From a virus (taxonomy: Duplodnaviria > Caudoviricetes): 62,787 bases of DNA. The position numbers were made by a program, and so were the translations under genes. The notes below the pieces were generated by a model, which saw only the letters and a list, made by a program, of their open reading frames with translations, was not told where the DNA came from and did not search any database. How positions within the stretch are numbered: position 1 is the stretch's first letter; every line of letters begins with the position of its first letter. The DNA lies in the IMG/VR virus record IMGVR_UViG_3300028423_000849, positions 1-62,787 of that record. One strand, 5' to 3'. Below are positions 1 through 62,787 of this stretch, piece by piece.

Positions 1-47
1 GCCCTTTCACGGCGGCAATCTCGGTTCGAATCCGGGTGGGAGTACCA
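1..47 (+). tRNA. tRNA-Glu(TTC), 5'-truncated by window edge
   Basis: Anticodon arm gcc-CTTTCAC-ggc, T-loop GGTTCGAATCC, encoded CCA at 45-47. Confidence 0.9.
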
Positions 48-53
48 GTTTGC

Positions 54-128
54 GGGTTCGTGGTGAAATGGTATCACAACAGACTTTTAATCTGTACGTT
101 CCGAGTTCGAGTCTCGGCGAACCCACCA
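54..128 (+). tRNA. tRNA-Lys(TTT)
   Basis: Acceptor GGGTTCG/CGAACCC, anticodon arm ACAGA-CTTTTAA-TCTGT, T-arm CCGAG-TTCGAGT-CTCGG, CCA end. Confidence 0.95.
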
Positions 129-142
129 ATAAATAGAAGCAG

Positions 143-217
143 AGACGAGTAGCTCAGTGGTAGAGCAACTGATTTGTAATCAGTGGGTCGGGAGTTCGAA
201 TCTCTCAGCCGGCACCA
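143..217 (+). tRNA. tRNA-Thr(TGT) with unpaired acceptor stem (possible pseudo-tRNA)
   Basis: Canonical D arm TAGCTCAGTGGTAGAGC, anticodon arm ACTGA-TTTGTAA-TCAGT, T-arm and ACCA end; the 5' strand AGACGAG does not pair with AGCCGGC. Confidence 0.75.
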
Positions 218-226
218 TTTTTATAT

Positions 227-303
227 CTGCCCGTAGCTCAGCTGGATAGAGCAAGAGCCTTCTAAGCTCTGGGTCGGGGGTTCGAATCCCTCCGGGCAGG
301 CCA
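227..303 (+). tRNA. tRNA-Arg(TCT)
   Basis: Acceptor CTGCCCG/CGGGCAG, anticodon arm AGAGC-CTTCTAA-GCTCT, T-loop TTCGAAT, CCA end. Confidence 0.95.
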
Positions 304-332
304 ACTGATAAATATCTGCACAGGTAAAACAC

Positions 333-821
333 ATGCAATATTTCAAAAACCTCTTGTCCCCAGATACTGTTGATCAAGCATTTGATGTCTATCGAACATT
401 GCCAAATTTTGTTGAGCTTGATGGCAGTGAGCGCGATCGCCACAGCATAGCAAGCATCGGTTCGTTTATGCTGTCATCGTTTACCAGTGACGAACTGGGC
501 TTTGTGTGGGAGGAAATTTCAAATAAATTAGATCATCTGTATGTGCCAAAGTATTTTCGCATACTCAAATACACCAAGGGCTGTTATATTTCTGAACACA
601 TTGACACGTATGCACAAGGTCAAAAAACCAGCGATCACAGCCTGATCATACAGATGAACGATCCCAACAGTTTTGCAGGAGGTATTCCATCAGTGAACGG
701 CAAGATGCTGTATCTTGGCGTTGGCGATGCTGTGATGTATGAGTACGGAGAACCCCATGCAGTGTCCACTGTGCGCAAAGGTGTTCGCTATGTGATCAAT
801 CTGCGGCTCGAGTCACAGTAA
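333..821 (+). CDS. 2OG-Fe(II) oxygenase superfamily protein
   Basis: HxD (HID), distal H (PHAV) and R (VRY) of the double-stranded beta-helix fold; ATAAATA upstream at 308-314. Confidence 0.8.
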   Translation: MQYFKNLLSPDTVDQAFDVYRTLPNFVELDGSERDRHSIASIGSFMLSSFTSDELGFVWEEISNKLDHLYVPKYFRILKYTKGCYISEHIDTYAQGQKTSDHSLIIQMNDPNSFAGGIPSVNGKMLYLGVGDAVMYEYGEPHAVSTVRKGVRYVINLRLESQ

Positions 822-868
822 CATTTGTTGCTGATTGTGATAAATAGCTGTAAACCAGAGAACAGTTT

Positions 869-1195
869 ATGGCCAAATCCACAGGCAAAAAAAATTCACA
901 AGACCTCATTGAACAGTATAGCCACACAGACGCCTCTGAGGTCACGGATGCTGAGCTCACTCGTGCACAGGAACTGCTTGAAATTGAGCTCAGAGAAGAG
1001 AAAGCAGAAGCTCAGAAAAAAATGGCATGGGTCGCTATCTTCAGCATGATTGCATTTAGTGTTTTGCTGTTTTCGCCTGTTATACCCGAAAGCAGAGTAA
1101 CTGCCCTCAGTGATCTGCTGGGATTGTTCTATCTGGCACAGGCTGGTGTGGTGGGCGCCTATATGGGTTTCACCACATGGATGACGAGGTCTTAG
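869..1195 (+). CDS. small membrane protein with two C-terminal TM helices (holin-like)
   Basis: Acidic N-terminus followed by two hydrophobic segments; ATAAATA at 840-846. Confidence 0.55.
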   Translation: MAKSTGKKNSQDLIEQYSHTDASEVTDAELTRAQELLEIELREEKAEAQKKMAWVAIFSMIAFSVLLFSPVIPESRVTALSDLLGLFYLAQAGVVGAYMGFTTWMTRS

Positions 1196-1196
1196 T

Positions 1197-1520
1197 ATGA
1201 ATCTCAGAGAAGATGATGATCAGTTGGTCAAAGATTTCTGCCGACTAGTGGTAGACACAGAGCTGTCTGATGACACAGTGATTGAATTCTTTGACATTGT
1301 GCAGAGCGTGACTCCTGCAAAAATAGTGCAAGGCATCAGCAACGACGGTGACAAAGTTAATGTAGATGTCCTGGTCTATGAAATTGATCAGCATCATGTG
1401 TACGAAATTATACTGGAAGATCAGCTCAGCATGGATGAAAGCGAAGACATTGCCTATTATCTGGAAGAAGAATTTGATTTTGACTTTGAATTTGAAACCA
1501 GCCTAGAGATCTCACAGTAA
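1197..1520 (+). CDS. acidic hypothetical protein
   Basis: 107-aa ORF starting 1 nt after the previous stop. Confidence 0.6.
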   Translation: MNLREDDDQLVKDFCRLVVDTELSDDTVIEFFDIVQSVTPAKIVQGISNDGDKVNVDVLVYEIDQHHVYEIILEDQLSMDESEDIAYYLEEEFDFDFEFETSLEISQ

Positions 1521-1610
1521 ACTCCTGCCACAACAAACACAAGCAGTTGATCCTCACACATAAATATCTGCACGTCAAAGCAAGTTTTCAACACACAAGG
1601 AGATTCACAG

Positions 1611-1874
1611 ATGGCGTTTAACCGCACATTCAACGAAGAAGAAAAAGCTCGTCTCAAAAAACTCATTGACGAGGGCTGTCAGGTCAAGTATGAGATGGAA
1701 GTACTCAACGAGGGACTTCGTGACACTGTAAAAGCCGTAGCCGAAGAAATGGATCTCAAACCCAGCACACTCAACAAAGCAATTCGCATTGCACACAAAG
1801 CCAGCTTCACTGATGAGCGTGACAACTTTGATGAACTAGAAACCATCTTGGAAACTGTGGGTCGCACCCTCTAA
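1611..1874 (+). CDS. dsDNA-binding protein, T4 DsbA / GapR-like
   Basis: 87-aa helical protein (LKKLIDEG...LRDTVKAVAEEMDLKPSTLNKAIRIAHK); RBS AAGGAG; ATAAATA at 1560-1566. Confidence 0.65.
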   Translation: MAFNRTFNEEEKARLKKLIDEGCQVKYEMEVLNEGLRDTVKAVAEEMDLKPSTLNKAIRIAHKASFTDERDNFDELETILETVGRTL

Positions 1875-1894
1875 GTAAATTTGGTGTCAATCAG

Positions 1895-1931
1895 GCATGC
1901 CACATATTTTTGTAGTGTGGCATGCTGTTTT
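1895..1931 (+). terminator. probable intrinsic terminator
   Basis: 10-bp stem GCATGCCACA/TGTGGCATGC followed by TGTTTT. Confidence 0.6.
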
Positions 1932-1991
1932 ATATATACAACTGTTAGGCGTTTTGTCTGCCGAAAGATGACAAATTAAAAGGAGTACACA

Positions 1992-4718
1992 ATGAGCTAT
2001 GTAGATGCATTCTACGACAAGAACAAAGACTTGGTCCGTGTGGCTGAGCGAACCTCTCAGGGCCGTATACTGGTCGATCACAAACCCGAATACTTGTTTT
2101 ATGTGGCTGATCCCAAGGGCAGCCATCGCAGCGTGCACGGCGATCCTGTGTCAGAAATACGCTGTAAGAACCTCAAGGATTTTCGCAAAAATGTAGGCAT
2201 GAATCGTCACAACAAACTTTTTGAAAGTGACGTTAAGCCCTTGAACAAAACCATTGCTAGACACTATTCTAATGCAGAGCCTCCTCAGTTGCAGACTGCA
2301 TTTTTCGATATTGAGGTGGATTTTGATCCACAGCGTGGCTATGCCAGTCCCGAAGAAGCCTTCATGCCCATCACCAGCATTGGCGTGTATCTGCAGTGGA
2401 TGGAAGCCATGGTGTGTTTGGCTGTGCCTCCCAAGACCCTCACCAAACAACAGGCACAAAACATTGCAGACAGTGTGCCAGGTGTAATACTGTTTGACAC
2501 AGAAAAAGACATGCTGGATGCTTTCTTGAATCTCATTGAAGATGCTGATGTGCTCAGTGGCTGGAACTCAGAAGGCTATGATATTCCTTACACAGTGAAC
2601 AGAATCATCAAAACCCTAGGCAAATCCGAAACGCGCAAACTGTGTCTGTGGGATCAACTGCCCAAGGAGCGCAACTATGAGGCCTTTGGTCGTGAAAATC
2701 AAACCTATGATCTCATTGGCAGAGTGCATCTAGACTACATGCAACTGTATCGCAAATACAACTATGAAGAGCGACACAGCTATCGCCTGGACTACATCGG
2801 CGAGATGGAAGTAGGAGAGAAGAAAGTTGCCTATGAAGGCAGTCTAGACAGACTCTACAATCACGACTTCCAGCGTTTTCTAGAGTACAACATTCAAGAT
2901 ACACTGTTGCTGGACAAACTGGATCGCAAACTGCAGTTCATTGATCTGGCAAACACCATTGCACATGACAACACTGTGCTGATCCCCACAACCATGGGAG
3001 CAGTGGCAACCACAGAGCAGGCCATCATCAATGAAGCACATCGCAGAGGCTTTGTGGTGCCTGATCGTGTCAGAGAGGACAAAGAGAACACACAGGCTGC
3101 GGGTGCTTATGTGGCATTTCCCAAAAAAGGCTATCACGGCTGGGTAGGCAGCATGGACATCAACAGTCTATATCCCAGTGTGTTTCGTGCACTCAATATG
3201 GCACCTGAGACCATTGTGGGTCAAGTGAGAACCAACCACACAGAGTCAGAGATATCTGCCAAGATGGCCGGAGAATGGTGTGATCCCAACACAGGCAAAA
3301 CAGCAAAAAAATCCAGCTTTGCAGATGCATGGTTGGGCAAGTTTGGCACCAATGAGTTTGAGATGGTGCGCAACAGAGACAGCAATATCACCCTGCACCT
3401 AGACATGGAAGATGGCACACAACTAGAGCTCACAGGTTCAGACATATACAACTTGGTGTTCAACAGTGACCAGCCATGGAACATCTCAGCCAATGGCACC
3501 ATATTCCGCACAGATTTTCAGGGCATTGTGCCTGGGTTGCTGGAACGCTGGTATGCAGAACGACAAGAGTTGCAGAAGAAGAAAAAGTCTGCAGACACAG
3601 ACGAACAAGGAGCATTCTGGGACAAACGGCAGTTGGTGAAGAAGATTAACCTAAACAGTTTGTATGGTGCAATCTTGAATCCAGGTTGTAGGTTCTTTGA
3701 CAAACGCATCGGACAATCAACCACACTCACTGGCAGGCGCATTACCCGACACATGGGTGCAAAGACCAATGAACTGCTTGCAGGTGAATATGATCACACT
3801 GGCAAAACCATCATATATGGAGATACAGATAGTGTGTACTTCAGTGCAGTGCCAGTGCTACCCGATGACACTGAGCTGGATCTAGAAAGTGCACTCAAAC
3901 TCTATGATCATGTGTCAGACACAGTGAGTGAGAGTTTTCCTACGTTCCTCAAAGAAGAGTTCAATGTGCCACTGAGTGCTGGTGCTGTGATGCAAGCAGG
4001 ACGTGAAGTGGTTGGCCAAGCTGGCCTGTTTATAACCAAGAAACGCTATGCCATCAAGTGTTTGGACATAGAAGGATATCAGCCCGAAGGAGGCAAGTTA
4101 AAAATCATGGGCATGGATATCAAGCGATCTGACACGCCTGAGTTTATTCAAGAGTTTCTTGAGGAAGTCCTTGACGATGCACTCAGCGGTCTCACAGAGA
4201 AACAGGTGCTTGACAAGATCAGAGACTTCAAGTTACAATTTAAGGAAATGGATCCTTGGCTCAAAGGCATGCCCAAGCGTGTGAATAATCTCACACACTA
4301 TACCAAGAAGTATCAAAAGCTCAAAGGCACTGACAAAAGCGATCCTTTTGCTAGAAATAGGCTCAGCAAGCTCAAAGAACTTGAGCCTAAAAACAACATG
4401 ATACCCGGGCATGTCACTGCCAGCATACACTGGAATTATCTGAAAAGCATGCACAACGACAACTACTCAATGAGTATCACAGACGGCATGAAAGTGATTG
4501 TGTGCCGACTCAAAAGCAATCCCATGGGCTATGGATCTGTGGCATATCCTGTGGATGAGCTACACTTGCCAGACTGGTTCAAACAGTTGTCCTTTGACTG
4601 TGAAACTATGGAACAAGCAGTTCTCGACAAAAAGATCACCAATGTGCTAGGTGCAATGAAATGGGATCTCAGTCGCATCAATGACAGTGGCGCTCTCGAC
4701 GAATTTTTTGAATTTTAA
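1992..4718 (+). CDS. family B DNA polymerase (T4 gp43-like) with 3'-5' exonuclease
   Basis: ExoI FDIEV, ExoII GWNSEGYD, ExoIII YNIQD; polymerase motifs DINSLYPS, KINLNSLYG, YGDTDS, KKRY; C-terminal LDEFFEF. Confidence 0.97.
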   Translation: MSYVDAFYDKNKDLVRVAERTSQGRILVDHKPEYLFYVADPKGSHRSVHGDPVSEIRCKNLKDFRKNVGMNRHNKLFESDVKPLNKTIARHYSNAEPPQLQTAFFDIEVDFDPQRGYASPEEAFMPITSIGVYLQWMEAMVCLAVPPKTLTKQQAQNIADSVPGVILFDTEKDMLDAFLNLIEDADVLSGWNSEGYDIPYTVNRIIKTLGKSETRKLCLWDQLPKERNYEAFGRENQTYDLIGRVHLDYMQLYRKYNYEERHSYRLDYIGEMEVGEKKVAYEGSLDRLYNHDFQRFLEYNIQDTLLLDKLDRKLQFIDLANTIAHDNTVLIPTTMGAVATTEQAIINEAHRRGFVVPDRVREDKENTQAAGAYVAFPKKGYHGWVGSMDINSLYPSVFRALNMAPETIVGQVRTNHTESEISAKMAGEWCDPNTGKTAKKSSFADAWLGKFGTNEFEMVRNRDSNITLHLDMEDGTQLELTGSDIYNLVFNSDQPWNISANGTIFRTDFQGIVPGLLERWYAERQELQKKKKSADTDEQGAFWDKRQLVKKINLNSLYGAILNPGCRFFDKRIGQSTTLTGRRITRHMGAKTNELLAGEYDHTGKTIIYGDTDSVYFSAVPVLPDDTELDLESALKLYDHVSDTVSESFPTFLKEEFNVPLSAGAVMQAGREVVGQAGLFITKKRYAIKCLDIEGYQPEGGKLKIMGMDIKRSDTPEFIQEFLEEVLDDALSGLTEKQVLDKIRDFKLQFKEMDPWLKGMPKRVNNLTHYTKKYQKLKGTDKSDPFARNRLSKLKELEPKNNMIPGHVTASIHWNYLKSMHNDNYSMSITDGMKVIVCRLKSNPMGYGSVAYPVDELHLPDWFKQLSFDCETMEQAVLDKKITNVLGAMKWDLSRINDSGALDEFFEF

Positions 4719-4993
4719 TGAAAAAGACTCTATCAACCACAGAACGCATGGCTCGCTATAGAGCATTTCGTGAAGCTGTTGCAGACACAGCAGTGGCATT
4801 TTCCATCAATGTGCCGCTGAACTTTGTGATGGTGTGGGTAGCATTTCAGCTGAAATTTTCAGCGTGGCAAACCAGTATAATGCTAACCACAGTGTTCACT
4901 GTTTTTGCAATAGTGAGAAAAACCTACATAAGATTGCATTTTCAAAAAAAATACCAGAAAACCGGCTCGTATGAGTCAAACGAACCTAAATAG
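4718..4993 (+). CDS. small two-TM membrane protein
   Basis: TAATG overlap with the polymerase stop; two hydrophobic segments. Confidence 0.6.
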   Translation: MKKTLSTTERMARYRAFREAVADTAVAFSINVPLNFVMVWVAFQLKFSAWQTSIMLTTVFTVFAIVRKTYIRLHFQKKYQKTGSYESNEPK

Positions 4994-5016
4994 AACACAC
5001 ACAGGAGAAAACACAC

Positions 5017-5772
5017 ATGGCAGACAACTATATCAAAGACACACTCAAGGATGTGCTCAAGCACACTCATAGCCTGGGCATTTTTGAGATGGTAAAAATC
5101 TCAGGCACCATGGACGAAACTGTGGTTGAAACAGTGGATGCTGAAAAAACAGTGATCTTCAAAGGCAAGATGACAAAACCAGTTCCGGACTTTGCTGACA
5201 ACACAGTGGGTCTAAGTCGCATGAGTGTGCTTGACGGTTACTTGAAATTTCCAGGATTTGATGATGATGCTGCCACTGTGCGTGTGACCACACAGGAGCG
5301 CAACGGTCAAACTGTGCCCACAGAAGTTGAATTTGTCGCAGAGGACGGCACCAATGCCAACTATAGGTTTATGCTGGCAGAAGTGATCAATCAACAGCTC
5401 AAGGAGATCAAATACAAAGGCGCAGACTTTGATGTGAACATTGTGCCCACGCAGAAAAATCTCAAGGACCTAGCATACTTCAACAGCGTGCTCGGACAGT
5501 TTGAGAGCACATTTTCACCCCGCACTGAGGATGGCAAATTGTATTTCTACATCGGCGACGGCGGCGGAGACAGAACAAAGATTCTTGTCAATGATTCTTC
5601 CGAAGGAGATATCACACATGAATTTCATTGGCCGTTGGACATTGTGCTGAAAATTCTACGTCTCAGTGAAAGCAGCAATGTGGTGATGAGTTTTAATGCC
5701 AAGGGATTGATGCAGATTGTGGTGCACAGTGGACTCAGCGAGTACACATATCTACTTCCAGCAAAAGGCTAA
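5017..5772 (+). CDS. DNA sliding clamp (gp45/PCNA-like)
   Basis: 251 aa with a two-domain alpha/beta pattern; PCNA-like C-terminal YTYLLPA; next to the polymerase; RBS AGGAG. Confidence 0.7.
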   Translation: MADNYIKDTLKDVLKHTHSLGIFEMVKISGTMDETVVETVDAEKTVIFKGKMTKPVPDFADNTVGLSRMSVLDGYLKFPGFDDDAATVRVTTQERNGQTVPTEVEFVAEDGTNANYRFMLAEVINQQLKEIKYKGADFDVNIVPTQKNLKDLAYFNSVLGQFESTFSPRTEDGKLYFYIGDGGGDRTKILVNDSSEGDITHEFHWPLDIVLKILRLSESSNVVMSFNAKGLMQIVVHSGLSEYTYLLPAKG

Positions 5773-5775
5773 AAC

Positions 5776-7335
5776 ATGGACCTAGCAAGACGCCAAAGAG
5801 ACTATGCAGTGTATCTGCCTGCTATTAGCAGTTTCTATGCCAAGCAGCTGGAAAAAATCACTGTGCGCAACCGTGAAAACAGCAGAGTGCCGGAAGGGTT
5901 TGAGCATGGCAACGAAGGACTTGATTTTCTCAAACCCAAAGACACTTACTTTCACTATCCCTATGGACTTTACAGTGCAGGGCATGCTCATCTAGACATT
6001 GACAAAAGCAACACCGATGAACCCATGATTCAAGATCGAGATAGATCAAACACAGTGATCTTGGGCGACTCGGGCGGTTTTCAGATTGCCACAGGTGTGC
6101 TCAAAATGGACTGGAGCAATGCCAAGGATCCAGAAGATCCTGCACGCATAAAAATCTGCCATGATATTCTACACTGGCTGGAACACACAGCAGACTGGAG
6201 CATGACCTTGGATATTCCTGCGTTTGCTGCAGTTGAACCCTTGAGCACAAAGACAGGCCTCACAGAGTTTGATGACACACTGGATATCAGCCTGTTGAAT
6301 TTGGATTACTTTGTAAAAAATCGCACACCAGGCAAAACCAAGTTTCTCAATGTGCTCAGTGGCACAGACGAGAGCACCAGCAAGCGTTGGTACGACAGTG
6401 TTAAGCATTTCAGCGATCCTGGCTTTGTGGAATCCAACTATGGCGACAAGGAGCGTGTGCTAGAAGGTTATGCGTTTGCTGGCATCAACATGAAGGATAT
6501 GAGCTGTGTGCTAAATCGCATACTTGACCTCAGAGCAGATGGATTGCTGGCAGGCAAGGACTGGATTCATTTCCTGGGCACAGGCAAACTGCAGTGGGCA
6601 TGCTATTTGACAGCAATTCAGAGACAGTTGCGCAAGCACGACAACCCCAATATCACACTGAGCTTTGATGCTGCATCACCGTTTGTGAACACTGCATATG
6701 GCCAAACCTATGCGCACAACTTTTTTGAGCCAGGCAAGTTTGGTTACTTCATGGACAGAGCTTTTGATTCACAGGAACTGAAGAACAGTGATTTACCTGT
6801 GCCATTTGCTCACTCGCCAATCATGAGTCGACTCACCATGGGCGATATCTGTGCTATGGCTGAAGGTGACAAGGACAAGAATGGCAAAATCAAGCGCACA
6901 CAAGGCCAGGTGCTCCTTGACAAAGAAGGCAAGCCCAAGTTGGATGCTGACGGCAATGAAACGTATGCAGAAAAAGACTGCACCAGCTGGGATACACAGA
7001 GCTATCTCTACTATATGGCACACAGCGTGTTCAATCACATCGATGCTGTGCAAGAAGCAAATCGTCTTGCAGATGTGGAATCATACAGAGAACATGTGGA
7101 CTACAGATACTGGAAAAAACCACAGAAAAGAAACAGCAAAGCAGGCGAAGTGTCTCCATATGTGCCTGTGAATATACTGCTGTTTAAGAACTTTGTAGAG
7201 GACCTGCTTGATCCACAGTGCAAAGACCCCAAAGGCATGGTGCAGGCATATTCTGAATTTCTGCAATACATTAGTTTTGGCAGTGACGACAACGACCGCA
7301 AAGAGGAAGTGTTAGATGAATTTTTTGAGTTTTGA
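5776..7335 (+). CDS. dpdA: DNA 7-deazaguanine transglycosylase (TGT superfamily, DpdA-like)
   Basis: TGT motifs GDSGGFQ, MTLD, HFLG and SFDAAS; clustered with folE, queE and a queD-like gene; C-terminal LDEFFEF. Confidence 0.85.
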   Translation: MDLARRQRDYAVYLPAISSFYAKQLEKITVRNRENSRVPEGFEHGNEGLDFLKPKDTYFHYPYGLYSAGHAHLDIDKSNTDEPMIQDRDRSNTVILGDSGGFQIATGVLKMDWSNAKDPEDPARIKICHDILHWLEHTADWSMTLDIPAFAAVEPLSTKTGLTEFDDTLDISLLNLDYFVKNRTPGKTKFLNVLSGTDESTSKRWYDSVKHFSDPGFVESNYGDKERVLEGYAFAGINMKDMSCVLNRILDLRADGLLAGKDWIHFLGTGKLQWACYLTAIQRQLRKHDNPNITLSFDAASPFVNTAYGQTYAHNFFEPGKFGYFMDRAFDSQELKNSDLPVPFAHSPIMSRLTMGDICAMAEGDKDKNGKIKRTQGQVLLDKEGKPKLDADGNETYAEKDCTSWDTQSYLYYMAHSVFNHIDAVQEANRLADVESYREHVDYRYWKKPQKRNSKAGEVSPYVPVNILLFKNFVEDLLDPQCKDPKGMVQAYSEFLQYISFGSDDNDRKEEVLDEFFEF

Positions 7336-7853
7336 TCATGGATAGACCAGAACACAACAATGCAGATTTTTTTGTTGGCGTGGAAGTTGAGCGTACTCCT
7401 GCATATGGTCAGCGCACACTGTTTGTGGTTGGCCCTCAGGATCAACAGGAAATTCTATCACAGGCATTGAACAACGGTTGTGCACACATCTATCTAGGTG
7501 CCAACCACAGTTTTGCACCCAAAGATGAGCAACAGTGGCAACAGTGGCATAAGCTGATCAACGGTTTGCTGACGGATGGTATTTGGGTCACTCTAGACTA
7601 TGATGTATCTCTGAACAGTCGTGTCCTGGAGCGTGGATATCAACATTTTGATAATTTTATTGCCATGATCTCTGTGAAGCTGGCTCATATACGCGAGCAC
7701 AACTACAACGCCTCTGTGAAATTGGATGACAGTGATTTCAAACATTCAAACCCAGGTGTGTGGGTCCATTCACTGCACGAACTGCAAACTCGGAACACAT
7801 TCACAGACTGGAGTCGCTACGACAGTGACACAGTGATTGACAAAATCACATAA
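7332..7853 (+). CDS. hypothetical protein coupled to dpdA
   Basis: Overlaps the dpdA stop (TTG at 7332, or ATG at 7338); globular composition. Confidence 0.7.
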   Translation: MIMDRPEHNNADFFVGVEVERTPAYGQRTLFVVGPQDQQEILSQALNNGCAHIYLGANHSFAPKDEQQWQQWHKLINGLLTDGIWVTLDYDVSLNSRVLERGYQHFDNFIAMISVKLAHIREHNYNASVKLDDSDFKHSNPGVWVHSLHELQTRNTFTDWSRYDSDTVIDKIT

Positions 7854-7865
7854 GGGTTTTATACT
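7837..7865 (+). promoter_or_regulatory. sigma70-type promoter
   Basis: TTGACA-17nt-TATACT. Confidence 0.7.
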
Positions 7866-7874
7866 GGTAACACT

Positions 7875-7997
7875 ATGAAAATGAATCTCAACATAGAAAT
7901 AGACACCGACAACATCAGTGACCGAGAACTCATTGAAGAGCTTGTTGATTCTCTAAAACAACTTGGTATCAAACACTCAGAAGAGGACACTGAATGA
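7875..7997 (+). CDS. 40-aa acidic peptide (not in ORF track)
   Basis: MKMNLNIEIDTD...EEDTE, just downstream of a promoter; ATGA overlap with the next gene. Confidence 0.55.
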   Translation: MKMNLNIEIDTDNISDRELIEELVDSLKQLGIKHSEEDTE

Positions 7998-8377
7998 GAA
8001 CCATATGGATCACATTTCAACAGGAAGGTGTTCACAAGTACCCAGCTGCACTTGACGATGAGCGTCTAGCAACAGGCAACTGGGATGATGTCAGCTTCTT
8101 GGGCTATCCCCACAGGCACATGTTTCACTTTAAAGTATGGATTGAGGTGTTCCATGATGACCGAGACATTGAATTCATACAGTTCAAACGCTGGTTACAG
8201 AGATTGTACACTGTGGACGGTGTGCTAGATTTAGACTACAAGAGCTGTGAAATGATCGCTGACGACCTTGCAGAAAAGATTCAAGAAAAATATCCAGGTC
8301 GGTGGCTGAAGATTTCAGTTGCTGAGGATGATGAAAATGGGTGCGAGATTGACTATCCTGCACACGGCAAACTCTAG
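7994..8377 (+). CDS. QueD-like T-fold protein (6-pyruvoyl-tetrahydropterin synthase family; possibly DpdL-type)
   Basis: N-terminal EGVH, LGYPHRHMF metal motif, SCEMIA and C-terminal EDDENG; lies in the deazaguanine cluster. Confidence 0.75.
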   Translation: MRTIWITFQQEGVHKYPAALDDERLATGNWDDVSFLGYPHRHMFHFKVWIEVFHDDRDIEFIQFKRWLQRLYTVDGVLDLDYKSCEMIADDLAEKIQEKYPGRWLKISVAEDDENGCEIDYPAHGKL

Positions 8378-8463
8378 CAACGCAAAAACTCAGAGAGGCG
8401 GCTGTGACCTCACTGTTTGCACTACAACAATCACAGATAAAAACACAAAAACGGAGAAACACA

Positions 8464-8643
8464 ATGACAGAAACACATCTAAAAATCAAAGCATTGTTTG
8501 AAGAATACGCGGAAGAAAACGAGAAGTTCGAAGAGAAAGGCGTAAAAGCTGCAAGCTCTCGTGCACGCAAAGCACTCAGTGAGATCACCAAGTTGGCAAA
8601 AACTCGCCGTGCTGAAATCCAAGACAAAAAGAACAGCATGTAA
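8464..8643 (+). CDS. histone H1-like (Hc1-family) DNA-binding protein
   Basis: KGVKAASSRARKALSEITKLAKTRRAEI motif; RBS GGAG before ATG 8464. Confidence 0.7.
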   Translation: MTETHLKIKALFEEYAEENEKFEEKGVKAASSRARKALSEITKLAKTRRAEIQDKKNSM

Positions 8644-8652
8644 GGAATCGAT

Positions 8653-8805
8653 ATGACTGAGGAAAAAGACACGTCGTCACCAAAAAAAATTTCTCGCAAA
8701 GAGGCCAACCGCCTAAATAACTTTGCACAGGAACTTGATGATGAAATCACACATGTGGTCGACTATGGCACCATGGATGATCAAGAAGACAACACCAAGG
8801 ACTAA
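8653..8805 (+). CDS. 50-aa hypothetical protein (not in ORF track)
   Basis: RBS AAGGA; MTEEKDTSSPKK...DNTKD fills the gap between neighbouring genes. Confidence 0.55.
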   Translation: MTEEKDTSSPKKISRKEANRLNNFAQELDDEITHVVDYGTMDDQEDNTKD

Positions 8806-8808
8806 ACA

Positions 8809-10005
8809 ATGAGAAAACTCTACTACATGGGCTTAGAAAGCTATGAAGCACGCTACACACTGCAGTTACAGGACTGGAATGAGCAGGTGTTTCAGCTCAA
8901 CGGCATTGACTACGAAGTGATCACAGGTGAGGAACTAGACAATTCCAAGGCCATTGTCACTGGCTCAGTGTTGGATGCCCATGGGCGTAGCTACTATAGT
9001 CTCAGTCAGACCATGAACCTCATCCAGAAGATGAAAAACGGCGAAATCACCAAAGACGATGTGATCTTCTATGAAGATATGTTCACACCCGGACTTGAGT
9101 GTTTGCCATACATCATGGATCAATCACCCCCAGAGTATCGTCCTCAGGTGTATGTGCGTTTTCTTGCACAAACTGTTGATCCAGATGATTTTCTTGTCCG
9201 CGAAGGCATGTTCAAGTGGATGCGAAGATATGAACAGATGGTGGATGAGTTTGTAACTGGAATCTGTGTGGCCAGCGAAGAGTTTGTGGCACACCTGCGA
9301 ATCGCTGGCATACAGACTCCTATCTATGTCACAGGCTTGCCTTTTGGTAAATCTGAAGTAGAAAGCAGAGTCCCTGACCGCAAATCCTTGGATCAACGCT
9401 GTCAGCGTGTGGTATTCGCTGCTCGCTGGGATGACGAAAAGCAGCCTGACTTTTACATGGATCTTGCTGAACACTACTACAGCATTGATCCCAGTGTGGA
9501 GTTTGCTGTGTTGTGCGGTCATCCCGAGCTCAAAAGCAACAATCTCAGCTATGTGGAGCGCGCAAAGCAGTTAGAACAGGGCAGCACAGCAAACTTCCGT
9601 GTGTACACAGGACTCAAGAAAAATGACTACTACAGCCTGCTTGCAGACAGTCAGGTGTTGTTCAACTGTGCACTGCAGGACTGGGTTAGCAACACCGTGA
9701 GCGAAGCAGACACCATGGGCACGCTCACACTGTATCCTGCATATAGAAGTTTTCCTGAGGTGTTTGCCAACAACAACAGGCATCTCTATGTGCCCTGGAG
9801 CATCCAAGATGCTCAGCAAAAACTCACTGACATGTTTGATTCCATCAAAGACAACAATCTCAGCGAATACTCGCTGGGCAAAATCAGCGACTATCAAGAC
9901 GGAACAATTCAGAGAACCATTGATGTACTACAAGGCAAAGGAGCACAGTGGCAGAGAAACGATTGGAGTTTCAGACGCCACGTAGCTGAGGCAAAATATG
10001 AGTGA
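8809..10005 (+). CDS. GT-B fold glycosyltransferase (GT4-like)
   Basis: FAARWDDEKQP, then QDWVSNTVSEA...GTLTLYP resembling the GT4 nucleotide-binding region; coupled to galE. Confidence 0.8.
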   Translation: MRKLYYMGLESYEARYTLQLQDWNEQVFQLNGIDYEVITGEELDNSKAIVTGSVLDAHGRSYYSLSQTMNLIQKMKNGEITKDDVIFYEDMFTPGLECLPYIMDQSPPEYRPQVYVRFLAQTVDPDDFLVREGMFKWMRRYEQMVDEFVTGICVASEEFVAHLRIAGIQTPIYVTGLPFGKSEVESRVPDRKSLDQRCQRVVFAARWDDEKQPDFYMDLAEHYYSIDPSVEFAVLCGHPELKSNNLSYVERAKQLEQGSTANFRVYTGLKKNDYYSLLADSQVLFNCALQDWVSNTVSEADTMGTLTLYPAYRSFPEVFANNNRHLYVPWSIQDAQQKLTDMFDSIKDNNLSEYSLGKISDYQDGTIQRTIDVLQGKGAQWQRNDWSFRRHVAEAKYE

Positions 10006-10975
10006 TCAAAAAACAGTATTAGTTACAGGCGGCAGTGGTTTCATTGGCACAATGGTGTGCCTGCAGTTGGTTGAAGCAGGCTACAATGTGATCAACATTG
10101 ACCGAGACAAGAAGAAAAAAGAGTTGCCAGGAACCACACTGTATCCGTTTGATATCAGCAATCACCAGGTGGATGGCATTATTCAACTCACCAAGCCCGA
10201 CACCATCATACATCTTGCTGCAGATCACGAAGTGGGTCGTAGTGTCCAAGAGCCCCATGTGTTCTATCAAAACAATGTGGCAAACACCATTGGCCTACTA
10301 AACAGTGCACTTGAAGCAGGAGTAAAAAACTTTGTGTTTTCCAGCACCAGCAGCGTTTACGGCGACACACACAGTTTTCCCACAGCAGAGACAGAACCTA
10401 TGCTGCCAGTTAGCCCCTACGGACGCAGCAAAGCATTTGTGGAAGATCTCCTGTGGGATTACACACACGCTCACAGTATGCGCTTTGTCAGCCTGCGCTA
10501 CTTTAACGCTGCTGGTGCTGACCCTGACATGAGGCACGGCTACACACAAGACCCTGCCAGCCACCTTGTGCCCATTGTGTGCAGAGGTGCGCTCAGTGGC
10601 GACACTCTCAGTGTGTATGGCAATGACTATGACACCACAGATGGCACCTGTGAACGTGACTACACGCATGTGTGGGATATTGCATCAGCACATCTCAGTG
10701 CCATGGAGTATCTAGACAACGGTGGCAACAGTGATGTGTTCAACATTGGTGCAGGCAACAGCACCAGTGTGCTGGGTATTGTAGATGCACTCGCAGAAAC
10801 CACAGGAGCCACAGTCAACTATGAGTTTGTTGATAGAAGACCAGGTGATCCTCCAAAGACCTACTCTAATATCTCAAAAGCACAAAAAGTGCTTGGTTGG
10901 TCACCCAAATACAATATCAACGACATTGTCCAACATGCTTATCAATGGGAACAAAACAAGAGGAAAAAACGCTGA
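9998..10975 (+). CDS. galE: UDP-glucose 4-epimerase
   Basis: TGGSGFIG, HLAA, FSS, YGRSK, LRYFNAAGA, DGTCERDY, RRPGD. Confidence 0.92.
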   Translation: MSDQKTVLVTGGSGFIGTMVCLQLVEAGYNVINIDRDKKKKELPGTTLYPFDISNHQVDGIIQLTKPDTIIHLAADHEVGRSVQEPHVFYQNNVANTIGLLNSALEAGVKNFVFSSTSSVYGDTHSFPTAETEPMLPVSPYGRSKAFVEDLLWDYTHAHSMRFVSLRYFNAAGADPDMRHGYTQDPASHLVPIVCRGALSGDTLSVYGNDYDTTDGTCERDYTHVWDIASAHLSAMEYLDNGGNSDVFNIGAGNSTSVLGIVDALAETTGATVNYEFVDRRPGDPPKTYSNISKAQKVLGWSPKYNINDIVQHAYQWEQNKRKKR

Positions 10976-11451
10976 TGTCGACCACCAAAGAATATATCAG
11001 CAGTGCACAGATGAATGGTTATTATCTAGATGTTATACAGGCCATGAGCAGTGCACAGTATCAACCAGATCAGATTGTGGCAGTGAGTCGAGGAGGTTTG
11101 GATTTCGGCGTCAAGCTCAGTCACTGGGTCGATGATGCAGACTTTGTGCCGCTCACATGGCAAACACGCGACGGGGCAGACAAGGATATTGAGCTGCTGA
11201 ATCGTGTGTTATCTAAATACTCAGGCTGCAACATACTGTTTGTGGATGACATCTGTGACAGTGGAAAGACATTGGGCGAAATTGAACAATATATCAACAG
11301 TGTAGACACAGATGTATACATAGATTACGCAGTGGCTATCCACAATCAGGATGCAGACTTTGCACCCACATGGTGTGGGAGAACCATCTACCGTAACATG
11401 GACACACAGTGGTTTGTGTTTCCTTGGGAAGAATGGTGGAGTACCAACTAG
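10975..11451 (+). CDS. purine phosphoribosyltransferase (Gpt-like type I PRTase)
   Basis: VSRGGL, PRPP loop LFVDDICDSGKT, C-terminal WFVFPWE; TGATG overlap with galE. Confidence 0.88.
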   Translation: MSTTKEYISSAQMNGYYLDVIQAMSSAQYQPDQIVAVSRGGLDFGVKLSHWVDDADFVPLTWQTRDGADKDIELLNRVLSKYSGCNILFVDDICDSGKTLGEIEQYINSVDTDVYIDYAVAIHNQDADFAPTWCGRTIYRNMDTQWFVFPWEEWWSTN

Positions 11452-11462
11452 AGGAGAGAAAT

Positions 11463-11660
11463 GTGAACAATGCAAAAAAAATTGAACATAGAATCAAATG
11501 CCTAGAAGAACGCCACAGAGAACTAGACAAGGATATTCAGGTAGCCTATGACACATTCAAAGAAGACTGTGTGGTGGGCGCGCTCAAAAAACAGAAACTG
11601 CAGATCAAGGATAAAATTCAAGACCTCAAACAACAAATTGTTGACACACACCAGCAATAG
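11463..11660 (+). CDS. DUF465/YdcH-like coiled-coil protein
   Basis: LEERHRELDKDI...LKKQKLQIKDKI; GTG start after GAGGAG. Confidence 0.7.
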   Translation: MNNAKKIEHRIKCLEERHRELDKDIQVAYDTFKEDCVVGALKKQKLQIKDKIQDLKQQIVDTHQQ

Positions 11661-11669
11661 TGCTATGCT
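11641..11669 (+). promoter_or_regulatory. sigma70-type promoter upstream of folE
   Basis: TTGACA-17nt-TATGCT with extended -10 TG. Confidence 0.6.
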
Positions 11670-11696
11670 ATACAACTACATGGAACACATACATCA

Positions 11697-12395
11697 ATGA
11701 AAAATCACAAATACAAATACCAAGAAATTGCAGATCGTATCCGAGATGCTGACGCCCCATACTGGGCCAAAGACAATATCAGCCGATTCATCCTTGAAGG
11801 CGAACAAGAAACGCTCATCGACGAGCTCACAGAAAAGTTTGAAGGTGTGTTGGATGCACTGATCATTGATCGTGACAATGATCCCAACAGTCACGGCACT
11901 GCTCAAAGATTGGCTAAAATGTATTTCAATGAGCTCATGCAGGGAAGATACTGTAATAAGCCTGCTGTGACCGCCTTTCCCAATGACGGCGATGATCCCT
12001 ACACAGGCATGTTGGTTGCGCGTGCGGAAATAAAAAGCATGTGCAGTCACCACCATCAGCCTGTGACAGGCGTGGCCTATATTGGCATTATTCCCAACGG
12101 GCAAGTCATCGGCCTCAGCAAGTACGTTCGACTGGCACAGTGGTGTGCTCGACGTGGCACATTGCAAGAAGAGTTGGCCAACGACATTGCCAGAGAAATC
12201 GTCTCAGAAACAGGCAGCAAAAATGTGGGTGTGTACGTACAGGCCACACATGGTTGCTGTGAGAATCGTGGCATTGGCGCACACAGCAGTCTCACACAGA
12301 CCACTGTGCTCAAAGGATCGTTTCTCAACGACGCAGGCACCAAGAAGGAGTTTTTTGACAACATCAATCTGCAACAACAGTTTTCTCCTAGGTGA
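11697..12395 (+). CDS. folE: GTP cyclohydrolase I
   Basis: SMCSHHH, GLSKY.R, LQEEL, HGCCENRG. Confidence 0.95.
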   Translation: MKNHKYKYQEIADRIRDADAPYWAKDNISRFILEGEQETLIDELTEKFEGVLDALIIDRDNDPNSHGTAQRLAKMYFNELMQGRYCNKPAVTAFPNDGDDPYTGMLVARAEIKSMCSHHHQPVTGVAYIGIIPNGQVIGLSKYVRLAQWCARRGTLQEELANDIAREIVSETGSKNVGVYVQATHGCCENRGIGAHSSLTQTTVLKGSFLNDAGTKKEFFDNINLQQQFSPR

Positions 12396-12499
12396 CACGC
12401 AGTAGGGTGTGCACTGTTGTTAAATATACTACACAAACACACAGAAGCCACTGTTATAGTATGCTACACACTCAAACCACACAAGCAGAGGAGCAGAAT

Positions 12500-13033
12500 A
12501 TGATCTCACTGAGAGGACCAAACAATGTAATGGTGGTAGATCGCACTGCTGTTCCGGTTGAACAGGTCTGCGAACAGGTTCTCAGCACACAGTTCGCTGA
12601 TCAAGTGCTAGAACAGTTTCCCATAACCACCGAAGAACTGTTTGCTTGTCTAGAGGTGTTCAGCGACACACAAGGACCCATAAACAATGACTTTGTTAGT
12701 ATTTCGTGTGTGAAAACAGATGACGGTGATGTTGAACTGGAGACCACGGCAGTCAGCGATTGGGTATACATTACCGCTGTATATCTAGGAGAGCAAGTCA
12801 CACAAAACGAAGAACGATTTGACACCTTGTATGCCTATGGCATGGAGAGTGTGATGTATGACTGCTTGCTGGATATGCAGAACGGCAGATCCAGTTTCAA
12901 TCACAGTGACATACACAGAATAGTGTTTGACGCATTTGTGGAAGCCTACGGCGATCTCACAGACGATGATGTGGTCAAACTCATAGAAAGTCTCAAAGAG
13001 GAAGGATTCCCCTATGACGACACTGAAGTATAG
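12500..13033 (+). CDS. hypothetical protein with N-terminal DUF433-like HTH region
   Basis: RTAVPVEQV...QVLEQFPITTEELFACL resembles DUF433; RBS GAGGAG before ATG 12500. Confidence 0.55.
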   Translation: MISLRGPNNVMVVDRTAVPVEQVCEQVLSTQFADQVLEQFPITTEELFACLEVFSDTQGPINNDFVSISCVKTDDGDVELETTAVSDWVYITAVYLGEQVTQNEERFDTLYAYGMESVMYDCLLDMQNGRSSFNHSDIHRIVFDAFVEAYGDLTDDDVVKLIESLKEEGFPYDDTEV

Positions 13034-13937
13034 CGAAACATTTTATAGCTCACAGGGCGAAGGCCATTACATGGGCATACCCAGCCTATGGATGAGATTT
13101 TTCCTGTGTAATCTACAGTGCAACGGTTTTGGACAAGATGACCCCACTGATCCCGATAGCTGGGAGTTGCCCTATGAAAACATTGACATCTCAGATGTCA
13201 CAGATGTCACTGAGTTGCCTGTGTTCAGCAAAGGCTGTGACAGCTCATACACATGGGCCAAACGTTACAAGCATTTGATCACAGATCGCAGTGTGCCTGA
13301 TGCTGTTGATGAACTCACTGCACTGCTGCCAGGAGGCAAGTTTCAGCATCCTGCTACCCAACAGTGGGTTCACATGGTGTTCACAGGCGGCGAGCCCATG
13401 CTGAAAAACACACAGCCGGGCATGAGTGCTGTGCTTGAAGAATTTGCACAGCGTGATAATCCATGCCGCTTTGTGACCATTGAGACCAATGGCACCAAAC
13501 CTATTACCACAGAGCTTGCAGACTGGATTCAGCAGAGATTTCTAGGAAGCAGTGAATATGATGGCACAGTGCCAGACCACTTAGGTGAGCCGGAGTGGTT
13601 TTGGAGTGTGAGTCCCAAACTGTGGAGCACTGCGGGTGAGAAAACAGCCAAAGCCATACAACCCGAGGTTGTAGGTGAATATGCCAAAGCAAGCAATCGA
13701 GGTCAGCTGAAATATGTGGTCAATGGCAGCAAAGAAAGTTGGCGAGAAGTTGAGGAATACACACAGTGGTTCCGCGAAGCAGGAGTGGATTGGCCTGTGT
13801 GGATCATGGGCGTGGGTGGCACAGTGGAAGGACTCAAGCTCACAGAAGCAGACATTGCTGATGAAACCATACAGCGTGGATACAACTATACCACTCGTGC
13901 GCATGCACACATCTATGGCAACGCCATTGGCAAATAA
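13014..13937 (+). CDS. queE: 7-carboxy-7-deazaguanine synthase (radical SAM)
   Basis: ETFYSSQGEG, RFFLCNLQC...GCDS, FTGGEP, IETNGT, SVSPK. Confidence 0.92.
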   Translation: MTTLKYSETFYSSQGEGHYMGIPSLWMRFFLCNLQCNGFGQDDPTDPDSWELPYENIDISDVTDVTELPVFSKGCDSSYTWAKRYKHLITDRSVPDAVDELTALLPGGKFQHPATQQWVHMVFTGGEPMLKNTQPGMSAVLEEFAQRDNPCRFVTIETNGTKPITTELADWIQQRFLGSSEYDGTVPDHLGEPEWFWSVSPKLWSTAGEKTAKAIQPEVVGEYAKASNRGQLKYVVNGSKESWREVEEYTQWFREAGVDWPVWIMGVGGTVEGLKLTEADIADETIQRGYNYTTRAHAHIYGNAIGK

Positions 13938-13963
13938 CACGCATTGATTAAGAGGAACATGCA

Positions 13964-14518
13964 ATGACTATTTTTAACAAACTGTTTGGCAACCACAGAG
14001 ATCGTGCTGTTGCCGATGCAAAAAAAACACTGTCCGGATACGATCTAGAGAAACGCATATTGGAAATTGATCTAGAGCACAACAACATTAGCCGTTTGGA
14101 GTATCAGCAGGCACTAGATGATCTGGAAATCAAAGAGCTGGGTAAAAAAGCACACAGTCAACAACATCTTGAAGAACTCAAGCTGGAGCACAGTCTCAAG
14201 CAAGGCAGTATCTCACACACAGACTATGAGCGTGAGTTGGCCACACTCAGAGGTGAGCCTTATGTGAACGTGCTCAACATGGATGTCAACCGAGAAAATG
14301 TTGTGCAGGGATACATCGAGCTGGACTGGAACGATGAGTTTGTGAAAATGCTCACTGAAGCTGGCATCACAGGAACCAGCGACGATGATGTGGTCAACAA
14401 ATGGTTCAATGGTGTATGCCGTACTGTGCTGTGGCAGGAGCAAGCAGACCTAGATTATGGCATGGACAGCGAACAAGGAAGACCAGATGTCGAATATAGA
14501 TCAGAAAGCAAAGACTAA
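13964..14518 (+). CDS. hypothetical protein
   Basis: 184-aa ORF with RBS GAGGA. Confidence 0.7.
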   Translation: MTIFNKLFGNHRDRAVADAKKTLSGYDLEKRILEIDLEHNNISRLEYQQALDDLEIKELGKKAHSQQHLEELKLEHSLKQGSISHTDYERELATLRGEPYVNVLNMDVNRENVVQGYIELDWNDEFVKMLTEAGITGTSDDDVVNKWFNGVCRTVLWQEQADLDYGMDSEQGRPDVEYRSESKD

Positions 14519-14729
14519 GCTAGCGGAATTGCTCAGTGCTGTTCAGCCAGTGATCAAAGGCTGTATTAAACAGATGAGCCAAAGAGAAGTAGAATACATA
14601 TTGGAAAACTACAGCAAGTTCTTGAAACTGGATCTAGAACGTGATTTCCAGGAGGTCAAGAAAGAGGTCAACAGTGATTCCAACAACATTGACGATTTGT
14701 TTTCTGGACTGACCAAAGATAAAGACTAG
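14487..14729 (+). CDS. hypothetical protein with near-C-terminal IDDLF
   Basis: RBS AAGGA; overlaps the previous gene. Confidence 0.6.
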   Translation: MSNIDQKAKTKLAELLSAVQPVIKGCIKQMSQREVEYILENYSKFLKLDLERDFQEVKKEVNSDSNNIDDLFSGLTKDKD

Positions 14730-14757
14730 CACTCTATAAACACCTAGGAGAAGCCGC

Positions 14758-15132
14758 ATGAAACAGTTTTTCGTTATAGTGATCACAATCTCAGCACTTT
14801 GGTTATCAAACCATGCACAGGCACAGACCTATCATGTGATTCCAAGTACATGCACACATGTGTACTGGAGTTATACCAAAGATCGATTTGGTCGCACCAT
14901 AAAACGGCCTGTGTGCTTGAACTATTCTAGACCACAGACCGTTGTGATTCCTGATCGACGCAGATACAATCGCAGCAACGACATTCTCAGTGCTATCATT
15001 GCGGGTGTAGCCAGCTACTATATTATTGATCGCAGCAATCGCTGGTACTACAAGAACAATCATCGGAGTAGACATCCCCACAGCAATTTCACACAGTGCG
15101 TGCATTGGCATAGAAATCGCCCTTGCAGATAA
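14758..15132 (+). CDS. small basic exported or membrane protein
   Basis: Signal peptide MKQFFVIVITISALWLSNHAQA; RBS AGGAG. Confidence 0.6.
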   Translation: MKQFFVIVITISALWLSNHAQAQTYHVIPSTCTHVYWSYTKDRFGRTIKRPVCLNYSRPQTVVIPDRRRYNRSNDILSAIIAGVASYYIIDRSNRWYYKNNHRSRHPHSNFTQCVHWHRNRPCR

Positions 15133-15133
15133 C

Positions 15134-15161
15134 TTGACAACACAGAGAAGATCTGTATAAT
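15134..15161 (+). promoter_or_regulatory. sigma70-type promoter
   Basis: TTGACA-16nt-TATAAT. Confidence 0.75.
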
Positions 15162-15189
15162 ACAAGTATACACACACTGCAGCAAGCAC

Positions 15190-16125
15190 GTGGGAGGCGG
15201 CCGTGATATTGACATGCGTGTGGGCATGGCCATGCACATCATGTTCAACAGCGTAAAAAAAGCCTGGCGGGACTTTAATGGCGATCATGTAGTGTTCTGC
15301 TTGGAAGGACGCAGTTGGCGCAAAGACTACTATGAGCCTTACAAAAAGAACCGCAAAGCCATTGCCAACAAACGCACGCCCAAAGAAATCGAAGATGATG
15401 AGATCTTCTTTGAAAGCTACAATGCCATGGTAGACTACTTTCGCGACAAGACCAACGCCAGCGTACTGCAATGCAGTGATGCAGAGGCAGATGATCTTAT
15501 TGCTACCTGGATACAATCGCATCCCAACGACGATCATGTGATTGTGAGCACAGACAGCGACTTCCTGCAACTGCTTGCACCCAACGTGCGTCAGTACAAT
15601 GGCACCACGGAACAGATTATCTCATTGGAAGGCTACACAGATGCTAAAACAGGCAAGCCTGTGATAGACAAGAAAACAGGCGAAGCCAAAACTGTGCCAG
15701 AACCAGAATGGTTGCTGTTTGAGAAGTGTATACGTGGCGATACATCAGACAACATATTCAGTGCTTATCCAGGTGCCCGTAAAAAAGGTAGCAAGAACAA
15801 AACAGGCATGATGGAAGCATTTGAAGATCGCAACTCGGGTGGTTACAACTGGAACAACTTTATGTTACAGCGTTGGACAGACCACGAGGAAGCGGAACAC
15901 CGTGTCAAAGATGACTATGAGCGCAACAGACAACTTATTGACCTCACAATGCAGCCCGAAGAAATAAAACAAGCATGTACAAATGTCATGGAAGAGGCCA
16001 AAAATAAGCCTCATGTGCCTCAGGTGGGCATACACTTTATGAAGTTTTGTTCACAATGGAATTTAGTAAGACTCAGCGAAAACCCCACAGAATTTGCAGA
16101 AATACTCAATGCCGGACTACAGTAA
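15190..16125 (+). CDS. 5'-3' exonuclease / flap endonuclease (T4 RNase H-like), apparently lacking its N-terminal strand
   Basis: SWRKDYY..YKKNR, EADDLIA, STDSDFLQL, GDTSDNI. Confidence 0.85.
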   Translation: MGGGRDIDMRVGMAMHIMFNSVKKAWRDFNGDHVVFCLEGRSWRKDYYEPYKKNRKAIANKRTPKEIEDDEIFFESYNAMVDYFRDKTNASVLQCSDAEADDLIATWIQSHPNDDHVIVSTDSDFLQLLAPNVRQYNGTTEQIISLEGYTDAKTGKPVIDKKTGEAKTVPEPEWLLFEKCIRGDTSDNIFSAYPGARKKGSKNKTGMMEAFEDRNSGGYNWNNFMLQRWTDHEEAEHRVKDDYERNRQLIDLTMQPEEIKQACTNVMEEAKNKPHVPQVGIHFMKFCSQWNLVRLSENPTEFAEILNAGLQ

Positions 16126-16411
16126 CTCTGACAACTGGACCGAAGCCGAAAAGGCACAGTGGATACTTGAGAATCAATGGGATTCTTCTGCTATTACCTA
16201 TATCTACGAGCGTGTAGGAGATACAGTGTACCGCAGACCCATAGAAATAGAAGTATTACCGCCCTGGATGAGCAAAGACAGAGAAGCCTGTATCCAATTT
16301 CATGAAACAGAAGATCCGGATTTTTCGGGACCTAATATTGTGGTCACAGACTCAGAAGATACTGCCAAAGAGATCTTTGAAGCGATGTTTGGCGAAACCG
16401 CAGATAAATAA
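16109..16411 (+). CDS. hypothetical protein
   Basis: Overlaps the nuclease end; IYERVGDTVYRR. Confidence 0.6.
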   Translation: MPDYSNSDNWTEAEKAQWILENQWDSSAITYIYERVGDTVYRRPIEIEVLPPWMSKDREACIQFHETEDPDFSGPNIVVTDSEDTAKEIFEAMFGETADK

Positions 16412-16435
16412 TCAACACGCACAGGAGTAACACAC

Positions 16436-16960
16436 ATGGAAAATCAGCAAGAAAAAACCATGCTCCAACAGATCTCAGATGTAGCCTGGTTGGTACATCA
16501 GGGAAAAAAGAATTTGGGCATTCTCAACAAAGATGTCCAAGAGCATTACACCTATATCACTGGCAAAGAGTTGGTGAGCTTTTCAGATGCGCACGAAGTA
16601 AAAAACCACTTTGGCAATCTCAGTCTTTTTGAGGAACAGACTTCTACTCCCACGCAAATACAAGACAAGTATTACATCAAAGGCTATGAAGTCAACTATG
16701 AAGAACCTTATGCACTGGAACCTAACCACCCAGACTACAGAGAAGACTTGCCGCTGTATACCAAAATCGAAGGCTCAGACGTCTACTATGCAGCAGGTTT
16801 CTACTGTGTGCATTTTGCCAAAGGCTGGAAACATGCACATGGCCCCAAACTGGCCACACTGGAAAAATATGGCTACGAAGGTCCATTCAAGTCAGAAATG
16901 GAAATGCGACATCGTCTCAAGATGCTCAACAGGCAAAAGCGTGTAGATGAAAGACCTTAG
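16436..16960 (+). CDS. hypothetical phage protein
   Basis: RBS AGGAG; ATAAATA at 16404-16410. Confidence 0.7.
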   Translation: MENQQEKTMLQQISDVAWLVHQGKKNLGILNKDVQEHYTYITGKELVSFSDAHEVKNHFGNLSLFEEQTSTPTQIQDKYYIKGYEVNYEEPYALEPNHPDYREDLPLYTKIEGSDVYYAAGFYCVHFAKGWKHAHGPKLATLEKYGYEGPFKSEMEMRHRLKMLNRQKRVDERP

Positions 16961-17144
16961 GCAGTTCGAACAGCACCTACGTAGTCTCAGAGCACAGGGT
17001 AACACTGAAATAACAGTAAACATTGACATGCTGTTGAATATTCTCAGCCAAGCCAAGCATCGCAATGAGGACACCCAAGCTGTTTGGTCAGCCCCTAGAT
17101 CCATTCAAGTAGACGGCGGAGACTTTTCCAGTGATAACGGGTGA
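16947..17144 (+). CDS. hypothetical protein
   Basis: Overlapping operon-style ORF. Confidence 0.55.
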   Translation: MKDLRQFEQHLRSLRAQGNTEITVNIDMLLNILSQAKHRNEDTQAVWSAPRSIQVDGGDFSSDNG

Positions 17145-17379
17145 GCAGTTTCCCTTGGGATATCCGTGCAAAGGCTGTGATGTGAGATTTCAGCACGATT
17201 GGCATCTCAGAGGAGTTACTGGGTTACCGCAAGCTCAAATAGCAACAATCAACAGTTTGTGCAAAGGCTGGTGGAGTTGGAGATTCACTGATGGTCCTGC
17301 TTTGCACCTGGTGCTCAGCTTCGAACATGAAGACGATCTTGTGCAATGCAAGTTGTGTGTTGACACCAGCACTTGGTGA
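17131..17379 (+). CDS. hypothetical protein
   Basis: Overlapping operon-style ORF. Confidence 0.5.
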   Translation: MITGEQFPLGYPCKGCDVRFQHDWHLRGVTGLPQAQIATINSLCKGWWSWRFTDGPALHLVLSFEHEDDLVQCKLCVDTSTW

Positions 17380-17456
17380 AAACATAAAACAGTTGTTTAC
17401 AAGCTGATCAGATAAATACATGTGTACGCACACAAAGACCACAGGAGACAGTACAC

Positions 17457-17753
17457 ATGAGCAGGCCCAAACCCGAGGTGCTCCTTGAAGCAGTAAACAA
17501 AAACACCTACAAAGCAGAACAGGTTCTCAAAGCAGATGCCATCTACAGTGTGTTTTATGAAGGTTCGCCTATTAACCTAAGGACTCTCAATGTGCTGGTC
17601 AGCTATCCTGGTCCCAAGTACAAAAAAGTCAGCTTTTCAAACCCCGGACATGCTTTTAATCTTGCTGAACGTCTCAACAAGATCTTTGGCACAGATCAAT
17701 TTCAGGTGGTCAAGCTCACACAAGGCGAAGTTATCTCTGAAGACAGCGTATGA
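17457..17753 (+). CDS. hypothetical phage protein
   Basis: RBS AGGAG; ATAAATA at 17412-17418. Confidence 0.7.
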   Translation: MSRPKPEVLLEAVNKNTYKAEQVLKADAIYSVFYEGSPINLRTLNVLVSYPGPKYKKVSFSNPGHAFNLAERLNKIFGTDQFQVVKLTQGEVISEDSV

Positions 17754-17763
17754 TCTTGCATAG

Positions 17764-18501
17764 ATGAGAAACATACTGTTAAAAAGTCTCTACAAAATAC
17801 ACAAGCAAGGCGATATGCCTGCTCCTTCTCGTGCAATGACCAGTGAAAAATCTTTTGCATGTTATCAGGAAATGCAAAAGCTGAGTGTTGAAAGTTTTAA
17901 GAGTCACATGGCAGGTAACTGGAGTCTAGTTGAGCTAGGTGGTTCTTTTGGCAACCTGCAACAAGCCTTCAAATACACCTTACACAAAACCAAACAGATA
18001 CACCAAGACAACTATCCCTGCAACATACTGTATGCAGACCCTGACGTGCTGTGCTTGGAACCCATTGATCCTTGGGGAGATCACAAAAATTTGGATTTTC
18101 ATGTGTTTGGTGCTGGCAATTGTGGCGTTAGATATTTCAAGAACAGCATGACCAACAAATTGTGGAAACATGCTATCTCTGTGTCACGAAAGTGGGACAA
18201 TCACAATTATAATTTTGAACAGGATCTCTATATTAGCCTTGAAAAACAAGCGATAAAACAGTTGTCTGGCACACTGGAAGACGCTGTGAGTGCATGTGAG
18301 CTCTGGAACCAAGTAGATCAAGTACCAAACATTGATGCAACGCACCAGGACTGCTCTAGCCAGGAGATCCACGACATGGTAGAACAATTAGAGTATCACT
18401 ATGATGTGCCAGTTGTGCATTTTCACTCGTCTAGAATTCCATGTGCAACACTGTTATTGATGAAAAAAGTATGGAAACATCATCAGCGCACACAGCAATG
18501 A
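17764..18501 (+). CDS. GT-A-like nucleotide-diphospho-sugar transferase
   Basis: NILYADPD (DxD), NCGVRYF, EQD and late HFHSS. Confidence 0.6.
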   Translation: MRNILLKSLYKIHKQGDMPAPSRAMTSEKSFACYQEMQKLSVESFKSHMAGNWSLVELGGSFGNLQQAFKYTLHKTKQIHQDNYPCNILYADPDVLCLEPIDPWGDHKNLDFHVFGAGNCGVRYFKNSMTNKLWKHAISVSRKWDNHNYNFEQDLYISLEKQAIKQLSGTLEDAVSACELWNQVDQVPNIDATHQDCSSQEIHDMVEQLEYHYDVPVVHFHSSRIPCATLLLMKKVWKHHQRTQQ

Positions 18502-18881
18502 TCGCTATGCACAAAAAACTGCTTTCTGTGATACGCGACGATCTTGTAAAAATGCTCAGTAAAACACAAGAGTCCCAGGATTGCTCTGACAATTATCTGT
18601 TGAAAAAAATTTTCAAAAACCATCGCTACAACAAAACAACCAACCAACACCATGGCATACGATTGAGCACACTGGGCAATCAACTTCTAAGAAAGCACTA
18701 TCAAGCCTATGACTATGTGATAGATCACAAAGTGTCAAACAAATCTCTGTTGCTCATGGACCAACACATGACTTGGCCCTACTATGTGGGGAGAACACGT
18801 GTTAGCTTTTACAGCGAAAATGATGCAGCTTGGTTTTCTTTGAATGGCAAAAACCTAGATGATTATGCGGATTATTTGTAG
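18498..18881 (+). CDS. hypothetical protein
   Basis: ATGA overlap with the previous gene. Confidence 0.6.
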   Translation: MIAMHKKLLSVIRDDLVKMLSKTQESQDCSDNYLLKKIFKNHRYNKTTNQHHGIRLSTLGNQLLRKHYQAYDYVIDHKVSNKSLLLMDQHMTWPYYVGRTRVSFYSENDAAWFSLNGKNLDDYADYL

Positions 18882-19388
18882 ATGCACACCCTGATTCTAA
18901 ACAACGATGCAGCTCCTCTGAGTGTGATACCTCTGAGCACAGTGGACTGGCAGGATGCAATCACATATATGTATCTGGATCGTGTTACGGTGCTTGAGTG
19001 GTATGACGATTGGATTGTGAGATCACACCAATGGGAAACACGTGTGCCTGCAGTGATCATGTTCAAGAAGTTTATCAGACGCAATCTCAGGCCTAGATTC
19101 AGCAAATACAACATATTGCTCAGAGATCATTTCCAGTGTCAATACTGTGGCACGAGTCTCAGCAAAGACACTGCCACCATGGATCATGTGATTCCTGTGA
19201 GTCGCGGAGGCAAAACACACTGGAAAAACATTGTGAGCAGTTGTGGATCCTGCAATACTCACAAAGGCAACCGCTTGATTGCTCCCTCGACTCGGCCACA
19301 GATACCCACCTACTACGATTTAGCAGGTGTGCGAAAAGCCATGGGTATTGAGGTGTCACACCCCAGCTGGCAAGACTATATCAGCTAA
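18882..19388 (+). CDS. HNH endonuclease (McrA-like)
   Basis: RDHFQCQYCG, TMDHVIPVSRGG, WKNIVSSCGSCNTHKG. Confidence 0.92.
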   Translation: MHTLILNNDAAPLSVIPLSTVDWQDAITYMYLDRVTVLEWYDDWIVRSHQWETRVPAVIMFKKFIRRNLRPRFSKYNILLRDHFQCQYCGTSLSKDTATMDHVIPVSRGGKTHWKNIVSSCGSCNTHKGNRLIAPSTRPQIPTYYDLAGVRKAMGIEVSHPSWQDYIS

Positions 19389-19483
19389 GTGCTTGATTTT
19401 ACAGAGATTTTTCGGTCTGATCAAGCTGCGGTTGACAGGTGTGCTATACTAGTAATACACAGTGAGAAATCAGAGGTACAATT

Positions 19484-19753
19484 ATGTCAGACAATGTTAT
19501 TCAGTTTCCTCAGGCTCCCAGTGAGCCCAAAGAGCCCAACACCACCTGGAGTTTCGAAATGCAAGATGAAACAGGCAGCATTTTTCAGGTGACCTATGAC
19601 ACAGAACACAGAGATCTACAGATGGTAGAAGTGTCAGATGGATATATCCAACACCTCTGTGAAAAACTCTGTGAGTGTGTGAAAAACAATCCCGAACTTG
19701 AAGAATATGTGTCCACCATGCTGGAACGAGCAATCAAGAAAATTTCCGGTTGA
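19484..19753 (+). CDS. hypothetical protein
   Basis: RBS GAGG; begins MSDNVIQFP. Confidence 0.65.
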   Translation: MSDNVIQFPQAPSEPKEPNTTWSFEMQDETGSIFQVTYDTEHRDLQMVEVSDGYIQHLCEKLCECVKNNPELEEYVSTMLERAIKKISG

Positions 19754-19777
19754 CAACCCCACAAAACCTGCTATAAT
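19750..19777 (+). promoter_or_regulatory. sigma70-type promoter
   Basis: TTGACA-16nt-TATAAT with TGn. Confidence 0.75.
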
Positions 19778-19831
19778 GTGTGTACATGTTAGGCGAACTG
19801 CTGACAACTACAATTTTCTATTGCATAGAGG

Positions 19832-19859
19832 TTGACACAGTGAGCTTTTCATGTATAAT
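19832..19859 (+). promoter_or_regulatory. sigma70-type promoter
   Basis: TTGACA-16nt-TATAAT. Confidence 0.75.
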
Positions 19860-19934
19860 GTAGATAAGTTGGCAAAACGTCAACGACCGGCATATTGTAT
19901 GCCATTTTGTTTAACTACCAAAGAGGTAAAAACT

Positions 19935-20147
19935 ATGAGTAATGCAACGACCAAGAAAGCACGTGTATTGGAAGGTCTGCGCTCTAACAGCAACGGCTTG
20001 ACTGGCGCGCAAATTGAAGCACGTTATCGTGTTGGCAATGCAAGTGCTACAGTAAGTGACTTGCGCATGGATGGTGTCAACATCAACACTGTGCAGCGCA
20101 CTGACACAAAAGGTCGCACCAGGACTTTCTATAGTCTGGGTCGCTAA
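19935..20147 (+). CDS. small winged-helix DNA-binding protein
   Basis: RVLEGLRS...LTGAQIEARY...ATVSDLRMDG plus a beta wing; RBS GAGG. Confidence 0.7.
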   Translation: MSNATTKKARVLEGLRSNSNGLTGAQIEARYRVGNASATVSDLRMDGVNINTVQRTDTKGRTRTFYSLGR

Positions 20148-20169
20148 GAGCAACTCTTAGACCGTCTGC

Positions 20170-20197
20170 AAAAGGCGCCCAGTGCGCCTTTTGTTTT
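20170..20197 (+). terminator. intrinsic terminator
   Basis: AAAAGGCGC-CCAGT-GCGCCTTTT followed by GTTTT. Confidence 0.8.
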
Positions 20198-20278
20198 GAC
20201 TAAAACGTCTGCCAAAGAGTCACAGAATAGCCACATTGTCATAAGTAGTGTGTCAATCAAACACACAGGAGACACGCC

Positions 20279-20572
20279 ATGAAAGCACTGATTCCCAGCA
20301 TCATAGATTTTGTCAAACGTGACTGGCAGGAAAGTCCTGTGCGCTGTGGGCTAGAAATTGCTGCTTGGTTTATGAGCATTGGTGCTGCTATTCTCATGGG
20401 TGTGACACTGCCCGATCCACCCTGGCTCATACTGTATCCGCTGTTTATTGTGCAATGCAGTATTTTTGCCTGGGCCAGCAGGACCCGCGGAAGCACTGGA
20501 TTGCTGGCAAATTACATGATTTTGGTCACAATTGACACCATAGCCTTGGGCAAATATCTCACTACTCTCTGA
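20279..20572 (+). CDS. small three-TM membrane protein
   Basis: Hydrophobic segments; RBS AGGAG. Confidence 0.65.
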   Translation: MKALIPSIIDFVKRDWQESPVRCGLEIAAWFMSIGAAILMGVTLPDPPWLILYPLFIVQCSIFAWASRTRGSTGLLANYMILVTIDTIALGKYLTTL

Positions 20573-20603
20573 AAAACCCTGAGAAATCAAGGGGTTACAA
20601 CTG

Positions 20604-20657
20604 TTGACAATGACTCTTAATCTGCTACAATAGTGGTGTAGGTTAACAAAACAGGAG
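20604..20657 (+). promoter_or_regulatory. promoter-leader cassette, copy 1
   Basis: TTGACA-16-TACAAT-AG..GTGTAGGTTAACAAAAC-AGGAG. Confidence 0.75.
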
Positions 20658-20665
20658 AGTAGCAA

Positions 20666-21115
20666 ATGGCTTATATCAACACACAAGACGTTAAACGCAT
20701 CCGAGAAGCACTCAAGGTGGCATTCCCAGAATTTCGCTTCAGTGTACGCAAAGGCTACGGCAGCATGTCTGTGACAGTGTCTATTCAGTCGGGTCCCGTA
20801 GACTTCTCAGATATTCACAACTATCGCGACGACTATGTGGATGTGAACCACTTTCACACCCACCAGTATGACAAACATCAGGAATTGTTTGATGCGATCA
20901 TTGCTGTGATCAAGCAGGCGCCCAGTAGCAAGTGGTACGACAAATCAGATGCACAGTATGACCATTTTGATACTGCATTTTATTTTCACCTGCATGTAGG
21001 ACAGTTTGACAAACCCTATGAGATCCGCTACCCCCGCAAGGGTATCTACCATGTGCCTGAGAGCTATATGCAACAGGCACAAACAGCACTTGCACTCACA
21101 GAGATGACGGCTTAA
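20666..21115 (+). CDS. LPD29-like early protein
   Basis: IREALKVAFPEFRFSVR...SDAQYDHFDTAFY pattern. Confidence 0.55.
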   Translation: MAYINTQDVKRIREALKVAFPEFRFSVRKGYGSMSVTVSIQSGPVDFSDIHNYRDDYVDVNHFHTHQYDKHQELFDAIIAVIKQAPSSKWYDKSDAQYDHFDTAFYFHLHVGQFDKPYEIRYPRKGIYHVPESYMQQAQTALALTEMTA

Positions 21116-21130
21116 AAGGAGGAAAACATC

Positions 21131-21307
21131 ATGCCAGACTTTGAATTCATCTACGACGCCAACAACACTGCCGAAGAAAACTTTCAATGCTGGTACCAGC
21201 TCAATGCACAAGAGCGCGGTGCCTACAATGAGCAAATCATGAGCATTGACCAAGCACGTGAAGTTTTCAGCAAATATTTTGATGTAGATTTCGGTGGCAC
21301 AGAATAA
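21131..21307 (+). CDS. 58-aa hypothetical protein (not in ORF track)
   Basis: RBS AGGAGG; MPDFEFIYDANNTAEENFQCW... Confidence 0.7.
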   Translation: MPDFEFIYDANNTAEENFQCWYQLNAQERGAYNEQIMSIDQAREVFSKYFDVDFGGTE

Positions 21308-21313
21308 TACATT

Positions 21314-22435
21314 ATGCTGGAGCGAATCTATCAAACCTGGAACATAGAGCCTGCACACATCACAGGCGATGAGTTCACAGGCTACGAGCATCTGTACCCC
21401 AAGTTTGATCAGTTCACCAAAGAAGTCTATGATGCAGATCCTGAGGGCACCATTGAAGCAGTGTTTGATCTATATCGCAGCGTGAACCTGGTGCCCATGG
21501 ACTATTACACAGAAGCAGGCTTGATCAAAGCAATCCGTGACTTCCGTGACGCCAGCTACAAGAATGTCAGGGACCATCGCATAGGATTAGGCAACAACCG
21601 TGGTCAGAAGATCAGCAGGTTCCTGTTTCCCAACATGATGACTGCTGAGCCCAAAGGCCGTGGCAGCAACAGTCTCAGAGATCGCTTCCTAGACGATGCC
21701 AAACTGCGCAGAGCCATACGCATCTGTTTTGAATTTCGTGAAGGCAATGCATTGGTTTATCCCACAGCCATGCGCCGTTCTTTGGAGTTGGTCACTGGCG
21801 AAAATGTGCAGAACTTCAAGCCTCAGCATGCGCGTGCCATTGTGGAGTATCTGTGTCCTACATTGTGGGGTCGTGTGTACGACTACAGTTGTGGTTATGG
21901 AGGCAGGTTGTTGGGCATTACCAGCAGCAATCTCAGGTATGAGTATGTGGGCATAGATCCCAACACAGAAACCACAGAAAACTTGCAGCTACTAAATCAA
22001 TTCATTGAGCTGGCAGGTGGCACACCAGGTGAGATACATCAGAGTGTAAGCGAACAGTTTGTGCCTGAGCGCATAGACTGTGCATTTAGCTCACCGCCCT
22101 ACTTCAACTTGGAAAAGTATTCCGATGAACCCACACAGTGCATGAATCAGTTTCACACACTGGATGAGTGGTTTGAGGGCTATGTGGTTCCCACCATGAA
22201 GAACATACGCACAGGTCTCAACTCTGATGGTGTATTTGCTACCAACATTGCAGACTACAAGGTCCCAGGAGCAGAATTCCAAGTGGTTGATCGTTGGATT
22301 CACACAGCAGAACAACTTGGCTTTCGGCACACAGAAACCATCCGTATGATGCTGAATACCCGCCCCGGAGTGGGCAATGGCAAGCAGGATGGGGTAGAGA
22401 AATTCGAGGGAATTTATGTGTTTTCCAGAGGTTGA
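21314..22435 (+). CDS. DNA amino-methyltransferase (N4-C or N6-A)
   Basis: SAM motif DYSCGYGGR, GIDPN, catalytic SPPY. Confidence 0.85.
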   Translation: MLERIYQTWNIEPAHITGDEFTGYEHLYPKFDQFTKEVYDADPEGTIEAVFDLYRSVNLVPMDYYTEAGLIKAIRDFRDASYKNVRDHRIGLGNNRGQKISRFLFPNMMTAEPKGRGSNSLRDRFLDDAKLRRAIRICFEFREGNALVYPTAMRRSLELVTGENVQNFKPQHARAIVEYLCPTLWGRVYDYSCGYGGRLLGITSSNLRYEYVGIDPNTETTENLQLLNQFIELAGGTPGEIHQSVSEQFVPERIDCAFSSPPYFNLEKYSDEPTQCMNQFHTLDEWFEGYVVPTMKNIRTGLNSDGVFATNIADYKVPGAEFQVVDRWIHTAEQLGFRHTETIRMMLNTRPGVGNGKQDGVEKFEGIYVFSRG

Positions 22436-22490
22436 CACCCCGGATATTTCGTGTACAATAGCAGTGTAGGTTAACAAAACAAAGGAGTAG
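22432..22490 (+). promoter_or_regulatory. promoter-leader cassette, copy 2
   Basis: TTGACA-16-TACAAT-AG..GTGTAGGTTAACAAAACA-AAGGAGTAG. Confidence 0.75.
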
Positions 22491-22495
22491 TACAA

Positions 22496-23596
22496 ATGGA
22501 TACACTAACAGTAAAACCCACACAAGTCGCCAGCATTGTAGGTCGCGCGGCACAGGTACAACGCCCCATCTTTATTTGGGGTCCTCCAGGCATTGGCAAA
22601 AGTGAGCTAGTGCAGAACATCACAGATGGGTTGGGCAACAGCACGCTGATTGATCTCAGATTGGCTCTGATGGAGCCTACAGATCTACGAGGCTTCCCTT
22701 TCCGTAATCCAGAAACCAATACCATGGAATGGGCACCGCCAGCGGACTTGCCCGGCCAGGAGTTTGCTGATCAATATGATCATGTGGTGCTGTTCCTGGA
22801 CGAGCTCAACAGTGCTCCGCCCAGTGTGCAGAGTGCTGCCTATCAGTTGATCCTGAACCGCAGAATCGGTCAGTACCAGTTACCGAAGAATGTGATCATG
22901 ATTGCCGCAGGCAACCGTGAAACAGACCGTGGTGTAACATATCGCATGCCAGCACCACTGGCAAACCGTTTCCGTCATGTGAACATGGCTGTGGACTTTG
23001 GCGACTGGCAACAGTGGGCCATCAACAATGATGTGCACCCTGATGTGTTAGGCTATCTCAGCTATGCCAAGCAGGATCTCTTTGACTTTGATCCCAAGAC
23101 CAGTTCACAGGCATTTGCCACACCGCGCAGTTGGACGTTTGTCAGTGAGATGCTCACAGACACTGAGTTTGACAGTGCTGACATCTCAGAGCAGAAAGCA
23201 GAGATTGCAGGTGCAGTTGGTGAGGGCATGGCAGGCAAGTTCATTGAACACAGACGCATTGCCAGCAAACTGCCTAACCCAGAAAACATCTTGGATGGCA
23301 CAGTGACCAAGTTGGACGACAAGCTGAGTACAGAACTCAGCGCCAAGTACAGTCTCGTGGTTGGCCTAACCTATGAGATCAATCAACTCTACAAAGAGCA
23401 AGGTCTCAAAGCAGACTTCAAGAAAAAATTCAACACTGCTGTGAGATTTGCATATGACAACTTTGAGCCTGAGATGGTGGTGCTACTGTTCAAGACCATC
23501 ATGTCGGACTACAAGATCAAGTTCAATATTCGCACCGATTTGGACAAAGATGTCTACAAGGTGTTCTCAGAGCGTTACACCAGATACATCGTGTAA
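22496..23596 (+). CDS. MoxR-like AAA+ ATPase
   Basis: Walker A GPPGIGKS, Walker B LFLDE, AAGN, PLANRF, TPRSW. Confidence 0.92.
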   Translation: MDTLTVKPTQVASIVGRAAQVQRPIFIWGPPGIGKSELVQNITDGLGNSTLIDLRLALMEPTDLRGFPFRNPETNTMEWAPPADLPGQEFADQYDHVVLFLDELNSAPPSVQSAAYQLILNRRIGQYQLPKNVIMIAAGNRETDRGVTYRMPAPLANRFRHVNMAVDFGDWQQWAINNDVHPDVLGYLSYAKQDLFDFDPKTSSQAFATPRSWTFVSEMLTDTEFDSADISEQKAEIAGAVGEGMAGKFIEHRRIASKLPNPENILDGTVTKLDDKLSTELSAKYSLVVGLTYEINQLYKEQGLKADFKKKFNTAVRFAYDNFEPEMVVLLFKTIMSDYKIKFNIRTDLDKDVYKVFSERYTRYIV

Positions 23597-23605
23597 CACA
23601 GTCAA

Positions 23606-23655
23606 TGGTGCTGGGTCCTACTACTCCTACTCCTCCGACCTACAACCCAGCACCA
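23606..23655 (+). ncRNA. candidate structured RNA: hairpin with anti-Shine-Dalgarno loop
   Basis: Perfect 11-bp stem TGGTGCTGGGT/ACCCAGCACCA; 28-nt loop CCTACTACTCCTACTCCTCCGACCTACA. Confidence 0.45.
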
Positions 23656-23660
23656 GTGTC

Positions 23661-23684
23661 GCCCCCCGCATAAGGGGGGCTTTT
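23661..23684 (+). terminator. intrinsic terminator
   Basis: GCCCCCC-GCATAA-GGGGGGC-TTTT. Confidence 0.8.
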
Positions 23685-23699
23685 AATAACAAATGTAGG

Positions 23700-23748
23700 T
23701 TGACACAGCAGACAATTCTGCTACAATAGTAGTGTAGGTAACAAGGAG
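23700..23748 (+). promoter_or_regulatory. promoter-leader cassette, copy 3
   Basis: TTGACA-16-TACAAT-AGTA-GTGTAGGTAAC-AAGGAG. Confidence 0.75.
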
Positions 23749-23754
23749 TAAACA

Positions 23755-25041
23755 ATGAGCACAGACATTAGCAAATCAGCAAGCCAGGTAGCAACGCCAG
23801 ATATTCCTGAGACTGCTAAAACATCAGCACAAGTTGAAGACATGCTGATCAAAGCTCGGGTAAAAATGCTGCTGAGTGCGCCTTTCTTCGGCAACTTGGC
23901 AACTCGCTTGCACTTCATTGATGCCACAGAGTGGTGTCCCACTGCTGCCACAGACGGCAAAAACTTCTACTACAATCGCAACTTTGTGGATGCACTAACT
24001 GAAAGTGAGCTGATCTTTTTGATGGGTCATGAGGTTCTGCACTGTGTGTATGATCACGTGAATCCAGACCATGTGAACAACCGAGATCGTCGTTTGCTGA
24101 ATGTTGCACAGGACTATGTGATCAATCATGACCTAGTTGAGGCACGCATCGGCGACATGATCCGCTTGGTAGATATCTGCTACAATCCTGCATACCAGAG
24201 CTACACTGCAGATGAAATCTATGATATCTTGTTCAAGCAAGCAGAGGAAGAAGGTCGTGTGGTTGAAATGCCCACATTGGACATGCACTTGGACAGCGAA
24301 GGTGAAGGTGACAGCGACAGTGAAGGCGGCGAAGGCAACCAAGATGGTGCCAAAGGCCCAATACAATACAGCAAGGAAGAGCTAGAGCAAATTCGCAACG
24401 AGATGCAGAGCGCTGTGATGCAGAGCGCAAAAGTCAGCGGCGCAGGCAATATGCCAGGCGGCGTGCGTAGGCTTTTGGACAAACTGTTGAACCCACAACT
24501 GGACTGGCGTGAGCTGCTGGCAATGCAGATTCAAAGTGTGGTCAAGTCCGACTACACCTGGATGCGTCCCAGCCGCAAAGCACAGAGCGCAGACATGTAC
24601 ATGCCAGGCATGGACAATGAGAACACTGTGGACCTTGCTGTGGCCATTGACACATCGGGTTCCATTTCAGAAGACATGCTGCGTGACTTCCTCAGCGAAA
24701 TTCACAGCATCATGAGCCAGTACAATGACTTTACACTCCGTCTGTGGTGCTTTGATACTGCAGTACACAATCCACAAAAGTTCACAGCAGACATCAGTGC
24801 AGACCTCCTAGAGTATGACATCCAAGGCGGAGGCGGCACTGACTTTGATTGTAACTGGGCATACATGAAGGACGAAGGCATTGCGCCAAAGAAGTTTGTG
24901 ATGTTCACAGACGGATACCCTTGGAACAGCTGGGGCGACGAAAGCTACTGTGACACACTGTTTATTGTGCACGGCGGGCATGGCGGTGAAACACCCACAG
25001 CACCGTTTGGCATTACTGTGCCCTACACCAGAGAGCAATAA
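23755..25041 (+). CDS. DUF2201-type metallopeptidase-VWA protein (MoxR partner)
   Basis: TAATDG, HEVLH zincin motif, MIDAS DTSGS, GGGGTDF, FTDG. Confidence 0.9.
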   Translation: MSTDISKSASQVATPDIPETAKTSAQVEDMLIKARVKMLLSAPFFGNLATRLHFIDATEWCPTAATDGKNFYYNRNFVDALTESELIFLMGHEVLHCVYDHVNPDHVNNRDRRLLNVAQDYVINHDLVEARIGDMIRLVDICYNPAYQSYTADEIYDILFKQAEEEGRVVEMPTLDMHLDSEGEGDSDSEGGEGNQDGAKGPIQYSKEELEQIRNEMQSAVMQSAKVSGAGNMPGGVRRLLDKLLNPQLDWRELLAMQIQSVVKSDYTWMRPSRKAQSADMYMPGMDNENTVDLAVAIDTSGSISEDMLRDFLSEIHSIMSQYNDFTLRLWCFDTAVHNPQKFTADISADLLEYDIQGGGGTDFDCNWAYMKDEGIAPKKFVMFTDGYPWNSWGDESYCDTLFIVHGGHGGETPTAPFGITVPYTREQ

Positions 25042-25042
25042 C

Positions 25043-25597
25043 ATGTATAGTGCAGAACCAAAAAACACATACCTCTATAGTGTTACATCTGATCTTGCCA
25101 CTAACATCATCAAAGACATCAATGCCAAACATCCACTTGATGGATTTCTTTGGAGACTGAGGTGGCATGACTCATACACTGACCATCAACTTGCAGATAG
25201 CAGAGCCGGTTGGAGCGTGGCGATTTGGACCAAGTTCTTGTCAAAAAAACCTGATGTAGTTATAGTGCAGAAGCATTTTGAGAACACTCCCATAGAGTTA
25301 TTTCAGCTTCGAGAACACACACTAGCCGCATCCGAATGGGAGTATCTATGCTCAAACTATTATGAAGAGCCTAAGAGCAACTTTCAAGATTTGTGTGAAC
25401 AAATACATTCCTGGGAAGGTTTTATCAGTGCAAACAACTTGCTTGGTGCGCCTAACAGCGCAGAGACCATAAAGGCATTTGCTAGTATTGCAGGTGAACA
25501 TATCCACAGTGATCTACCTATGTTTTTCTGGAACCAATCGTGCACTAAGAACTATAATTGTAGCCTCAATAACCACATAGAGATGCATGCGACATGA
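25043..25597 (+). CDS. hypothetical protein
   Basis: ATG 1 nt after the VWA stop. Confidence 0.55.
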   Translation: MYSAEPKNTYLYSVTSDLATNIIKDINAKHPLDGFLWRLRWHDSYTDHQLADSRAGWSVAIWTKFLSKKPDVVIVQKHFENTPIELFQLREHTLAASEWEYLCSNYYEEPKSNFQDLCEQIHSWEGFISANNLLGAPNSAETIKAFASIAGEHIHSDLPMFFWNQSCTKNYNCSLNNHIEMHAT

Positions 25598-25884
25598 GTA
25601 AAAAGTTAGACAGAGCAGAGTTTGAATTACTTGCACACACTGAAGCCATGGTGCAGATGATCAGCAACAAACTGGTGGTCAATGATTACACAAATTTCAA
25701 AAGTACGCCAGCAGTACAAGAAGTGATCGAAACACTGGAACCAGTTATGACCTATCTGCAATCCAATGCACAAGGCATGTATTATTGTTATGTGGGTCAA
25801 GGCTTCGGCGGCCAGGTAACCATGTATTTCGAACATTCTATGGACCGTGCCAATGTAATAGAGTTAATAAAAACTCTAGACTAA
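25594..25884 (+). CDS. hypothetical protein
   Basis: ATGA overlap. Confidence 0.6.
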   Translation: MSKKLDRAEFELLAHTEAMVQMISNKLVVNDYTNFKSTPAVQEVIETLEPVMTYLQSNAQGMYYCYVGQGFGGQVTMYFEHSMDRANVIELIKTLD

Positions 25885-25978
25885 ACCTCAAATAACATAA
25901 CCAAAAAACATTTCAACATCCTCAGATCAACTGTAAATATATAGTTGTATACACAAACACACAAAGGAGTTATAACTC

Positions 25979-26227
25979 ATGGCAAAAGCAGAAGACACCC
26001 CAGAACAAACACAAGAACCACAAGATGCACCGGAGTCAATCAGTTTAAACGACCTGCAACTGCTGTTGCAGATTGTGGATCTCGCAAGCAACAGAGGCGC
26101 GTTTCGAGGCGCAGAGCTCACACAGGTTGGCGGAATTTTTGACAAACTCAATGTGTTCCTCAGCTATGTTGCAGAACAGCAGGAAGGTGCTGAAGCATCT
26201 CAAGACGCCGAAGAAACAGAGGAGTAA
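25979..26227 (+). CDS. small acidic hypothetical protein
   Basis: RBS AAGGAG; helical core IVDLASNRGAFRGAEL. Confidence 0.7.
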   Translation: MAKAEDTPEQTQEPQDAPESISLNDLQLLLQIVDLASNRGAFRGAELTQVGGIFDKLNVFLSYVAEQQEGAEASQDAEETEE

Positions 26228-26230
26228 TAC

Positions 26231-26887
26231 ATGGCTAAGATTACAAAACATGTCGGAAAAAACGGACAAAAACCCTGTGTGGTAGTATTCCGTGAAATTC
26301 CAGAAGAGCCAGAAAACTGTTTAATTGTTGAAACAGAAACACTGGACGAGCAGTCCCATGACGATCTAATGAACGTTGTGCAGAGTCCCGAAGCACAAGA
26401 AGGCAACAACCTCAGTGACATCTTACATCGTAGGCATTTTAAAAACGGCGACAACATGCTGAGTTCATTGCATCACGGCAAAAAAATGAGGAAAGTGCCT
26501 GTGAGCCAAGTGGTGTTGATGCCTGTGCCTAATCAAGAAGTAGCACTGTCTGAGGTCAATGCAGAGATTCGCAAACTCGAAGGAGGCTACGAGCCGCCAA
26601 AGACAGATCCAGCACATCTCAATAATCAAGGAACATCACTGGAAACGGACCCGGGCCTGAATCAGCAACGCATTGACGAAGATGCATCTTCCACAGACAA
26701 CGGTTCAGATCCCACGGCTATTGCACAGGGTTTGCTTAATCAAGCGGCGCTTCTCAGGCATGATGCAGAAGCACTGCAGAATGATGCAGAAACCAAAATG
26801 GCAGAAGCATACAAACTTGATCCGTCTCTGAAGCCGAAGACTGCTACCAAAAAAAAATCCGCAAAGAAAAAAGCTGCTAAAAAGTAA
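26231..26887 (+). CDS. hypothetical protein with Lys/Ala-rich C-terminal tail
   Basis: RBS GAGGAG; ends TATKKKSAKKKAAKK. Confidence 0.75.
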   Translation: MAKITKHVGKNGQKPCVVVFREIPEEPENCLIVETETLDEQSHDDLMNVVQSPEAQEGNNLSDILHRRHFKNGDNMLSSLHHGKKMRKVPVSQVVLMPVPNQEVALSEVNAEIRKLEGGYEPPKTDPAHLNNQGTSLETDPGLNQQRIDEDASSTDNGSDPTAIAQGLLNQAALLRHDAEALQNDAETKMAEAYKLDPSLKPKTATKKKSAKKKAAKK

Positions 26888-26932
26888 CAGCGGATCTGAG
26901 ATAAATATCTCATATAACACAAGGAGATCAGT

Positions 26933-27268
26933 GTGGGAGAAGATACGCCGAAAATTCTTATTGTGGGGGTAGGACAAAAAGGAGAATCTAGCACAGTAAA
27001 TGACATCATCAGTACTGTAGAACCCACACAGATCCCTTGCTCGTTGTTGGAAAACCTATATGTTACGCTCACTGATGGCACCAAGTACAGAGTTGAAAAA
27101 ACCTACTTGGGTGAAGGCATCGATTATAAAAATATAGAACAGAGTCTAAGCAACCTGGGTATTCGCAAAGACGTCAAGCTCATTGAGATTGTAATTGACC
27201 TTGATGCAGCACACAAACTGTTTAGCCGCCACAGTGCCGATATTCTTGATCCCATATTTGAGGAATAA
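26933..27268 (+). CDS. hypothetical protein
   Basis: RBS AAGGAG, GTG start; ATAAATA at 26901-26907. Confidence 0.7.
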   Translation: MGEDTPKILIVGVGQKGESSTVNDIISTVEPTQIPCSLLENLYVTLTDGTKYRVEKTYLGEGIDYKNIEQSLSNLGIRKDVKLIEIVIDLDAAHKLFSRHSADILDPIFEE

Positions 27269-27521
27269 CATCTCTGCACCTATCAAACAAGTAGAGCTAT
27301 CTGAGACTTCTCATCTTGCATGGAAGGGGCGTGTTACTGTGCATTGGCAGAACCGTAGAAATAAAAAAGAGAAAGGTCGCTACTTGGAGAAATCCATGCA
27401 AGAACTCACTGGTATATCACGCAAGGACTGGAATTTCAGACACGACTTGAATTTTGGTGCCAGCTACATGTATTTTCGCAACAGAGAAGACGCAGTTAGT
27501 TTTTACTTCTATCACAGTTGA
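27195..27521 (+). CDS. hypothetical protein (start uncertain, possibly TTG 27258)
   Basis: Last plus-strand ORF; its stop abuts the convergent gene's stop. Confidence 0.5.
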   Translation: MTLMQHTNCLAATVPIFLIPYLRNNISAPIKQVELSETSHLAWKGRVTVHWQNRRNKKEKGRYLEKSMQELTGISRKDWNFRHDLNFGASYMYFRNREDAVSFYFYHS

Positions 27522-28205
27522 TTATTTGAATCCAATCTGCATATATCGGGTGTAGATGGGCAATTCTAGTTTGCCTTCAAATAACACTTCACTCATTGGA
27601 TACCTTTCACGCATCTCTGCTCTACTTGCGCACACATTGGTGTGCCCGTCGAAGTGTTCACTGTTGTTGGTCTGCATGATCACAAGTTGGTCCTCTGCTA
27701 CACTGTCAAACCATTCTGTGCTCATGTGTTCACTGCTGGTGTTAATAACAACATCGGGCGTGACTTCTATGAGTTCGCCACTGGTTTGAAACTGCATAAA
27801 TGCACAGTCGAGCATGTTTACGTCTGCTACTACGCCCTTGTAAAGCCAATCTTGTTGTACTAGCCTTTGATTGAACTTTTCGCTGAGTTCAATGGCACGA
27901 GGATCTTGATCAAATCCATATACTTTGTTTATGCGTGGAGTTAGGTCGATCAGTGGCTCTACCAGTGTGCCAATCCAACAACCCAGTATAGCCACAGTAA
28001 GATTCGACTTTGACAGTCCTACAGCATCGGCATGCTGAAGTAACCATGCTTTGCTGGCCAGCTGACCTAGGCTAAATGCATCTCTGGGGTATTCAGGTTT
28101 GCTTGCTCTCTCAAGATAGCTGGGCCGGATCCACATTCCGCTTTCTGTGTCTAGCCACTGCTCGACCTGCTGCCAATCACTTAATGTTGTGCTGATATTC
28201 ATCAT
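27522..28205 (-). CDS. class I SAM-dependent methyltransferase-like protein
   Basis: VAILGCWIG, GFDQD, ADVN, VINTSSEHM; RBS AAGGAG. Confidence 0.7.
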   Translation of the reverse strand: MMNISTTLSDWQQVEQWLDTESGMWIRPSYLERASKPEYPRDAFSLGQLASKAWLLQHADAVGLSKSNLTVAILGCWIGTLVEPLIDLTPRINKVYGFDQDPRAIELSEKFNQRLVQQDWLYKGVVADVNMLDCAFMQFQTSGELIEVTPDVVINTSSEHMSTEWFDSVAEDQLVIMQTNNSEHFDGHTNVCASRAEMRERYPMSEVLFEGKLELPIYTRYMQIGFK

Positions 28206-31200
28206 ACTGCTCCTTGAGCCACTCATAGTCATTGATTTTGGCTAACCTCATGGGTTTGTTAGCATTGGCTTCGGCATAGTCGATGCCTGCTTGAGCGCCT
28301 GCTTTGGCTTCTTCTCTGTAATCCACCCCCGGTATAGGAAACAGCCAGCTCTGCAATCTCACACGTGAATCTTCATCGTCTTTCATGCTGAGTTTCACAC
28401 ACTCTCTGAATGCACTGCGCCATGTGCTGAAGCCGTCGGTGTTAAACTTAGTGGTACAGCTGATTTCGGGCATGGCTTTGAATCTACTGCTAAGGCCTGT
28501 GGTAAAGTCTAGACCCCAGCTGGTAGCATCACGAACCTGCTCGGTGTTAAACAGCTTTATGCCTCCGTAGCCATACTCGTGACCTGTGAGAGGATTTCGC
28601 GCATTCCACACGTGTGTAACTTCTTGATCATATACATCAGGAATATAGCTAAAGTCAAAGTCTTCGGAAACCTCGGCATCAGCATCTACGACCCAAAACA
28701 TAGTGCTCTGTACCTGCATAGCTGCTTGTTTGTGCGCTTCGAATATGCCTTCTACATCTTTGATCCAATGCGTATCAAAACGCTGTGTAAGACGTTTGTA
28801 TGCAGTCTCAGCCCCTGGTTCGTGATAGCTGATAAACACAATTTCATAGGATTTATATGTGCAACCTGGTGTTTGCATGTACTGCAGCTGTTTGAAACGG
28901 TTCAATCTGAGGTCGTCGCTGGTGGTTTCGGAGTAGTCTCTGTGAGTGGGCCACAGTCGAAGTCCGCCATAGCCGTGCACTTTCTCTGTGGTAGGGTTAA
29001 TCTTCTGCCACACATGAATTTTGTTGATGTTTGTGATCTCAGGCACAAAACCAGACTTTACAACCTGTTTCTGTTCTTCCACGTCTGGATCCACTGTCCA
29101 CATATAGTCATAGCCCTGCTGTTTGTATTCTTGTATTTTTTCCAAGAATTCGTCTCTCTTGAATTCAGTGATATGATAGATGGGCCATTCCTGCGTGGTG
29201 CTGGCAACAGTGTTTATCAATTTGAGATTGGGGAAACTGTTGTTGTTGATTTCTTTGGTAGTGTACTCGTGGCCTTGTGCATAAGTGCCCTTGGGATACA
29301 GTCTCACCCCTGTGTAGACATCTGCTGATGTGGAAAACACATGCACATTGTTTGCATCCCACTGAGTAGGATAGTAGTCGAAATCAAAATCTTCGTCGAG
29401 TTTCACAAAAGGGTCAACTACCCAATACATGTCTACGTCTGTGCTTGCTTCAAACTTTTCTAACTGTGCTACAATATCTTCTCTGTTATCCAAGTAATAG
29501 GTAGGATATGTTTTGTGTACACTGGCCGGCTCTCTGATATACTTGGGCCTCCCTTTGGTCTTGGGCTCTCGTGGACACAGCATCACACCGCCATAGTCAT
29601 ATTGCCTCTGAGTTTTTGGATTCAGTTTCTGCCACACATGTGTTTTGCCCTCGTCCCACACTTCTGGCACATAGTTGAAACTGAAGTCATCCATAACGTC
29701 AACATTGGGGTCTACCACCCAGAACCAGGCCTGTGATGTTTTTTCTCTGCCTTCTTCTTGACTGTGAAATACCTCATACTCTACTCTGCTGTTTCTCAGC
29801 TCGCCTCTGTGCACCACAGGCGCTTCTTTGGGATTAGATCTGGGCACCAAGTAGATGCCGCCTTCCTTGTCCGGGTATTTTTCTGTGAGTTGACCACTGA
29901 GCTTGAAGTTGATAATGTTGGTCTGTTCATCAAAGTCAGGCACATAATCCAGTTGATCAATGCGGTATCCCGAGTCTACCATCCAGAACATTTTTGTTCT
30001 GCTCTTCTTGGCATAGGTTTCAAACTGTGTGACATTGTTGGTGCGAAACACATCATATTTCAGAGGTGTTACACCTGCATGATACTTTTGCTTGGTTATG
30101 TCAAAGTCTCGATGTACCAGTCGAATACCTCCGCATCTTGAATCATATGGCTCTGTGATATTTTCTGGATAGCGAAAGTCTAGATGTCCGGGCAACTTGA
30201 ACACATGTATGTATTCCTGTTCGTGTTTGGCCGGCACATATAACAGTTTGCCATTGAAGCGAAAGTTTCTGTCAACCATCCAAAACCACTCGGTGCGGCT
30301 ACGCTGTGCATATTCTGTGTATGTGTCAGCAGTGAATTCATCGCTGTCAATGTAGAATACATCATAGTTGATGTCTTCAATGGGGCAATCTTGATGCACT
30401 TTGAGATCTGCATTTTTCCACTTTTTGGGAACAAGTCGAATACCGCCCATGGCTTTTGGATATTTCTCAGTGAGTTGGTTGGGCATGCGAAAACTGTGTA
30501 TCATCTGATCCTCAAACGGATTAGGCACCCAGTCTAGTGTGTTTGACTGCAGTTGATATTCTCTGTCAACAATCCACACATACTCTTCTGAGTACACATC
30601 ACGCTGAGTGTAGTCATCAACATCCTCACACCATATCACTGGGTATTCAACACCAGCATCCAAAAAACCATGATACTTGATATTAGCATCTTGCCACTCT
30701 CTGGGGTATAGCTTGATGCCGCCTTCCAGTTCCGGGTACTTGTGCTCCAGTTGATTTCTCAGATGAAAACTGTGTATGTACTTGGGCTCAAAGTTATCTG
30801 GTGCCCAGTCAATGTGATCGTTGAGTTTGTATTCTGGGTCCACACACCACACATGTGTGGCATAGGGATTGCGATCAAAGTATTTGCCCGGTGTCTTGGT
30901 GTTTACTATGTCAAAGCGTTTGCGGCACACAATGCGATTTACTTCTTTGATGCCTTGACTTTCACTGCGAGGCATGAGTTTGATGCCTCCATAGTTGTTG
31001 TTGTCCCATTTCCAAATATGTGTGTAGACTTGATCGTGATCAGGTGGGCGATACTCCAGCACGTCGTAGTTTAGCAATTCAACGTTGGGTTCGATAAGCC
31101 AGAACATTTTGGTGTTGGCTTCTACTTCTCTTTCACTGTCAATCCTCTGAGCAAAAGGTATATGCTCGCACAAGCTGGAATTTTCCCCTATATAGTATAC

Positions 31201-31218
31201 ATCAAACAATGTGTTCAC
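28177..31218 (-). CDS. 1013-aa protein of nine tandem GT-A-like modules
   Basis: Repeated W-x-V-D...Y/W-x-P...H-x-W/F...GG-x-x-L-x-P units; the last has VDAD and AFRECVKL. Confidence 0.8.
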   Translation of the reverse strand: MNTLFDVYYIGENSSLCEHIPFAQRIDSEREVEANTKMFWLIEPNVELLNYDVLEYRPPDHDQVYTHIWKWDNNNYGGIKLMPRSESQGIKEVNRIVCRKRFDIVNTKTPGKYFDRNPYATHVWCVDPEYKLNDHIDWAPDNFEPKYIHSFHLRNQLEHKYPELEGGIKLYPREWQDANIKYHGFLDAGVEYPVIWCEDVDDYTQRDVYSEEYVWIVDREYQLQSNTLDWVPNPFEDQMIHSFRMPNQLTEKYPKAMGGIRLVPKKWKNADLKVHQDCPIEDINYDVFYIDSDEFTADTYTEYAQRSRTEWFWMVDRNFRFNGKLLYVPAKHEQEYIHVFKLPGHLDFRYPENITEPYDSRCGGIRLVHRDFDITKQKYHAGVTPLKYDVFRTNNVTQFETYAKKSRTKMFWMVDSGYRIDQLDYVPDFDEQTNIINFKLSGQLTEKYPDKEGGIYLVPRSNPKEAPVVHRGELRNSRVEYEVFHSQEEGREKTSQAWFWVVDPNVDVMDDFSFNYVPEVWDEGKTHVWQKLNPKTQRQYDYGGVMLCPREPKTKGRPKYIREPASVHKTYPTYYLDNREDIVAQLEKFEASTDVDMYWVVDPFVKLDEDFDFDYYPTQWDANNVHVFSTSADVYTGVRLYPKGTYAQGHEYTTKEINNNSFPNLKLINTVASTTQEWPIYHITEFKRDEFLEKIQEYKQQGYDYMWTVDPDVEEQKQVVKSGFVPEITNINKIHVWQKINPTTEKVHGYGGLRLWPTHRDYSETTSDDLRLNRFKQLQYMQTPGCTYKSYEIVFISYHEPGAETAYKRLTQRFDTHWIKDVEGIFEAHKQAAMQVQSTMFWVVDADAEVSEDFDFSYIPDVYDQEVTHVWNARNPLTGHEYGYGGIKLFNTEQVRDATSWGLDFTTGLSSRFKAMPEISCTTKFNTDGFSTWRSAFRECVKLSMKDDEDSRVRLQSWLFPIPGVDYREEAKAGAQAGIDYAEANANKPMRLAKINDYEWLKEQYDEYQHNIK

Positions 31219-32732
31219 CTCTGATCATCTGTGTGTACTTTAACACCATAGTGTTCTGCAAAAGCATGTGCATCTAACTCGTCATTCACAATGGGCTGAC
31301 CTTTGATGTTGAGACTGGTATTTACCAGCATAGGACAGCCTGACTGTTTTTCAAATTCTGTGAGCAGTTTGAACAAGCCCGGATGCTGAGTTTGGTTCAC
31401 TGTTTGCACACGACTGGTACCATCGTGGTGTATGATAGCAGGAAACTCTTCGGGTCGTTTGCACTTGGCCACAAACTGCATGTAGGGACTAGCGCCTTTG
31501 CTGGGCATTTCAAAATACTCCTGTGCACGGTGCTCCAAAATCACAGGAGCAAACGGACGAAATTTTTGTCGAAACTTGATTTCGTTCATGCGATCCTTTA
31601 TGTGATCGCCTCTGGGATCAGCACACAAGCTACGATTGCCCAATGCTCTAGGACCAAATTCTGCTCTCCCGTTGGCTATACCAAAAATTTCATTGCGCGC
31701 CAGACTCTGTAGACATTTTTTCACAGGATAGGTGCCCGGGATATCTGTGCCCAAGTAAGGGCCTTGCCACTGTACAGGATTCCCAGTTAGATTATAATAG
31801 TCTAATGCTGCTGCACCCAGACTGCTGCCAGCATCGCCAGGATTAGGCATGATGTGCACATCATCGTAGAGCCCAAACAATCTGCTGTTTGCCACACAGT
31901 TCAGTGCAACGCCGCCCATAAACACAAGATTGCGATGTCCTGTGAGTGTGCGTGCATATCGAGCATATTCGTAGATGCGTTTTTCTACTATATTTTGTGC
32001 CGCCATGGCCAGATCAAAGTGATCAGCATCAGTGAATATGCCCCGAGGGATGCCGCGTTGTAGGTTACGTTTCATGTCAATGGCACGATACCCCGACTGC
32101 CAGCCATAGCTGACGTCAAAGAATCTGTCTTCCATAATTTCTTCGAGCTCACGAGCACGTTCTGGGTCGCCATAGGCTGCCATTCCCATCAGTATGTACT
32201 CGTCTTCCATGGGTTTGAGTCCTACGTGTGCTGTGACAGCACTGTAGAACAGTCCTAGGCTGCTGGGAAAACGCACACTGTGCAGTTTTTTTAGCTCACC
32301 GTCTTGCCAGTTCCAAATAGAAGCAGTGTCCCACTCACCAATAGCATCTATTACCATCACTGCTGCACTGTCAAGAGTCGACGTTAGCACACCTGCAGCA
32401 GCATGTGTTTGGTGATGCCAGTAGCTTTGCTGTGGCACTTCGCAGAGCTTGGGATAGAACTTCTTCATCCACTGTTGCTGTGATGGTTCTCTGAGTGCAC
32501 GCCAATTGCCACCTCGCATTTGTCTCAGCAGCTTTGCCCAGTGTTTCTCATGATATACAATGCGATCTGGTACACCATAGAACAGTGCATCAGATATCAA
32601 CATAGGATTAACAAAGGCATCGTTTTTGTGCTTGCTGTATCTTTCTGCGTGTCCTGCAAAAACAATTTTGCCGTTGTCTATCATTGTAACAGCAGCGTCA
32701 TGAAACATGCTGCTAATACCCATTATTCTCAT
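31215..32732 (-). CDS. O-carbamoyltransferase (NodU/CmcH/TobZ family)
   Basis: HDAA, ERYSKHKND, HHQTHAA, DAIGE, GGVALNC, EFGPRALGNRS, FRPFAP, NTSLN. Confidence 0.95.
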   Translation of the reverse strand: MRIMGISSMFHDAAVTMIDNGKIVFAGHAERYSKHKNDAFVNPMLISDALFYGVPDRIVYHEKHWAKLLRQMRGGNWRALREPSQQQWMKKFYPKLCEVPQQSYWHHQTHAAAGVLTSTLDSAAVMVIDAIGEWDTASIWNWQDGELKKLHSVRFPSSLGLFYSAVTAHVGLKPMEDEYILMGMAAYGDPERARELEEIMEDRFFDVSYGWQSGYRAIDMKRNLQRGIPRGIFTDADHFDLAMAAQNIVEKRIYEYARYARTLTGHRNLVFMGGVALNCVANSRLFGLYDDVHIMPNPGDAGSSLGAAALDYYNLTGNPVQWQGPYLGTDIPGTYPVKKCLQSLARNEIFGIANGRAEFGPRALGNRSLCADPRGDHIKDRMNEIKFRQKFRPFAPVILEHRAQEYFEMPSKGASPYMQFVAKCKRPEEFPAIIHHDGTSRVQTVNQTQHPGLFKLLTEFEKQSGCPMLVNTSLNIKGQPIVNDELDAHAFAEHYGVKVHTDDQR

Positions 32733-32747
32733 TGTGTGTCCTCTGTG

Positions 32748-32909
32748 TTAGTCGCCAAACAATCTGTGTGGCAGTTCTGTGATTATCTGTTCACGCTGTT
32801 GATCTGTGTAGGTTCGCCAGTGTGAGATTTCTGTGCCTGTGCGTCCGCATCCATTGCAGAATCCTGTGACAGGATTCATCTCACAGATGTTGATGCACGG
32901 CGATTTCAT
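32748..32909 (-). CDS. DUF1289-family Cys-rich protein (not in ORF track)
   Basis: MKSPCINICEMNPVTGFCNGCGRTGTEISHW...; 53 aa. Confidence 0.8.
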   Translation of the reverse strand: MKSPCINICEMNPVTGFCNGCGRTGTEISHWRTYTDQQREQIITELPHRLFGD

Positions 32910-33976
32910 CAACGATAGATAAATGGGTCTCGTTTGCGCAATTCTTCAATGCGGCGTTTGAGTTCTGCTTCTTGCTCTTCTTTTTCTGTGCCACTGGGGG
33001 GATTGCGATCAGTGCCCAGTGAGCCTTCGTGTGCTTCTTCGTTGTTATTGTTGTCATCTGACATAGCATTCTCCTTGTTGAGTATTTTGTAAAGTATATC
33101 AAATATTTTATGTTCAATTTGATCATCGCTGCAGTATCTGCGATTTCTTGACTGTTTGGGTATATTGAGTTTTCCATTGTTAAAATAGGGAATTATTTCA
33201 TTGTGCACAATATCGGCAATACAAGCATGATTTTTTATGCCGTGATGCGTGAGGTCTCTGGCAAAGTCAAGTTCATAATTATAGTGTTCGATGTCGATGT
33301 CTCTGGGTATTTCCAGAACATCAAAGTCGGCCAAAGGCTCTTCGCCGTCTGTGCTGAAAGTCCAGTGGTACACAGGAATACCTATGCTGTTCCACAACAA
33401 CGTAACTATATTTGTGTGCATGCTGGATTGAAACAGTGTGCTGATGTCAAAATTCTCAAATTCTTCAATTTCTGTGTAACGATCAATTTGGTCTTTGACA
33501 CGCACGCAAATATCGTGGTGATTATCGTGCTCCACAATTTCAGCATGCACTTTTCTTGCGCGTTCAGGATGCTGTATAATCACAAACTCGGGGCGCGGAA
33601 GGTTATTGTGAATATACAAATAGCTATTATAAAGAATAAATTGCAGACCTTGACCGGCTGCGCCAAGATTCAGAACATCAAGATCCATTGACCTTGATAA
33701 CACATTGCACCAGATGTTGTCCTCGGGCAAACCAGTGCCTTCGGTGTGACTACAGCCCATTGCAATGAAAAACTTTTCGTTGAGTTCTGTGAATTCTTTG
33801 GTGCGATATCCCAGAGAGTTGTATGTGTAACTTACGTTGGCACTGTGGTAAAACTCATCAACTTGACTCTTGTTTCTGAGATATTCTTCTTTTTCGTGCT
33901 CACTGAGCCATTCGCCAGAGAAGTTCATCAGCATGTCTCTGTGTATAATTGAATCGGCTCGGTGATTGTAGTGCAT
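32909..33976 (-). CDS. SGNH-hydrolase-like protein with in-frame C-terminal PFIY peptide
   Basis: NSLGYR, MGCSHTEG, NLGAAG, RDLTHHG; internal RBS and ATG at 33064. Confidence 0.7.
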   Translation of the reverse strand: MHYNHRADSIIHRDMLMNFSGEWLSEHEKEEYLRNKSQVDEFYHSANVSYTYNSLGYRTKEFTELNEKFFIAMGCSHTEGTGLPEDNIWCNVLSRSMDLDVLNLGAAGQGLQFILYNSYLYIHNNLPRPEFVIIQHPERARKVHAEIVEHDNHHDICVRVKDQIDRYTEIEEFENFDISTLFQSSMHTNIVTLLWNSIGIPVYHWTFSTDGEEPLADFDVLEIPRDIDIEHYNYELDFARDLTHHGIKNHACIADIVHNEIIPYFNNGKLNIPKQSRNRRYCSDDQIEHKIFDILYKILNKENAMSDDNNNNEEAHEGSLGTDRNPPSGTEKEEQEAELKRRIEELRKRDPFIYR

Positions 33977-34092
33977 AATGCTCTATTTATCTGCTGTTTT
34001 TACTACAGCACAGTGTTTGTGATTTTTTCATGTTGTTCTAGTGTCTGATGTGCAGACGCATAAATATATGTTTATTACCAATATTCACGTCT

Positions 34093-34689
34093 ATGAGCTT
34101 TTCTACTGTGTCACAATTTGAAACTGTGGTTGCTGATTTCTTTGGTGCGCCATATGCTGTGGCTGTTGACTGTTGCACTCACGGAATTGAATTGTGCTTG
34201 AGATTACAACAATCAGACAATGTGAGCTGCCCCAAACACACATATCCCAGTGTGCCATTTGTGTTTGAAAAATTAAACCTGCAGTGGCATTTCCGTGATC
34301 TCAAGTGGCAGGACTATTATCGCATAGGCAACACAAATATTTTTGATGCGGCAGTTCTCTGGAGAGAACACAGTTACATGCCCGGCACACAGATGTGTTT
34401 GAGTTTTCAATTCAAAAAACATCTCAGTCTTGGCAGAGGCGGCATGATTTTACTGGATGACCAGCAGTCATGCAGACAATTAAAAAAGATGCGCTATGAC
34501 GGCAGAGACGATGACCTGCCATGGGTACAACAAAACATTGACACAGTGGGGTATCACTATTACATGACCCCGGAAACTGCTCAGCGTGGTCTAGATCTTT
34601 TTGCCAATGCATGTGCCACAGAGCCTCCTAGATGGGACGACAGCTGCTACCCCGATCTCAGCACAATGAAAGTGTTCAATGATGTCTAA
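34093..34689 (+). CDS. short DegT/DnrJ/StrS-family PLP aminotransferase
   Basis: AVAVDCCTHGI, FDAA, LSFQFKKHLSLGRGG (PLP lysine), GYHYYM. Confidence 0.85.
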   Translation: MSFSTVSQFETVVADFFGAPYAVAVDCCTHGIELCLRLQQSDNVSCPKHTYPSVPFVFEKLNLQWHFRDLKWQDYYRIGNTNIFDAAVLWREHSYMPGTQMCLSFQFKKHLSLGRGGMILLDDQQSCRQLKKMRYDGRDDDLPWVQQNIDTVGYHYYMTPETAQRGLDLFANACATEPPRWDDSCYPDLSTMKVFNDV

Positions 34690-35692
34690 GAAAAAACACA
34701 TAATTCTTCCTTACAAGGACTTCAGCAGTCTCAGGCACTTGCTTGCATATGTCATGAAACAAAAAAATGCATACATAGTAGTTATGCAGCCACAGGAATT
34801 TGCTCCTTTAGTTGAATCACTATGGCGTTTTGACAGATTTGTTTCGTACATCGGAGAGATAATCAAGGAAAACAATCTCGATGTAGAAATATGGATTGGC
34901 ACATTTGAGTCCGATCCGTTTTCATGGCTCAATGACATTGGTATCACAATCAAAACATGGCCAATGTACTGGGCTTTTCACACAGAGGGTTCTACCAATT
35001 ATAGCACCTATGATCCCAATGCAACAGTGGACAGACTGTTTGTGAGTTTGAACTGTCGCTGTCATCCGCACAGAAGTTTTCTCATAGACAGTGTTTTCCA
35101 GAGAGGCCTACAGGACGTGGGCTATATCTCATGGCACAATGTTAATAGACATGTCGAGCTTGAGCACTTTGATGGCGCGGAAATGACCCTAACTGAACCC
35201 GAAAATGACATTCCGGACCACGATTTTTTTCAGCACGCACCTCCCTATGAATACTGTCGTGCGGCCTTTGCACTAATTTCTGAGACATCCGTGGAACAGC
35301 TGGATATCAGTGAAAAGACATTCACTGCTATACTTTATAAGATGCCTTTTATCTTACAGGCTACTCCTGGAATACACAAAATACTGGAGGACTATGGCTT
35401 TAGATTATACACTGAGCTCTTTGACTATGAGTTTGACAGCGTAAAAGATACTTATATGCGCACAAACATGATACTGGATCAAGTAGAACAGTATAGAAAC
35501 AGTGACTATGGCAAACTAAAGCAACTTGCTGCTGAGACAGCACAGCACAATTACGATCGTCTCATGGATATTGTCTATGACAAAGATCACAGATATGTGC
35601 CCAAAGAAATTATCAAACACTTTCCCAGAGCCGGACTAACTTTGCCCGGTAATCTCACCGAGCGACTGGGCTTTGATGTTAACCATCAATGA
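34679..35692 (+). CDS. putative glycosyltransferase, SEK(T/I/A) family (GT10-like), copy 1
   Basis: FVSLN...HR, ISET...ISEKTF...PFI, L..YGF..Y..LFD..FD. Confidence 0.55.
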   Translation: MMSKKKHIILPYKDFSSLRHLLAYVMKQKNAYIVVMQPQEFAPLVESLWRFDRFVSYIGEIIKENNLDVEIWIGTFESDPFSWLNDIGITIKTWPMYWAFHTEGSTNYSTYDPNATVDRLFVSLNCRCHPHRSFLIDSVFQRGLQDVGYISWHNVNRHVELEHFDGAEMTLTEPENDIPDHDFFQHAPPYEYCRAAFALISETSVEQLDISEKTFTAILYKMPFILQATPGIHKILEDYGFRLYTELFDYEFDSVKDTYMRTNMILDQVEQYRNSDYGKLKQLAAETAQHNYDRLMDIVYDKDHRYVPKEIIKHFPRAGLTLPGNLTERLGFDVNHQ

Positions 35693-36419
35693 ATTCGTTT
35701 AGGCGTTCTGCTTGCAAACGATGTGGCTCTTCGCCTAGGTGCCAATAGCGTGCATTGGGATTTTCATAGCCCTGATTTCTATAGTGCCAGTAAAACACCT
35801 GGTCGCCATCTAGCATCTTGAAATATTTTCTACGGTCCACAAGATTGAAATAGAAAGTTAGATATTTGTTGGGCACAGTGAACATGTGCATGGTGTTGCA
35901 CATCACATAGTCAATGTTGTGCATGCCAAAAAAGTATTGCAGTTGTAGCACTGCATTCACAGATATCATTTCAAGCATAGTAGGATGTTTTACTTGAAAC
36001 TCGTGCCAGTAGGGTATTAGTTGTTTTTCAACATCGTTGTTGCCGTGCCAGCCTGAATTGATTTGTAAAAATTCACTGGTGTGTTCACAGTAGAAATCAA
36101 CAGCGGGGTTGTTGGATTGATAGTCAACCACAAATGGCGAAGGAAAATCTATCCTAGTACTCTCTGTCCAGCCAACACACACAAATACCTCCATGCTGTC
36201 TGGATCATAGTTCTTGGCAAACCAATCAAGGATGCCTCTTGCTATGGCAGGATTACTCTGACTGCCCAGTGCAATATTCACAGGTGTATAACCACGAATC
36301 TCAGCCAGTTGATTTCCAAAACTCTTGGAACGATTGTATTTGCTGTCGTCGGTTCCGTCAATTTCATAGCCAGCAGTGTGACTGCAGCCATTGACTAGCA
36401 TAATTTTTTGTTTACTCAT
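35679..36419 (-). CDS. SGNH-hydrolase-like protein
   Basis: NGCSHTAG, NIALGSQSN, GWT...R, late H. Confidence 0.65.
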   Translation of the reverse strand: MSKQKIMLVNGCSHTAGYEIDGTDDSKYNRSKSFGNQLAEIRGYTPVNIALGSQSNPAIARGILDWFAKNYDPDSMEVFVCVGWTESTRIDFPSPFVVDYQSNNPAVDFYCEHTSEFLQINSGWHGNNDVEKQLIPYWHEFQVKHPTMLEMISVNAVLQLQYFFGMHNIDYVMCNTMHMFTVPNKYLTFYFNLVDRRKYFKMLDGDQVFYWHYRNQGYENPNARYWHLGEEPHRLQAERLNEFIDG

Positions 36420-37755
36420 TGTCGTCGCCTAGTATTCCATGATCCTTTGATATCCACTGCTGATACACTGTAAAGCCAGGGTCATCGGGTGCTAGTTCTA
36501 TGATACCAAAAACTTCGTCTAGCATATTGTAATTGTGATTGAGCACGTCTGTCATCTCAGTGTAAACTGCATGTGTTTTTTCGTTGCTCCAGGAGTCAAT
36601 CATCTCAATGATGTCAACTATTTTTTGCATGCGAGCACTGTGATTTTCTTCGAAGTCATAGCTTTCATCCCACCAGCGGTGGAATGTTTCAAAGCCAAAC
36701 TCTCTGAGATACTGTAGACTGTACGGCGGCGCAACCAACACAAACGGTGTCATAAAATGTATTGGCTGTAAGGTCTTTTCAGAGAGGTTACCTGTGGGCT
36801 GTGCATATCTGCTCTCACAGACTATATCCACAAAACTTTCTCTGTAAAACTGTTGCAGTGTAGCGTAGTCTCTGTTGTGGAACACAGGATTAAAATGCTC
36901 CTCACAGTCTTCAAACAGGCTGTTGGGATAGTAATGACCCACAGATTCTTCAACTTCAAATGTGTCATAGGCCTTGAGATCCAGTGACCACGGACTGCTG
37001 GCATTGAGCTTGTCCACGGACATCACAAGTTTTTTATAGTAGTTGGCTTTGGCCTTTGCTTGATGGTTTATGTCAAACCAAGGAGTATCATTCAATATTT
37101 CAGGTTTGAATTGATAAAACCAACTGAGATGACAGGACTTTTTGCACAATATAGAGCTTATAATTGCTCTGTGTGCTGTGAATCTCCAGTTTGTGGAGAT
37201 AAACTTTTTTTGAAATTGTGGTTTAGGTTCTTTTAACACTCTATCAACAAATGTGTAACTCTTGAGAAACAGGTCATTGCAAACCAGTTTTATATGTGGA
37301 GTATAATGCGGATAGTAATCAGCCACATTGTAGTCGCCGGTGTGCACAACCACGTTGTTTAGGTTGTTGTTGTTTGCATATATGAGCACACTGTCGAGTT
37401 CTGCAGCTCTGACTTTGTCTAGATCTATGCTGTTTGGAAATTCACTGTAGAATCCGTTGTTGAAAATTGTATGAGTATTCACAAACTCATCATCAACTAT
37501 ATACGAGCACAGTGGTTCATAGAGATACACATGAACATGCTGATTGTTCAAGAGCTTTTGTTCCTGTTTGCTGTGAACCACTGTTTCTAGATCATGTATT
37601 CTGCCGTTGGCCATATATATGTAGGAAGGTTCGCTGTGATCTATGACTCTGGCCATGTTATCGCCAAGAGAGTCGTTGGCGTCGTTTAGCCCCGGAGGCA
37701 CATGATCAAACTGATATGCCAACAGTGACGAGTTGTGAATTTCAATATCACTCAC
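36412..37755 (-). CDS. putative glycosyltransferase, GT10-like, copy 2
   Basis: FISTN...HR, IVCES...LSEKTLQPI...PFV, GFETF..WWDESYD. Confidence 0.55.
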   Translation of the reverse strand: MSDIEIHNSSLLAYQFDHVPPGLNDANDSLGDNMARVIDHSEPSYIYMANGRIHDLETVVHSKQEQKLLNNQHVHVYLYEPLCSYIVDDEFVNTHTIFNNGFYSEFPNSIDLDKVRAAELDSVLIYANNNNLNNVVVHTGDYNVADYYPHYTPHIKLVCNDLFLKSYTFVDRVLKEPKPQFQKKFISTNWRFTAHRAIISSILCKKSCHLSWFYQFKPEILNDTPWFDINHQAKAKANYYKKLVMSVDKLNASSPWSLDLKAYDTFEVEESVGHYYPNSLFEDCEEHFNPVFHNRDYATLQQFYRESFVDIVCESRYAQPTGNLSEKTLQPIHFMTPFVLVAPPYSLQYLREFGFETFHRWWDESYDFEENHSARMQKIVDIIEMIDSWSNEKTHAVYTEMTDVLNHNYNMLDEVFGIIELAPDDPGFTVYQQWISKDHGILGDDNE

Positions 37756-38249
37756 AGATCTAACTCGCCTGTGATTTGCAGTGTGTATCGGGGTTCAATG
37801 CCAATGTTGCTGGCAGCATGAGGAACTTCTTCGCTCCACACTGCATAGTCGCCGGCCTTCCAGGTGCACCAGCTTGATCCATTGGCTTCAAAGTAATGGC
37901 CGCTTTTCCAATCTTCTAGGAACACCAAGGCACGGCCTACACGTTCTCGATCCACACCGAACACCTTCATGTAAGTTTCAAAGTGATCTGTGTGCACAGG
38001 CATGATGTCTAGGGTATTCATGCGGTAGATCACAAAGCCGGGTTTAGCAAGTCCAATTTGTTCTGCAATGGGTTCTACCCACCCAGGCATAGGATTCTTG
38101 CTGCTATACATGCTACCCGAAAAACTTTCGTTGTAGTAGCCTTGTTCTCTCCACTGTGTGATTTCGCTTTCTTTGATAGGTTGTTTGACAAACTCCAGCT
38201 GTTTGTAGCTGTCGTCCCAGGTGGGTTTTACTGATCCATATTTTAGCAT
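37752..38249 (-). CDS. 2OG-Fe(II) oxygenase-like protein
   Basis: HTDH, PHAASN, PRYTLQITG. Confidence 0.7.
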   Translation of the reverse strand: MLKYGSVKPTWDDSYKQLEFVKQPIKESEITQWREQGYYNESFSGSMYSSKNPMPGWVEPIAEQIGLAKPGFVIYRMNTLDIMPVHTDHFETYMKVFGVDRERVGRALVFLEDWKSGHYFEANGSSWCTWKAGDYAVWSEEVPHAASNIGIEPRYTLQITGELDL

Positions 38250-39211
38250 CTTTTTGTATCCAATGTAACGCAGTGAAACCCTCCGCCTAGTGTGCGCTGA
38301 TGTCTCATAGGCAACATTGCACATTCAATGCCATGGGCTTCTAGTTGTTTTCTCAAGCTATGCTGATGTTCTTCTAGTGCTACTAGCTTTGTATTTACAC
38401 TAAACAAATTCATGTTGATCCAGTTGCTGGCGTTGCAGTAATTGCCATAGTAATCAATGGGTTCGGGCTCAGCACACCATATTACATCCCAGTCACAGAA
38501 CGGTTTGGGAAGTTGATCCACGCTTTTGATCCTTGACGGATTCAGCAGCATCAGGCCTTCTCTGAGAAAAGCCACAGTGCTGTCAATGTGCATGTAACTG
38601 TATACGCCCTCTAGAGTGTGCACTTTTGCAGTGTTGCCAAGATGATCCTGCAATAGTCGAGCACCAGCATGGTTGCCAGAATTGCTGACCAAATACAAAA
38701 CATGATCGTTTGCACGTATTGCATTGGCCGCGTCAAACGCAGGGGCTTGCTCGGTGAGTGCAAGTACTTCGGGGTTGCCCACACAGGATAACTGGTAGAG
38801 GTCATCCTCTATATACCTATCAGGAACAACCATATCGGGTATATGCGGCAGGATTCCGTTGTAATCGCTGTGGCGTGCACGTATCGGCATCGGGGTTGCC
38901 ATTGCAAGATCACCGTGTGCAAAAACCACATCCCTGGGACAGTAGTGATAGTATCCTGTGGGTGTTCTGCTAGGACGCACAACTTCTACACCTTCGCCAG
39001 TTAGAAAATCACAGAAGTTTTCTAGGTCTTCGTGTGCTTCTTCGATGACAGTTTGGGGATAAGCACCTGTGTTTATTTCTGAGATATCTGGCTTGTCAGC
39101 ATAGTTCACAGTTCGCACACTGATATCTATGTCAGGAACCTTGGCATCTTCGGCTATGCCCACAATCACCTGCTTTAGTTGATCCCATTCGTTGGTTGCA
39201 TATTCTGTCAT
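38243..39211 (-). CDS. amidinotransferase (StrB1/SxtG/glycine amidinotransferase family)
   Basis: NEWDQL, CPRD, FDAA, HIDST, GGGFHCVT (catalytic Cys). Confidence 0.92.
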   Translation of the reverse strand: MTEYATNEWDQLKQVIVGIAEDAKVPDIDISVRTVNYADKPDISEINTGAYPQTVIEEAHEDLENFCDFLTGEGVEVVRPSRTPTGYYHYCPRDVVFAHGDLAMATPMPIRARHSDYNGILPHIPDMVVPDRYIEDDLYQLSCVGNPEVLALTEQAPAFDAANAIRANDHVLYLVSNSGNHAGARLLQDHLGNTAKVHTLEGVYSYMHIDSTVAFLREGLMLLNPSRIKSVDQLPKPFCDWDVIWCAEPEPIDYYGNYCNASNWINMNLFSVNTKLVALEEHQHSLRKQLEAHGIECAMLPMRHQRTLGGGFHCVTLDTKRC

Positions 39212-39213
39212 TT

Positions 39214-39903
39214 TTATCTCTGTGTAATAAGATTGTATAGTTTGTCTGCAATGACCTGATGGCCTAGCTGATTGGGATGATTGTCTTCGTGCAGAAAATA
39301 CTCGCTTTCTGAAAAGTTTTGAAAAGCTGGTGCACAGTGTTCCGAGCCATCGTCGGTGATTTCGAGTTGATATACATCAGATCCTATGAGCCAATAGGTC
39401 ATGCTGTGATTTTGATCTGCAAAACTTTCTTTGACAAATTCCAGTTCGGGAACAAGATCTAGACTGCCATAGTTGTGTTGCATGACCAAGTGACATCCCA
39501 GTCTCTGGGCATGATAATAGATCATAGACAGGAATAAACTGTGATGCCAGGTAAACCAATATGTGTTTGCATGAATCAGCTCAACAAACTTTTGATAGTC
39601 GTGATCAGTTGAGTATATGGGTTTTAACACCTCCACTGGATGCTCTGACGCTTTGTACCAGCGGCTGTCTGGGGGCACAGTAACCAATACTAGATCATCT
39701 GATGATATACCATCGCTTTTTCTTACAAATTTATGTGCAATTTCGCCTAGGCTGACGCCCGGATCTGAAAAATTACACAGAGGCATGTTGAGTTTTTCAG
39801 ACAATATTTCACTGTAGTTTTGATGATGCTCTGGGAGATTCCAGCCGACGCCCCAGCTATCTCCAAAACTCCACAATGTGCTTGTACCATCTGTGTTAAT
39901 CAT
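39214..39903 (-). CDS. SGNH-hydrolase-like protein
   Basis: FGDSW, DNHPNQLGH. Confidence 0.7.
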   Translation of the reverse strand: MINTDGTSTLWSFGDSWGVGWNLPEHHQNYSEILSEKLNMPLCNFSDPGVSLGEIAHKFVRKSDGISSDDLVLVTVPPDSRWYKASEHPVEVLKPIYSTDHDYQKFVELIHANTYWFTWHHSLFLSMIYYHAQRLGCHLVMQHNYGSLDLVPELEFVKESFADQNHSMTYWLIGSDVYQLEITDDGSEHCAPAFQNFSESEYFLHEDNHPNQLGHQVIADKLYNLITQR

Positions 39904-42167
39904 AGCTGCTTGATCTCAATTGCATCGAGACCAATGATTTCTTTTTTGGGCGCAAGAGGCACATTGGTTTGTGTAACACCAGGGCCAATTTTATCAGGAA
40001 CATCTATGTTGTGATTTCGATTCCATTTGCCTGCGCCTTTGTAGTGGTAGTCAAAGGAAAAATCAATGGTTTCGTTGAGCATGGCTTCCTCTTCTAGAAG
40101 ATCAGTGAAGTCTTGGTCACTGCGTCCTTGCTCTTTGTCCCAGTCTGGCTTGGCCAGTTTGCGTGCACGTTTGGCTGCATTGGACTGCATGCGTGAATAA
40201 TCTTGTGCATAAAACGGTCCTTTTCTGCCGCCGTCTTCTCTGGGTATGCGTTCGTCCCAGGGGTTGTCAATCTGCTTGAAATCATATGTGAAGTCTGCTT
40301 TCCAGTATCCTTCATCTGAGATTTTAAACTTGTACACACCTGAAAACATACCCGGTCCAAACTGACCGCCAAACTCTTTGAGGTCAATCTCAGGATTAAA
40401 GTGTATCTCTGCGTTAAAGCCGCCTCGAGAAAGCCATAGCATGCGCAGAAACGGCCAAATTTCATTGACTAGATTGTCTGCAAACGGTGAAATGTCGGGC
40501 TCGATGATATTGTAATCAAAGTCCTCAAATTCAATCTCATATATGGTATCTGGATTGTTAAGCTCTATATCATAGTGTTCTTGCCTGAGGCTAAAGCGCA
40601 CAGGATAACCAAACTCGATTTCCGTGCATCCAGTCATGAAGTCCAGGAAGGTGTGAAACAGTTTTACACGATGCATCACATGTGTGCCTGCAATAGTGAA
40701 GTCATTGGCAATCCAGTGACCCTGATACTTGTGGTAGCTCACATTGTATTTGTGAGGATTCTGCCCCACAATGGTCTCTGGTCCCACAGCCATGCCTACG
40801 CCGGCACCCACATTGTTGATGTTGTTGTCTCTGTTGCGCCACAGGAACTGCATGGTCTGTGCAAAGTCGTTGCGCTTCTCTGTGGGGAAGCCCACAATCC
40901 AGTTGGTGGCTGCCATGATGCCATACTTCTTGCCGCTTTTGAGATTGTCTTCCATCTCTTTAATGGTCACACCTTTGGCCATGTCATCAAGCACTTTCTG
41001 TGATCCTGACTCACAGCCGTAGTTAAGCATTATGCAACCGCCTTCAGCGAGATCTTTGAAATACTCGTCGTCCATTTTTCCGTCGCAGCGAGAATAGCCT
41101 GTCCATCGAGTAGGTAGATTTTTTGCCTTGATTGCCTTTGCAAACGCCCTCAGTTCTTTGACATTGCCGTTTAGCAAACTGTCAATGAACCACACAATGT
41201 CGGTGCCTTTGTTGTACCACAACCACTCCATTTCTTTGACAGCATCAACTGCTTGTCGCTGTCGATAACGCCAAAAGTGAGTTTCCTCACAGAACGTGCA
41301 TTTTGCTGTGCAGCCTCGACTGAACTCTGAAGTCACGCCATTGGGCACACGATACAATGAGAAGTCAATGCCTTCGTAGTCGGGCATAGGCAAGTCATTG
41401 ATGTTGATACGTTCAACTTCGGGTTGCTTGATTACCTGAATTTCTTCATGTGAAACACCTTGCTCTAGTTCTTCGAGCATGTCTAGAATAACTGCTTCGC
41501 CTTCACCTGTGACCACATAGTCATAGAAATCATGCACCGAAAACCAATCTTTTTGCACATTGCTGCCGCCCACTGCAATCTTGATATGCGGAGCACGTTC
41601 TTTGAGTTGTGCACACATCCATTTGGTAGGCTCTTCGGAGATATAATATTGTGTAAATCCAATAATGTCTGGATTGTAATCAATGAGTTCTTGTATGGCT
41701 TCTTCCAACAAAGGTTCTAACACAGGGTGAATATCTTGCATGTATGTGTCGCCTAACCAATGCCAGCTTGCACTAGGATCCCACAGGCGAAAAGGAATTT
41801 TCTCATTGGGCTGCCAGTCTTCTTCATGTTGACGCCATGCTTTGACGTTGAGGTCCCAGATGCGACTCTCATATCCTGCTGCCTTGCACACGCCACTCAG
41901 TCGTGCCAGGTTAAAAGGAGGAAACTCTGGAGCCCATTCTGGACACAATACCCAGGCGATTTTTGTGTTGCGAGTCTTGTAATCCACATACACAGGCGTC
42001 ATGTTCTTTTGCTGTGTGGCACGTGCATAGGGCGCAATGGCTTCCATCATGGCCTTGTCACGCGCATTGGCAGTATCAGTTGCAGGCTCTGGGGGCAACT
42101 CGACATTGGTTTTAGCAAGACTTGTTAGATTAAAATCAATTGCTTTTGTCTTATTCTCATCGTCCAT
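39900..42167 (-). CDS. cobalamin-dependent radical SAM enzyme
   Basis: N-terminal B12-binding domain (PPFNLARL, AVGGS, GEGE), SRGCTAKCTFC, GCESGS, IVGFPTE. Confidence 0.9.
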   Translation of the reverse strand: MDDENKTKAIDFNLTSLAKTNVELPPEPATDTANARDKAMMEAIAPYARATQQKNMTPVYVDYKTRNTKIAWVLCPEWAPEFPPFNLARLSGVCKAAGYESRIWDLNVKAWRQHEEDWQPNEKIPFRLWDPSASWHWLGDTYMQDIHPVLEPLLEEAIQELIDYNPDIIGFTQYYISEEPTKWMCAQLKERAPHIKIAVGGSNVQKDWFSVHDFYDYVVTGEGEAVILDMLEELEQGVSHEEIQVIKQPEVERININDLPMPDYEGIDFSLYRVPNGVTSEFSRGCTAKCTFCEETHFWRYRQRQAVDAVKEMEWLWYNKGTDIVWFIDSLLNGNVKELRAFAKAIKAKNLPTRWTGYSRCDGKMDDEYFKDLAEGGCIMLNYGCESGSQKVLDDMAKGVTIKEMEDNLKSGKKYGIMAATNWIVGFPTEKRNDFAQTMQFLWRNRDNNINNVGAGVGMAVGPETIVGQNPHKYNVSYHKYQGHWIANDFTIAGTHVMHRVKLFHTFLDFMTGCTEIEFGYPVRFSLRQEHYDIELNNPDTIYEIEFEDFDYNIIEPDISPFADNLVNEIWPFLRMLWLSRGGFNAEIHFNPEIDLKEFGGQFGPGMFSGVYKFKISDEGYWKADFTYDFKQIDNPWDERIPREDGGRKGPFYAQDYSRMQSNAAKRARKLAKPDWDKEQGRSDQDFTDLLEEEAMLNETIDFSFDYHYKGAGKWNRNHNIDVPDKIGPGVTQTNVPLAPKKEIIGLDAIEIKQL

Positions 42168-42168
42168 A

Positions 42169-43680
42169 CTATAATCCTAGGTCAAAGTATTTTAGTGCCT
42201 GTTTGTCATAGCTCAGGTCTTTCTTTTCCAACAAACGATTGAAGTTGTGTTCTATGGTATCTCTTATACCGTGTTGCCATTCCAACCATTGCTGATCTGT
42301 CTGTGAGCTCAGCCGCTGTATCTCATCCACAATGCATAGCAGTCGTTTTTCGTCATCTTCAATTTGGTCGTAGTCCTCATTGATCCACGGAGAAAATGTT
42401 CTATAACCTAGATGTTGCAAAACTTTCAGCGTACCCGGAAATGCTACTGCAATAAACGGATGCTTTGTAGCAAACGGCTTGAATATTTTCTCACTTAGAA
42501 ACACAGTGTCATAACTACTTATCATGTTTCTAGTACTGCCCGTACAAGTATGATAAAATATGGTTTCACATATCACACTAAAATAGCTGTTTCTGTAGTA
42601 TTTCAAATCATCAAATTCTATTTGCACTGGATTTTCTCGTTCTGGTGTGCGATTCAGCACCAACGGAAAACGATGTTTGTGATGTTCCGTGATCTTCTTT
42701 GCAAAGTCAGACAATTCTGCGCAGTTGCTTGCAAAATCAAACGAGTAAAAACTTTGATCAACGAGATCTCGGTCTAGCATGTGCGACAAGAGCTCAACAC
42801 GATGTGGTCTAGGAACTCTGTTGAAACAGAGAAACTTTTTTGCTTTTGTCTTGATCTCATAGGGATCATAGAGATTTTTTAGGTCACTGCCTTCTTTAAA
42901 ATCAAAGTTTGTTAGTGTTACAAGTTCAAAACTGGCACCAGTGATCATGTGCATATAGTAGGTGAATCCTTCGAGACTGTGAACGTTCTTGTAGATTTTT
43001 CCTGCATCTAAGCCACTGGTAAAATAGAAGAATGTGTTTTCAGGCATTTCATCAGCAAGATATTCACAGATTCTCTGGCAAGGAAACAGATATGGCTGGT
43101 TTATGGTTTCGTCACCGTTCCAAAAAACAAATTTTGTTGTGCCTTCACTGTAGAGTTGACGTATTCTCTGTATTACTTGTTCAAAAGGAATAAGATCAAT
43201 GCGATGTTCCTGCGTAGCGCCAGCATAGATTACATGATATTTGTGCTTGGTATTTTTTATATCAGGCAAAATTCTTTCCAGTCTCGGAGCAAAAAATTCA
43301 TGCTCAAGCACAGGCGGAGTTGCCTGATTTTTTGTTTTCACAGAAAACTCACTGCCTGTTAACAGTCTGTAATCAAACTCGTTTACATCTTCTTGCAAAA
43401 AGTACTCGCTGTAGTTCACAGTGTCAAACACAGTAACACACGGAGGCAAAGACAGAAAGCCTTTGAGCGATTCAGCAGGGTTGTCTAATTCCAATACCAG
43501 CACAGCAACAAAGTGATCAACACAGGAGCCGTCATCAGTGACATTGTGTGAGATGTTGTTTTTGCTGAGATACTCTGCGACTGTTGTTAGATAACTGCTT
43601 TGACTGCCCAGCACTGTTATGTGACGAGCAGTCAGCCGGCAGGCATCAACTACTTGTGCAACAGTCAAAGAATCATGCAC
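42169..43680 (-). CDS. putative glycosyltransferase, GT10-like, copy 3
   Basis: KFLCFNRVPRPHR, VICET...LSEKIFKP...HPFI, GYRTF..WINEDYD. Confidence 0.55.
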   Translation of the reverse strand: MHDSLTVAQVVDACRLTARHITVLGSQSSYLTTVAEYLSKNNISHNVTDDGSCVDHFVAVLVLELDNPAESLKGFLSLPPCVTVFDTVNYSEYFLQEDVNEFDYRLLTGSEFSVKTKNQATPPVLEHEFFAPRLERILPDIKNTKHKYHVIYAGATQEHRIDLIPFEQVIQRIRQLYSEGTTKFVFWNGDETINQPYLFPCQRICEYLADEMPENTFFYFTSGLDAGKIYKNVHSLEGFTYYMHMITGASFELVTLTNFDFKEGSDLKNLYDPYEIKTKAKKFLCFNRVPRPHRVELLSHMLDRDLVDQSFYSFDFASNCAELSDFAKKITEHHKHRFPLVLNRTPERENPVQIEFDDLKYYRNSYFSVICETIFYHTCTGSTRNMISSYDTVFLSEKIFKPFATKHPFIAVAFPGTLKVLQHLGYRTFSPWINEDYDQIEDDEKRLLCIVDEIQRLSSQTDQQWLEWQHGIRDTIEHNFNRLLEKKDLSYDKQALKYFDLGL

Positions 43681-44474
43681 GGGTGATGGTCCTCTAGTTG
43701 ACTGCGATTTGAAATGTTCATCATTCGCTCGTGTTCTGCTCTAGCATAACTCTCAGTTTCACTGGAAAACTCAAAGCCCAGTGTTTCCAGATAGCTTTTG
43801 TATTGAAGAACACTGGGATGATAATCTGGATACATGGTGCCCTCGGAGTCATCAAAATATTTGTAGCAGGTGTCCCAGCCCTCTGGAAACTGTGTGTCCA
43901 TCAACGGTGGCAAAAGTTTGGTGTTCACTTCACTGTATAACTGCTTTATGTCATCCATTGGTGGCCCACTGTTAGGTGGCAACCCTGCAGTCCAGTCTTG
44001 GTGATCTAGACCCACCCCTAGCATAGCAAAACTGTCAAACTCGCTGTGTTCCAACATGCGCATTGTCGTGTCGATAATGGCCATGTCTCTCACAAACATT
44101 CCACGTGTGCACACATAGTTATCTATGTATTCCTGTGGAACTTCGTGCTGTGCTGTTAAAATGTTGCCCGGTGTGCTCCAATTATCACTGGCACGCTGAT
44201 ACATATAACGATCTTCTCTGTAAAATGTGCTCCACATTATGCCAACTAAATCGTTTTCGCCGATGTTGTAGTGATTGATGCACTGGCTTAACTGAGACAG
44301 TATATACAGTTGTCCTGCGCCACTACGCCCCACGTTCACATACTCTGCATGTGGCATTTCACGTGCTATGAGATCTGCCCAGGTGGCCCAGCGATAGCCT
44401 GTAAAACTACAACCAAAGACAAAGAATCTCTGATATTTGGAAAGATCAATTTGTTGAGCGCTGGTATATAACAT
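43665..44474 (-). CDS. SGNH-hydrolase-like protein
   Basis: FGCSFT, NVGRSGAG, MWS...R, DYHP. Confidence 0.7.
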   Translation of the reverse strand: MLYTSAQQIDLSKYQRFFVFGCSFTGYRWATWADLIAREMPHAEYVNVGRSGAGQLYILSQLSQCINHYNIGENDLVGIMWSTFYREDRYMYQRASDNWSTPGNILTAQHEVPQEYIDNYVCTRGMFVRDMAIIDTTMRMLEHSEFDSFAMLGVGLDHQDWTAGLPPNSGPPMDDIKQLYSEVNTKLLPPLMDTQFPEGWDTCYKYFDDSEGTMYPDYHPSVLQYKSYLETLGFEFSSETESYARAEHERMMNISNRSQLEDHHPCMIL

Positions 44475-44475
44475 A

Positions 44476-45681
44476 TCAATAATTTAGTCTATGTGTAAAC
44501 TGTGTTTTTGACAAAAATGCATTGTGATTGTAATCACAAATTTCTCTGCAACCTCCTAGAAAATCTTTGAGCTCACGGTTGCTGAGATTGCAAAGACGTT
44601 TTGTTTCTTCTAGAATTGCCAGCATTCTGTCGCCGTCATTTTCAATGTTGTCGTAATCTTCGTTGATGAGTGGATCAAAACTCTGATAACCAATCTGCTT
44701 CATTGCTGAGACCATCTTGGGCGTGCTGATGAAAATATGAGGATGTTTGAACACAATGGGCTTAAATGCCTTTTCACTGAAGAATCTTGATTTTTCAAAG
44801 CCTTCGTGACAGGTATAATAGTTGGTTTCAGCAATGAGACTGAAATAGGTTTGTTCATAGAGATAGCTGGTATCATCCATGAGATAAGCCCGATTGGTAA
44901 CTAGATCATTTGTATCTAGATACAAAGGCGGCATGTTGATAATTTCGCCTCGGTGCTTCTTGAGTAACTCCAGTACATCATCAAACATATGATTTATGTG
45001 TATAAGATTTTGCCAATAGTCAGGCCATTTGTTGCCACAGTCGCTGGGTGCTAGGCTCACATAACCCTGGTCAATGAGTCCGTAAGCAATCAACAGTCCT
45101 ACAAAAGTGGGACGCGCTGGGCGCCAGCGTCGATTGAAATTGATAAATTTTTTGGGATAAGGTTTGTACACAAGAGTCTCTGGAATTTCAAACTTTCTGG
45201 AAAACTCACTTTCGAAGTGTAAAAACGTGTGCTTGGTGGCAGCTTCAAAATCCATGCATAGCTCGGCTTTGAGTTTGCCTCGCTGAAACTTGTCACTGGC
45301 TGCTTCAACTGTTTCTGCTAGATCAAAGCTGCCCGAAACCACAATGACTTTTTCTGGGGGTATATGATGTGACAATACTACGTGCTTGTAGATAGGTTCC
45401 ACAATGCTGTCAAATGCCTCGTGACTATTACATATCATCAGATAAGTGGGGTCATTGGGATCTCTGATTTTAAGTATCAAATCCCAGTCTACCAGCGATC
45501 TCAGAGTAAATCTGCCAAGAGCTTCGCCGTCTTTGATTTCAATGTAATAGTAGTCGTTGGCGTCGTCAAAGTCTCTGTAATAGAAAATAAAGGGATCACT
45601 GTCTCTGTGTTCACAGTAGGGCTCCTCTGTGGTGCTACACAAAAAGTAGTAGTTGTTGCGATTAATCACTGCCAACTGCAA
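44476..45681 (-). CDS. putative glycosyltransferase, GT10-like, copy 4
   Basis: KFINFNRRWRPAR, LIAET...FSEKAFKPI...HP, GYQSF..LINEDYD. Confidence 0.55.
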   Translation of the reverse strand: MQLAVINRNNYYFLCSTTEEPYCEHRDSDPFIFYYRDFDDANDYYYIEIKDGEALGRFTLRSLVDWDLILKIRDPNDPTYLMICNSHEAFDSIVEPIYKHVVLSHHIPPEKVIVVSGSFDLAETVEAASDKFQRGKLKAELCMDFEAATKHTFLHFESEFSRKFEIPETLVYKPYPKKFINFNRRWRPARPTFVGLLIAYGLIDQGYVSLAPSDCGNKWPDYWQNLIHINHMFDDVLELLKKHRGEIINMPPLYLDTNDLVTNRAYLMDDTSYLYEQTYFSLIAETNYYTCHEGFEKSRFFSEKAFKPIVFKHPHIFISTPKMVSAMKQIGYQSFDPLINEDYDNIENDGDRMLAILEETKRLCNLSNRELKDFLGGCREICDYNHNAFLSKTQFTHRLNY

Positions 45682-46657
45682 TTACCTCCTCTTCCGCAAC
45701 TCTGCGTTTGGGTATGATAATGTCAGTGCCACAGTGACAATGATATTTGTCACAGAGTATGCTCTGTGGTGCAATACTTGAGACATCTTCGAGAATATGT
45801 CCCACAGTGCCACTTTGGCCACAACTGGCCAGACTGATTGATCCCGTGGGGCCAATGAAGATAGCATCGCCAATATCGCACTCCCAGCCTTTGAAAAAGT
45901 TTTGCTTGGCAATGATGATATCATTGCTGTTGGCTGGATTGCTGAGACCGTCTTCATAGGTTGCATAGCTCACGCAGTTGTTCTCACTGTGTGGTTTGTC
46001 TATGGTGAATTGCATTTCGCAGCTGTGAGTGTTGATGAACTCTTCTTTGTCTGCATCATTGTACTGCCATGGTCCAGTATTCACGCTCATTTCATCAAAC
46101 AGTGGTGTCCACTCAATGAAGTAGTTGGGCATGACTTTTTTGAGTCTCTCGCCAAACTCTACCACTTCCCAAAATCTCTCATCGTGCATGAGCATTTTAC
46201 TACTGAGATAGTTGACTTTGTCGCACAAGTAAATGCTTTTTTCTTCATATGCATCTTTGTCCACAAACTCAATGTGAAAACTGGCCACAATGTCATCAAA
46301 TAGATGATGATGTTTTTCCCACCATGCCAGTGGTCGACTAAGGTTGGTGTTTACAGCTATTGTGCATCCAGGCACACGTTCACGCAGCCACTCACAAATT
46401 GGAATAAAGTTCTTCCATGCTGTGGGTTCACCACCCGAGAAGAAAAACTTGAAATACTTGTAGTCTGCTTCTTCATAGCGGTTGATCATATAACCAAGGT
46501 TCTTTACATAAACATCAAGATTGCCTTCGTTGCGATGATCGCCCAGCCAGTTGCCTGGATTACAATAACTGCACTCATAGTTACAGAAGTTGTTGACCTG
46601 CCAATTTACGCTCATATAGCGCCGCGGTGCTTCGATTTCTACGAGTCGTGCGTCCAT
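45662..46657 (-). CDS. radical SAM enzyme with C-terminal Cys-rich (twitch-like) domain
   Basis: CNYECSYC, SGGEPT, NTNLS; C-terminal C...C...CDKYHCHC. Confidence 0.9.
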   Translation of the reverse strand: MDARLVEIEAPRRYMSVNWQVNNFCNYECSYCNPGNWLGDHRNEGNLDVYVKNLGYMINRYEEADYKYFKFFFSGGEPTAWKNFIPICEWLRERVPGCTIAVNTNLSRPLAWWEKHHHLFDDIVASFHIEFVDKDAYEEKSIYLCDKVNYLSSKMLMHDERFWEVVEFGERLKKVMPNYFIEWTPLFDEMSVNTGPWQYNDADKEEFINTHSCEMQFTIDKPHSENNCVSYATYEDGLSNPANSNDIIIAKQNFFKGWECDIGDAIFIGPTGSISLASCGQSGTVGHILEDVSSIAPQSILCDKYHCHCGTDIIIPKRRVAEEEVIAVGSD

Positions 46658-47910
46658 TCGTATACCTCTACTAAATCAGGAATAACCTGTGTAAGATTTT
46701 CTGAGCGTACTCTGTCAACAACTGCTTGATCCTCAAAAAACTGTTTTAGTTTATCGCGATCTTCTGCGCCTTTGTACAGTGATTGCACAATAACACGAAA
46801 ACCATTCATCACGCTTTCGTCTTCTTCATTCTCTGCATAACGATTCACATACTGCTTGTAGAGACGTATAAGCTTCATCCGAATATGATCTGGCAATATG
46901 CCAATGCTAGCATAGTCCGGATAACTCAGTATGTTTACCCTAGGTGCATAGTCTTTACTTATCAAATCATTGTCATAGAGATAATCAAACAGTTTGTGAT
47001 ACTCAAACACGTTCCAAATGCTAATGGTGGGTGTGATCTGCAGTTTCACATGAGGACAATGCTCTCGGATAGCGCGGAGATTTTCCTCGATTTTATCCCA
47101 CTGTGTTCCCGAGCGTATAACTTCTGCTACTTCGCCCATGGCGTCAAGACTGGCCCATACTTCAATCTCTGGAAACTGTTTCCAGTAATCAAACAGATTC
47201 CATTTCTTGTAGCTGAGTTTGCTCATGTTAGTAGTATAATTGAGCTTGACCTGCTCTGTGAGGCCATTCTCTACCCAATAGTCCAAGCATTCATAGTGCT
47301 CTGGGGTTACCAAAATCTCACCGCCGGCCATGTAGGCTTCTTCAACGTCAGCCAAATATGGCTTCAGCTTGCTCATAAAGTCGCCGTCTTCGTTGTTGCT
47401 TACCAGTGTTTTTTTGGTGCCGAACTTGGTGTAGAAATCTGCTTCGCCTACTCGTTTGATTTCTTCATCGCCCCAGAGGTTAGAACAGCCTGGACCACAA
47501 CTGCGGCACTTGAAGTTACAGAGGTTGCTGAAGCGGATATCCATGTACTTGAGTTTGAATTCGTCGATGCTGCCGTCATCGTTGGTGAGCTCAACAAGAT
47601 CAATGTTGTCGATGCCTCGAACCATATTTTGACTGTTTCTCAGTGTCCATACACCGCGATCTTCTAGCTCATAACAGCGTTTGCACACATCAACATACTC
47701 GTCGTTGAGCATTTTCAAACGCATGTCCTTGTACGCTGGTGAGTTGAGCACGTCGAGAAGATCTTTTTCTGGGTCGAGCTCACTGACAGGATTATCTGAA
47801 TCCGCTACACAGCATGGCATTACTCGCTTGTCTGGCCAAGCATGAAAGTGAATCCAAGGCAATATGCAGAAGTGCTTTCCTTCATTGATTAACTGTTTGG
47901 CTGTTTTCAT
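46639..47910 (-). CDS. radical SAM enzyme with N-terminal SPASM/twitch-like domain
   Basis: FCILPW...PCC...CKRC, then CNFKCRSC and AGGE. Confidence 0.9.
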   Translation of the reverse strand: MKTAKQLINEGKHFCILPWIHFHAWPDKRVMPCCVADSDNPVSELDPEKDLLDVLNSPAYKDMRLKMLNDEYVDVCKRCYELEDRGVWTLRNSQNMVRGIDNIDLVELTNDDGSIDEFKLKYMDIRFSNLCNFKCRSCGPGCSNLWGDEEIKRVGEADFYTKFGTKKTLVSNNEDGDFMSKLKPYLADVEEAYMAGGEILVTPEHYECLDYWVENGLTEQVKLNYTTNMSKLSYKKWNLFDYWKQFPEIEVWASLDAMGEVAEVIRSGTQWDKIEENLRAIREHCPHVKLQITPTISIWNVFEYHKLFDYLYDNDLISKDYAPRVNILSYPDYASIGILPDHIRMKLIRLYKQYVNRYAENEEDESVMNGFRVIVQSLYKGAEDRDKLKQFFEDQAVVDRVRSENLTQVIPDLVEVYEWTHDS

Positions 47911-49154
47911 CTATGCTCGGCCTCCAGTGGCTGTAATTCAGGAAATGTGGCAAAAAAATCTTCACTGCGTATGTCGTCCAACCGCAGTGTGTTGTGAAAG
48001 AATGCTTCCTTGACCTCAGGCCAAAGATCTTCTTGCTCAGCAAAGTGCATTGCTTCGTGTGCCAGTCTGTCAATGCAACTTCTTCCTGTGAATCTCTGTT
48101 CAATCTTTTCTCGTGCAACTGCTTTCATCTCAGGTGGCAATGCTCTTGCACTATAGTGACTTGGATGCACTGCTTGATAGAGACTGTGATACCAGTCTTT
48201 TTGTAGGTCAATCAGCCCTAGATCAATCATGTGATCATAGAAATCCACCAGAGTCATATAATTGAATATGCTGAGCACAGTGTTGATTTGAAAATCCACA
48301 CACTTGAGCCCACGCAGCACAGTCATGTTTTGCTTGACCTTGTCCCAATCGGTGCCATGGCGCATCAGCTCTGCCCGCTCACCGTAGTGATCAATGCTAC
48401 AGCTGACTTCTACTCGATCAAAGTGACTCCAGAGATCCACAATATCATAGTGTTTGTAGTTGAGAGTGCTTGCATTAGTGTTGTAGCGCAACACTGTGTC
48501 GGTTTTGCCTTGGCGTATAAGCTCTTCAAGTATAACATAGTGTTCCTGTGTGATCAATGGCTCGCCACCTGCAAAGTATGCCAGATCAACATGCTCTACC
48601 TGATCGAGCATTTCCTGCAGTACATCGCCCTTCTGATCATCAACATGAATAATCACAGGACCGTCAGGGTTGTAGGTTTTCTTGTCTTCCATGGCCCACT
48701 GTGAACTGAACTCTGTGCCACAGGTTCGACACTTGAAGTTGCAGATGTTAGAAAATCTGATATCAAAGTAACGCATCCGGAATTCATCCACAGTGCCGTC
48801 TGTGCGTGTCATATCCATCACTTCATCAAAGTGTTTGCTAAAGTGATCCATACTGTATGTGCGAAAGCTATGCGGACCTGCTTTTTCATGATTGTAGCAG
48901 AACGTACAGATATTGCTCTCTTTGCCAGCAAGCATGTTGAGCCTGAGTTCTTTCATGTAGTCAGAGTTGAATGCTTGTTCCAGTGTCATCTCTGAGGTGT
49001 TGCCAATGGAATTTGTGTAGTCGTTGCTACAACAGGGATAGATGTCACCTTTGGGCGTAGCGTTGAGGTGCAACCACGGAAACATGCAGAACACTTTGCT
49101 TTCACTGAGAAGATGCTCCTTGTCAATGTCTGTTATTTCTATGCGTTCCGTCAA
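47907..49154 (-). CDS. radical SAM enzyme with N-terminal SPASM/twitch-like domain
   Basis: FCMFPW...PCC...CTFC, then CNFKCRTC and AGGEP. Confidence 0.9.
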   Translation of the reverse strand: MTERIEITDIDKEHLLSESKVFCMFPWLHLNATPKGDIYPCCSNDYTNSIGNTSEMTLEQAFNSDYMKELRLNMLAGKESNICTFCYNHEKAGPHSFRTYSMDHFSKHFDEVMDMTRTDGTVDEFRMRYFDIRFSNICNFKCRTCGTEFSSQWAMEDKKTYNPDGPVIIHVDDQKGDVLQEMLDQVEHVDLAYFAGGEPLITQEHYVILEELIRQGKTDTVLRYNTNASTLNYKHYDIVDLWSHFDRVEVSCSIDHYGERAELMRHGTDWDKVKQNMTVLRGLKCVDFQINTVLSIFNYMTLVDFYDHMIDLGLIDLQKDWYHSLYQAVHPSHYSARALPPEMKAVAREKIEQRFTGRSCIDRLAHEAMHFAEQEDLWPEVKEAFFHNTLRLDDIRSEDFFATFPELQPLEAEHR

Positions 49155-50401
49155 AACACCATCTCCTCAAGTTCAGGAAAAACATCAATGAAGTTCTCAT
49201 TGCGAATTTCGTCAACTCTTGATATTTCAGCTAAAAAGTCCTTCTTCACTGTGAGCCACAGATCCTCTGAATGAGGAATATCTGGAAACTCCAACACAAG
49301 ATCAAGCATAGCTTGACCACTTTTTTCTATGCCCAGGCTGCGAGCACACTGTTTGACCACTGTTCTAAGTTTATCAGTGCCCTGCTGTTTGAGGTCTTCA
49401 GGCAAAGCTGCAGGCGAAAAATACTGAGGATCCCACACAGGATTCAACTGCCAGGCACCGTCGGGCCACAAACCGTTTTCCATAAAGTAGGAAAACATAT
49501 CGCCCAGTGTCACATAATTCAGTGATGTTACTGTGCTTGTGATGCAGTATTTGACATTGTCTAGTTTTTTCACAGTGCGAATATTTTCTTCGACATCTGA
49601 CCACACTGTGCCACTTCGTATATACTCGGCACGACTTCCGTAGTGATCCAAACTTGCATAGAGTTCTATGGGCTTTTTGAAGTTTTTCCACAGTTCAACA
49701 ATATCGTGGTTTTTGAAATTCAAGTTACTGAGATTTGTGTTATATGACAATTGTACATCGGTGCGTTTTTGACGTATCAGCTCTTCTAGTATCACATAGT
49801 GTTCTTCTGTAATCAATGGCTCACCGCCTGCAAAGTATGCGCTGTCTACATAGGGTATATGCTGTAGAATTTCGTCTACCAAACCAGAAATGTTTTTGTG
49901 TTTTTTTACACCTGATCTGTCTAGATTGTTTTTGATGTCTTCGGCTTCCCACATACTGCTATAGCCGCTGTTGCAACTTCTGCACTTGAAGTTACAGACA
50001 TTGGAAAACCGTATGTCATAGTAGCGCATTTTGAAGTTGTGCAAAGTACCATCTGCGCCTGTGTTTTCAATCACTTCGTCAATGTATTGGCCGTAGTTTT
50101 TGTTTGCTTCTTGTCTAAAACTAGGACCAGTTTTTTCTGCTTTATAGCAGGTCTTGCACATGGCAGTTCTCCTGCCTGACAGCATGTTAAGTCTCAGCTC
50201 TTTCATAAAGTCTGTGTTCATGGTGTCTTCGATGCTGAGTCCTCCGGGAATCACATTTTTGTACTTGAAGTTGCCGATGCAACAGGGCAACACAGTGGTG
50301 TCCGGAGTCATGTGAATATGTATCCAGGGCAACATGCAGAACGTGTCATTGTCAGACAACAGTTTTTCAGTGTCTATGTTGCGTGCAGGAATACGTTCCA
50401 T
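49151..50401 (-). CDS. radical SAM enzyme with N-terminal SPASM/twitch-like domain
   Basis: FCMLPW...PCC...CKTC, then CNFKCRSC and AGGEP; start coupled to the upstream stop. Confidence 0.9.
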   Translation of the reverse strand: MERIPARNIDTEKLLSDNDTFCMLPWIHIHMTPDTTVLPCCIGNFKYKNVIPGGLSIEDTMNTDFMKELRLNMLSGRRTAMCKTCYKAEKTGPSFRQEANKNYGQYIDEVIENTGADGTLHNFKMRYYDIRFSNVCNFKCRSCNSGYSSMWEAEDIKNNLDRSGVKKHKNISGLVDEILQHIPYVDSAYFAGGEPLITEEHYVILEELIRQKRTDVQLSYNTNLSNLNFKNHDIVELWKNFKKPIELYASLDHYGSRAEYIRSGTVWSDVEENIRTVKKLDNVKYCITSTVTSLNYVTLGDMFSYFMENGLWPDGAWQLNPVWDPQYFSPAALPEDLKQQGTDKLRTVVKQCARSLGIEKSGQAMLDLVLEFPDIPHSEDLWLTVKKDFLAEISRVDEIRNENFIDVFPELEEMVF

Positions 50402-51825
50402 CAGTTCACACTCACAATGGGGATTTCGCCCTTGGCTAACTCTTTGCACTCGTTCCAGAAGTTTTCATACTCTGGGAATGTTTTCAAGAAGTCAGTACCT
50501 CGCCTGCGATCATATTCAGTGAACCAATTGTAAAAGTCAATTCTCCCTTCTCTCACTCGTGCTTCGTCGTACTGTGTGCTAGCAAAGTAATCTCTCACAC
50601 GGCGGAAACGCTCATACTCGATTTCAGAGAACTTTTTAGTGTCTGATTCGTCAATGTTGTCCTGAATAAACTTCAAGCAATCATCAAAGTAGGGCATGAA
50701 CTCTTCCTTGGGCAGGATATGCATGTCATACTGTATGGGCTCTTTGAGATAGGGTGTGTCAAAACGGATCTTGCGCACTGTGGGGTCACTGCCTAGATTA
50801 TCAGGTATGATGTCATCATAGCGTTCGCGCCACACCAGCATCTGCTCCAAGTACTCTTTGAATGTGGTTACACTGAGTATGTTGAACGTGCACATGTGTG
50901 TGATATGACTCTTAATACCACGCAGATAGATGTCCTGATTGCGATCCCAGGTTTCTAGATCCATGCCTGTGCGCATATACTCCACGCTTTCGCCCCAGCC
51001 GTCAATGCTACTGAACATCTTGAATTGTCGTATTTTGTTGCTTTCAAGTAGATCGTTTACATTTTCCACAAGTCGCTCCACATGGCGACTCTTCATGCCA
51101 AGGTTACTGTTTACATTGATTTCTAAATGTGGCTTGGGATCGTTTCTAAGCTCGTCAAACAGTCTCCAGGTGCTGGCATGCAACAGTGGTTCACCGCCTG
51201 TGATTCTGAGAATATTCAAGGTCTTGCTCACTTCAGGCCACCACCGCCACCATGCTTCCAAATAAGGATTGTTGTCTTCGGTGTACACATCAAACCAGTC
51301 GATGTCGTTGCGATGATTTTTGACCATGTCATAGGCGCCATGCTTTTTGATCTCTTGATAATAGCTGCTGCTGTGCATTGGATGACAATAACCACACTTG
51401 AAGTTACACTCGTTGGAGAATGCAATCTCAATGTACTCGGGATTAATTTTGAGATCAGGTGGGCCATAGAGAATTTCATCATAGCGATCCTCAGTGTAGA
51501 TACTGCTGTTGCGTATCAAGCGGTCGCTTACATAGTCATCGCCCATGTCTTCCACGTTCCAGCAATACTGACAGCCTTCGGGCCGTTCGCCGTTGAGCAT
51601 CTGTATGCGTTCATCGATCTTTTGAGGAGTGTTATGAAGCGTACTGGGATCAAACTTGAGTTCCTCCACAGGGATATCATGTGGCTTGGGATGATAGCAA
51701 CTGTGAGTCTGGCCTCGGTGTAGATAGATGGTGGTGTGATGCCATTTGGCCAAGCAGAAAGTTGGACTGATGTCCTCCTTCATCATGGTGTTGATTTCAC
51801 GCATACGATCGATGCGGTCACTCAT
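50401..51825 (-). CDS. radical SAM enzyme with N-terminal Cys/His domain
   Basis: FCLAKW...SCYH...GCQYC, then CNFKCGYC and TGGEP. Confidence 0.9.
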   Translation of the reverse strand: MSDRIDRMREINTMMKEDISPTFCLAKWHHTTIYLHRGQTHSCYHPKPHDIPVEELKFDPSTLHNTPQKIDERIQMLNGERPEGCQYCWNVEDMGDDYVSDRLIRNSSIYTEDRYDEILYGPPDLKINPEYIEIAFSNECNFKCGYCHPMHSSSYYQEIKKHGAYDMVKNHRNDIDWFDVYTEDNNPYLEAWWRWWPEVSKTLNILRITGGEPLLHASTWRLFDELRNDPKPHLEINVNSNLGMKSRHVERLVENVNDLLESNKIRQFKMFSSIDGWGESVEYMRTGMDLETWDRNQDIYLRGIKSHITHMCTFNILSVTTFKEYLEQMLVWRERYDDIIPDNLGSDPTVRKIRFDTPYLKEPIQYDMHILPKEEFMPYFDDCLKFIQDNIDESDTKKFSEIEYERFRRVRDYFASTQYDEARVREGRIDFYNWFTEYDRRRGTDFLKTFPEYENFWNECKELAKGEIPIVSVN

Positions 51826-51860
51826 AGTATATCCTGTGATGTCTGATTTGTGTTACAGTG

Positions 51861-52571
51861 CTATTTATCAGGGGAGACCAGCCAGTCGTATAATATACTT
51901 GCCAACAATTCATGACCTAGCTGAGAGGGGTGATGGCACCCAGTAATATACGGTGATTTTTTGGCAAATCTTTCAGACAAATATCTATATGTTTCACGAG
52001 ATACTCCTGTGTGAGGATGTTCATTGTGTTCAAAATGGCCCTGTTTAACGTCACCGGCTGTCTTGTCTTTTACACATAGATCGTAGAGCGTTGAATAGGG
52101 TTTATCGTACCACAGCCAGTTTCTAGTGCAATGCTCCGGCACAGGTTTTGGTGCGGAAAGCCTATAATCTTGAAAAGAACTCAGATAGTAGTATTCACAG
52201 CCAATGTTATCTAGATAATCGGTGGTTTTTAGTATAGCATTAAGCCACATTGATGGACTATAATAATCCTTGTCATAATAAAGATTTTTTCTGCTTGTGC
52301 CTGACCATGATACTATTACTAGGTCGGCCTTGCTGACTCCCATGGTTAACAATGTGTTGTATATGTCCCAGTTGCTTGCACCACGTCTGCCATAATCTAG
52401 ATAGTTAAGTTTGAGATTTTTGGCGAGTATTTCCGTGAAGGGTTCTGCTTGTTGAAAACCTCTGCGTCCCCGATAGTCTACAGGGTCTTTGATACACCCC
52501 CACACAAAGCTATCTCCAACTGCAACGAGACGCCTGGCATCATCTTGTTGGGAATAGTTATAACAGTACAC
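51861..52571 (-). CDS. SGNH-hydrolase-like protein
   Basis: VGDSF, GASN, SWS...R, HHPSQLGH. Confidence 0.7.
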   Translation of the reverse strand: MYCYNYSQQDDARRLVAVGDSFVWGCIKDPVDYRGRRGFQQAEPFTEILAKNLKLNYLDYGRRGASNWDIYNTLLTMGVSKADLVIVSWSGTSRKNLYYDKDYYSPSMWLNAILKTTDYLDNIGCEYYYLSSFQDYRLSAPKPVPEHCTRNWLWYDKPYSTLYDLCVKDKTAGDVKQGHFEHNEHPHTGVSRETYRYLSERFAKKSPYITGCHHPSQLGHELLASILYDWLVSPDK

Positions 52572-52590
52572 TCATACTATTTAGCACAGA

Positions 52591-52618
52591 AGAAATACAG
52601 GGCGCGAACGCCCTGTAT
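52591..52618 (-). terminator. intrinsic terminator after the UDP-sugar dehydrogenase gene
   Basis: Minus strand ATACAGGGCG-TTCG-CGCCCTGTAT-TTCT. Confidence 0.7.
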
Positions 52619-52641
52619 GCTCTGCTCAACAGCAAGGCTTT

Positions 52642-53949
52642 TTAGCGAGGTGCTTCAGTGCGTGTGTTGCCATAATGGACCACACGCACACCATCCATGG
52701 TAGGGAGTTTTCTCCAGGGATCAACCACTACACTGCCGGGTGCAAACTTGAGTTCAGACCCGTTGGCTGTGGCCACCGTGAGTGCTTCATCGCAGTCTGT
52801 GATACGATGATCACCATACCAGTTACCCACAAAATCCAGTTGCTCACCATAGGTGATTTCTGGGTTGTGTGCTATCAGGTACACAGCAGAGTTTTCTAGC
52901 ACTTCTGCAGGCGGTGTTTCGCCGATTACTTCGTCCAGATAGTACATGGGCACGTCTGATAGCTCTTCAACATAGTGGCCCACCAGCATGCTGCTACTGC
53001 CTGTTTCATAAGGAACTAGTGGCTTGTAGGCCTTGCCCACAATGACCACAGGCGCACCCAGTTGCTTGGCTTCTGAGATCAGCCTATGTGCCATGTTCTT
53101 GGCTTGAACTTCACGTGAGTGCATCACTGAGTCAAACAGATCATAGCCCAGATCCAGTTGCTCTGCCATCCAACGCAGTGCAATGTTGTCTCTGGGATGA
53201 CAAGCACCGCCGTCACCCATACCAGGCTTCATGTATGCTGGACCCATGATGCGTCTGTCTGATGCAGCAAGAGCATCACACACCAACTCTGCGTTGATAT
53301 TGCCCTGCTTTTCTGCAACGTCCTGAATCATGTTTACCAGGCTGACCTTGGCACTGATGAAGGTGTTGTAGAACACCTTGATTGCTTCAACTTCGTCCCA
53401 GGTACCAGTCACATAACGAGGTTCGTTCTGCATGATGGTCTTGTAGAAGTCCACTAGCTGTTTGGCATCGCCTGTTTCTGCACCGTCTTCTGTGCCAATC
53501 ATGATCATCTCTGGATTAACCATGTCCCACTTCACAGTGCCCATGGCAATCAGATAGGGATTGTACACAAATCTTGTGTTGGTCATAATGGGCACAAACT
53601 CTCTGCGAGTTGTGCCGGGCAGGACTGTGCTGATTAGTACTATTAGCTGGTCCTGGGTTGCTACTGCATTTACCTCTGACAGAACCTGCTTGACAATAGT
53701 GTAATCAAAGTCCTTGTTGGGTAAATGGCTGGTTGGCGCATTGCCATCATATTGTGGATCATGCGGTGTTTCCACAGCAATGAATACAATATCGCGACCT
53801 ACTACTGCTTCCTGCAGTGTAGGAACCATTGAAAAGTTTTCTGGTTCACGTGGTGCAATATCATAACCCACAACATCATGGCGCTCAGCGACCATTTCGG
53901 CGCAAGCCTGTCCTAGCTTGCCGACTCCGATAAATCCGATCGAGGCCAT
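52642..53949 (-). CDS. ugd: UDP-glucose/GDP-mannose 6-dehydrogenase family
   Basis: GVGKLG, AVETP, STVLPGTT, EAIKVFYN, GDGGACHPRD, AYKP; RBS AAGGAG. Confidence 0.88.
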   Translation of the reverse strand: MASIGFIGVGKLGQACAEMVAERHDVVGYDIAPREPENFSMVPTLQEAVVGRDIVFIAVETPHDPQYDGNAPTSHLPNKDFDYTIVKQVLSEVNAVATQDQLIVLISTVLPGTTRREFVPIMTNTRFVYNPYLIAMGTVKWDMVNPEMIMIGTEDGAETGDAKQLVDFYKTIMQNEPRYVTGTWDEVEAIKVFYNTFISAKVSLVNMIQDVAEKQGNINAELVCDALAASDRRIMGPAYMKPGMGDGGACHPRDNIALRWMAEQLDLGYDLFDSVMHSREVQAKNMAHRLISEAKQLGAPVVIVGKAYKPLVPYETGSSSMLVGHYVEELSDVPMYYLDEVIGETPPAEVLENSAVYLIAHNPEITYGEQLDFVGNWYGDHRITDCDEALTVATANGSELKFAPGSVVVDPWRKLPTMDGVRVVHYGNTRTEAPR

Positions 53950-53995
53950 TTTTTTCTCCTTTTGTTGTTTTTTGTGCACTAAGCACAGTGTGTAT

Positions 53996-54772
53996 TTACT
54001 GGTTTTCTGAGGATTTGTCCATAGTTTCTGAATCGTTTGCCTGTGTGAGTATTTCCATGTACTTGTAGAAATCATAGAACTGATCTGGCGTGAGCACAGC
54101 AGGATTGTCGCTGTCCGGGTCGCCTAGGTATTTTTCAATGTAGTCCACGCCCTTGTATACCACTGCTGAACCAGGAAAAAGACCAGCATCTCTGCTTTCA
54201 TAGCCCACTGTGTGTCCTTGTGCTATTAGATCATCGATGCTGCTGAGATTCATGTCTGTGATATCAGGCGGAAACTCAGGTGTTGTGTAATACACACTGT
54301 AATGAGGATTTTGCTCTTTGTGATAGAGCACATTATATTCACTGTGATGATGATGATTGTATATCACCCAGAGAAACTTGTCTTTGCAATAGCGACTAAG
54401 TTCGTAGACATTGACACTGTCATAGTGCAGTTTTACAGTGTCACAGTTGGTGTGTTCTTTGACAAACTCTGCTGCCTGGCTGTCAGTGACACTCCAGTAT
54501 AAAGGAATACCGATGTGTTCGCAGAGTTTTGCAATGTGTTCAGCATTGTCAGCTGTTATTTCACTGCGATTGGCCACTTCCAGATATGAAAGTCCTCCCC
54601 AGCGACTCTGCACCGACACATACTTTTTTTCGTCAGGAATGATCAGTGCCGGTGTGGCTTTGTTGATAATTACAGCATCAGCATTGCACTGTGCTGCTGC
54701 AACAATTCGACTTTCAAGCACACTTATAGAATTTTCGTGAGCAATGCCAATGTTAGCATACAGCTTGGACAT
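53996..54772 (-). CDS. degenerate NeuB/SpsE-like (sialic acid synthase fold) protein
   Basis: ANIGIAH (cf. AEIGxNH), CNADAV, IGIPLYWSVTD, VGYES, YIEKY. Confidence 0.65.
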   Translation of the reverse strand: MSKLYANIGIAHENSISVLESRIVAAAQCNADAVIINKATPALIIPDEKKYVSVQSRWGGLSYLEVANRSEITADNAEHIAKLCEHIGIPLYWSVTDSQAAEFVKEHTNCDTVKLHYDSVNVYELSRYCKDKFLWVIYNHHHHSEYNVLYHKEQNPHYSVYYTTPEFPPDITDMNLSSIDDLIAQGHTVGYESRDAGLFPGSAVVYKGVDYIEKYLGDPDSDNPAVLTPDQFYDFYKYMEILTQANDSETMDKSSENQ

Positions 54773-54785
54773 TGTGTCCCCTTTA

Positions 54786-55784
54786 TTATCCTAGCAGGCC
54801 TTTTTCCAATAGCTCTTGTATTTGTTTTTCTCGAATCATCACACCCCAGCGTCTAGGATTCACAAATGTTTTCTTGAAGAATCTGCACATCTGTGGATCA
54901 GGATCAAACAGCATCATTTCTCTGATATTTTCATTGAGTCTCCGTCCTAGATCCTTGATTGCAATATATAACATATCGTTGTCCCAGGTGACTTTTGTGT
55001 ATCTACATTTGTGGCTGTCGCCAGGAAATCTGGGCAATACATCATTGTAGAAAAATTGCTTGAACCACTCGTAGTCTGCAATGTGATTTGCCTCCCACTG
55101 TGAAAGCACTGTCATTTCACAGCCTAGGCGAGCACCATAGATGGCCCATAGGCCGTTTTCTACATCTGAGCCAATGTTACACCATGTTTGCAGCCTATTG
55201 TAGTTCTGCCACCATACGCGGTTTATAAACTCGTCGGGCTCCACACGATTGCCCTGATCCAAACTCATTTTTACACCTTCGCGGAACCCTGCGCGAAATG
55301 CCTGAAAAGGCGATGCAGTTTGATGTACTTCTGAAAAAGTGTCATTCAGCTGAATATAGTTGAGCTTCCAGCAAAACTCCATGCCTTCGTCATCATCGGA
55401 TGCTTCGTGAGTGCGAATTGTTTTGGTGTATTCCGTGGGCCAGCATTTGAGACCGCCATTGCCATACACCAAGCCGTTTAACAGATTCTTGGCATTCCAT
55501 GAAAAAATACTCTCTGATACATCATTGCCATCGTGGTCTGTGTCGGGGATATCCAATGTTTGCTCAAAGAAGTCATCCATCACAATGTTGTCACCATCCA
55601 CTGTGATAAATCGTTCTGTTTCGCTTTGTTCTGCGGCTGCTTTGTGTGCAGAATCAAAACCTTTGACACCATGTATACGTTTTGCCCAAGGCACTTTGTT
55701 GAGCAGGTCCGCCCAGTGCTCTTCGCAGTTGGGCTCATCGTAGCTAATATAGAAAATATCTAGTTCTGTGACGTCGATCTTCAT
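54786..55784 (-). CDS. GT-A-like glycosyltransferase, standalone paralog of the last module of 28177-31218
   Basis: ISYDEP, GVKGFDSAHKAAA, TVDGD, YGNGGLKCWP, FREGVKM. Confidence 0.7.
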   Translation of the reverse strand: MKIDVTELDIFYISYDEPNCEEHWADLLNKVPWAKRIHGVKGFDSAHKAAAEQSETERFITVDGDNIVMDDFFEQTLDIPDTDHDGNDVSESIFSWNAKNLLNGLVYGNGGLKCWPTEYTKTIRTHEASDDDEGMEFCWKLNYIQLNDTFSEVHQTASPFQAFRAGFREGVKMSLDQGNRVEPDEFINRVWWQNYNRLQTWCNIGSDVENGLWAIYGARLGCEMTVLSQWEANHIADYEWFKQFFYNDVLPRFPGDSHKCRYTKVTWDNDMLYIAIKDLGRRLNENIREMMLFDPDPQMCRFFKKTFVNPRRWGVMIREKQIQELLEKGLLG

Positions 55785-55799
55785 GAGGTGTCCTGTGTG

Positions 55800-56468
55800 T
55801 TATGTTCTCAGGTATTTATCGAAAATCTTATTGGTGTATAGCCCACAGTGTTCGAGATCAATGCCGAGATCAAACTCTACTTTGTCGTTGATCAAGAGAT
55901 CTGCAATGCCTGTGTTTTTGTATTCGTACATGATGTGTGGGTCGCCGGGCTTGGTGATATAGAATCTCAATATGCGATAGCCATTGCGTGTAGCACTCAC
56001 AGGATACACACCCTCATACTCATCTTTGATCCGTTGACTCATCTCCACAGTGAGTTTTTTCCCTTTGATGTTGCACTTGATATCAAAGTCCTCTGTGTCG
56101 CCAAACTCAACCTCTTGTAAAAACTGATCGTTGGAAAGTATTTTAACTGTGTCAATGGGTTTGAGTTCTACATGAAATATATTTTTGTCTTTGGTGTCTT
56201 GCACCACTTGATATCTGCGCAGATCTTTGTCAATGAGGTTTTCTAGATCTTCCTGCGGAAAATCATAGGTGTGCCAGTCTGGAGCAACATCTTCTACTTC
56301 GTTTTGTGTCAAGCACTCAATTGTGCCTTCTGAACTGAAATACAGCTTCCAGGGTCGCGTCTTTAGCTCTTTCATGAGAGCATCTGCACTGCCGCCGCTT
56401 TCCTGTTTTCTACTCATGAATTTTTGTCTGCGTTTTTCTGCAGCACTTGTAATGTCATTGTCTGACAT
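55800..56468 (-). CDS. hypothetical protein
   Basis: 222-aa ORF in the operon. Confidence 0.7.
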   Translation of the reverse strand: MSDNDITSAAEKRRQKFMSRKQESGGSADALMKELKTRPWKLYFSSEGTIECLTQNEVEDVAPDWHTYDFPQEDLENLIDKDLRRYQVVQDTKDKNIFHVELKPIDTVKILSNDQFLQEVEFGDTEDFDIKCNIKGKKLTVEMSQRIKDEYEGVYPVSATRNGYRILRFYITKPGDPHIMYEYKNTGIADLLINDKVEFDLGIDLEHCGLYTNKIFDKYLRT

Positions 56469-57321
56469 AGTCGTTCTCCATTTGCTTGATCATGCTGTTG
56501 GTGATCCAATCTTTGTCCACATAGTGAAAAGGCAGTGTCTGCTGATAATTGCCAACCTTGAAACTGTTGTATTTGCTGTAATACACAGGTAGACTATTGG
56601 TCCATAGATCGGATATTTGCACCTGTTTGATGTTTTGCACATGACTTTTCATGTGCACAAAAGTTGGCATGCTGTCGATGTTTTCACGCACGCAGTGATG
56701 CTCAATCCCCAACAGTTGCATTGCTAATGCGTATGCAACGTCCCCGCTTAACCAGTCGGGTTTTCCTCGTGGCATATACTTGTAGAAAAATCGCTCCCAG
56801 TGCTGAAACACAATTTCTATCATGTGAAATAGTTCTGCTGAGAGATCGCATTTCTTGAAATAGAAGAATGCTGTGTACACATTGGGAAGGTTGTTGTTAA
56901 CAAAGTATTCTCTGTAGTAGTTGCTGTCTACTACCTCGCCGCGATAGTTTCTCACAGTGGTAGTGGCCCATACATCGCGTTGACACAGGATATCCCACCA
57001 ATGACTAACATCTGTGGGAAACAACATGTCTGTGTCAAGTATTACTGTTTCGTCATAGGGAGACATGTAAAAGTATTTCCACTTGTTGTGTATTTTCCAC
57101 TGTTTGTTCACAGCAGCGTCAGCCCAGGGTATATCCACAATGTGATCAAAAACTTCTCGGTGTTTCTGTGTGATTTTTTTCTTGGTTTCTGCATCTACGC
57201 ACACAGTGAGATTGTTCACTGTGCTTTGTGTGAGTTTGAGATTCAGTGCTAATGCATATGCTTGACGCAGATAATCTACGTCATCTGTGTTCTGTGCAAT
57301 TACCACATAACCGCGGCTCAT
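56455..57321 (-). CDS. GT-A glycosyltransferase (GT8-like)
   Basis: SPYDETVILDTD, late FVHMK; RBS AAGGA. Confidence 0.75.
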   Translation of the reverse strand: MSRGYVVIAQNTDDVDYLRQAYALALNLKLTQSTVNNLTVCVDAETKKKITQKHREVFDHIVDIPWADAAVNKQWKIHNKWKYFYMSPYDETVILDTDMLFPTDVSHWWDILCQRDVWATTTVRNYRGEVVDSNYYREYFVNNNLPNVYTAFFYFKKCDLSAELFHMIEIVFQHWERFFYKYMPRGKPDWLSGDVAYALAMQLLGIEHHCVRENIDSMPTFVHMKSHVQNIKQVQISDLWTNSLPVYYSKYNSFKVGNYQQTLPFHYVDKDWITNSMIKQMENDYVRQ

Positions 57322-58286
57322 GTTGTTTTCCTTCTGACAGATTTTTTCTTGTTGGCTTTGCTGTTTGACCCGGATTTGTCTTCTTGATCGGGGCTCATCA
57401 ACTGCATGAGCTTGCCGCTTATGCGATCTATTGCCCATTTATTCATCACGTGTATGTCTACGCCTTTCCAGTTTGTCAAGATAAATTCGTTGGGTGCAGT
57501 GGGTTTCTGCAGATAAAAAACAACTTCATCAGCAGACATCACATCATAGATATCATCAACATCAAAGGTTTTATGCAGTGTCACTGGCAGTTGATGAACT
57601 GCACAATTTTGAAATCCGCCTAGCATATGAGCTGCAATGCTAAAACTGTAGTCGTTGCGGTAGAATTTTGTGTTCCAATCATAGAGATCCTTGTGATATT
57701 CTGGGTTGTCTCTGACATACTTCACTATTTCAAAAAAGCTCTCTGCATAGGCAGTCTTCTGAAAGTATACCACAGTTGCCCAATACATATTAGGACCCGT
57801 AGGCGAAATTCGATCAAGTCCTCTGAATTTTCTGCCAGCATAGATATCGTTGAACTCATAGTTCATCATGAGATCGTTTTTGTGCCCCCAACATCGATTC
57901 AAGCTATCACTGAAAATCAAATAATCACAGTCTATGAGAATGGTTTCATCATAGGGAGACAGCTCAAAAGCATCACAGCGATCCACATTGTAAAATGAAA
58001 GTTTTTCGGCAGACTGAATAGAATCCTTGTATACCTTGATGTTTTTGTTTTCAAAGTCGCTGTCTTTTTCGATGCATAGAATGTTCGAGCTGGCTGACTC
58101 AATCAGAGTTTTGTCCAAGGTGTTGTTGGCGTTTTCAATGGTTTGGGAGTTTGACACAATGGTAATCTGATCAGCAGTTAGGCCAAGATGCTTTTGTGCC
58201 AAGAGAGCATTCATCACTGCCATGCGAAAATAATCAATGCTGCCATTGTTGTGGGCAAACATTATGATGCCGCGACTATCAGTCAT
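57318..58286 (-). CDS. GT-A glycosyltransferase, paralog of 56455-57321
   Basis: SPYDETILIDCD, RNDYSFSIA, HVMNK. Confidence 0.75.
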   Translation of the reverse strand: MTDSRGIIMFAHNNGSIDYFRMAVMNALLAQKHLGLTADQITIVSNSQTIENANNTLDKTLIESASSNILCIEKDSDFENKNIKVYKDSIQSAEKLSFYNVDRCDAFELSPYDETILIDCDYLIFSDSLNRCWGHKNDLMMNYEFNDIYAGRKFRGLDRISPTGPNMYWATVVYFQKTAYAESFFEIVKYVRDNPEYHKDLYDWNTKFYRNDYSFSIAAHMLGGFQNCAVHQLPVTLHKTFDVDDIYDVMSADEVVFYLQKPTAPNEFILTNWKGVDIHVMNKWAIDRISGKLMQLMSPDQEDKSGSNSKANKKKSVRRKTT

Positions 58287-58632
58287 CGATGATATCTACA
58301 ATTTTGTGTACTTTGCGAGCCTTTCTTAGCTTTTCGTACTCAGCATAATAGTCGTTGGTGACTTCAAAATACCTGCTAAGTATTTCATCGTAGAATTCTC
58401 TGAGATCCACTTGGATTGGGTTGTCATAGATATCCAAGAGCACTGCTTGTTTTTTCTTGTCATCCAGCAACAATTTACAGAATGTAAGTAGCTCTCGATT
58501 AATGGTGAATGTGCCGCCATTGATGCTGTAGCTCAACAGACTCTGTGTTTTTGATTTCAACACCTGTTGTTGATTGTTTAAAGTTGCTCGATAGTTGGCA
58601 AATTCAAGTGCTTTGGTAAGTTTTGCGCTCAT
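58279..58632 (-). CDS. hypothetical protein
   Basis: First gene after ATAAATA at 58676-58682 (minus strand). Confidence 0.7.
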   Translation of the reverse strand: MSAKLTKALEFANYRATLNNQQQVLKSKTQSLLSYSINGGTFTINRELLTFCKLLLDDKKKQAVLLDIYDNPIQVDLREFYDEILSRYFEVTNDYYAEYEKLRKARKVHKIVDIIDD

Positions 58633-58718
58633 GATTGTACTACTTTGTGTGTTTGTTTTTGTGTGTTGACTGTTGTATTTATTTCGCTCAACAGAGCTCT
58701 GTGATATTTTTCAGCCAT

Positions 58719-58760
58719 AAAAAACCCCCGAGCAGTCCTTGTGAAAGTAACCGACGGGGG
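58719..58760 (-). terminator. intrinsic terminator after the structural genes
   Basis: Minus strand CCCCCG...CGGGGG-TTTTTT. Confidence 0.7.
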
Positions 58761-58793
58761 CCGTGTCAGAGGTTATTTATTTTCAGTGCTGTA

Positions 58794-59771
58794 TCAGCTA
58801 CCTGAAATTGAACCTGCGCTCACGCTGCTCGGTGAAATCACAGTAAACCCTGAGCCGTTTTCATTGGGAAGATTGCGTCGAGCGTTAATGGTCAGTGTGC
58901 CGTCAACCACATCATCAAGCACGTTATCGCCTGCATCATTGAGCTCTGTGGTGATAATCACTTCGGTGGGAGCAGATGTGCTGTTAACTCGAGCAAATAT
59001 CTGTATGTAATCCGAGCCATATGGTGCTGGACTACCAAAGTATTGCAACAGCGACTGATCAGAGGTTGTGAGATCATAAAAGCCTAGGCTCGAAGGAGAA
59101 CCTGCACTGGACGATACGTTGTTGTGCGACATGAACACATCGCCTATAGCATTCAGTTTATTGGTCCAGTTGGTGTTCTGATCTCTAGTGTGGCCGCCTG
59201 TTCTGCTGGCACTGACACCTAATGCACCGCCGAGATTGAAAAATGCACGTGCATCCTCTGCAGTGGAAAATGTCCATGTGGTGATTTGCGTCAGTGTGTT
59301 GGTCCAGCTGGTGGTTCTCTGTGCGTTGTCTTGGGTAGTAGCTGTAAGGCTGGCGGGTGAAAAACGAGCATTCCAGATATCTTGAACATTCAGCATCAGG
59401 TTATTCCATGTGGCCGCGTCAATAACTGTGCTTGACGTTACGTCAGTGCCTACCCCGGCACGCAGTGATAGTCCTAGATATGCACATGCGGCCTGCACAT
59501 CATCCTGCAATCGCTTGAAACCACCGTCTGCATCATCTGCATAGACCAGCTCGCCTGCACTTGCTGCATTAACGCCTGCTCCGCCCTGGCTCCAACCATA
59601 TGTGTTATCAGCTACATAGCCGCCGGTGCTAATTGATTGTGCTGCACCAAAAAGACTGTCAATGTTAGTGCGTGCATTGTTGAAATCTGCAGGTTCTACT
59701 AGATCGGTGCCACCAACAACCTGTGTCATTGTTTGCATACCACCTGCTGTAATTGTACTGCCTGAAGCCAT
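58794..59771 (-). CDS. virion structural protein (tail/baseplate-associated)
   Basis: G/S/T/A-rich; F.T..DARAFFNLGG motif; follows a fibre-like gene. Confidence 0.6.
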   Translation of the reverse strand: MASGSTITAGGMQTMTQVVGGTDLVEPADFNNARTNIDSLFGAAQSISTGGYVADNTYGWSQGGAGVNAASAGELVYADDADGGFKRLQDDVQAACAYLGLSLRAGVGTDVTSSTVIDAATWNNLMLNVQDIWNARFSPASLTATTQDNAQRTTSWTNTLTQITTWTFSTAEDARAFFNLGGALGVSASRTGGHTRDQNTNWTNKLNAIGDVFMSHNNVSSSAGSPSSLGFYDLTTSDQSLLQYFGSPAPYGSDYIQIFARVNSTSAPTEVIITTELNDAGDNVLDDVVDGTLTINARRNLPNENGSGFTVISPSSVSAGSISGS

Positions 59772-59789
59772 TTGTTTATCTCCCGAATA

Positions 59790-61778
59790 TTATTTGATGC
59801 CGATTACTGCTTCGACTATGCCGGCATCATCTGAATTTTTGTCTTCCAATGCTCTTCCAATCACAAACCTAGGATCATAGGGTTGACTGTGATCAAAAGC
59901 ACATGCTGTGCCTGGCTGATCTGCTGATACCAAACGCTCACCTTTTTTCACTGTGCCTACTACTTTCACAGGCACTCGTCCTTGTAATGCCACAGGTAAA
60001 CCTGTGGCTTTGTTGTTCATCAAATAAGCAGGTTCTGTGGATATCACACCAAACACATCAACATCAAGGTATTTTTCTGTGACTGTGATTTCTGCATCGC
60101 CGCCTATTTTAACCACTGTGCCAGGCGCATACTCTGAGTCACTGGCATAGATTTCAGCCAAGTCAGCGTACTGTGCCTGTGTAGCTGTGCCTTCAAAGAA
60201 GTTGGCAGTTACGTTGCCTGTGGCATTTACGTTGCCAGCACTTACATTGCCTGAAAATGATGCGCTAACACCAAAATAGTTTTCAATGCGCTCTGAGCTC
60301 GAGCCGATGTTTTGAGTATTTACACCATTCACAGTAAGCTGACCATTGATGGTAGTGTCTGTGTTTAGAATTGTACTGGTGTTTACAACTAAATTTTCTG
60401 TGGTAAGCGTGTTAGAGAAGGTGCCTGATTCGCCGTCAATGTTGGCCAACACTGTGCCTACACTGAGACTGCCAAACGATGTTGCACCGCTCACATTCAG
60501 TGACTGTGCTTCTAGCAAACCAGTAACATTGGCACTGGCCAATGTGGTATCACCGGTGACTGTGAGATTGCCTGTGACGTCGGCACTGTTCTCCACAGTG
60601 ACATTAGAGGTTGTGATGTTATTGCCAAAATAGTCTTCAATGACATTGCCACTTGAACCCAAACTCTGTGTGTTTACACCGTTGACACTGAGGTTGCCGT
60701 TTATAGCTGTATTGCCATTAAGTGTGCTGTCATTGTTTACCACTAGACTGTCAAAGTCTGCGGCGTCTGCTGTTATTGTGCCAACAGTTGCAGTATCACT
60801 GATGTTGGCATTAGCAAGAGTGATCTCAGATCCTTCAGCATCAATATCACCGCCAAACGAACCACCGCCGATGATGTCAAAGGTAGTCGCATTTATTGGT
60901 CCATCAACACTGATACTATTGGTGTCAATGGTAGTGAAGAATCCCTCTGAAACAGGGGTGTCCACGCTGCCAATCTTGGTTACAAACAGTGTGTCTGCAG
61001 CCGCAATAGCACTGCTCTCTGCTTCTGCGCGAACATTTATGCCTTTGAGTATTTGTCCAATGCTCCTGCCTGCCCGTGCTTGTGCAATTCCACCTGTGGC
61101 TGTGAGTTCCGAATAATAGAGATTGTTGTCTGGCGAACCTGTGTTGTCAACTACAAAATCAACATCAGAGAACAAAGCCATTATGGTCTCGTCTTGGGCA
61201 GGTTCAACATCCTCGGTCTTGCCTTGATTGTTGGTGCCAGAGTTTACATATACCAGTGCCAACACAGGATGTATTTGGCTACTGCCCGACTCCTTGAGTA
61301 GAAGGTTGCGCATGCGTGATCCATAGAACGCAGGGCTACCTTGATTGGTGTCGTTTTCAAACTCAGTGGTAATTTCTCCAGGATAACTGGCGTTTTGCCA
61401 GTCACTGCCATTGTAGATCTGCAAGGTCTTGGTTGTGAGATTTAGGAATCCTTCGCCGCCTACTAGACCGGATGTGGGCCGTTGACTCTGTTGGTCAACC
61501 ACGTTGTTGGTTGCACGTTTCCACACACTGCCGTCCCACACACGCAGTACCTGCTCGCTTTTGTCGAACCAAAGTTGACCAATCAATCTCACACTGGGGC
61601 TAGGCGCAACAGTGTCTGCAAAATTTTCTAGATGACGTATGGTATTTTGTGCAAAAAACTGACCATAGTTCGAAACGTTACGGCCTACCAAAGCAAGAGA
61701 ATACGTGGTGGTGTCTACTGTGTTGTCAGCAACAGTTACCGTTAGGCTTCCGTCGCTGTTGTTTACAATGTATGGCAT
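59790..61778 (-). CDS. tail fibre/baseplate protein with C-terminal chaperone/autoprotease-like domain
   Basis: N-terminal LVGRNVSNYG...HLLENFA-type region and GQLWFD; beta-rich repeats; C-terminal YADLAE...PVALQGRVPVKV. Confidence 0.7.
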   Translation of the reverse strand: MPYIVNNSDGSLTVTVADNTVDTTTYSLALVGRNVSNYGQFFAQNTIRHLENFADTVAPSPSVRLIGQLWFDKSEQVLRVWDGSVWKRATNNVVDQQSQRPTSGLVGGEGFLNLTTKTLQIYNGSDWQNASYPGEITTEFENDTNQGSPAFYGSRMRNLLLKESGSSQIHPVLALVYVNSGTNNQGKTEDVEPAQDETIMALFSDVDFVVDNTGSPDNNLYYSELTATGGIAQARAGRSIGQILKGINVRAEAESSAIAAADTLFVTKIGSVDTPVSEGFFTTIDTNSISVDGPINATTFDIIGGGSFGGDIDAEGSEITLANANISDTATVGTITADAADFDSLVVNNDSTLNGNTAINGNLSVNGVNTQSLGSSGNVIEDYFGNNITTSNVTVENSADVTGNLTVTGDTTLASANVTGLLEAQSLNVSGATSFGSLSVGTVLANIDGESGTFSNTLTTENLVVNTSTILNTDTTINGQLTVNGVNTQNIGSSSERIENYFGVSASFSGNVSAGNVNATGNVTANFFEGTATQAQYADLAEIYASDSEYAPGTVVKIGGDAEITVTEKYLDVDVFGVISTEPAYLMNNKATGLPVALQGRVPVKVVGTVKKGERLVSADQPGTACAFDHSQPYDPRFVIGRALEDKNSDDAGIVEAVIGIK

Positions 61779-61898
61779 GCTTGAATCCTTAAAAGTCTCT
61801 GATGCTATTATTTATCATATATAGATAAAATATGCTTTATCTGTATTTTGTAGGACACGAAACTTAACTGTATTTATCACTGCTTATAAATATGCTGT

Positions 61899-62774
61899 AT
61901 GAAACAAAAACACACACATATTCCCGATGACTGGGTTAACTGGATTCGTCTCTGCTACGAAAAAAAGAGTGATTTCATGCAGATGATGAAAACACTTCGT
62001 GAACACTTTGATGACACTGCTGTTTATCACTGGGTATCGCAGATATGGCAGCATCTAGACGTGCCCTTAAACTCAGAGTATAATCTAGATCACAGCTGGT
62101 TGAACGTTGAAAACAAATGTGTTGGAGGCATAGAAATCCAACATTTACATCAGCGGCCCACTGTTGCTGTGTTCAAAAATATTCTCAGTGAAGCAGAATG
62201 TGACACGATTGTAAACTCGTACACAGACAGCTCCAGAGAAACAAGAGCATCGGTGTACGATAACAACACAGGAGGAAGTCGCATAGACAATGCAAGGACC
62301 AACACCTTGACACACATCAACTACGGCGAGCACCCTGTTGTTGTAGAGCTGGAAAAGCGCATTGCAAAAGTGACAAACCTGCATGTGCAAAGAGGAGAAT
62401 CCTGCCAGTTGCTCCACTATCAATCAGGCGAGCAGTACACCCCACATGACGATTTCTTTCACAGCAACGGAGCCAGCAGTAACATTTCAGCATACGGCCA
62501 GCGTCTGGCCACAGTAATCACATATCTCAACGATGTCGATGAAGGCGGAGAAACTGACTTTCCTAACCTTGGAATTACTGTGCCGCCAACCAAGGGCGAT
62601 GCCTTGTATTTTGAATACACAGATCCAGAAGGTTGTTCTACCACACTATGCCGACATGCTGGCATGCCTGTGTTGCAGGGAGAGAAATGGGCCATTACCA
62701 AATGGCTCCGGTTGGGGTTTCCTATGCCCAGCGAACATTTTCTAGCATCTTATAGCCGTAATAGTCTATTGTAA
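61899..62774 (+). CDS. prolyl 4-hydroxylase-like 2OG-Fe(II) oxygenase
   Basis: YTPHDD, QRLATVITYLNDVDEGGETDFP, HAGMPVLQGEKW; TATAAATA at 61885-61892. Confidence 0.9.
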   Translation: MKQKHTHIPDDWVNWIRLCYEKKSDFMQMMKTLREHFDDTAVYHWVSQIWQHLDVPLNSEYNLDHSWLNVENKCVGGIEIQHLHQRPTVAVFKNILSEAECDTIVNSYTDSSRETRASVYDNNTGGSRIDNARTNTLTHINYGEHPVVVELEKRIAKVTNLHVQRGESCQLLHYQSGEQYTPHDDFFHSNGASSNISAYGQRLATVITYLNDVDEGGETDFPNLGITVPPTKGDALYFEYTDPEGCSTTLCRHAGMPVLQGEKWAITKWLRLGFPMPSEHFLASYSRNSLL

Positions 62775-62787
62775 ATCGATTATAACG

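Follow-up and report, generated by a model that had tools for sequence, protein, structure and literature searches.

A family B DNA polymerase and a DpdA3-type DNA guanine transglycosylase, encoded on either side of a gene whose product is predicted to fold as a sliding clamp, were found to end in the same seven-residue peptide, LDEFFEF. The stretch analysed (the window; 62,787 nucleotides) comes from a large marine phage, uncultured, whose relatives include Pseudomonas phage PA5oct and Vibrio phage 2.275.O; these genes form its replication and modification block, consisting of a T4/RB69-type polymerase, a PCNA-fold clamp that is an orphan at the sequence level and the transglycosylase. Since DpdA3 and the polymerase share the end peptide and the intervening gene folds as a clamp, DNA modification is probably physically hooked to replication; the best reading, which by analogy with T4 and RB69 we consider likely, is that DpdA3 docks on the phage clamp.

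The polymerase gene (1992..4718, plus strand; 908 aa) was assigned from its Pfam, PHROG and PDB sequence relatives. The protein matched DNA_pol_B (4.9e-35), DNA_pol_B_exo1 (4e-19) and phrog_262 (7.5e-199), and its closest solved relative was RB69 gp43 (1clq, E 8e-57), of similar length (903 aa). Its C-terminus reads ...INDSGALDEFFEF, with GALDEFFEF as the final residues and LDEFFEF plus the stop codon at 4695-4718. The terminal ALDEFFEF (4692..4715, plus strand; stop 4716-4718), a putative clamp-binding tail, aligned with the RB69 gp43 end SLFDMFDF, with L at -7, a hydrophobic residue at -4, F at -3, an acidic residue at -2 and F at -1. Among related loci, 80 of the 81 distinct polymerase tails carried the pattern hydrophobic-x-x-hydrophobic-F within the final 12 aa. 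A small plus-strand ORF of 91 aa (4718..4993; DUF7220, PF23858 4.3e-07; phrog_4276 1.3e-08) lies between the polymerase and the clamp gene.

In T4 and RB69, gp43, gp55 and gp33 bind the gp45 clamp by a hydrophobic, acidic C-terminal tail; these tails are interchangeable, the T4 motifs also function internally, and the C-terminal 11 residues of RB69 gp43 (KKASLFDMFDF) have been co-crystallised with the RB69 clamp (PMC2988020). The T4 motif given in the first-pass annotation was correct, gp43 ending in ASLDFLFG and gp55 in SLDFLYEAND. As in those phages, a short hydrophobic, acidic peptide ends a T4-type polymerase and is reused, with a variable linker, on another protein of the same phage, and the residue patterns are alike (SLFDMFDF in RB69, SLDFLFG in T4, ALDEFFEF and VLDEFFEF in the window). 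By this analogy, (A/V)LDEFFEF is most likely the clamp-binding motif of the phage. Unlike in T4 and RB69, the second bearer is a DNA base-exchange enzyme and not a transcription factor, and clamp binding is here predicted.

The transglycosylase, a TGT superfamily protein (5776..7335, plus strand; 519 aa), aligned with QCG76197.1 of PA5oct at 49.9% identity along 99% of its length (E 3e-156). The PA5oct protein is listed as DpdA3 in Suppl. DS1 of Cui et al. 2023 (PMC10516641); the earlier call of DpdA was therefore right, and the window protein falls in the group published as DpdA3. On its own, it had no match among Pfam, PHROG, NCBIfam, PADLOC or PDB sequence models. In 75 diverse relatives, the TGT motif GDSGGFQ (D98, S99, G101, Q103) was invariant, as were H265, G268 and D298; NCBIfam TgtA matched 8 of these 75, and 36 of the 37 marginal PDB profile matches were bacterial TGT, aligned on DSGGFQ.

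Further genes of 7-deazaguanine metabolism were found on the same strand: a 127-aa DpdL homologue (7994..8377; phrog_17812, 8.2e-32), a predicted 7-carboxy-7-deazaguanine decarboxylase that shares 54% identity (E 9e-43) with the frame of PA5oct containing QCG76199.1, listed as DpdL in DS1 of Cui et al. 2023 (PMC10516641); FolE, the GTP cyclohydrolase I of the first 7-deazaguanine synthesis step (11697..12395; PF01227, 3.6e-38; phrog_2197); and a QueE-like radical SAM enzyme (CDG synthase; 13014..13937; phrog_2076 'QueE-like', 9.3e-50), which shares 31% identity (E 3e-44) with the QueE frame of PA5oct. A QueD gene was not detected in the window. Because FolE, the QueE-like enzyme and DpdL lie near DpdA3, guanine in the phage DNA is predicted to be swapped for a 7-deazaguanine. 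In PA5oct DNA, G-containing restriction sites resist cutting (PMC12191111), and complete G replacement has been reported for DpdA3 (PMC10516641). With DpdA3 (50% identical to the listed PA5oct enzyme), DpdL, FolE and QueE all present, the set resembles the DpdA3/DpdL system for 7-deazaguanine (dDG) described in Cellulophaga phage phiST and in PA5oct (PMC10516641). As psiBLAST aligned only about 260 residues with the phiST enzyme in the DS13 rows consulted from that paper, the 519-aa protein has a much longer C-terminal region. The window DpdA3 family is a deep, separate branch, its profile finding no match in Cellulophaga phage phi19:2 (same species as phiST) or Campylobacter phage CP220.

The C-terminus of DpdA3 reads ...SFGSDDNDRKEEVLDEFFEF, with EEVLDEFFEF as the final residues and LDEFFEF plus the stop codon at 7312-7335. 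The terminal VLDEFFEF (7309..7332, plus strand; stop 7333-7335), which copies the polymerase tail, is preceded by an acidic, polar linker, SFGSDDNDRKEEV (residues 500-512; 7273..7311, plus strand), which was variable among 40 close relatives; L496, G503, F516 and F517 were at least 90% conserved in the same set. In a six-frame scan of the whole window, a loose form of the tail pattern was detected in 9 of 1114 stop-to-stop frames of at least 30 aa. Polymerase and DpdA3 were the only real genes among the nine, the other seven being frames of 32-63 aa with unrelated tails, and an LDEFFEF-type tail was absent from every other real gene. That two genes out of about 83 share an identical seven-residue C-terminus is no chance event (about 1e-5 or less by our own estimate).

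An identity without function, left by gene conversion or duplication between neighbouring genes or arisen by chance, would be in keeping with the position of the genes, about 1 kb apart on the same strand, and part of the DNA identity of the tails is forced because F has only two codons. However, the peptide is encoded as CTC GAC GAA TTT TTT GAA TTT in the polymerase and TTA GAT GAA TTT TTT GAG TTT in DpdA3, so that 4 of the 21 nt differ, affecting three of the seven codons, and every change is synonymous; both the matching tails and their differing synonymous codons had been pointed out in the first-pass annotation and were confirmed in the ORF translations. The sequences flanking the two tails are unrelated. 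Both proteins retained F at positions -4 and -3 in all 13 distinct loci of the window clade, with TTT and TTC both in use, and across clades neither protein loses the motif down to 29-45% identity, the two versions shifting together with the lineage. A shared tail without function is thus disfavoured and very improbable.

The gene between the two (5017..5772, plus strand; 251 aa) was assigned from its predicted structure as a sliding clamp subunit with a two-domain PCNA/gp45-type fold. Its stop codon (TAA, 5770-5772) is separated by 3 nt (AAC) from the ATG of DpdA3 at 5776, the spacing already reported. The ORF gave no signal in Pfam, PDB sequence or hhalign searches, and sequence kinship with gp45 was not found (hhalign probability 0.4%). 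The AF2 model (pLDDT 92.7, pTM 0.90; 64-sequence alignment) had at least 500 Foldseek matches in the PDB at E<=0.001; all of those listed were PCNA or sliding clamps (best 2.3e-11; TM 0.62-0.72), and its BFVD matches were PCNA and T4-like 'sliding clamp' proteins. The clamp fold that had been proposed for this ORF was thus recovered, as one of PCNA type. As the protein lacks sequence similarity to gp45 (251 against 228 aa), the T4/RB69 binding mode is transferred by analogy of fold and polymerase, not by clamp homology.

A clamp-loader subunit resembling T4 gp44 is encoded by both PA5oct (E 7e-23) and 2.275.O (E 5e-24), and a gp45-like protein was not found in either by tblastn; therefore, the product of this ORF is the only clamp candidate. 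No clamp loader was found within the window. With a PCNA-fold clamp and a gp44-like loader of their own, these phages would not need the host beta clamp. The clamp homologues are annotated as 'structural protein (ESI-MS/MS)' in PA5oct and as 'virion structural protein' in Phosso, so some replication proteins may enter particles.

All three genes with complete C-termini were present in 115 of 132 related loci, and all 115 showed the order polymerase, clamp, DpdA3 on one strand, with a median gap of 3 nt between the clamp stop and the DpdA3 frame. In these relatives, the C-terminal region of DpdA3 echoed the local polymerase tail. The terminal placement given in the first-pass annotation held for the window clade; in most related clades the motif was internal, with an acidic extension of 25-35 further residues, recalling the short one past the motif of T4 gp55. 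The pairing was xLQxFFEF against VLDxFFEF in the window clade, NNTDLFDW against NNNDLFGW in 2.275.O, and NTFGSLFSFD against NTFGSLFSFEE, NTFNKLFDFE against NEFNKLFDFDD and DTLFG against SSLFGD in loci L072, L067 and L058.

When pairing was scored as the best 8-mer BLOSUM62 match between the polymerase tail and the last 70 aa of DpdA3, the mean over 91 distinct pairs was 24.0, compared to 13.2 (sd 3.6) for shuffled regions and 11.7 for 610 further ORFs from those loci; 61 pairs exceeded the 95th percentile of the shuffles and 55 the 99th percentile of the ORFs. Of the 97 distinct DpdA3s, 76 had hydrophobic-x-x-hydrophobic-F within their final 45 aa, against 50/705 other ORFs and 11/957 internal windows of the same proteins. 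The strict motif was missing from 21 of the 97, most of which retain only x-L-F; when 118 full-length representatives from the wider family were considered, only 55 had it within the last 45 aa. In a co-variation test based on 7 clades, matched representatives averaged 24.6 vs 16.5 for cross-clade pairs, the observed mean being reached in 62 of 10,000 permutations; for five of the seven, another clade's DpdA3 outscored the matched one. Of the 493 other ORFs in the whole 2.275.O genome, DpdA3 matched the polymerase tail best, and in PA5oct its motif, FNSLFDV, ranked only about 8th of 428 ORFs with a simple score. The tail co-variation expected at first pass was therefore borne out by the paired tails with their shuffle and ORF controls.

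Acidic, aromatic-ended tails also serve other replisome hubs, as in E. coli SSB and T7 gp2.5 and gp4, and the extreme C-terminus described here resembles those partner-binding tails. The shared peptide might then dock on a single-strand-binding protein, a helicase/primase or the clamp loader, with coupling to replication via that partner. Most clades have another conserved element at the C-terminus, (D/E)DDxLRxLEE (DMQEDIMRAD[FY]DGE in the clade of 62% identity), which hints at more than one partner. Against this, the homologous RB69 and T4 polymerases use the same terminal position and residue pattern as clamp ligand (PMC2988020), and the clamp gene stands between both tail-bearing genes in every complete locus. 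Docking on another hub is rather unlikely.

That the tail marks both proteins, by happenstance, for degradation or stability, localisation or virion packaging is improbable as well. Proteolysis and export do make use of C-terminal tags of similar size, and the virion annotations of the clamp homologues would fit such a role. A strict C-terminal tag would not, however, tolerate the 25-35 residues found beyond the motif in most clades, in contrast to the internally functional T4 clamp-binding motifs (PMC2988020). Moreover, the motif fits a solved clamp ligand, and the bearers found are DNA-directed proteins.

The motif is portable: a 74-aa protein of 2.275.O ends in QLMLSSLFEW, an LF motif ends a family of roughly 190 aa in L099, L131 and L094, and an ORF of L088 carries NEFNSLF, identical to the motif of the L088 DpdA3. 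The bacterial beta-clamp-binding motif is QL[SD]LF, to which the end of the small 2.275.O protein and that of the Phosso DpdA3 (...IVEGLF) bear some likeness.

If DpdA3 docks on the clamp, its tail, on a flexible acidic linker, would bind a hydrophobic patch of a clamp subunit, and a clamp trimer would present three docking sites. Because of these three sites, DpdA3 could accompany the polymerase or use clamps that stay behind on new DNA, and would exchange guanines immediately behind the fork. We infer binding of the peptide to a trimeric clamp shared by polymerase and DpdA3, and a higher modification density as a result of the tether; DpdA3 would ride the clamp and modify nascent DNA processively. 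In eukaryotes, DNMT1 and UNG2 are DNA-modifying or repair enzymes tethered to PCNA as PIP-box clients. The likeness lies in a short clamp-binding peptide that keeps a base-acting duplex-DNA enzyme at the fork, where new DNA can be processed without delay; unlike here, the peptide is a PIP box (Qxx[LIM]xx[FY][FY]), the reaction is methylation or excision and not base exchange, the setting is cellular, and there is no homology. The paper on phiST and PA5oct takes insertion as post-replicative, and the word 'clamp' does not occur in its main text (PMC10516641); no paper describing a clamp-docked DpdA3 was found in the literature searched. If true, a clamp tether would explain the near-complete replacement achieved by DpdA3-type enzymes.

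The family B DNA polymerase PolB (1992-4718, 908 aa) and the DpdA3-type protein (5776-7335, 519 aa), both encoded on the plus strand, ended in ...INDSGALDEFFEF and ...SFGSDDNDRKEEVLDEFFEF, respectively, with the C-terminal peptide LDEFFEF in common. The two spans to which the first-pass annotation had assigned this tail, 4695-4718 and 7312-7335, each correspond to LDEFFEF plus the stop codon. The synonymous codon differences claimed there were also found, as 4 of the 21 nucleotides differed, all of them silently (CTC/TTA, GAC/GAT, GAA/GAG), and the sequences flanking the two tails were unrelated. In 13 distinct loci of the window clade (around 75% identity), TTT and TTC were both in use at the two invariant F positions, and this mixed usage argues for selection on the protein; that the shared peptide has no function is hardly credible to us. 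The stop codon of the clamp gene (5017-5772, plus strand) occupies 5770-5772 and is followed, after 3 nt, by the ATG of DpdA3 at 5776, the same spacing as first described.

When the six-frame, stop-to-stop frames of at least 30 aa were scanned, a loose form of the tail pattern matched 9 of 1114, and the only real genes among these were PolB and DpdA3. The tail was absent from the GT-like (8809-10005) and the MTase-like (21314-22435) proteins of the window. A peptide shared in this way could also be a tag foreign to the replisome, a reading to which we give little credence.

The same gene arrangement was followed in 132 related loci, corresponding to 3 annotated phages, 49 IMG/VR loci from a scan with a single protein and 80 from a scan with a 16-sequence alignment, with some contigs in both scans. 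All three genes with complete C-terminal parts were present in 115 of the 132, and in every one of these they lay on a single strand in the order pol-clamp-DpdA3, the DpdA3 frame being separated from the clamp stop by a median of 3 nt. The other 17 loci were cut by contig ends, except that of phage Phosso, in which the polymerase is located elsewhere in the genome. No match was obtained when positions 4000-8000 of the window were compared with phages by blastn.

In the window clade, PolB and DpdA3 both end in x-[LMI]-x-x-F-F-[ED]-[FML]. Outside this clade, DpdA3 mostly has its copy at an internal position, 25-45 residues from the end, and an acidic extension follows it. The polymerase end and the DpdA3 C-terminal region read, respectively, NTFGSLFSFD and NTFGSLFSFEE in related locus L072, NTFNKLFDFE and NEFNKLFDFDD in L067, TFHSLFEFDD and TFGALFETDE in L024, DTLFG and SSLFGD in L058, FDSLFGW and FNSLFDV in phage PA5oct, NNTDLFDW and NNNDLFGW (terminal) in Vibrio phage 2.275.O, and TFNDLFTF and IVEGLF (terminal) in Phosso. 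The 62%-identity clade was considered as a counter-example, its DpdA3 ending in DIMRADFDGE and its polymerase in FHSLFDFDD, and was rejected as such on finding an internal TFGALFETDE about 33 residues from the end. Outside the window clade, a second conserved element was observed at the very end of DpdA3, after the motif (for example in L068, L073, L024 and PA5oct, L001 5995-7617). It reads (D/E)DDxLRxLEE in the PA5oct-like clade and DMQEDIMRAD[FY]DGE in the 62%-identity clade, is absent from the window clade, and may be a second docking site.

For each pair, the C-terminal 12 aa of the polymerase were compared with the C-terminal 70 aa of DpdA3, and tail similarity was taken as the highest BLOSUM62 score reached by any ungapped 8-mer. 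The 115 loci yielded 91 distinct pairs, L057 being left out for a polymerase match without a credible C-terminus. The mean score of these pairs was 24.0, compared to 13.2 ± 3.6 for shuffled DpdA3 regions and 11.7 ± 3.7 for 610 other ORFs of at least 150 aa from the same loci (99th percentile 21, maximum 31); 61 of the 91 pairs exceeded the 95th percentile of the shuffles and 55 the 99th percentile of the other ORFs. A hydrophobic-x-x-hydrophobic-F pattern was present in the last 12 aa of 80 out of 81 distinct polymerase tails and in the last 45 aa of 76 out of 97 distinct DpdA3s, compared to 50/705 other ORFs and 11/957 internal windows of the same DpdA3s. Among full-length representatives of the wider DpdA3 family, the pattern was detected in 55 of 118, versus 46 of 1040 internal windows.

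The tails were also found to co-vary, as the first-pass annotation required of its proposal. When each of the 7 clades (defined by single linkage at 70%) was represented once, matched pairs had a mean score of 24.6 versus 16.5 for mismatched ones, and 62 of 10,000 re-pairings reached the observed mean, a value to be read with the small number of clades (seven) in mind. For 5 of the 7 representatives, the DpdA3 of some other clade outscored the matched one.

The assignment of PolB to family B was clear (Pfam DNA_pol_B, 4.9e-35; phrog_262, 7.5e-199), and its best solved relatives were RB69 gp43 (E 8e-57, 903 aa) and then chains of 898 aa (E 6e-51), which we take to be T4 gp43. The (S/T)LDFL-type tail that the first-pass annotation gave for T4 agrees with the ends of T4 gp43 (ASLDFLFG) and gp55 (SLDFLYEAND); those of RB69 are KKASLFDMFDF for gp43 and SLDFLYEDDN for gp55. 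Compared to SLFDMFDF of RB69, the ALDEFFEF and VLDEFFEF ends of the window proteins share L(-7), a hydrophobic residue at -4, F(-3), an acidic residue at -2 and F(-1). A T4/RB69-type PolB carries a hydrophobic, acidic end with the residue pattern of a T4-type clamp-binding peptide, and the peptide is reused within one phage, as DpdA3 bears it in the window and in the relatives. PMC2988020 describes a co-crystal in which the last 11 residues of the RB69 polymerase lie on a hydrophobic patch of the clamp, and states that the gp43, gp55 and gp33 tails are interchangeable and that the gp55 motif is still functional once made internal. We consider it probable that the peptide is the clamp ligand of this phage group and that DpdA3 docks on the clamp through it. 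A tail common to a polymerase and a second enzyme could likewise dock on another hub of the replisome, which we regard as unlikely. In PA5oct, a Hef-like homing endonuclease gene separates the two pieces in which the polymerase is annotated (L001 1-4831); the window polymerase is uninterrupted.

The clamp fold predicted for 5017-5772 was borne out by modelling, as AF2 with a 64-sequence alignment returned a two-domain clamp-subunit fold with a pLDDT of 92.7 and a pTM of 0.90; the single-sequence model reached a pLDDT of only 36.6. A Foldseek search of the PDB with the clamp model gave at least 500 matches at E<=0.001, all of the matches listed being PCNA or sliding clamps, for which the best E was 2.3e-11 and the TM values were 0.62-0.72. 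The BFVD matches were giant-virus PCNAs and T4-like phage 'sliding clamp' proteins. At the sequence level, the 251-aa protein had no Pfam family match, its PHROG match was to an unnamed family only, and it did not belong to PCNA_N, PCNA_C, DNA_PPF or gp45-slide_C. No clamp family was detected by Pfam on 64 relatives (PCNA_N appeared in 1/64 at E 0.15), the profile of these 64 relatives found nothing relevant among PDB sequences, and hhalign against T4 gp45 gave a probability of 0.4%. The modelled fold thus makes the product of 5017-5772 a clamp, and in sequence it is an orphan; the size of its two-domain subunit suggests a trimeric ring.

A T4 gp44-like clamp-loader subunit is encoded by PA5oct (E 7e-23) and by 2.275.O (E 5e-24), and no gp45-like sequence was found in either phage. 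No clamp loader was found within the 62.8-kb window, which covers the genome only in part. One candidate for this role, the AAA protein at 22496-23596, was rejected because it is a MoxR-like ATPase (AAA_5, 4.7e-07) and forms a pair with a DUF2201 metallopeptidase/VWA protein (1.1e-37), the two together occupying 22496-25041. The clamp homologues are annotated as 'structural protein (ESI-MS/MS)' in PA5oct (gp314, L001 4912-5658) and as 'virion structural protein' in Phosso (L002 5205-5927), so that either the labels are misleading or the clamp is carried within the particles.

The DpdA identity given to 5776-7335 by the first-pass annotation held, the protein being 49.9% identical over 99% of its length (E 3e-156) to QCG76197.1 of PA5oct. 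This sequence stands in the DpdA3 column, and QCG76199.1 as DpdL, in Suppl. DS1 of Cui et al. 2023 (PMC10516641). The window 519-aa protein is accordingly a homologue of an already classed DpdA3. Among 75 diverse DpdA3 relatives, GDSGGFQ, H265, G268 and D298 were invariant. The catalytic Asp residues are presumably those indicated by the Z. mobilis TGT numbering. A DpdA3-family profile had 37 matches in the PDB at E<=1, and 36 of them were bacterial TGT aligned on DSGGFQ, with E values of only 0.28-0.71. NCBIfam matches in the 75 members were to TgtA (8/75, best 4.3e-07), tgt_general (6/75), Q_tRNA_tgt (3/75) and DpdA (2/75); PADLOC DpdA and Pfam TGT were each found in 1/75. The window protein alone had no match in Pfam, PHROGs, NCBIfam, PADLOC or PDB sequences, and its Atlas lead was a TGT-like cluster (0.93) in which 17% of the members carry PF01702. 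Of 8000 candidates scored, 4325 belonged to the family at E<=0.001, and 787 cluster representatives were obtained as well. Its profile gave nothing at E<=1 in CP220 and phi19:2, and Pfam revealed no fusion to a clamp or polymerase in 12 unusually long members.

A DpdL homologue (7994-8377, 54% identical to PA5oct DpdL), FolE (by Pfam) and a QueE-like enzyme (by PHROG) were encoded within 8 kb of DpdA3; QueD was not found in the window. Together with DpdA3, these genes are the published set for 2'-deoxy-7-deazaguanosine (PMC10516641), and PA5oct DNA is reported to resist cleavage at several G-containing restriction sites (PMC12191111). Three genes lie between DpdL and FolE (8809-11451). The first codes for a 398-aa protein (8809-10005) that is weakly GT1-like (Pfam E 0.023) and has 22% identity to the product of the gene directly following DpdA3 in PA5oct, the second for a nucleotide-sugar epimerase (phrog_540, 3e-77) and the third for a phosphoribosyltransferase (Pfam, 1.2e-07). 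The finished base may go beyond plain 7-deazaguanine. Farther along, a large sugar and radical-SAM block occupies the minus strand (31215-54075), with a Nol-like carbamoyltransferase (31215-32732), five radical-SAM-like genes in a row (45662-51825) and a UDP-glucose dehydrogenase (52642-54075); a DegT-type aminotransferase is encoded on the plus strand (34048-34689). Genes for tRNA-Lys(TTT) and tRNA-Arg(TCT) are located at the contig start (54-128 and 227-303).

The tail was also searched for in other proteins of the relatives. Among the 494 greedy ORFs of the whole 2.275.O record, DpdA3 matched the polymerase tail best, the polymerase itself aside, with a score of 32 versus 24 for the next; in PA5oct, it ranked only about 8th of 428 by simple score. 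NVP2275O_204 of 2.275.O (L140 4714-4938), a Cys-rich protein of 74 aa whose gene follows those for ribonucleotide reductase and glutaredoxin, ends in QLMLSSLFEW, the same tail type as the polymerase and DpdA3, and is a candidate small clamp client, like gp33 in T4. Two more ORF families located downstream of DpdA3 bear LF motifs of the polymerase type: one of about 190 aa has them at its end (L099 11557-12141, L131 10402-10959, L094 8751-9357), and the other, an ORF of locus L088 (10263-10811), has NEFNSLF near its end, the same 7-mer as in the L088 DpdA3 motif. No confident family was found for these bearers in L099, L131, L094 and L088, T5orf172 appearing at only E 0.037. In the window, the genes for a DsbA-like regulator and the polymerase are immediately preceded by that for a small acidic protein of 107 aa (1197-1520) with the C-terminus ...YLEEEFDFDFEFETSLEISQ; the homologue in L010 reached a score of 23 when compared with the polymerase tail. 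The alternating F-acidic run of this protein is a different motif that might be another docking element.

The first-pass annotation had DpdA riding the clamp and modifying nascent DNA processively. In the mechanism that we propose, DpdA3 would dock on the clamp by means of its acidic linker and tail, and would swap guanine for 7-deazaguanine close behind the polymerase or at clamps that stay on newly made DNA; the binding, the number of subunits in the ring and the influence on the density of modification are our inference. Docking agrees with the complete replacement reported for DpdA3 and with the resistance of PA5oct at G-containing sites. In PMC10516641, DpdA3 is stated to replace all guanines, versus 0.1-30% for other DpdA subfamilies, and insertion by DpdA enzymes is regarded as post-replicative. 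More tentatively, with a confidence just short of even, DpdA3 could be a true replisome client that shares the trimeric clamp with the polymerase as on a tool-belt, its exchange being co-replicative and processive and accounting for the reported complete replacement. The large group of aquatic and jumbo phages that includes PA5oct, 2.275.O, Phosso and hundreds of uncultured relatives would then plug DNA-modifying and DNA-cutting enzymes into a sequence-orphan clamp of its own by one portable peptide.

No link between DpdA and a clamp was found in the literature searched, subscription papers and bioRxiv supplements being outside its reach; the accessible parts of PMC7824862 and PMC12191111 do not connect the enzyme with a clamp, and 'clamp' occurs 0 times in the main text of Cui et al. 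2023 (PMC10516641). The parts are known, namely DpdA3, clamp-binding tails and the clamp-tethered modification enzymes of eukaryotes, and their combination is new. A eukaryotic parallel to a clamp-tethered phage DpdA3 is provided by DNMT1 and UNG2, which are bound to PCNA.

A widespread sequence-orphan protein, 'structural' in two phage records, thereby gets a name as a clamp, and PA5oct and Vibrio phage 2.275.O are cultured phages of the same group in which the proposal is open to testing. The clamp and DpdA3 are gp314 and gp316 in PA5oct, and NVP2275O_465 and NVP2275O_468 in 2.275.O. If true, DpdA3 would be the first base-exchange enzyme coupled to a sliding clamp in the literature searched, and the clamp tether would give a concrete answer to why replacement by DpdA3 is complete and that by the other subfamilies partial.

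Follow-up and report, generated by a model that had tools for sequence, protein, structure and literature searches.

Fibre-linked glycosyltransferase (GT) islands with GT8 enzymes and a UDP-sugar 6-dehydrogenase (Ugd) have been described in pelagimyophages, as a host recognition cluster, and in cyanomyophages, and the accessible part of that report reads them as modifying the host O-chain (PMC7029224). Many phage GT clusters glycosylate 5hmC, some of them located close to structural genes, and the DNA glycans named in the abstract describing them are mono- to trisaccharides (10.1101/2023.12.21.572611). Here we analyse a window of 62,787 nucleotides, a fragment of an uncultured giant (jumbo) phage, in which positions 27522–58632 are filled by 28 back-to-back open reading frames (ORFs) for GT-like proteins and tailoring enzymes (Table 1). 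We propose, giving the idea an even chance, that this island encodes a cytoplasmic line for glycan assembly and tailoring whose acceptor is made by the phage itself and is probably the fibre proteins; all of the proposed chemistry is inferred from family membership. A preliminary description had called arrangements of this scale barely characterised in phages, which agrees with our literature searches, but the islands cited above are already in print.

The tight packing of about 28 genes holds: 26 ORFs lie on the minus strand and two (g05 and g06) on the plus strand, 18 of the 27 junctions overlap when longest-ORF starts are used and the widest gap is 176 nt. There are 16 copies of the motif ATAAATA where 5.5 would be expected, a count reached in 0 of 100 shuffles; all are on the local coding strand, and g04 (at 8–14 nt), g20, g24, g28 and g30 each have one just upstream. 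In the earlier claim of late-type motifs the word 'late' is an analogy, because the full T4 late box TATAAATA is at chance level (1 observed versus 0.95 expected).

Table 1 Features of the block and its flank, by position in the window
Feature	Length (aa)	Position	Strand	Assignment	Basis
g01	236	27522..28232	-	Rossmann-like protein of conserved core	Motif only (earlier 'methyltransferase')
g02	1013	28177..31218	-	Nine tandem GT-A-like modules	HMM of g24 N-domain
g03		31215..32732	-	NodU/CmcH-type carbamoyltransferase	Carbam_trans_N 1e-40, Carbam_trans_C 4e-54
g04	355	32909..33976	-	SGNH-like by motif only, charged C-terminal tail	GCSHTEG block
g05	213	34048..34689	+	Short DegT/StrS-like PLP protein	PF01041 2e-14, 54 bits vs cut-off 19.8
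g06		34679..35692	+	GT-B family paralogue	BLAST: g13 4e-13, g15 6e-8, g08 2e-6
g07	246	35679..36419	-	Weakly SGNH-like	GCSHTAG block
g08		36412..37755	-	GT-B family paralogue	BLAST to g13 3e-14
g09	190	37752..38324	-	Candidate small 2OG/Fe(II)-type oxygenase	Motif only
g10		38243..39211	-	Amidinotransferase (StrB1-like)	1bwd 1.2e-60, residues 6-321
g11		39214..39903	-	SGNH-like (DUF6071-type)	Atlas structure
g12	755	39900..42167	-	B12-binding (class B) radical SAM	PF02310 4e-10, PF04055 6e-18
g13	503	42169..43680	-	GT-B glycosyltransferase	Model, pLDDT 80.8
g14		43665..44474	-	SGNH-like family	Invariant residues
g15		44476..45681	-	GT-B family paralogue	BLAST to g13 9e-29
g16	331	45662..46657	-	Plain radical SAM	PF04055 3e-7
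g17, g18, g19		46639..50449	-	N-terminal-twitch radical SAM paralogues	NF033640 1e-109, 7e-109, 5e-110
g20		50401..51825	-	N-twitch radical SAM of conserved core	NF033640 3.6e-88
g21		51861..52571	-	SGNH-like	hhalign vs g14 family, E 3e-8
Hairpin		52595..52618	-	Terminator-like, between g22 and g21	10-bp stem, 6 GC pairs, T-rich tail
g22		52642..54075	-	UDP-sugar 6-dehydrogenase (Ugd)	PF00984 4e-18, PF03721 7e-14
g23	258	53996..54772	-	NeuB-like barrel domain	PF03102 1e-13
g24		54786..55784	-	Core GT-A-fold transferase, helical C-domain	Model, pLDDT 85.6
g25	222	55800..56468	-	Function not assigned	
g26		56455..57438	-	GT8-like GT-A enzyme	Profile A10 vs glycogenin 1e-6
g27		57318..58286	-	GT8-like GT-A paralogue of g26	BLAST to g26 9e-10
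g28	117	58279..58632	-	First core gene, function not assigned	
g29, g30	325, 662	58794..61778	-	Tail-fibre-like, Ser/Thr-rich, just outside block	
g31		61899-62774		2OG oxygenase, outside block	Pfam

The block is genuine phage DNA, flanked by phage genes on both sides of the same contig. Misassembled host DNA, an artefact at which its slightly lower GC content (0.440 versus 0.469) might hint, can be set aside with near certainty, because the same gene order recurs in viral contigs and in a sequenced isolate, and codon usage correlates with that of the rest of the window at r = 0.934 (split halves, 0.96); an identical g13 protein is also on record from three contigs, the longest of 157 kb.

Comparison across relatives, suggested in the preliminary description, reveals a fixed core and a variable remainder. 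The core order fibre–g28–g27–g26–g24–(g02/g01)–g20–g13–Ugd recurs in many viral (IMG/VR) contigs, and g28, g27, g26 and g24 appear together in every one of 26 loci, whereas the tailoring genes differ between relatives. Among isolates, we found the core only in Ralstonia phage RsoM2USA, where it directly follows baseplate, sheath and structural genes (the context of this structural gene block is given in PMC8504454) and every core gene is annotated as hypothetical. Counterparts there are ORF347 for g01 (33% identity), ORF349 for g20 (34%, flanked by two g24-like genes), ORF350 for g24 (50%), ORF352 for g26 (39%) and ORF353 for g27 (34%). Across phages from varied sources, core identity is 30–50%, the host of RsoM2USA being a soil Ralstonia, and g20 reaches 72% in viral loci. 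Islands of this type are widespread among phages.

As first described, the block lies downstream of tail genes, in the transcriptional sense: g30, which matches phrog_19602 'tail fiber' (7.5e-11) and phrog_22593 (4e-19), and g29 precede it, with S+T fractions of 0.20 and 0.23, respectively, versus 0.11 in other proteins. Of the 17 loci with enough DNA ahead of g28, 15 have a similar gene there and two have no recognisable fibre gene. In 21 of 22 loci the reading frames of g28 and g27 overlap; g28 and g25 have no match in Pfam, PHROG or NCBIfam, and g25 has homologues in 0 of 79 related viral loci. Fibre-gene synteny equally underlies the published host-recognition-cluster reading of host O-chain change (PMC7029224).

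Three GT-A enzymes and a nine-module GT-like protein had been reported, and both assignments stand. The g24 N-domain (residues 1–156) has the GT-A fold (VIA Z 10.4–8; B4GALNT1 10.4, STIV A197 9.8, PBCV-1 A64R 8.7), with D63 and D65 of its DxD motif invariant. The shared profile of g26 and g27 matches glycogenin, a protein-priming GT8, at about 1e-6; the Atlas entry of g26 begins at residue 40, with GT8/Nucleotid_trans as the closest named clusters, and its start is likely Met40 (57321). In g02, the g24 N-domain HMM finds nine domains, the C-terminal one scoring 1.4e-30; only this last module is a full g24-like domain (residues 792–1003, 29% identity to g24, BLAST 3e-16). A motif regex recovers eight modules, versus none in 1000 shuffles, and the ninth (~593–650) was spotted by eye. 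Look-alikes of g02 in BFVD, of 1076 and 804 aa, come from uncultured phages.

The four proteins first labelled GT10-like are GT-B paralogues. In g13, a small N-terminal Rossmann-like domain precedes a GT-B region at residues about 125–503; Foldseek returns 57 matches at E ≤ 1e-3, almost all GT-B-fold enzymes among the matches listed, and VIA places T4 beta-glucosyltransferase first (Z 10.4, 276 residues, rmsd 4.7), ahead of FUT9 (9.3) and Gtf3 (8.9). Four of the top ten structural neighbours of the family are GT10 fucosyltransferases, but Pfam GT10 matches neither the block proteins nor any of the 120 g13-family homologues listed, so the likeness is one of structural neighbourhood, not membership. 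Ugd-domain fusions number 14 among those 120 homologues, and the GT-B family therefore probably handles a uronic acid.

Because T4 beta-glucosyltransferase is the best structural neighbour of this family, the sugars might instead be attached to, and decorated on, a modified base in the phage's own DNA for restriction evasion, which we regard as decidedly unlikely. DNA is also a conserved acceptor, the 5hmC-glycosylating clusters offer a precedent and, according to PMC8504454, RsoM2USA carries two thymidylate-synthase-like genes. However, Pfam, PHROGs and NCBIfam match no cytosine methyltransferase, TET/5mYOX or hydroxymethylase in the 28 genes; a separate FolE and QueE-like 7-deazaguanine module is already present in the window, on the opposite strand among genes for replication; the GT-B neighbours are separated by only about 1–2 Z units and include enzymes that act on proteins and glycans; and eight GT-like plus five SGNH-like proteins exceed what the mono- to trisaccharide DNA glycans named in the abstract of 10.1101/2023.12.21.572611 would need.

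The count of six radical SAM enzymes is correct, comprising four N-twitch (g17–g20), one B12 (g12) and one plain (g16) enzyme. The N-twitch proteins score 296–368 bits against NF033640 N_Twi_rSAM (cut-off 170), with g17–g19 sharing 33–41% identity, and g16 has weak NCBIfam matches to N_Twi_rSAM and viperin-like families. For g12, NCBIfam ranks B12 radical SAM C- and P-methyltransferases highest, every one below cut-off; the protein is likely a methylase. We likewise recover the carbamoyltransferase (g03, both Pfam domains and phrog_1601 at 4e-97), the amidinotransferase (g10, matching StrB1 over its full length, with HsvA, AGAT and SxtG as further matches), the proposed aminotransferase as a DegT-like protein (g05, in a short form kept at 197–221 aa in 11 loci), Ugd (g22, two Pfam domains and phrog_9148 at 5e-95, a match beginning at residue 46; the true start is probably Met43, about 53949) and the NeuB-like protein (g23, barrel domain only, with homologues in 0 of 79 related viral loci). 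Two assignments fare less well. The in-block 2OG oxygenase, g09, is recognised at motif level, H111, D113, H169 and R179 being invariant in 11 sequences (H..D...H...R), with no Pfam match and AtsK as the best PDB profile match (E 0.5); the Pfam-supported enzyme, g31, lies beyond the block. The methyltransferase assignment of g01 likewise stays at motif level: the protein, which has relatives in 12 of the 79 viral loci, is empty in Pfam, PHROG and NCBIfam, and its profile A8 has no significant PDB match (best E 0.15).

These enzymes also invite a different product. The g05–g12 part and the carbamoyltransferase could make an aminoglycoside-like or other small molecule, or the twitch and B12 radical SAM enzymes could mature a RiPP-like peptide or protein that is then glycosylated; together we judge these very improbable. 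The closest solved relative of g10 belongs to streptomycin biosynthesis, g03 is of the NodU/TobZ type, g12 best matches RiPP C-methyltransferases and, weakly, AprD4, and the peptide S-glycosyltransferases SunS and ThuS are among the g24 structural neighbours. Against this, all g12 matches fall far under family cut-offs, searches by Pfam, PHROG, NCBIfam and hydropathy found no cyclitol or scaffold synthase, exporter, resistance gene or recognisable precursor peptide, and a glycan that is polymeric or bound to protein better fits eight GT-like proteins and the synteny with fibre genes.

Support for the five proposed SGNH-like proteins is graded. The Atlas structure of g11 has TM 0.73–0.75 to viral DUF6071 and 'SGNH hydrolase-type esterase' clusters. 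The g14 family (40 of 79 loci; no PDB sequence match) keeps G21-C22-S23 and D217/H219/P220 invariant in 24 sequences and is linked by hhalign to g21 (E 3e-8, probability 95%), g11 (8e-4) and, more weakly, g07 (family A6 versus A5, 5e-3). By contrast, g04 is assigned by motif and has no family match in Pfam, PHROG or NCBIfam.

None of 31 proteins (the 28 block genes and g29–g31) reaches Kyte–Doolittle 1.6 over a 19-residue window, and no membrane segment is predicted, in line with the reported lack of a flippase, Wzy or other multi-pass membrane protein. Ordinary O-antigen GTs are themselves soluble or peripheral proteins, from which host Wzx/Wzy or ABC exporters take over, so the earlier argument from this lack against host O-antigen modification is weak. 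In the infected cell, the soluble transferases might accordingly act on host intermediates of lipid-linked O-antigen, capsule or glycoprotein, a host flippase or exporter completing the product and the surface being changed, for example to block superinfection. We consider this unlikely. It is the published reading of the pelagimyophage and cyanomyophage islands (PMC7029224). Among 12 bacterial loci with a relative of the core radical SAM enzyme, six place its gene near glycan or envelope genes (ABC-2 exporters, PMT_2, MBOAT, GT2, GT9 or LCP), one between flagellins and five beside nothing related. Yet the 28 genes include no priming transferase, flippase, polymerase, ligase or other membrane protein, the island is embedded in a structural gene block and a short lytic cycle would leave little time for surface turnover. 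A phage-encoded acceptor is favoured over hypervariable host O-antigens because the core is conserved at 30–50% across phages of evidently different hosts.

What stands of the claimed virion or DNA glycan line is a phage-borne, soluble glycan-building cluster; among possible acceptors, a fibre or virion target is favoured only by synteny and by core conservation across phages of different habitats. Among the g24 and g13 structural neighbours are PBCV-1 A64R, STIV A197, Gtf3, Che8 GT and SunS, enzymes that add sugars to virus capsids or to proteins. In the proposed assembly line, Ugd, the NeuB-like barrel and the short DegT-like protein, joined by a GalE encoded in another part of the window, would supply unusual sugar donors, from which up to eight GT-like proteins (three GT-A, the nine-module GT-A-like protein and four GT-B paralogues) would build an oligosaccharide. 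A swappable set comprising the carbamoyltransferase, the amidinotransferase, the putative B12 radical SAM methylase, four N-twitch radical SAM enzymes, the small candidate oxygenase and SGNH-type acyl transferases or esterases would then decorate the chain. The best acceptor candidates would be the fibre proteins, which are Ser/Thr-rich and whose genes lie directly upstream; if these are indeed the acceptor, the product would be a virion-surface glycan.

The window spans a whole IMG/VR virus record of 62,787 bases. CheckV rates it 17% complete, which extrapolates to a full jumbo-phage genome of roughly 370 kb, and its T4-type DNA polymerase has its nearest relatives (42–46% identity) in three jumbo phages, Phosso, Vibrio 2.275.O and Atu_ph07. 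Replication and nucleotide genes occupy the plus strand over 1–27.5 kb, including RNase H-like, GalE, FolE and QueE-like genes and an HNH endonuclease, while the minus strand, read from 61.8 to 27.5 kb, carries first the tail-fibre-like genes g30 and g29 and then the glycan island. The preliminary description had proposed about 28 tightly packed genes there without recognisable multi-pass membrane proteins; we count 28 ORFs, overlapping at 18 of 27 junctions and separated by at most 176 nt, and none of the 31 proteins considered contains a hydrophobic segment (Kyte–Doolittle ≥1.6 over 19 residues).

Features of the window with their positions, and the number of related viral loci (of 79) in which each gene is present at E ≤1e-5
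Feature	Positions	Strand	Observation	Viral loci
2OG-Fe(II) oxygenase	333-821	+	prolyl-hydroxylase type (PF13640), at window end
GalE	9998-10975	+	UDP-glucose 4-epimerase, outside island; TIGR01179, 343 bits, above cut-off
FolE, QueE-like, phosphoribosyltransferase	11697-13937, also 10897-11451	+	GTP cyclohydrolase I (4e-37); radical SAM (phrog_2076, 9e-50); amid replication genes
HNH endonuclease	18882-19388	+	phrog_16726, 4e-29; amid replication genes; probably a homing endonuclease
MoxR-like AAA ATPase, then DUF2201 metallopeptidase/VWA protein	22496-25041	+	pair conserved in phages
Island	27522-58632		g01-g28
g05	34048-34689	+	DegT/StrS-like	11
g29	58794-59771	−	tail-fibre-like	14
g30	59790-61778	−	tail-fibre-like	13
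2OG-Fe(II) oxygenase	61899-62774	+	prolyl-hydroxylase type (PF13640), at window end; directly upstream of g30, divergent
g08, g13, g15			GT-B family	79 each
g06			GT-B family	68
g17, g18, g19			N-twitch radical SAM	64 each
g20			N-twitch radical SAM	60
g22			Ugd	53
g14			SGNH-like	40
g02, g24			GT-A type	37 each
g26			GT8-like	29
g27			GT8-like	28
g16			radical SAM	27
g12			B12-binding radical SAM	26
g28				23
g03, g10				15 each
g09				14
g01				12
g04				9
g07				8
g11				2
g21, g23, g25, g31				0 each

On the replication side, the FolE, QueE-like and phosphoribosyltransferase genes look like a 7-deazaguanine DNA-modification module, apart from the glycan island.

Late-type motifs had been described before several island genes. 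ATAAATA occurs 16 times against 5.5 expected (about threefold over-representation; 16 was reached by none of 100 shuffles), on the local coding strand every time, and lies upstream of g04, g20, g24, g28 and g30. That much of the description stands, but the exact, full T4 late box is no commoner in the window than expected and replication-side genes are also preceded by ATAAATA; the motif therefore gives no timing. Sigma-70-type promoters show no enrichment (36 versus 36.1 and 28 versus 30.8 expected), and terminator-like sites barely any (22 versus 15.4 and 16 versus 13.8 expected).

A search with the GT-B family retrieved 434 confirmed viral stretches, from which the 79 tabulated loci were kept. 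The conserved order runs fibre, g28, g27, g26, g24, g02/g01, g20, GT-B, g14 and Ugd, with tailoring genes present in some relatives and absent from others; in L003, L041 and L030 the order is nearly gene for gene that of the window. Across all 159 fetched loci, g28 occurs in 26, each of which also has g27, g26 and g24. A g29/g30-like gene lies just upstream of g28 in 15 of the 17 loci with at least 2 kb upstream, and overlapping reading frames of g28 and g27 are seen in 21 of 22. Of the 50,697 phage records, only that of the Ralstonia phage RsoM2USA has the core (g28, g27, g26, g24, g20, g02/g01, the GT-B family and Ugd), and there in a minimal form: tblastn matched g20, g24 and g26 in this phage alone, whereas g18 also had matches of 21–26% identity in two Vibrio phages and a marine virus, and neither g13 by tblastn nor 27522–47000 by near-identity DNA search gave any match. 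Misassembled host DNA had been named as an alternative origin. The island is phage DNA: phage genes flank it, viral contigs and an isolated phage repeat its gene order, and its codon usage correlates with that of the rest of the window (r 0.934, against 0.96 for split halves).

BLAST within the island defines three sets of paralogues, namely g06/g08/g13/g15, g26/g27, and g24 with the C terminus of g02. The predicted structure of g24 (pLDDT 85.6) comprises a Rossmann-like α/β/α domain of GT-A type (residues 1–156) followed by a helical domain (157–332). All 50 structural neighbours listed by VIA are GT-A, nucleotidyltransferase or structurally related chains, aligned over about 125–145 residues within positions 1–156 (Z 10.4–7.6), and include B4GALNT1 (Z 10.4, rmsd 3.1, 140 residues), STIV A197 (9.8), SpsA (9.0) and PBCV-1 A64R (8.7); Foldseek also returned GT-A matches, which were weak. 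The DxD motif (D63 and D65, in VDGDN) is invariant in 26 sequences. At least 7,994 relatives of g24 are on record, sharing up to 94% identity and lying on contigs as long as 322 kb; the 120 homologues listed are free of Pfam domains, and where a source names one it is as ‘hypothetical protein’. The nine modules previously ascribed to g02 are all present, but a full g24-like domain that keeps DxD (VDADA) is confined to the ninth. Module 8 keeps D-P-D, whereas modules 1–7 have lost the second Asp and may for that reason be inactive.

For g26/g27, a family profile matches 19 glycogenin-1/2 sequences (E 1.1e-6 to 1.6e-5) over residues 12–106 only, whereas Pfam PF01501 (GT8) gives no match at E ≤0.01; we accordingly label the pair GT8-like, outside formal GT8 membership. 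An Atlas link to GT8 clusters (score 0.96, 169–170 shared features) serves as a lead only. The three GT-A enzymes of the preliminary description are thus borne out, g24 by fold and DxD, and g26/g27 by the glycogenin profile.

The remaining glycosyltransferases had been called GT10-like. The g13 model (pLDDT 80.8) has an N-terminal domain (1–120) and, from about residue 125, a GT-B fold; Foldseek gave 57 matches at E ≤1e-3, those listed being nearly all GT-B-fold enzymes. Its structural neighbours are headed by T4 β-glucosyltransferase (1c3j; Z 10.4), then FUT9 (9.3) and Gtf3 (8.9), with Helicobacter pylori FucT (8.7), FUT11 (8.5) and mango FucT13 (8.2) further down; fucosyltransferases thus lie within the top ten. 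The motif of α-1,3-fucosyltransferases consists of an acidic/Asn strand followed by a TEK-containing donor-binding motif, with an Arg upstream. Residues N287, R294, E372, E397 and K398, invariant in 30 g13-family sequences, resemble this GT10 pattern and may correspond to it. Pfam PF00852 (Glyco_transf_10), however, is absent from g06, g08, g13 and g15 and from all 120 homologues listed, and a PDB sequence search with the family profile gave no usable match. On the predicted models, the term GT10-like is a fair one for the fold, not for family membership. Fusions to a Ugd domain (768–793 aa) occur in 14 of the 120 g13-family homologues listed, all within the range P0160–P0223, and such natural fusions, about 770–790 aa long, are also present in the related loci L032:8720–11089 and L006:8756–11086. 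From these fusions we infer that the g13-type family is tied to a uronic-acid donor.

Family models back all six radical SAM enzymes claimed before. In g12, a B12-binding domain (PF02310, 39.9 bits, cut-off 32.1) precedes a radical SAM domain (PF04055, 66 bits, cut-off 29.5); no NCBIfam equivalog reached cut-off. g16 matches a radical SAM model, and g17–g20 match NCBIfam NF033640 (N-terminal-twitch radical SAM) at 296–368 bits (cut-off 170) over positions 1–397 of 398. In this family, C140, C144 and C147 of the CxxxCxxC motif are invariant, together with N-terminal Cys residues; a literature search returned no described function for NF033640.

The predicted carbamoyltransferase (g03), Ugd (g22) and NeuB-like barrel (g23) are likewise upheld by family models, and g10 resembles solved amidinotransferases over residues 6–321 (StrB1 1bwd 1.2e-60, HsvA 4e-36, AGAT 2e-32, SxtG 7e-28), a full-length likeness that confirms its predicted class. 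The proposed aminotransferase g05 is DegT-like by family model, at only 213 aa; DegT/StrS proteins normally measure about 370 aa. Because a length of 197–221 aa is kept in 11 related phage loci, g05 is not a fragment and appears, from sequence comparison, to be a truncated yet maintained form.

Five SGNH-like proteins (g04, g07, g11, g14 and g21) had been listed; they have no mutual BLAST links and no Pfam match, and the g14 family has no match among PDB sequences. G21-C22-S23 and D217-x-H219-P220 are invariant in the g14 family, the D-x-H spacing being unlike the canonical D-x-x-H of SGNH block V. The Atlas model of g11 resembles viral clusters named DUF6071 or ‘SGNH hydrolase-type esterase’ (TM 0.73–0.75), and hhalign links g21 (E 3e-8), g11 (8e-4) and the g07 family (5e-3) weakly to the g14 family; g04 shows no such link and is SGNH-like by motif only. 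The single candidate 2OG oxygenase within the island, g09, retains an invariant H-x-D…H…R, but PDB sequence and profile searches gave nothing usable and hence no assignment. The same searches returned nothing usable for g01, which was earlier designated a methyltransferase and is at most a putative one.

A genome search for relatives of g20 returned 207 stretches, of which 79 loci were kept; the closest in bacteria are in Bdellovibrionota MAGs (43–55% identity). Four loci, L102 and L103 (‘Rickettsiales’ MAG) and L105 and L132 (‘Haliscomenobacter’ MAG), contain the whole fibre-plus-glycan cluster; most likely these are phage sequences that were binned with bacteria, or else they hint at hosts. 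In 12 long-contig loci (124 ORFs), glycosyltransferase, sugar-nucleotide, exporter or LCP genes lie within 5 kb in six, and related genes are absent from five, one of which has a g24-like gene adjoining the radical SAM gene. In the remaining locus, on a 172-kb Pseudobdellovibrionaceae contig (L086:6159–12416), the closest bacterial homologue (52%) has a flagellin gene on either side, an arrangement reminiscent of flagellin-modification loci; as it is the single such case among the 79, we do not rely on it. The bacterial neighbourhoods lean, not decisively, towards glycan chemistry. A route in which the island would instead serve a small molecule or peptide is, in our estimate, very improbable, and glycan assembly and tailoring is very probably its function.

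In RsoM2USA (MG752970), ORF347–355 form a collinear minimal core of about 7 kb at 29–50% identity, in the order fibre-like gene, g28, g27, g26, small ORF, g24, g20, g24/g02-like gene and g01. This core is placed right after baseplate, sheath and structural genes (PMC8504454); all of its genes are annotated ‘hypothetical protein’, and the passages searched in that paper hold no comment on them. The window differs in having GT-B paralogues, Ugd and tailoring genes, none of which is in the RsoM2USA core. Because the core is conserved across diverse phages and lies in the structural module, we prefer a phage-made protein as acceptor, with fibres the likeliest, and give this an even chance.

For similar islands, modification of the host envelope is the interpretation in print. 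The host recognition cluster (HRC) described for pelagimyophages and cyanomyophages in the accessible text of Zaragoza-Solas et al. 2020 (PMC7029224) is a large variable island that aquatic T4-like myophages carry among their structural genes, placed between VrlC and the neck gene gp14; it contains tail-fibre genes, glycosyltransferases (GT8 the commonest), UDP-glucose dehydrogenase and radical SAM genes, and is read as changing the host O-chain. The window also has a variable fibre-linked island with GT8-like glycosyltransferases and Ugd. By contrast, this phage is a jumbo phage. Its 17% fragment lacks the VrlC/gp14 landmarks from which a shared position could be judged, and g13, g20, g24 and g26 have no match in cultured cyano- or pelagimyophages at E ≤1e-5. 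With no core matches outside RsoM2USA, these searches therefore did not demonstrate homology to the HRC islands of cultured phages. The missing flippase, previously taken to exclude host O-antigen conversion, is insufficient by itself as an argument; we nevertheless consider a host-envelope acceptor unlikely.

DNA is a further conceivable acceptor, to which the rank of T4 β-glucosyltransferase among the g13 neighbours points. Phage DNA sugar-hypermodification clusters (Pyle et al., 10.1101/2023.12.21.572611), in the accessible text, contain glycosyltransferases, sometimes near structural genes, and have as their defining mark a neighbouring cytosine methyltransferase and 5mYOX/TET enzyme. Neither enzyme has a match in Pfam, PHROGs or NCBIfam among the 28 island proteins, though the unassigned g01 and g09 could conceivably be of these kinds, and we judge glycosylation of DNA distinctly improbable.

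Returning to a phage-made protein, mycobacteriophages (virion glycosylation, Freeman et al. 2023, as cited in the accessible text of PMC12619734) and giant viruses encode soluble GT-A enzymes and glycosylate their own structural proteins in the cytoplasm. PBCV-1 A64R (2p6w/2p72) and the Che8 glycosyltransferase are both structural neighbours of g24, a fold-level likeness with weak scores. The mycobacteriophage systems comprise two or three glycosyltransferases and lack tailoring genes of the radical SAM, amidino and carbamoyl kinds such as the window has; for the phage of the window, a virion glycan is a prediction. Four core glycosyltransferase groups have been noted, without resolution, in aquatic ‘moraphages’ (PMC12619734, accessible text). 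Literature searches found no paper on a jumbo-phage cluster that pairs radical SAM and glycosyltransferase genes, none on a phage cluster combining amidinotransferase, carbamoyltransferase and radical SAM genes, and, among the titles listed, nothing pertinent on glycosylated tail fibres, although supplementary tables may list such genes.

We propose that donors would be supplied by Ugd and the NeuB-like and DegT-like proteins, and could include UDP-galactose-type donors from GalE; that GT8-like, g24-type and GT-B enzymes would assemble the chain; and that carbamoyl, amidino, methyl and acyl transfer, together with radical SAM steps, would then decorate it. Fibre-linked glycosyltransferase islands with GT8 and Ugd, virion glycosylation in mycobacteriophages and giant viruses, and DNA glycan clusters are already known. 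New here is the largest version among those compared (31 kb, 28 genes), with an amidino, carbamoyl and B12 radical SAM module; the analysis adds fold evidence for two unannotated glycosyltransferase families, together with the nine-module protein and the link through Ugd fusions.

Our most specific proposal is a tentative one, somewhat doubtful as a whole: an uncultured, abundant jumbo-phage lineage may cover its fibres in an acidic glycan of its own making that bears guanidino, carbamoyl, C-methyl and acyl groups, with sugar editing by a so far unstudied class of N-terminal-twitch radical SAM enzymes that would act as a dyad with the new GT-A family g24/g02. If true, this would be the largest phage-encoded protein-glycosylation pathway known and would involve new radical sugar chemistry. 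Three enzyme families that abound in metagenomes yet are uncharacterised come together in the island (g24/g02 GT-A, Ugd-fused GT-B and N-twitch radical SAM), and the minimal core in an isolated, cultivable phage makes the question open to experiment. Were the virion to carry the product, long autonomous glycosylation pathways would be a feature that phages share with giant eukaryotic viruses, and such a glycan would bear on host recognition, on shielding against defences and grazers, and on particle stability in water.
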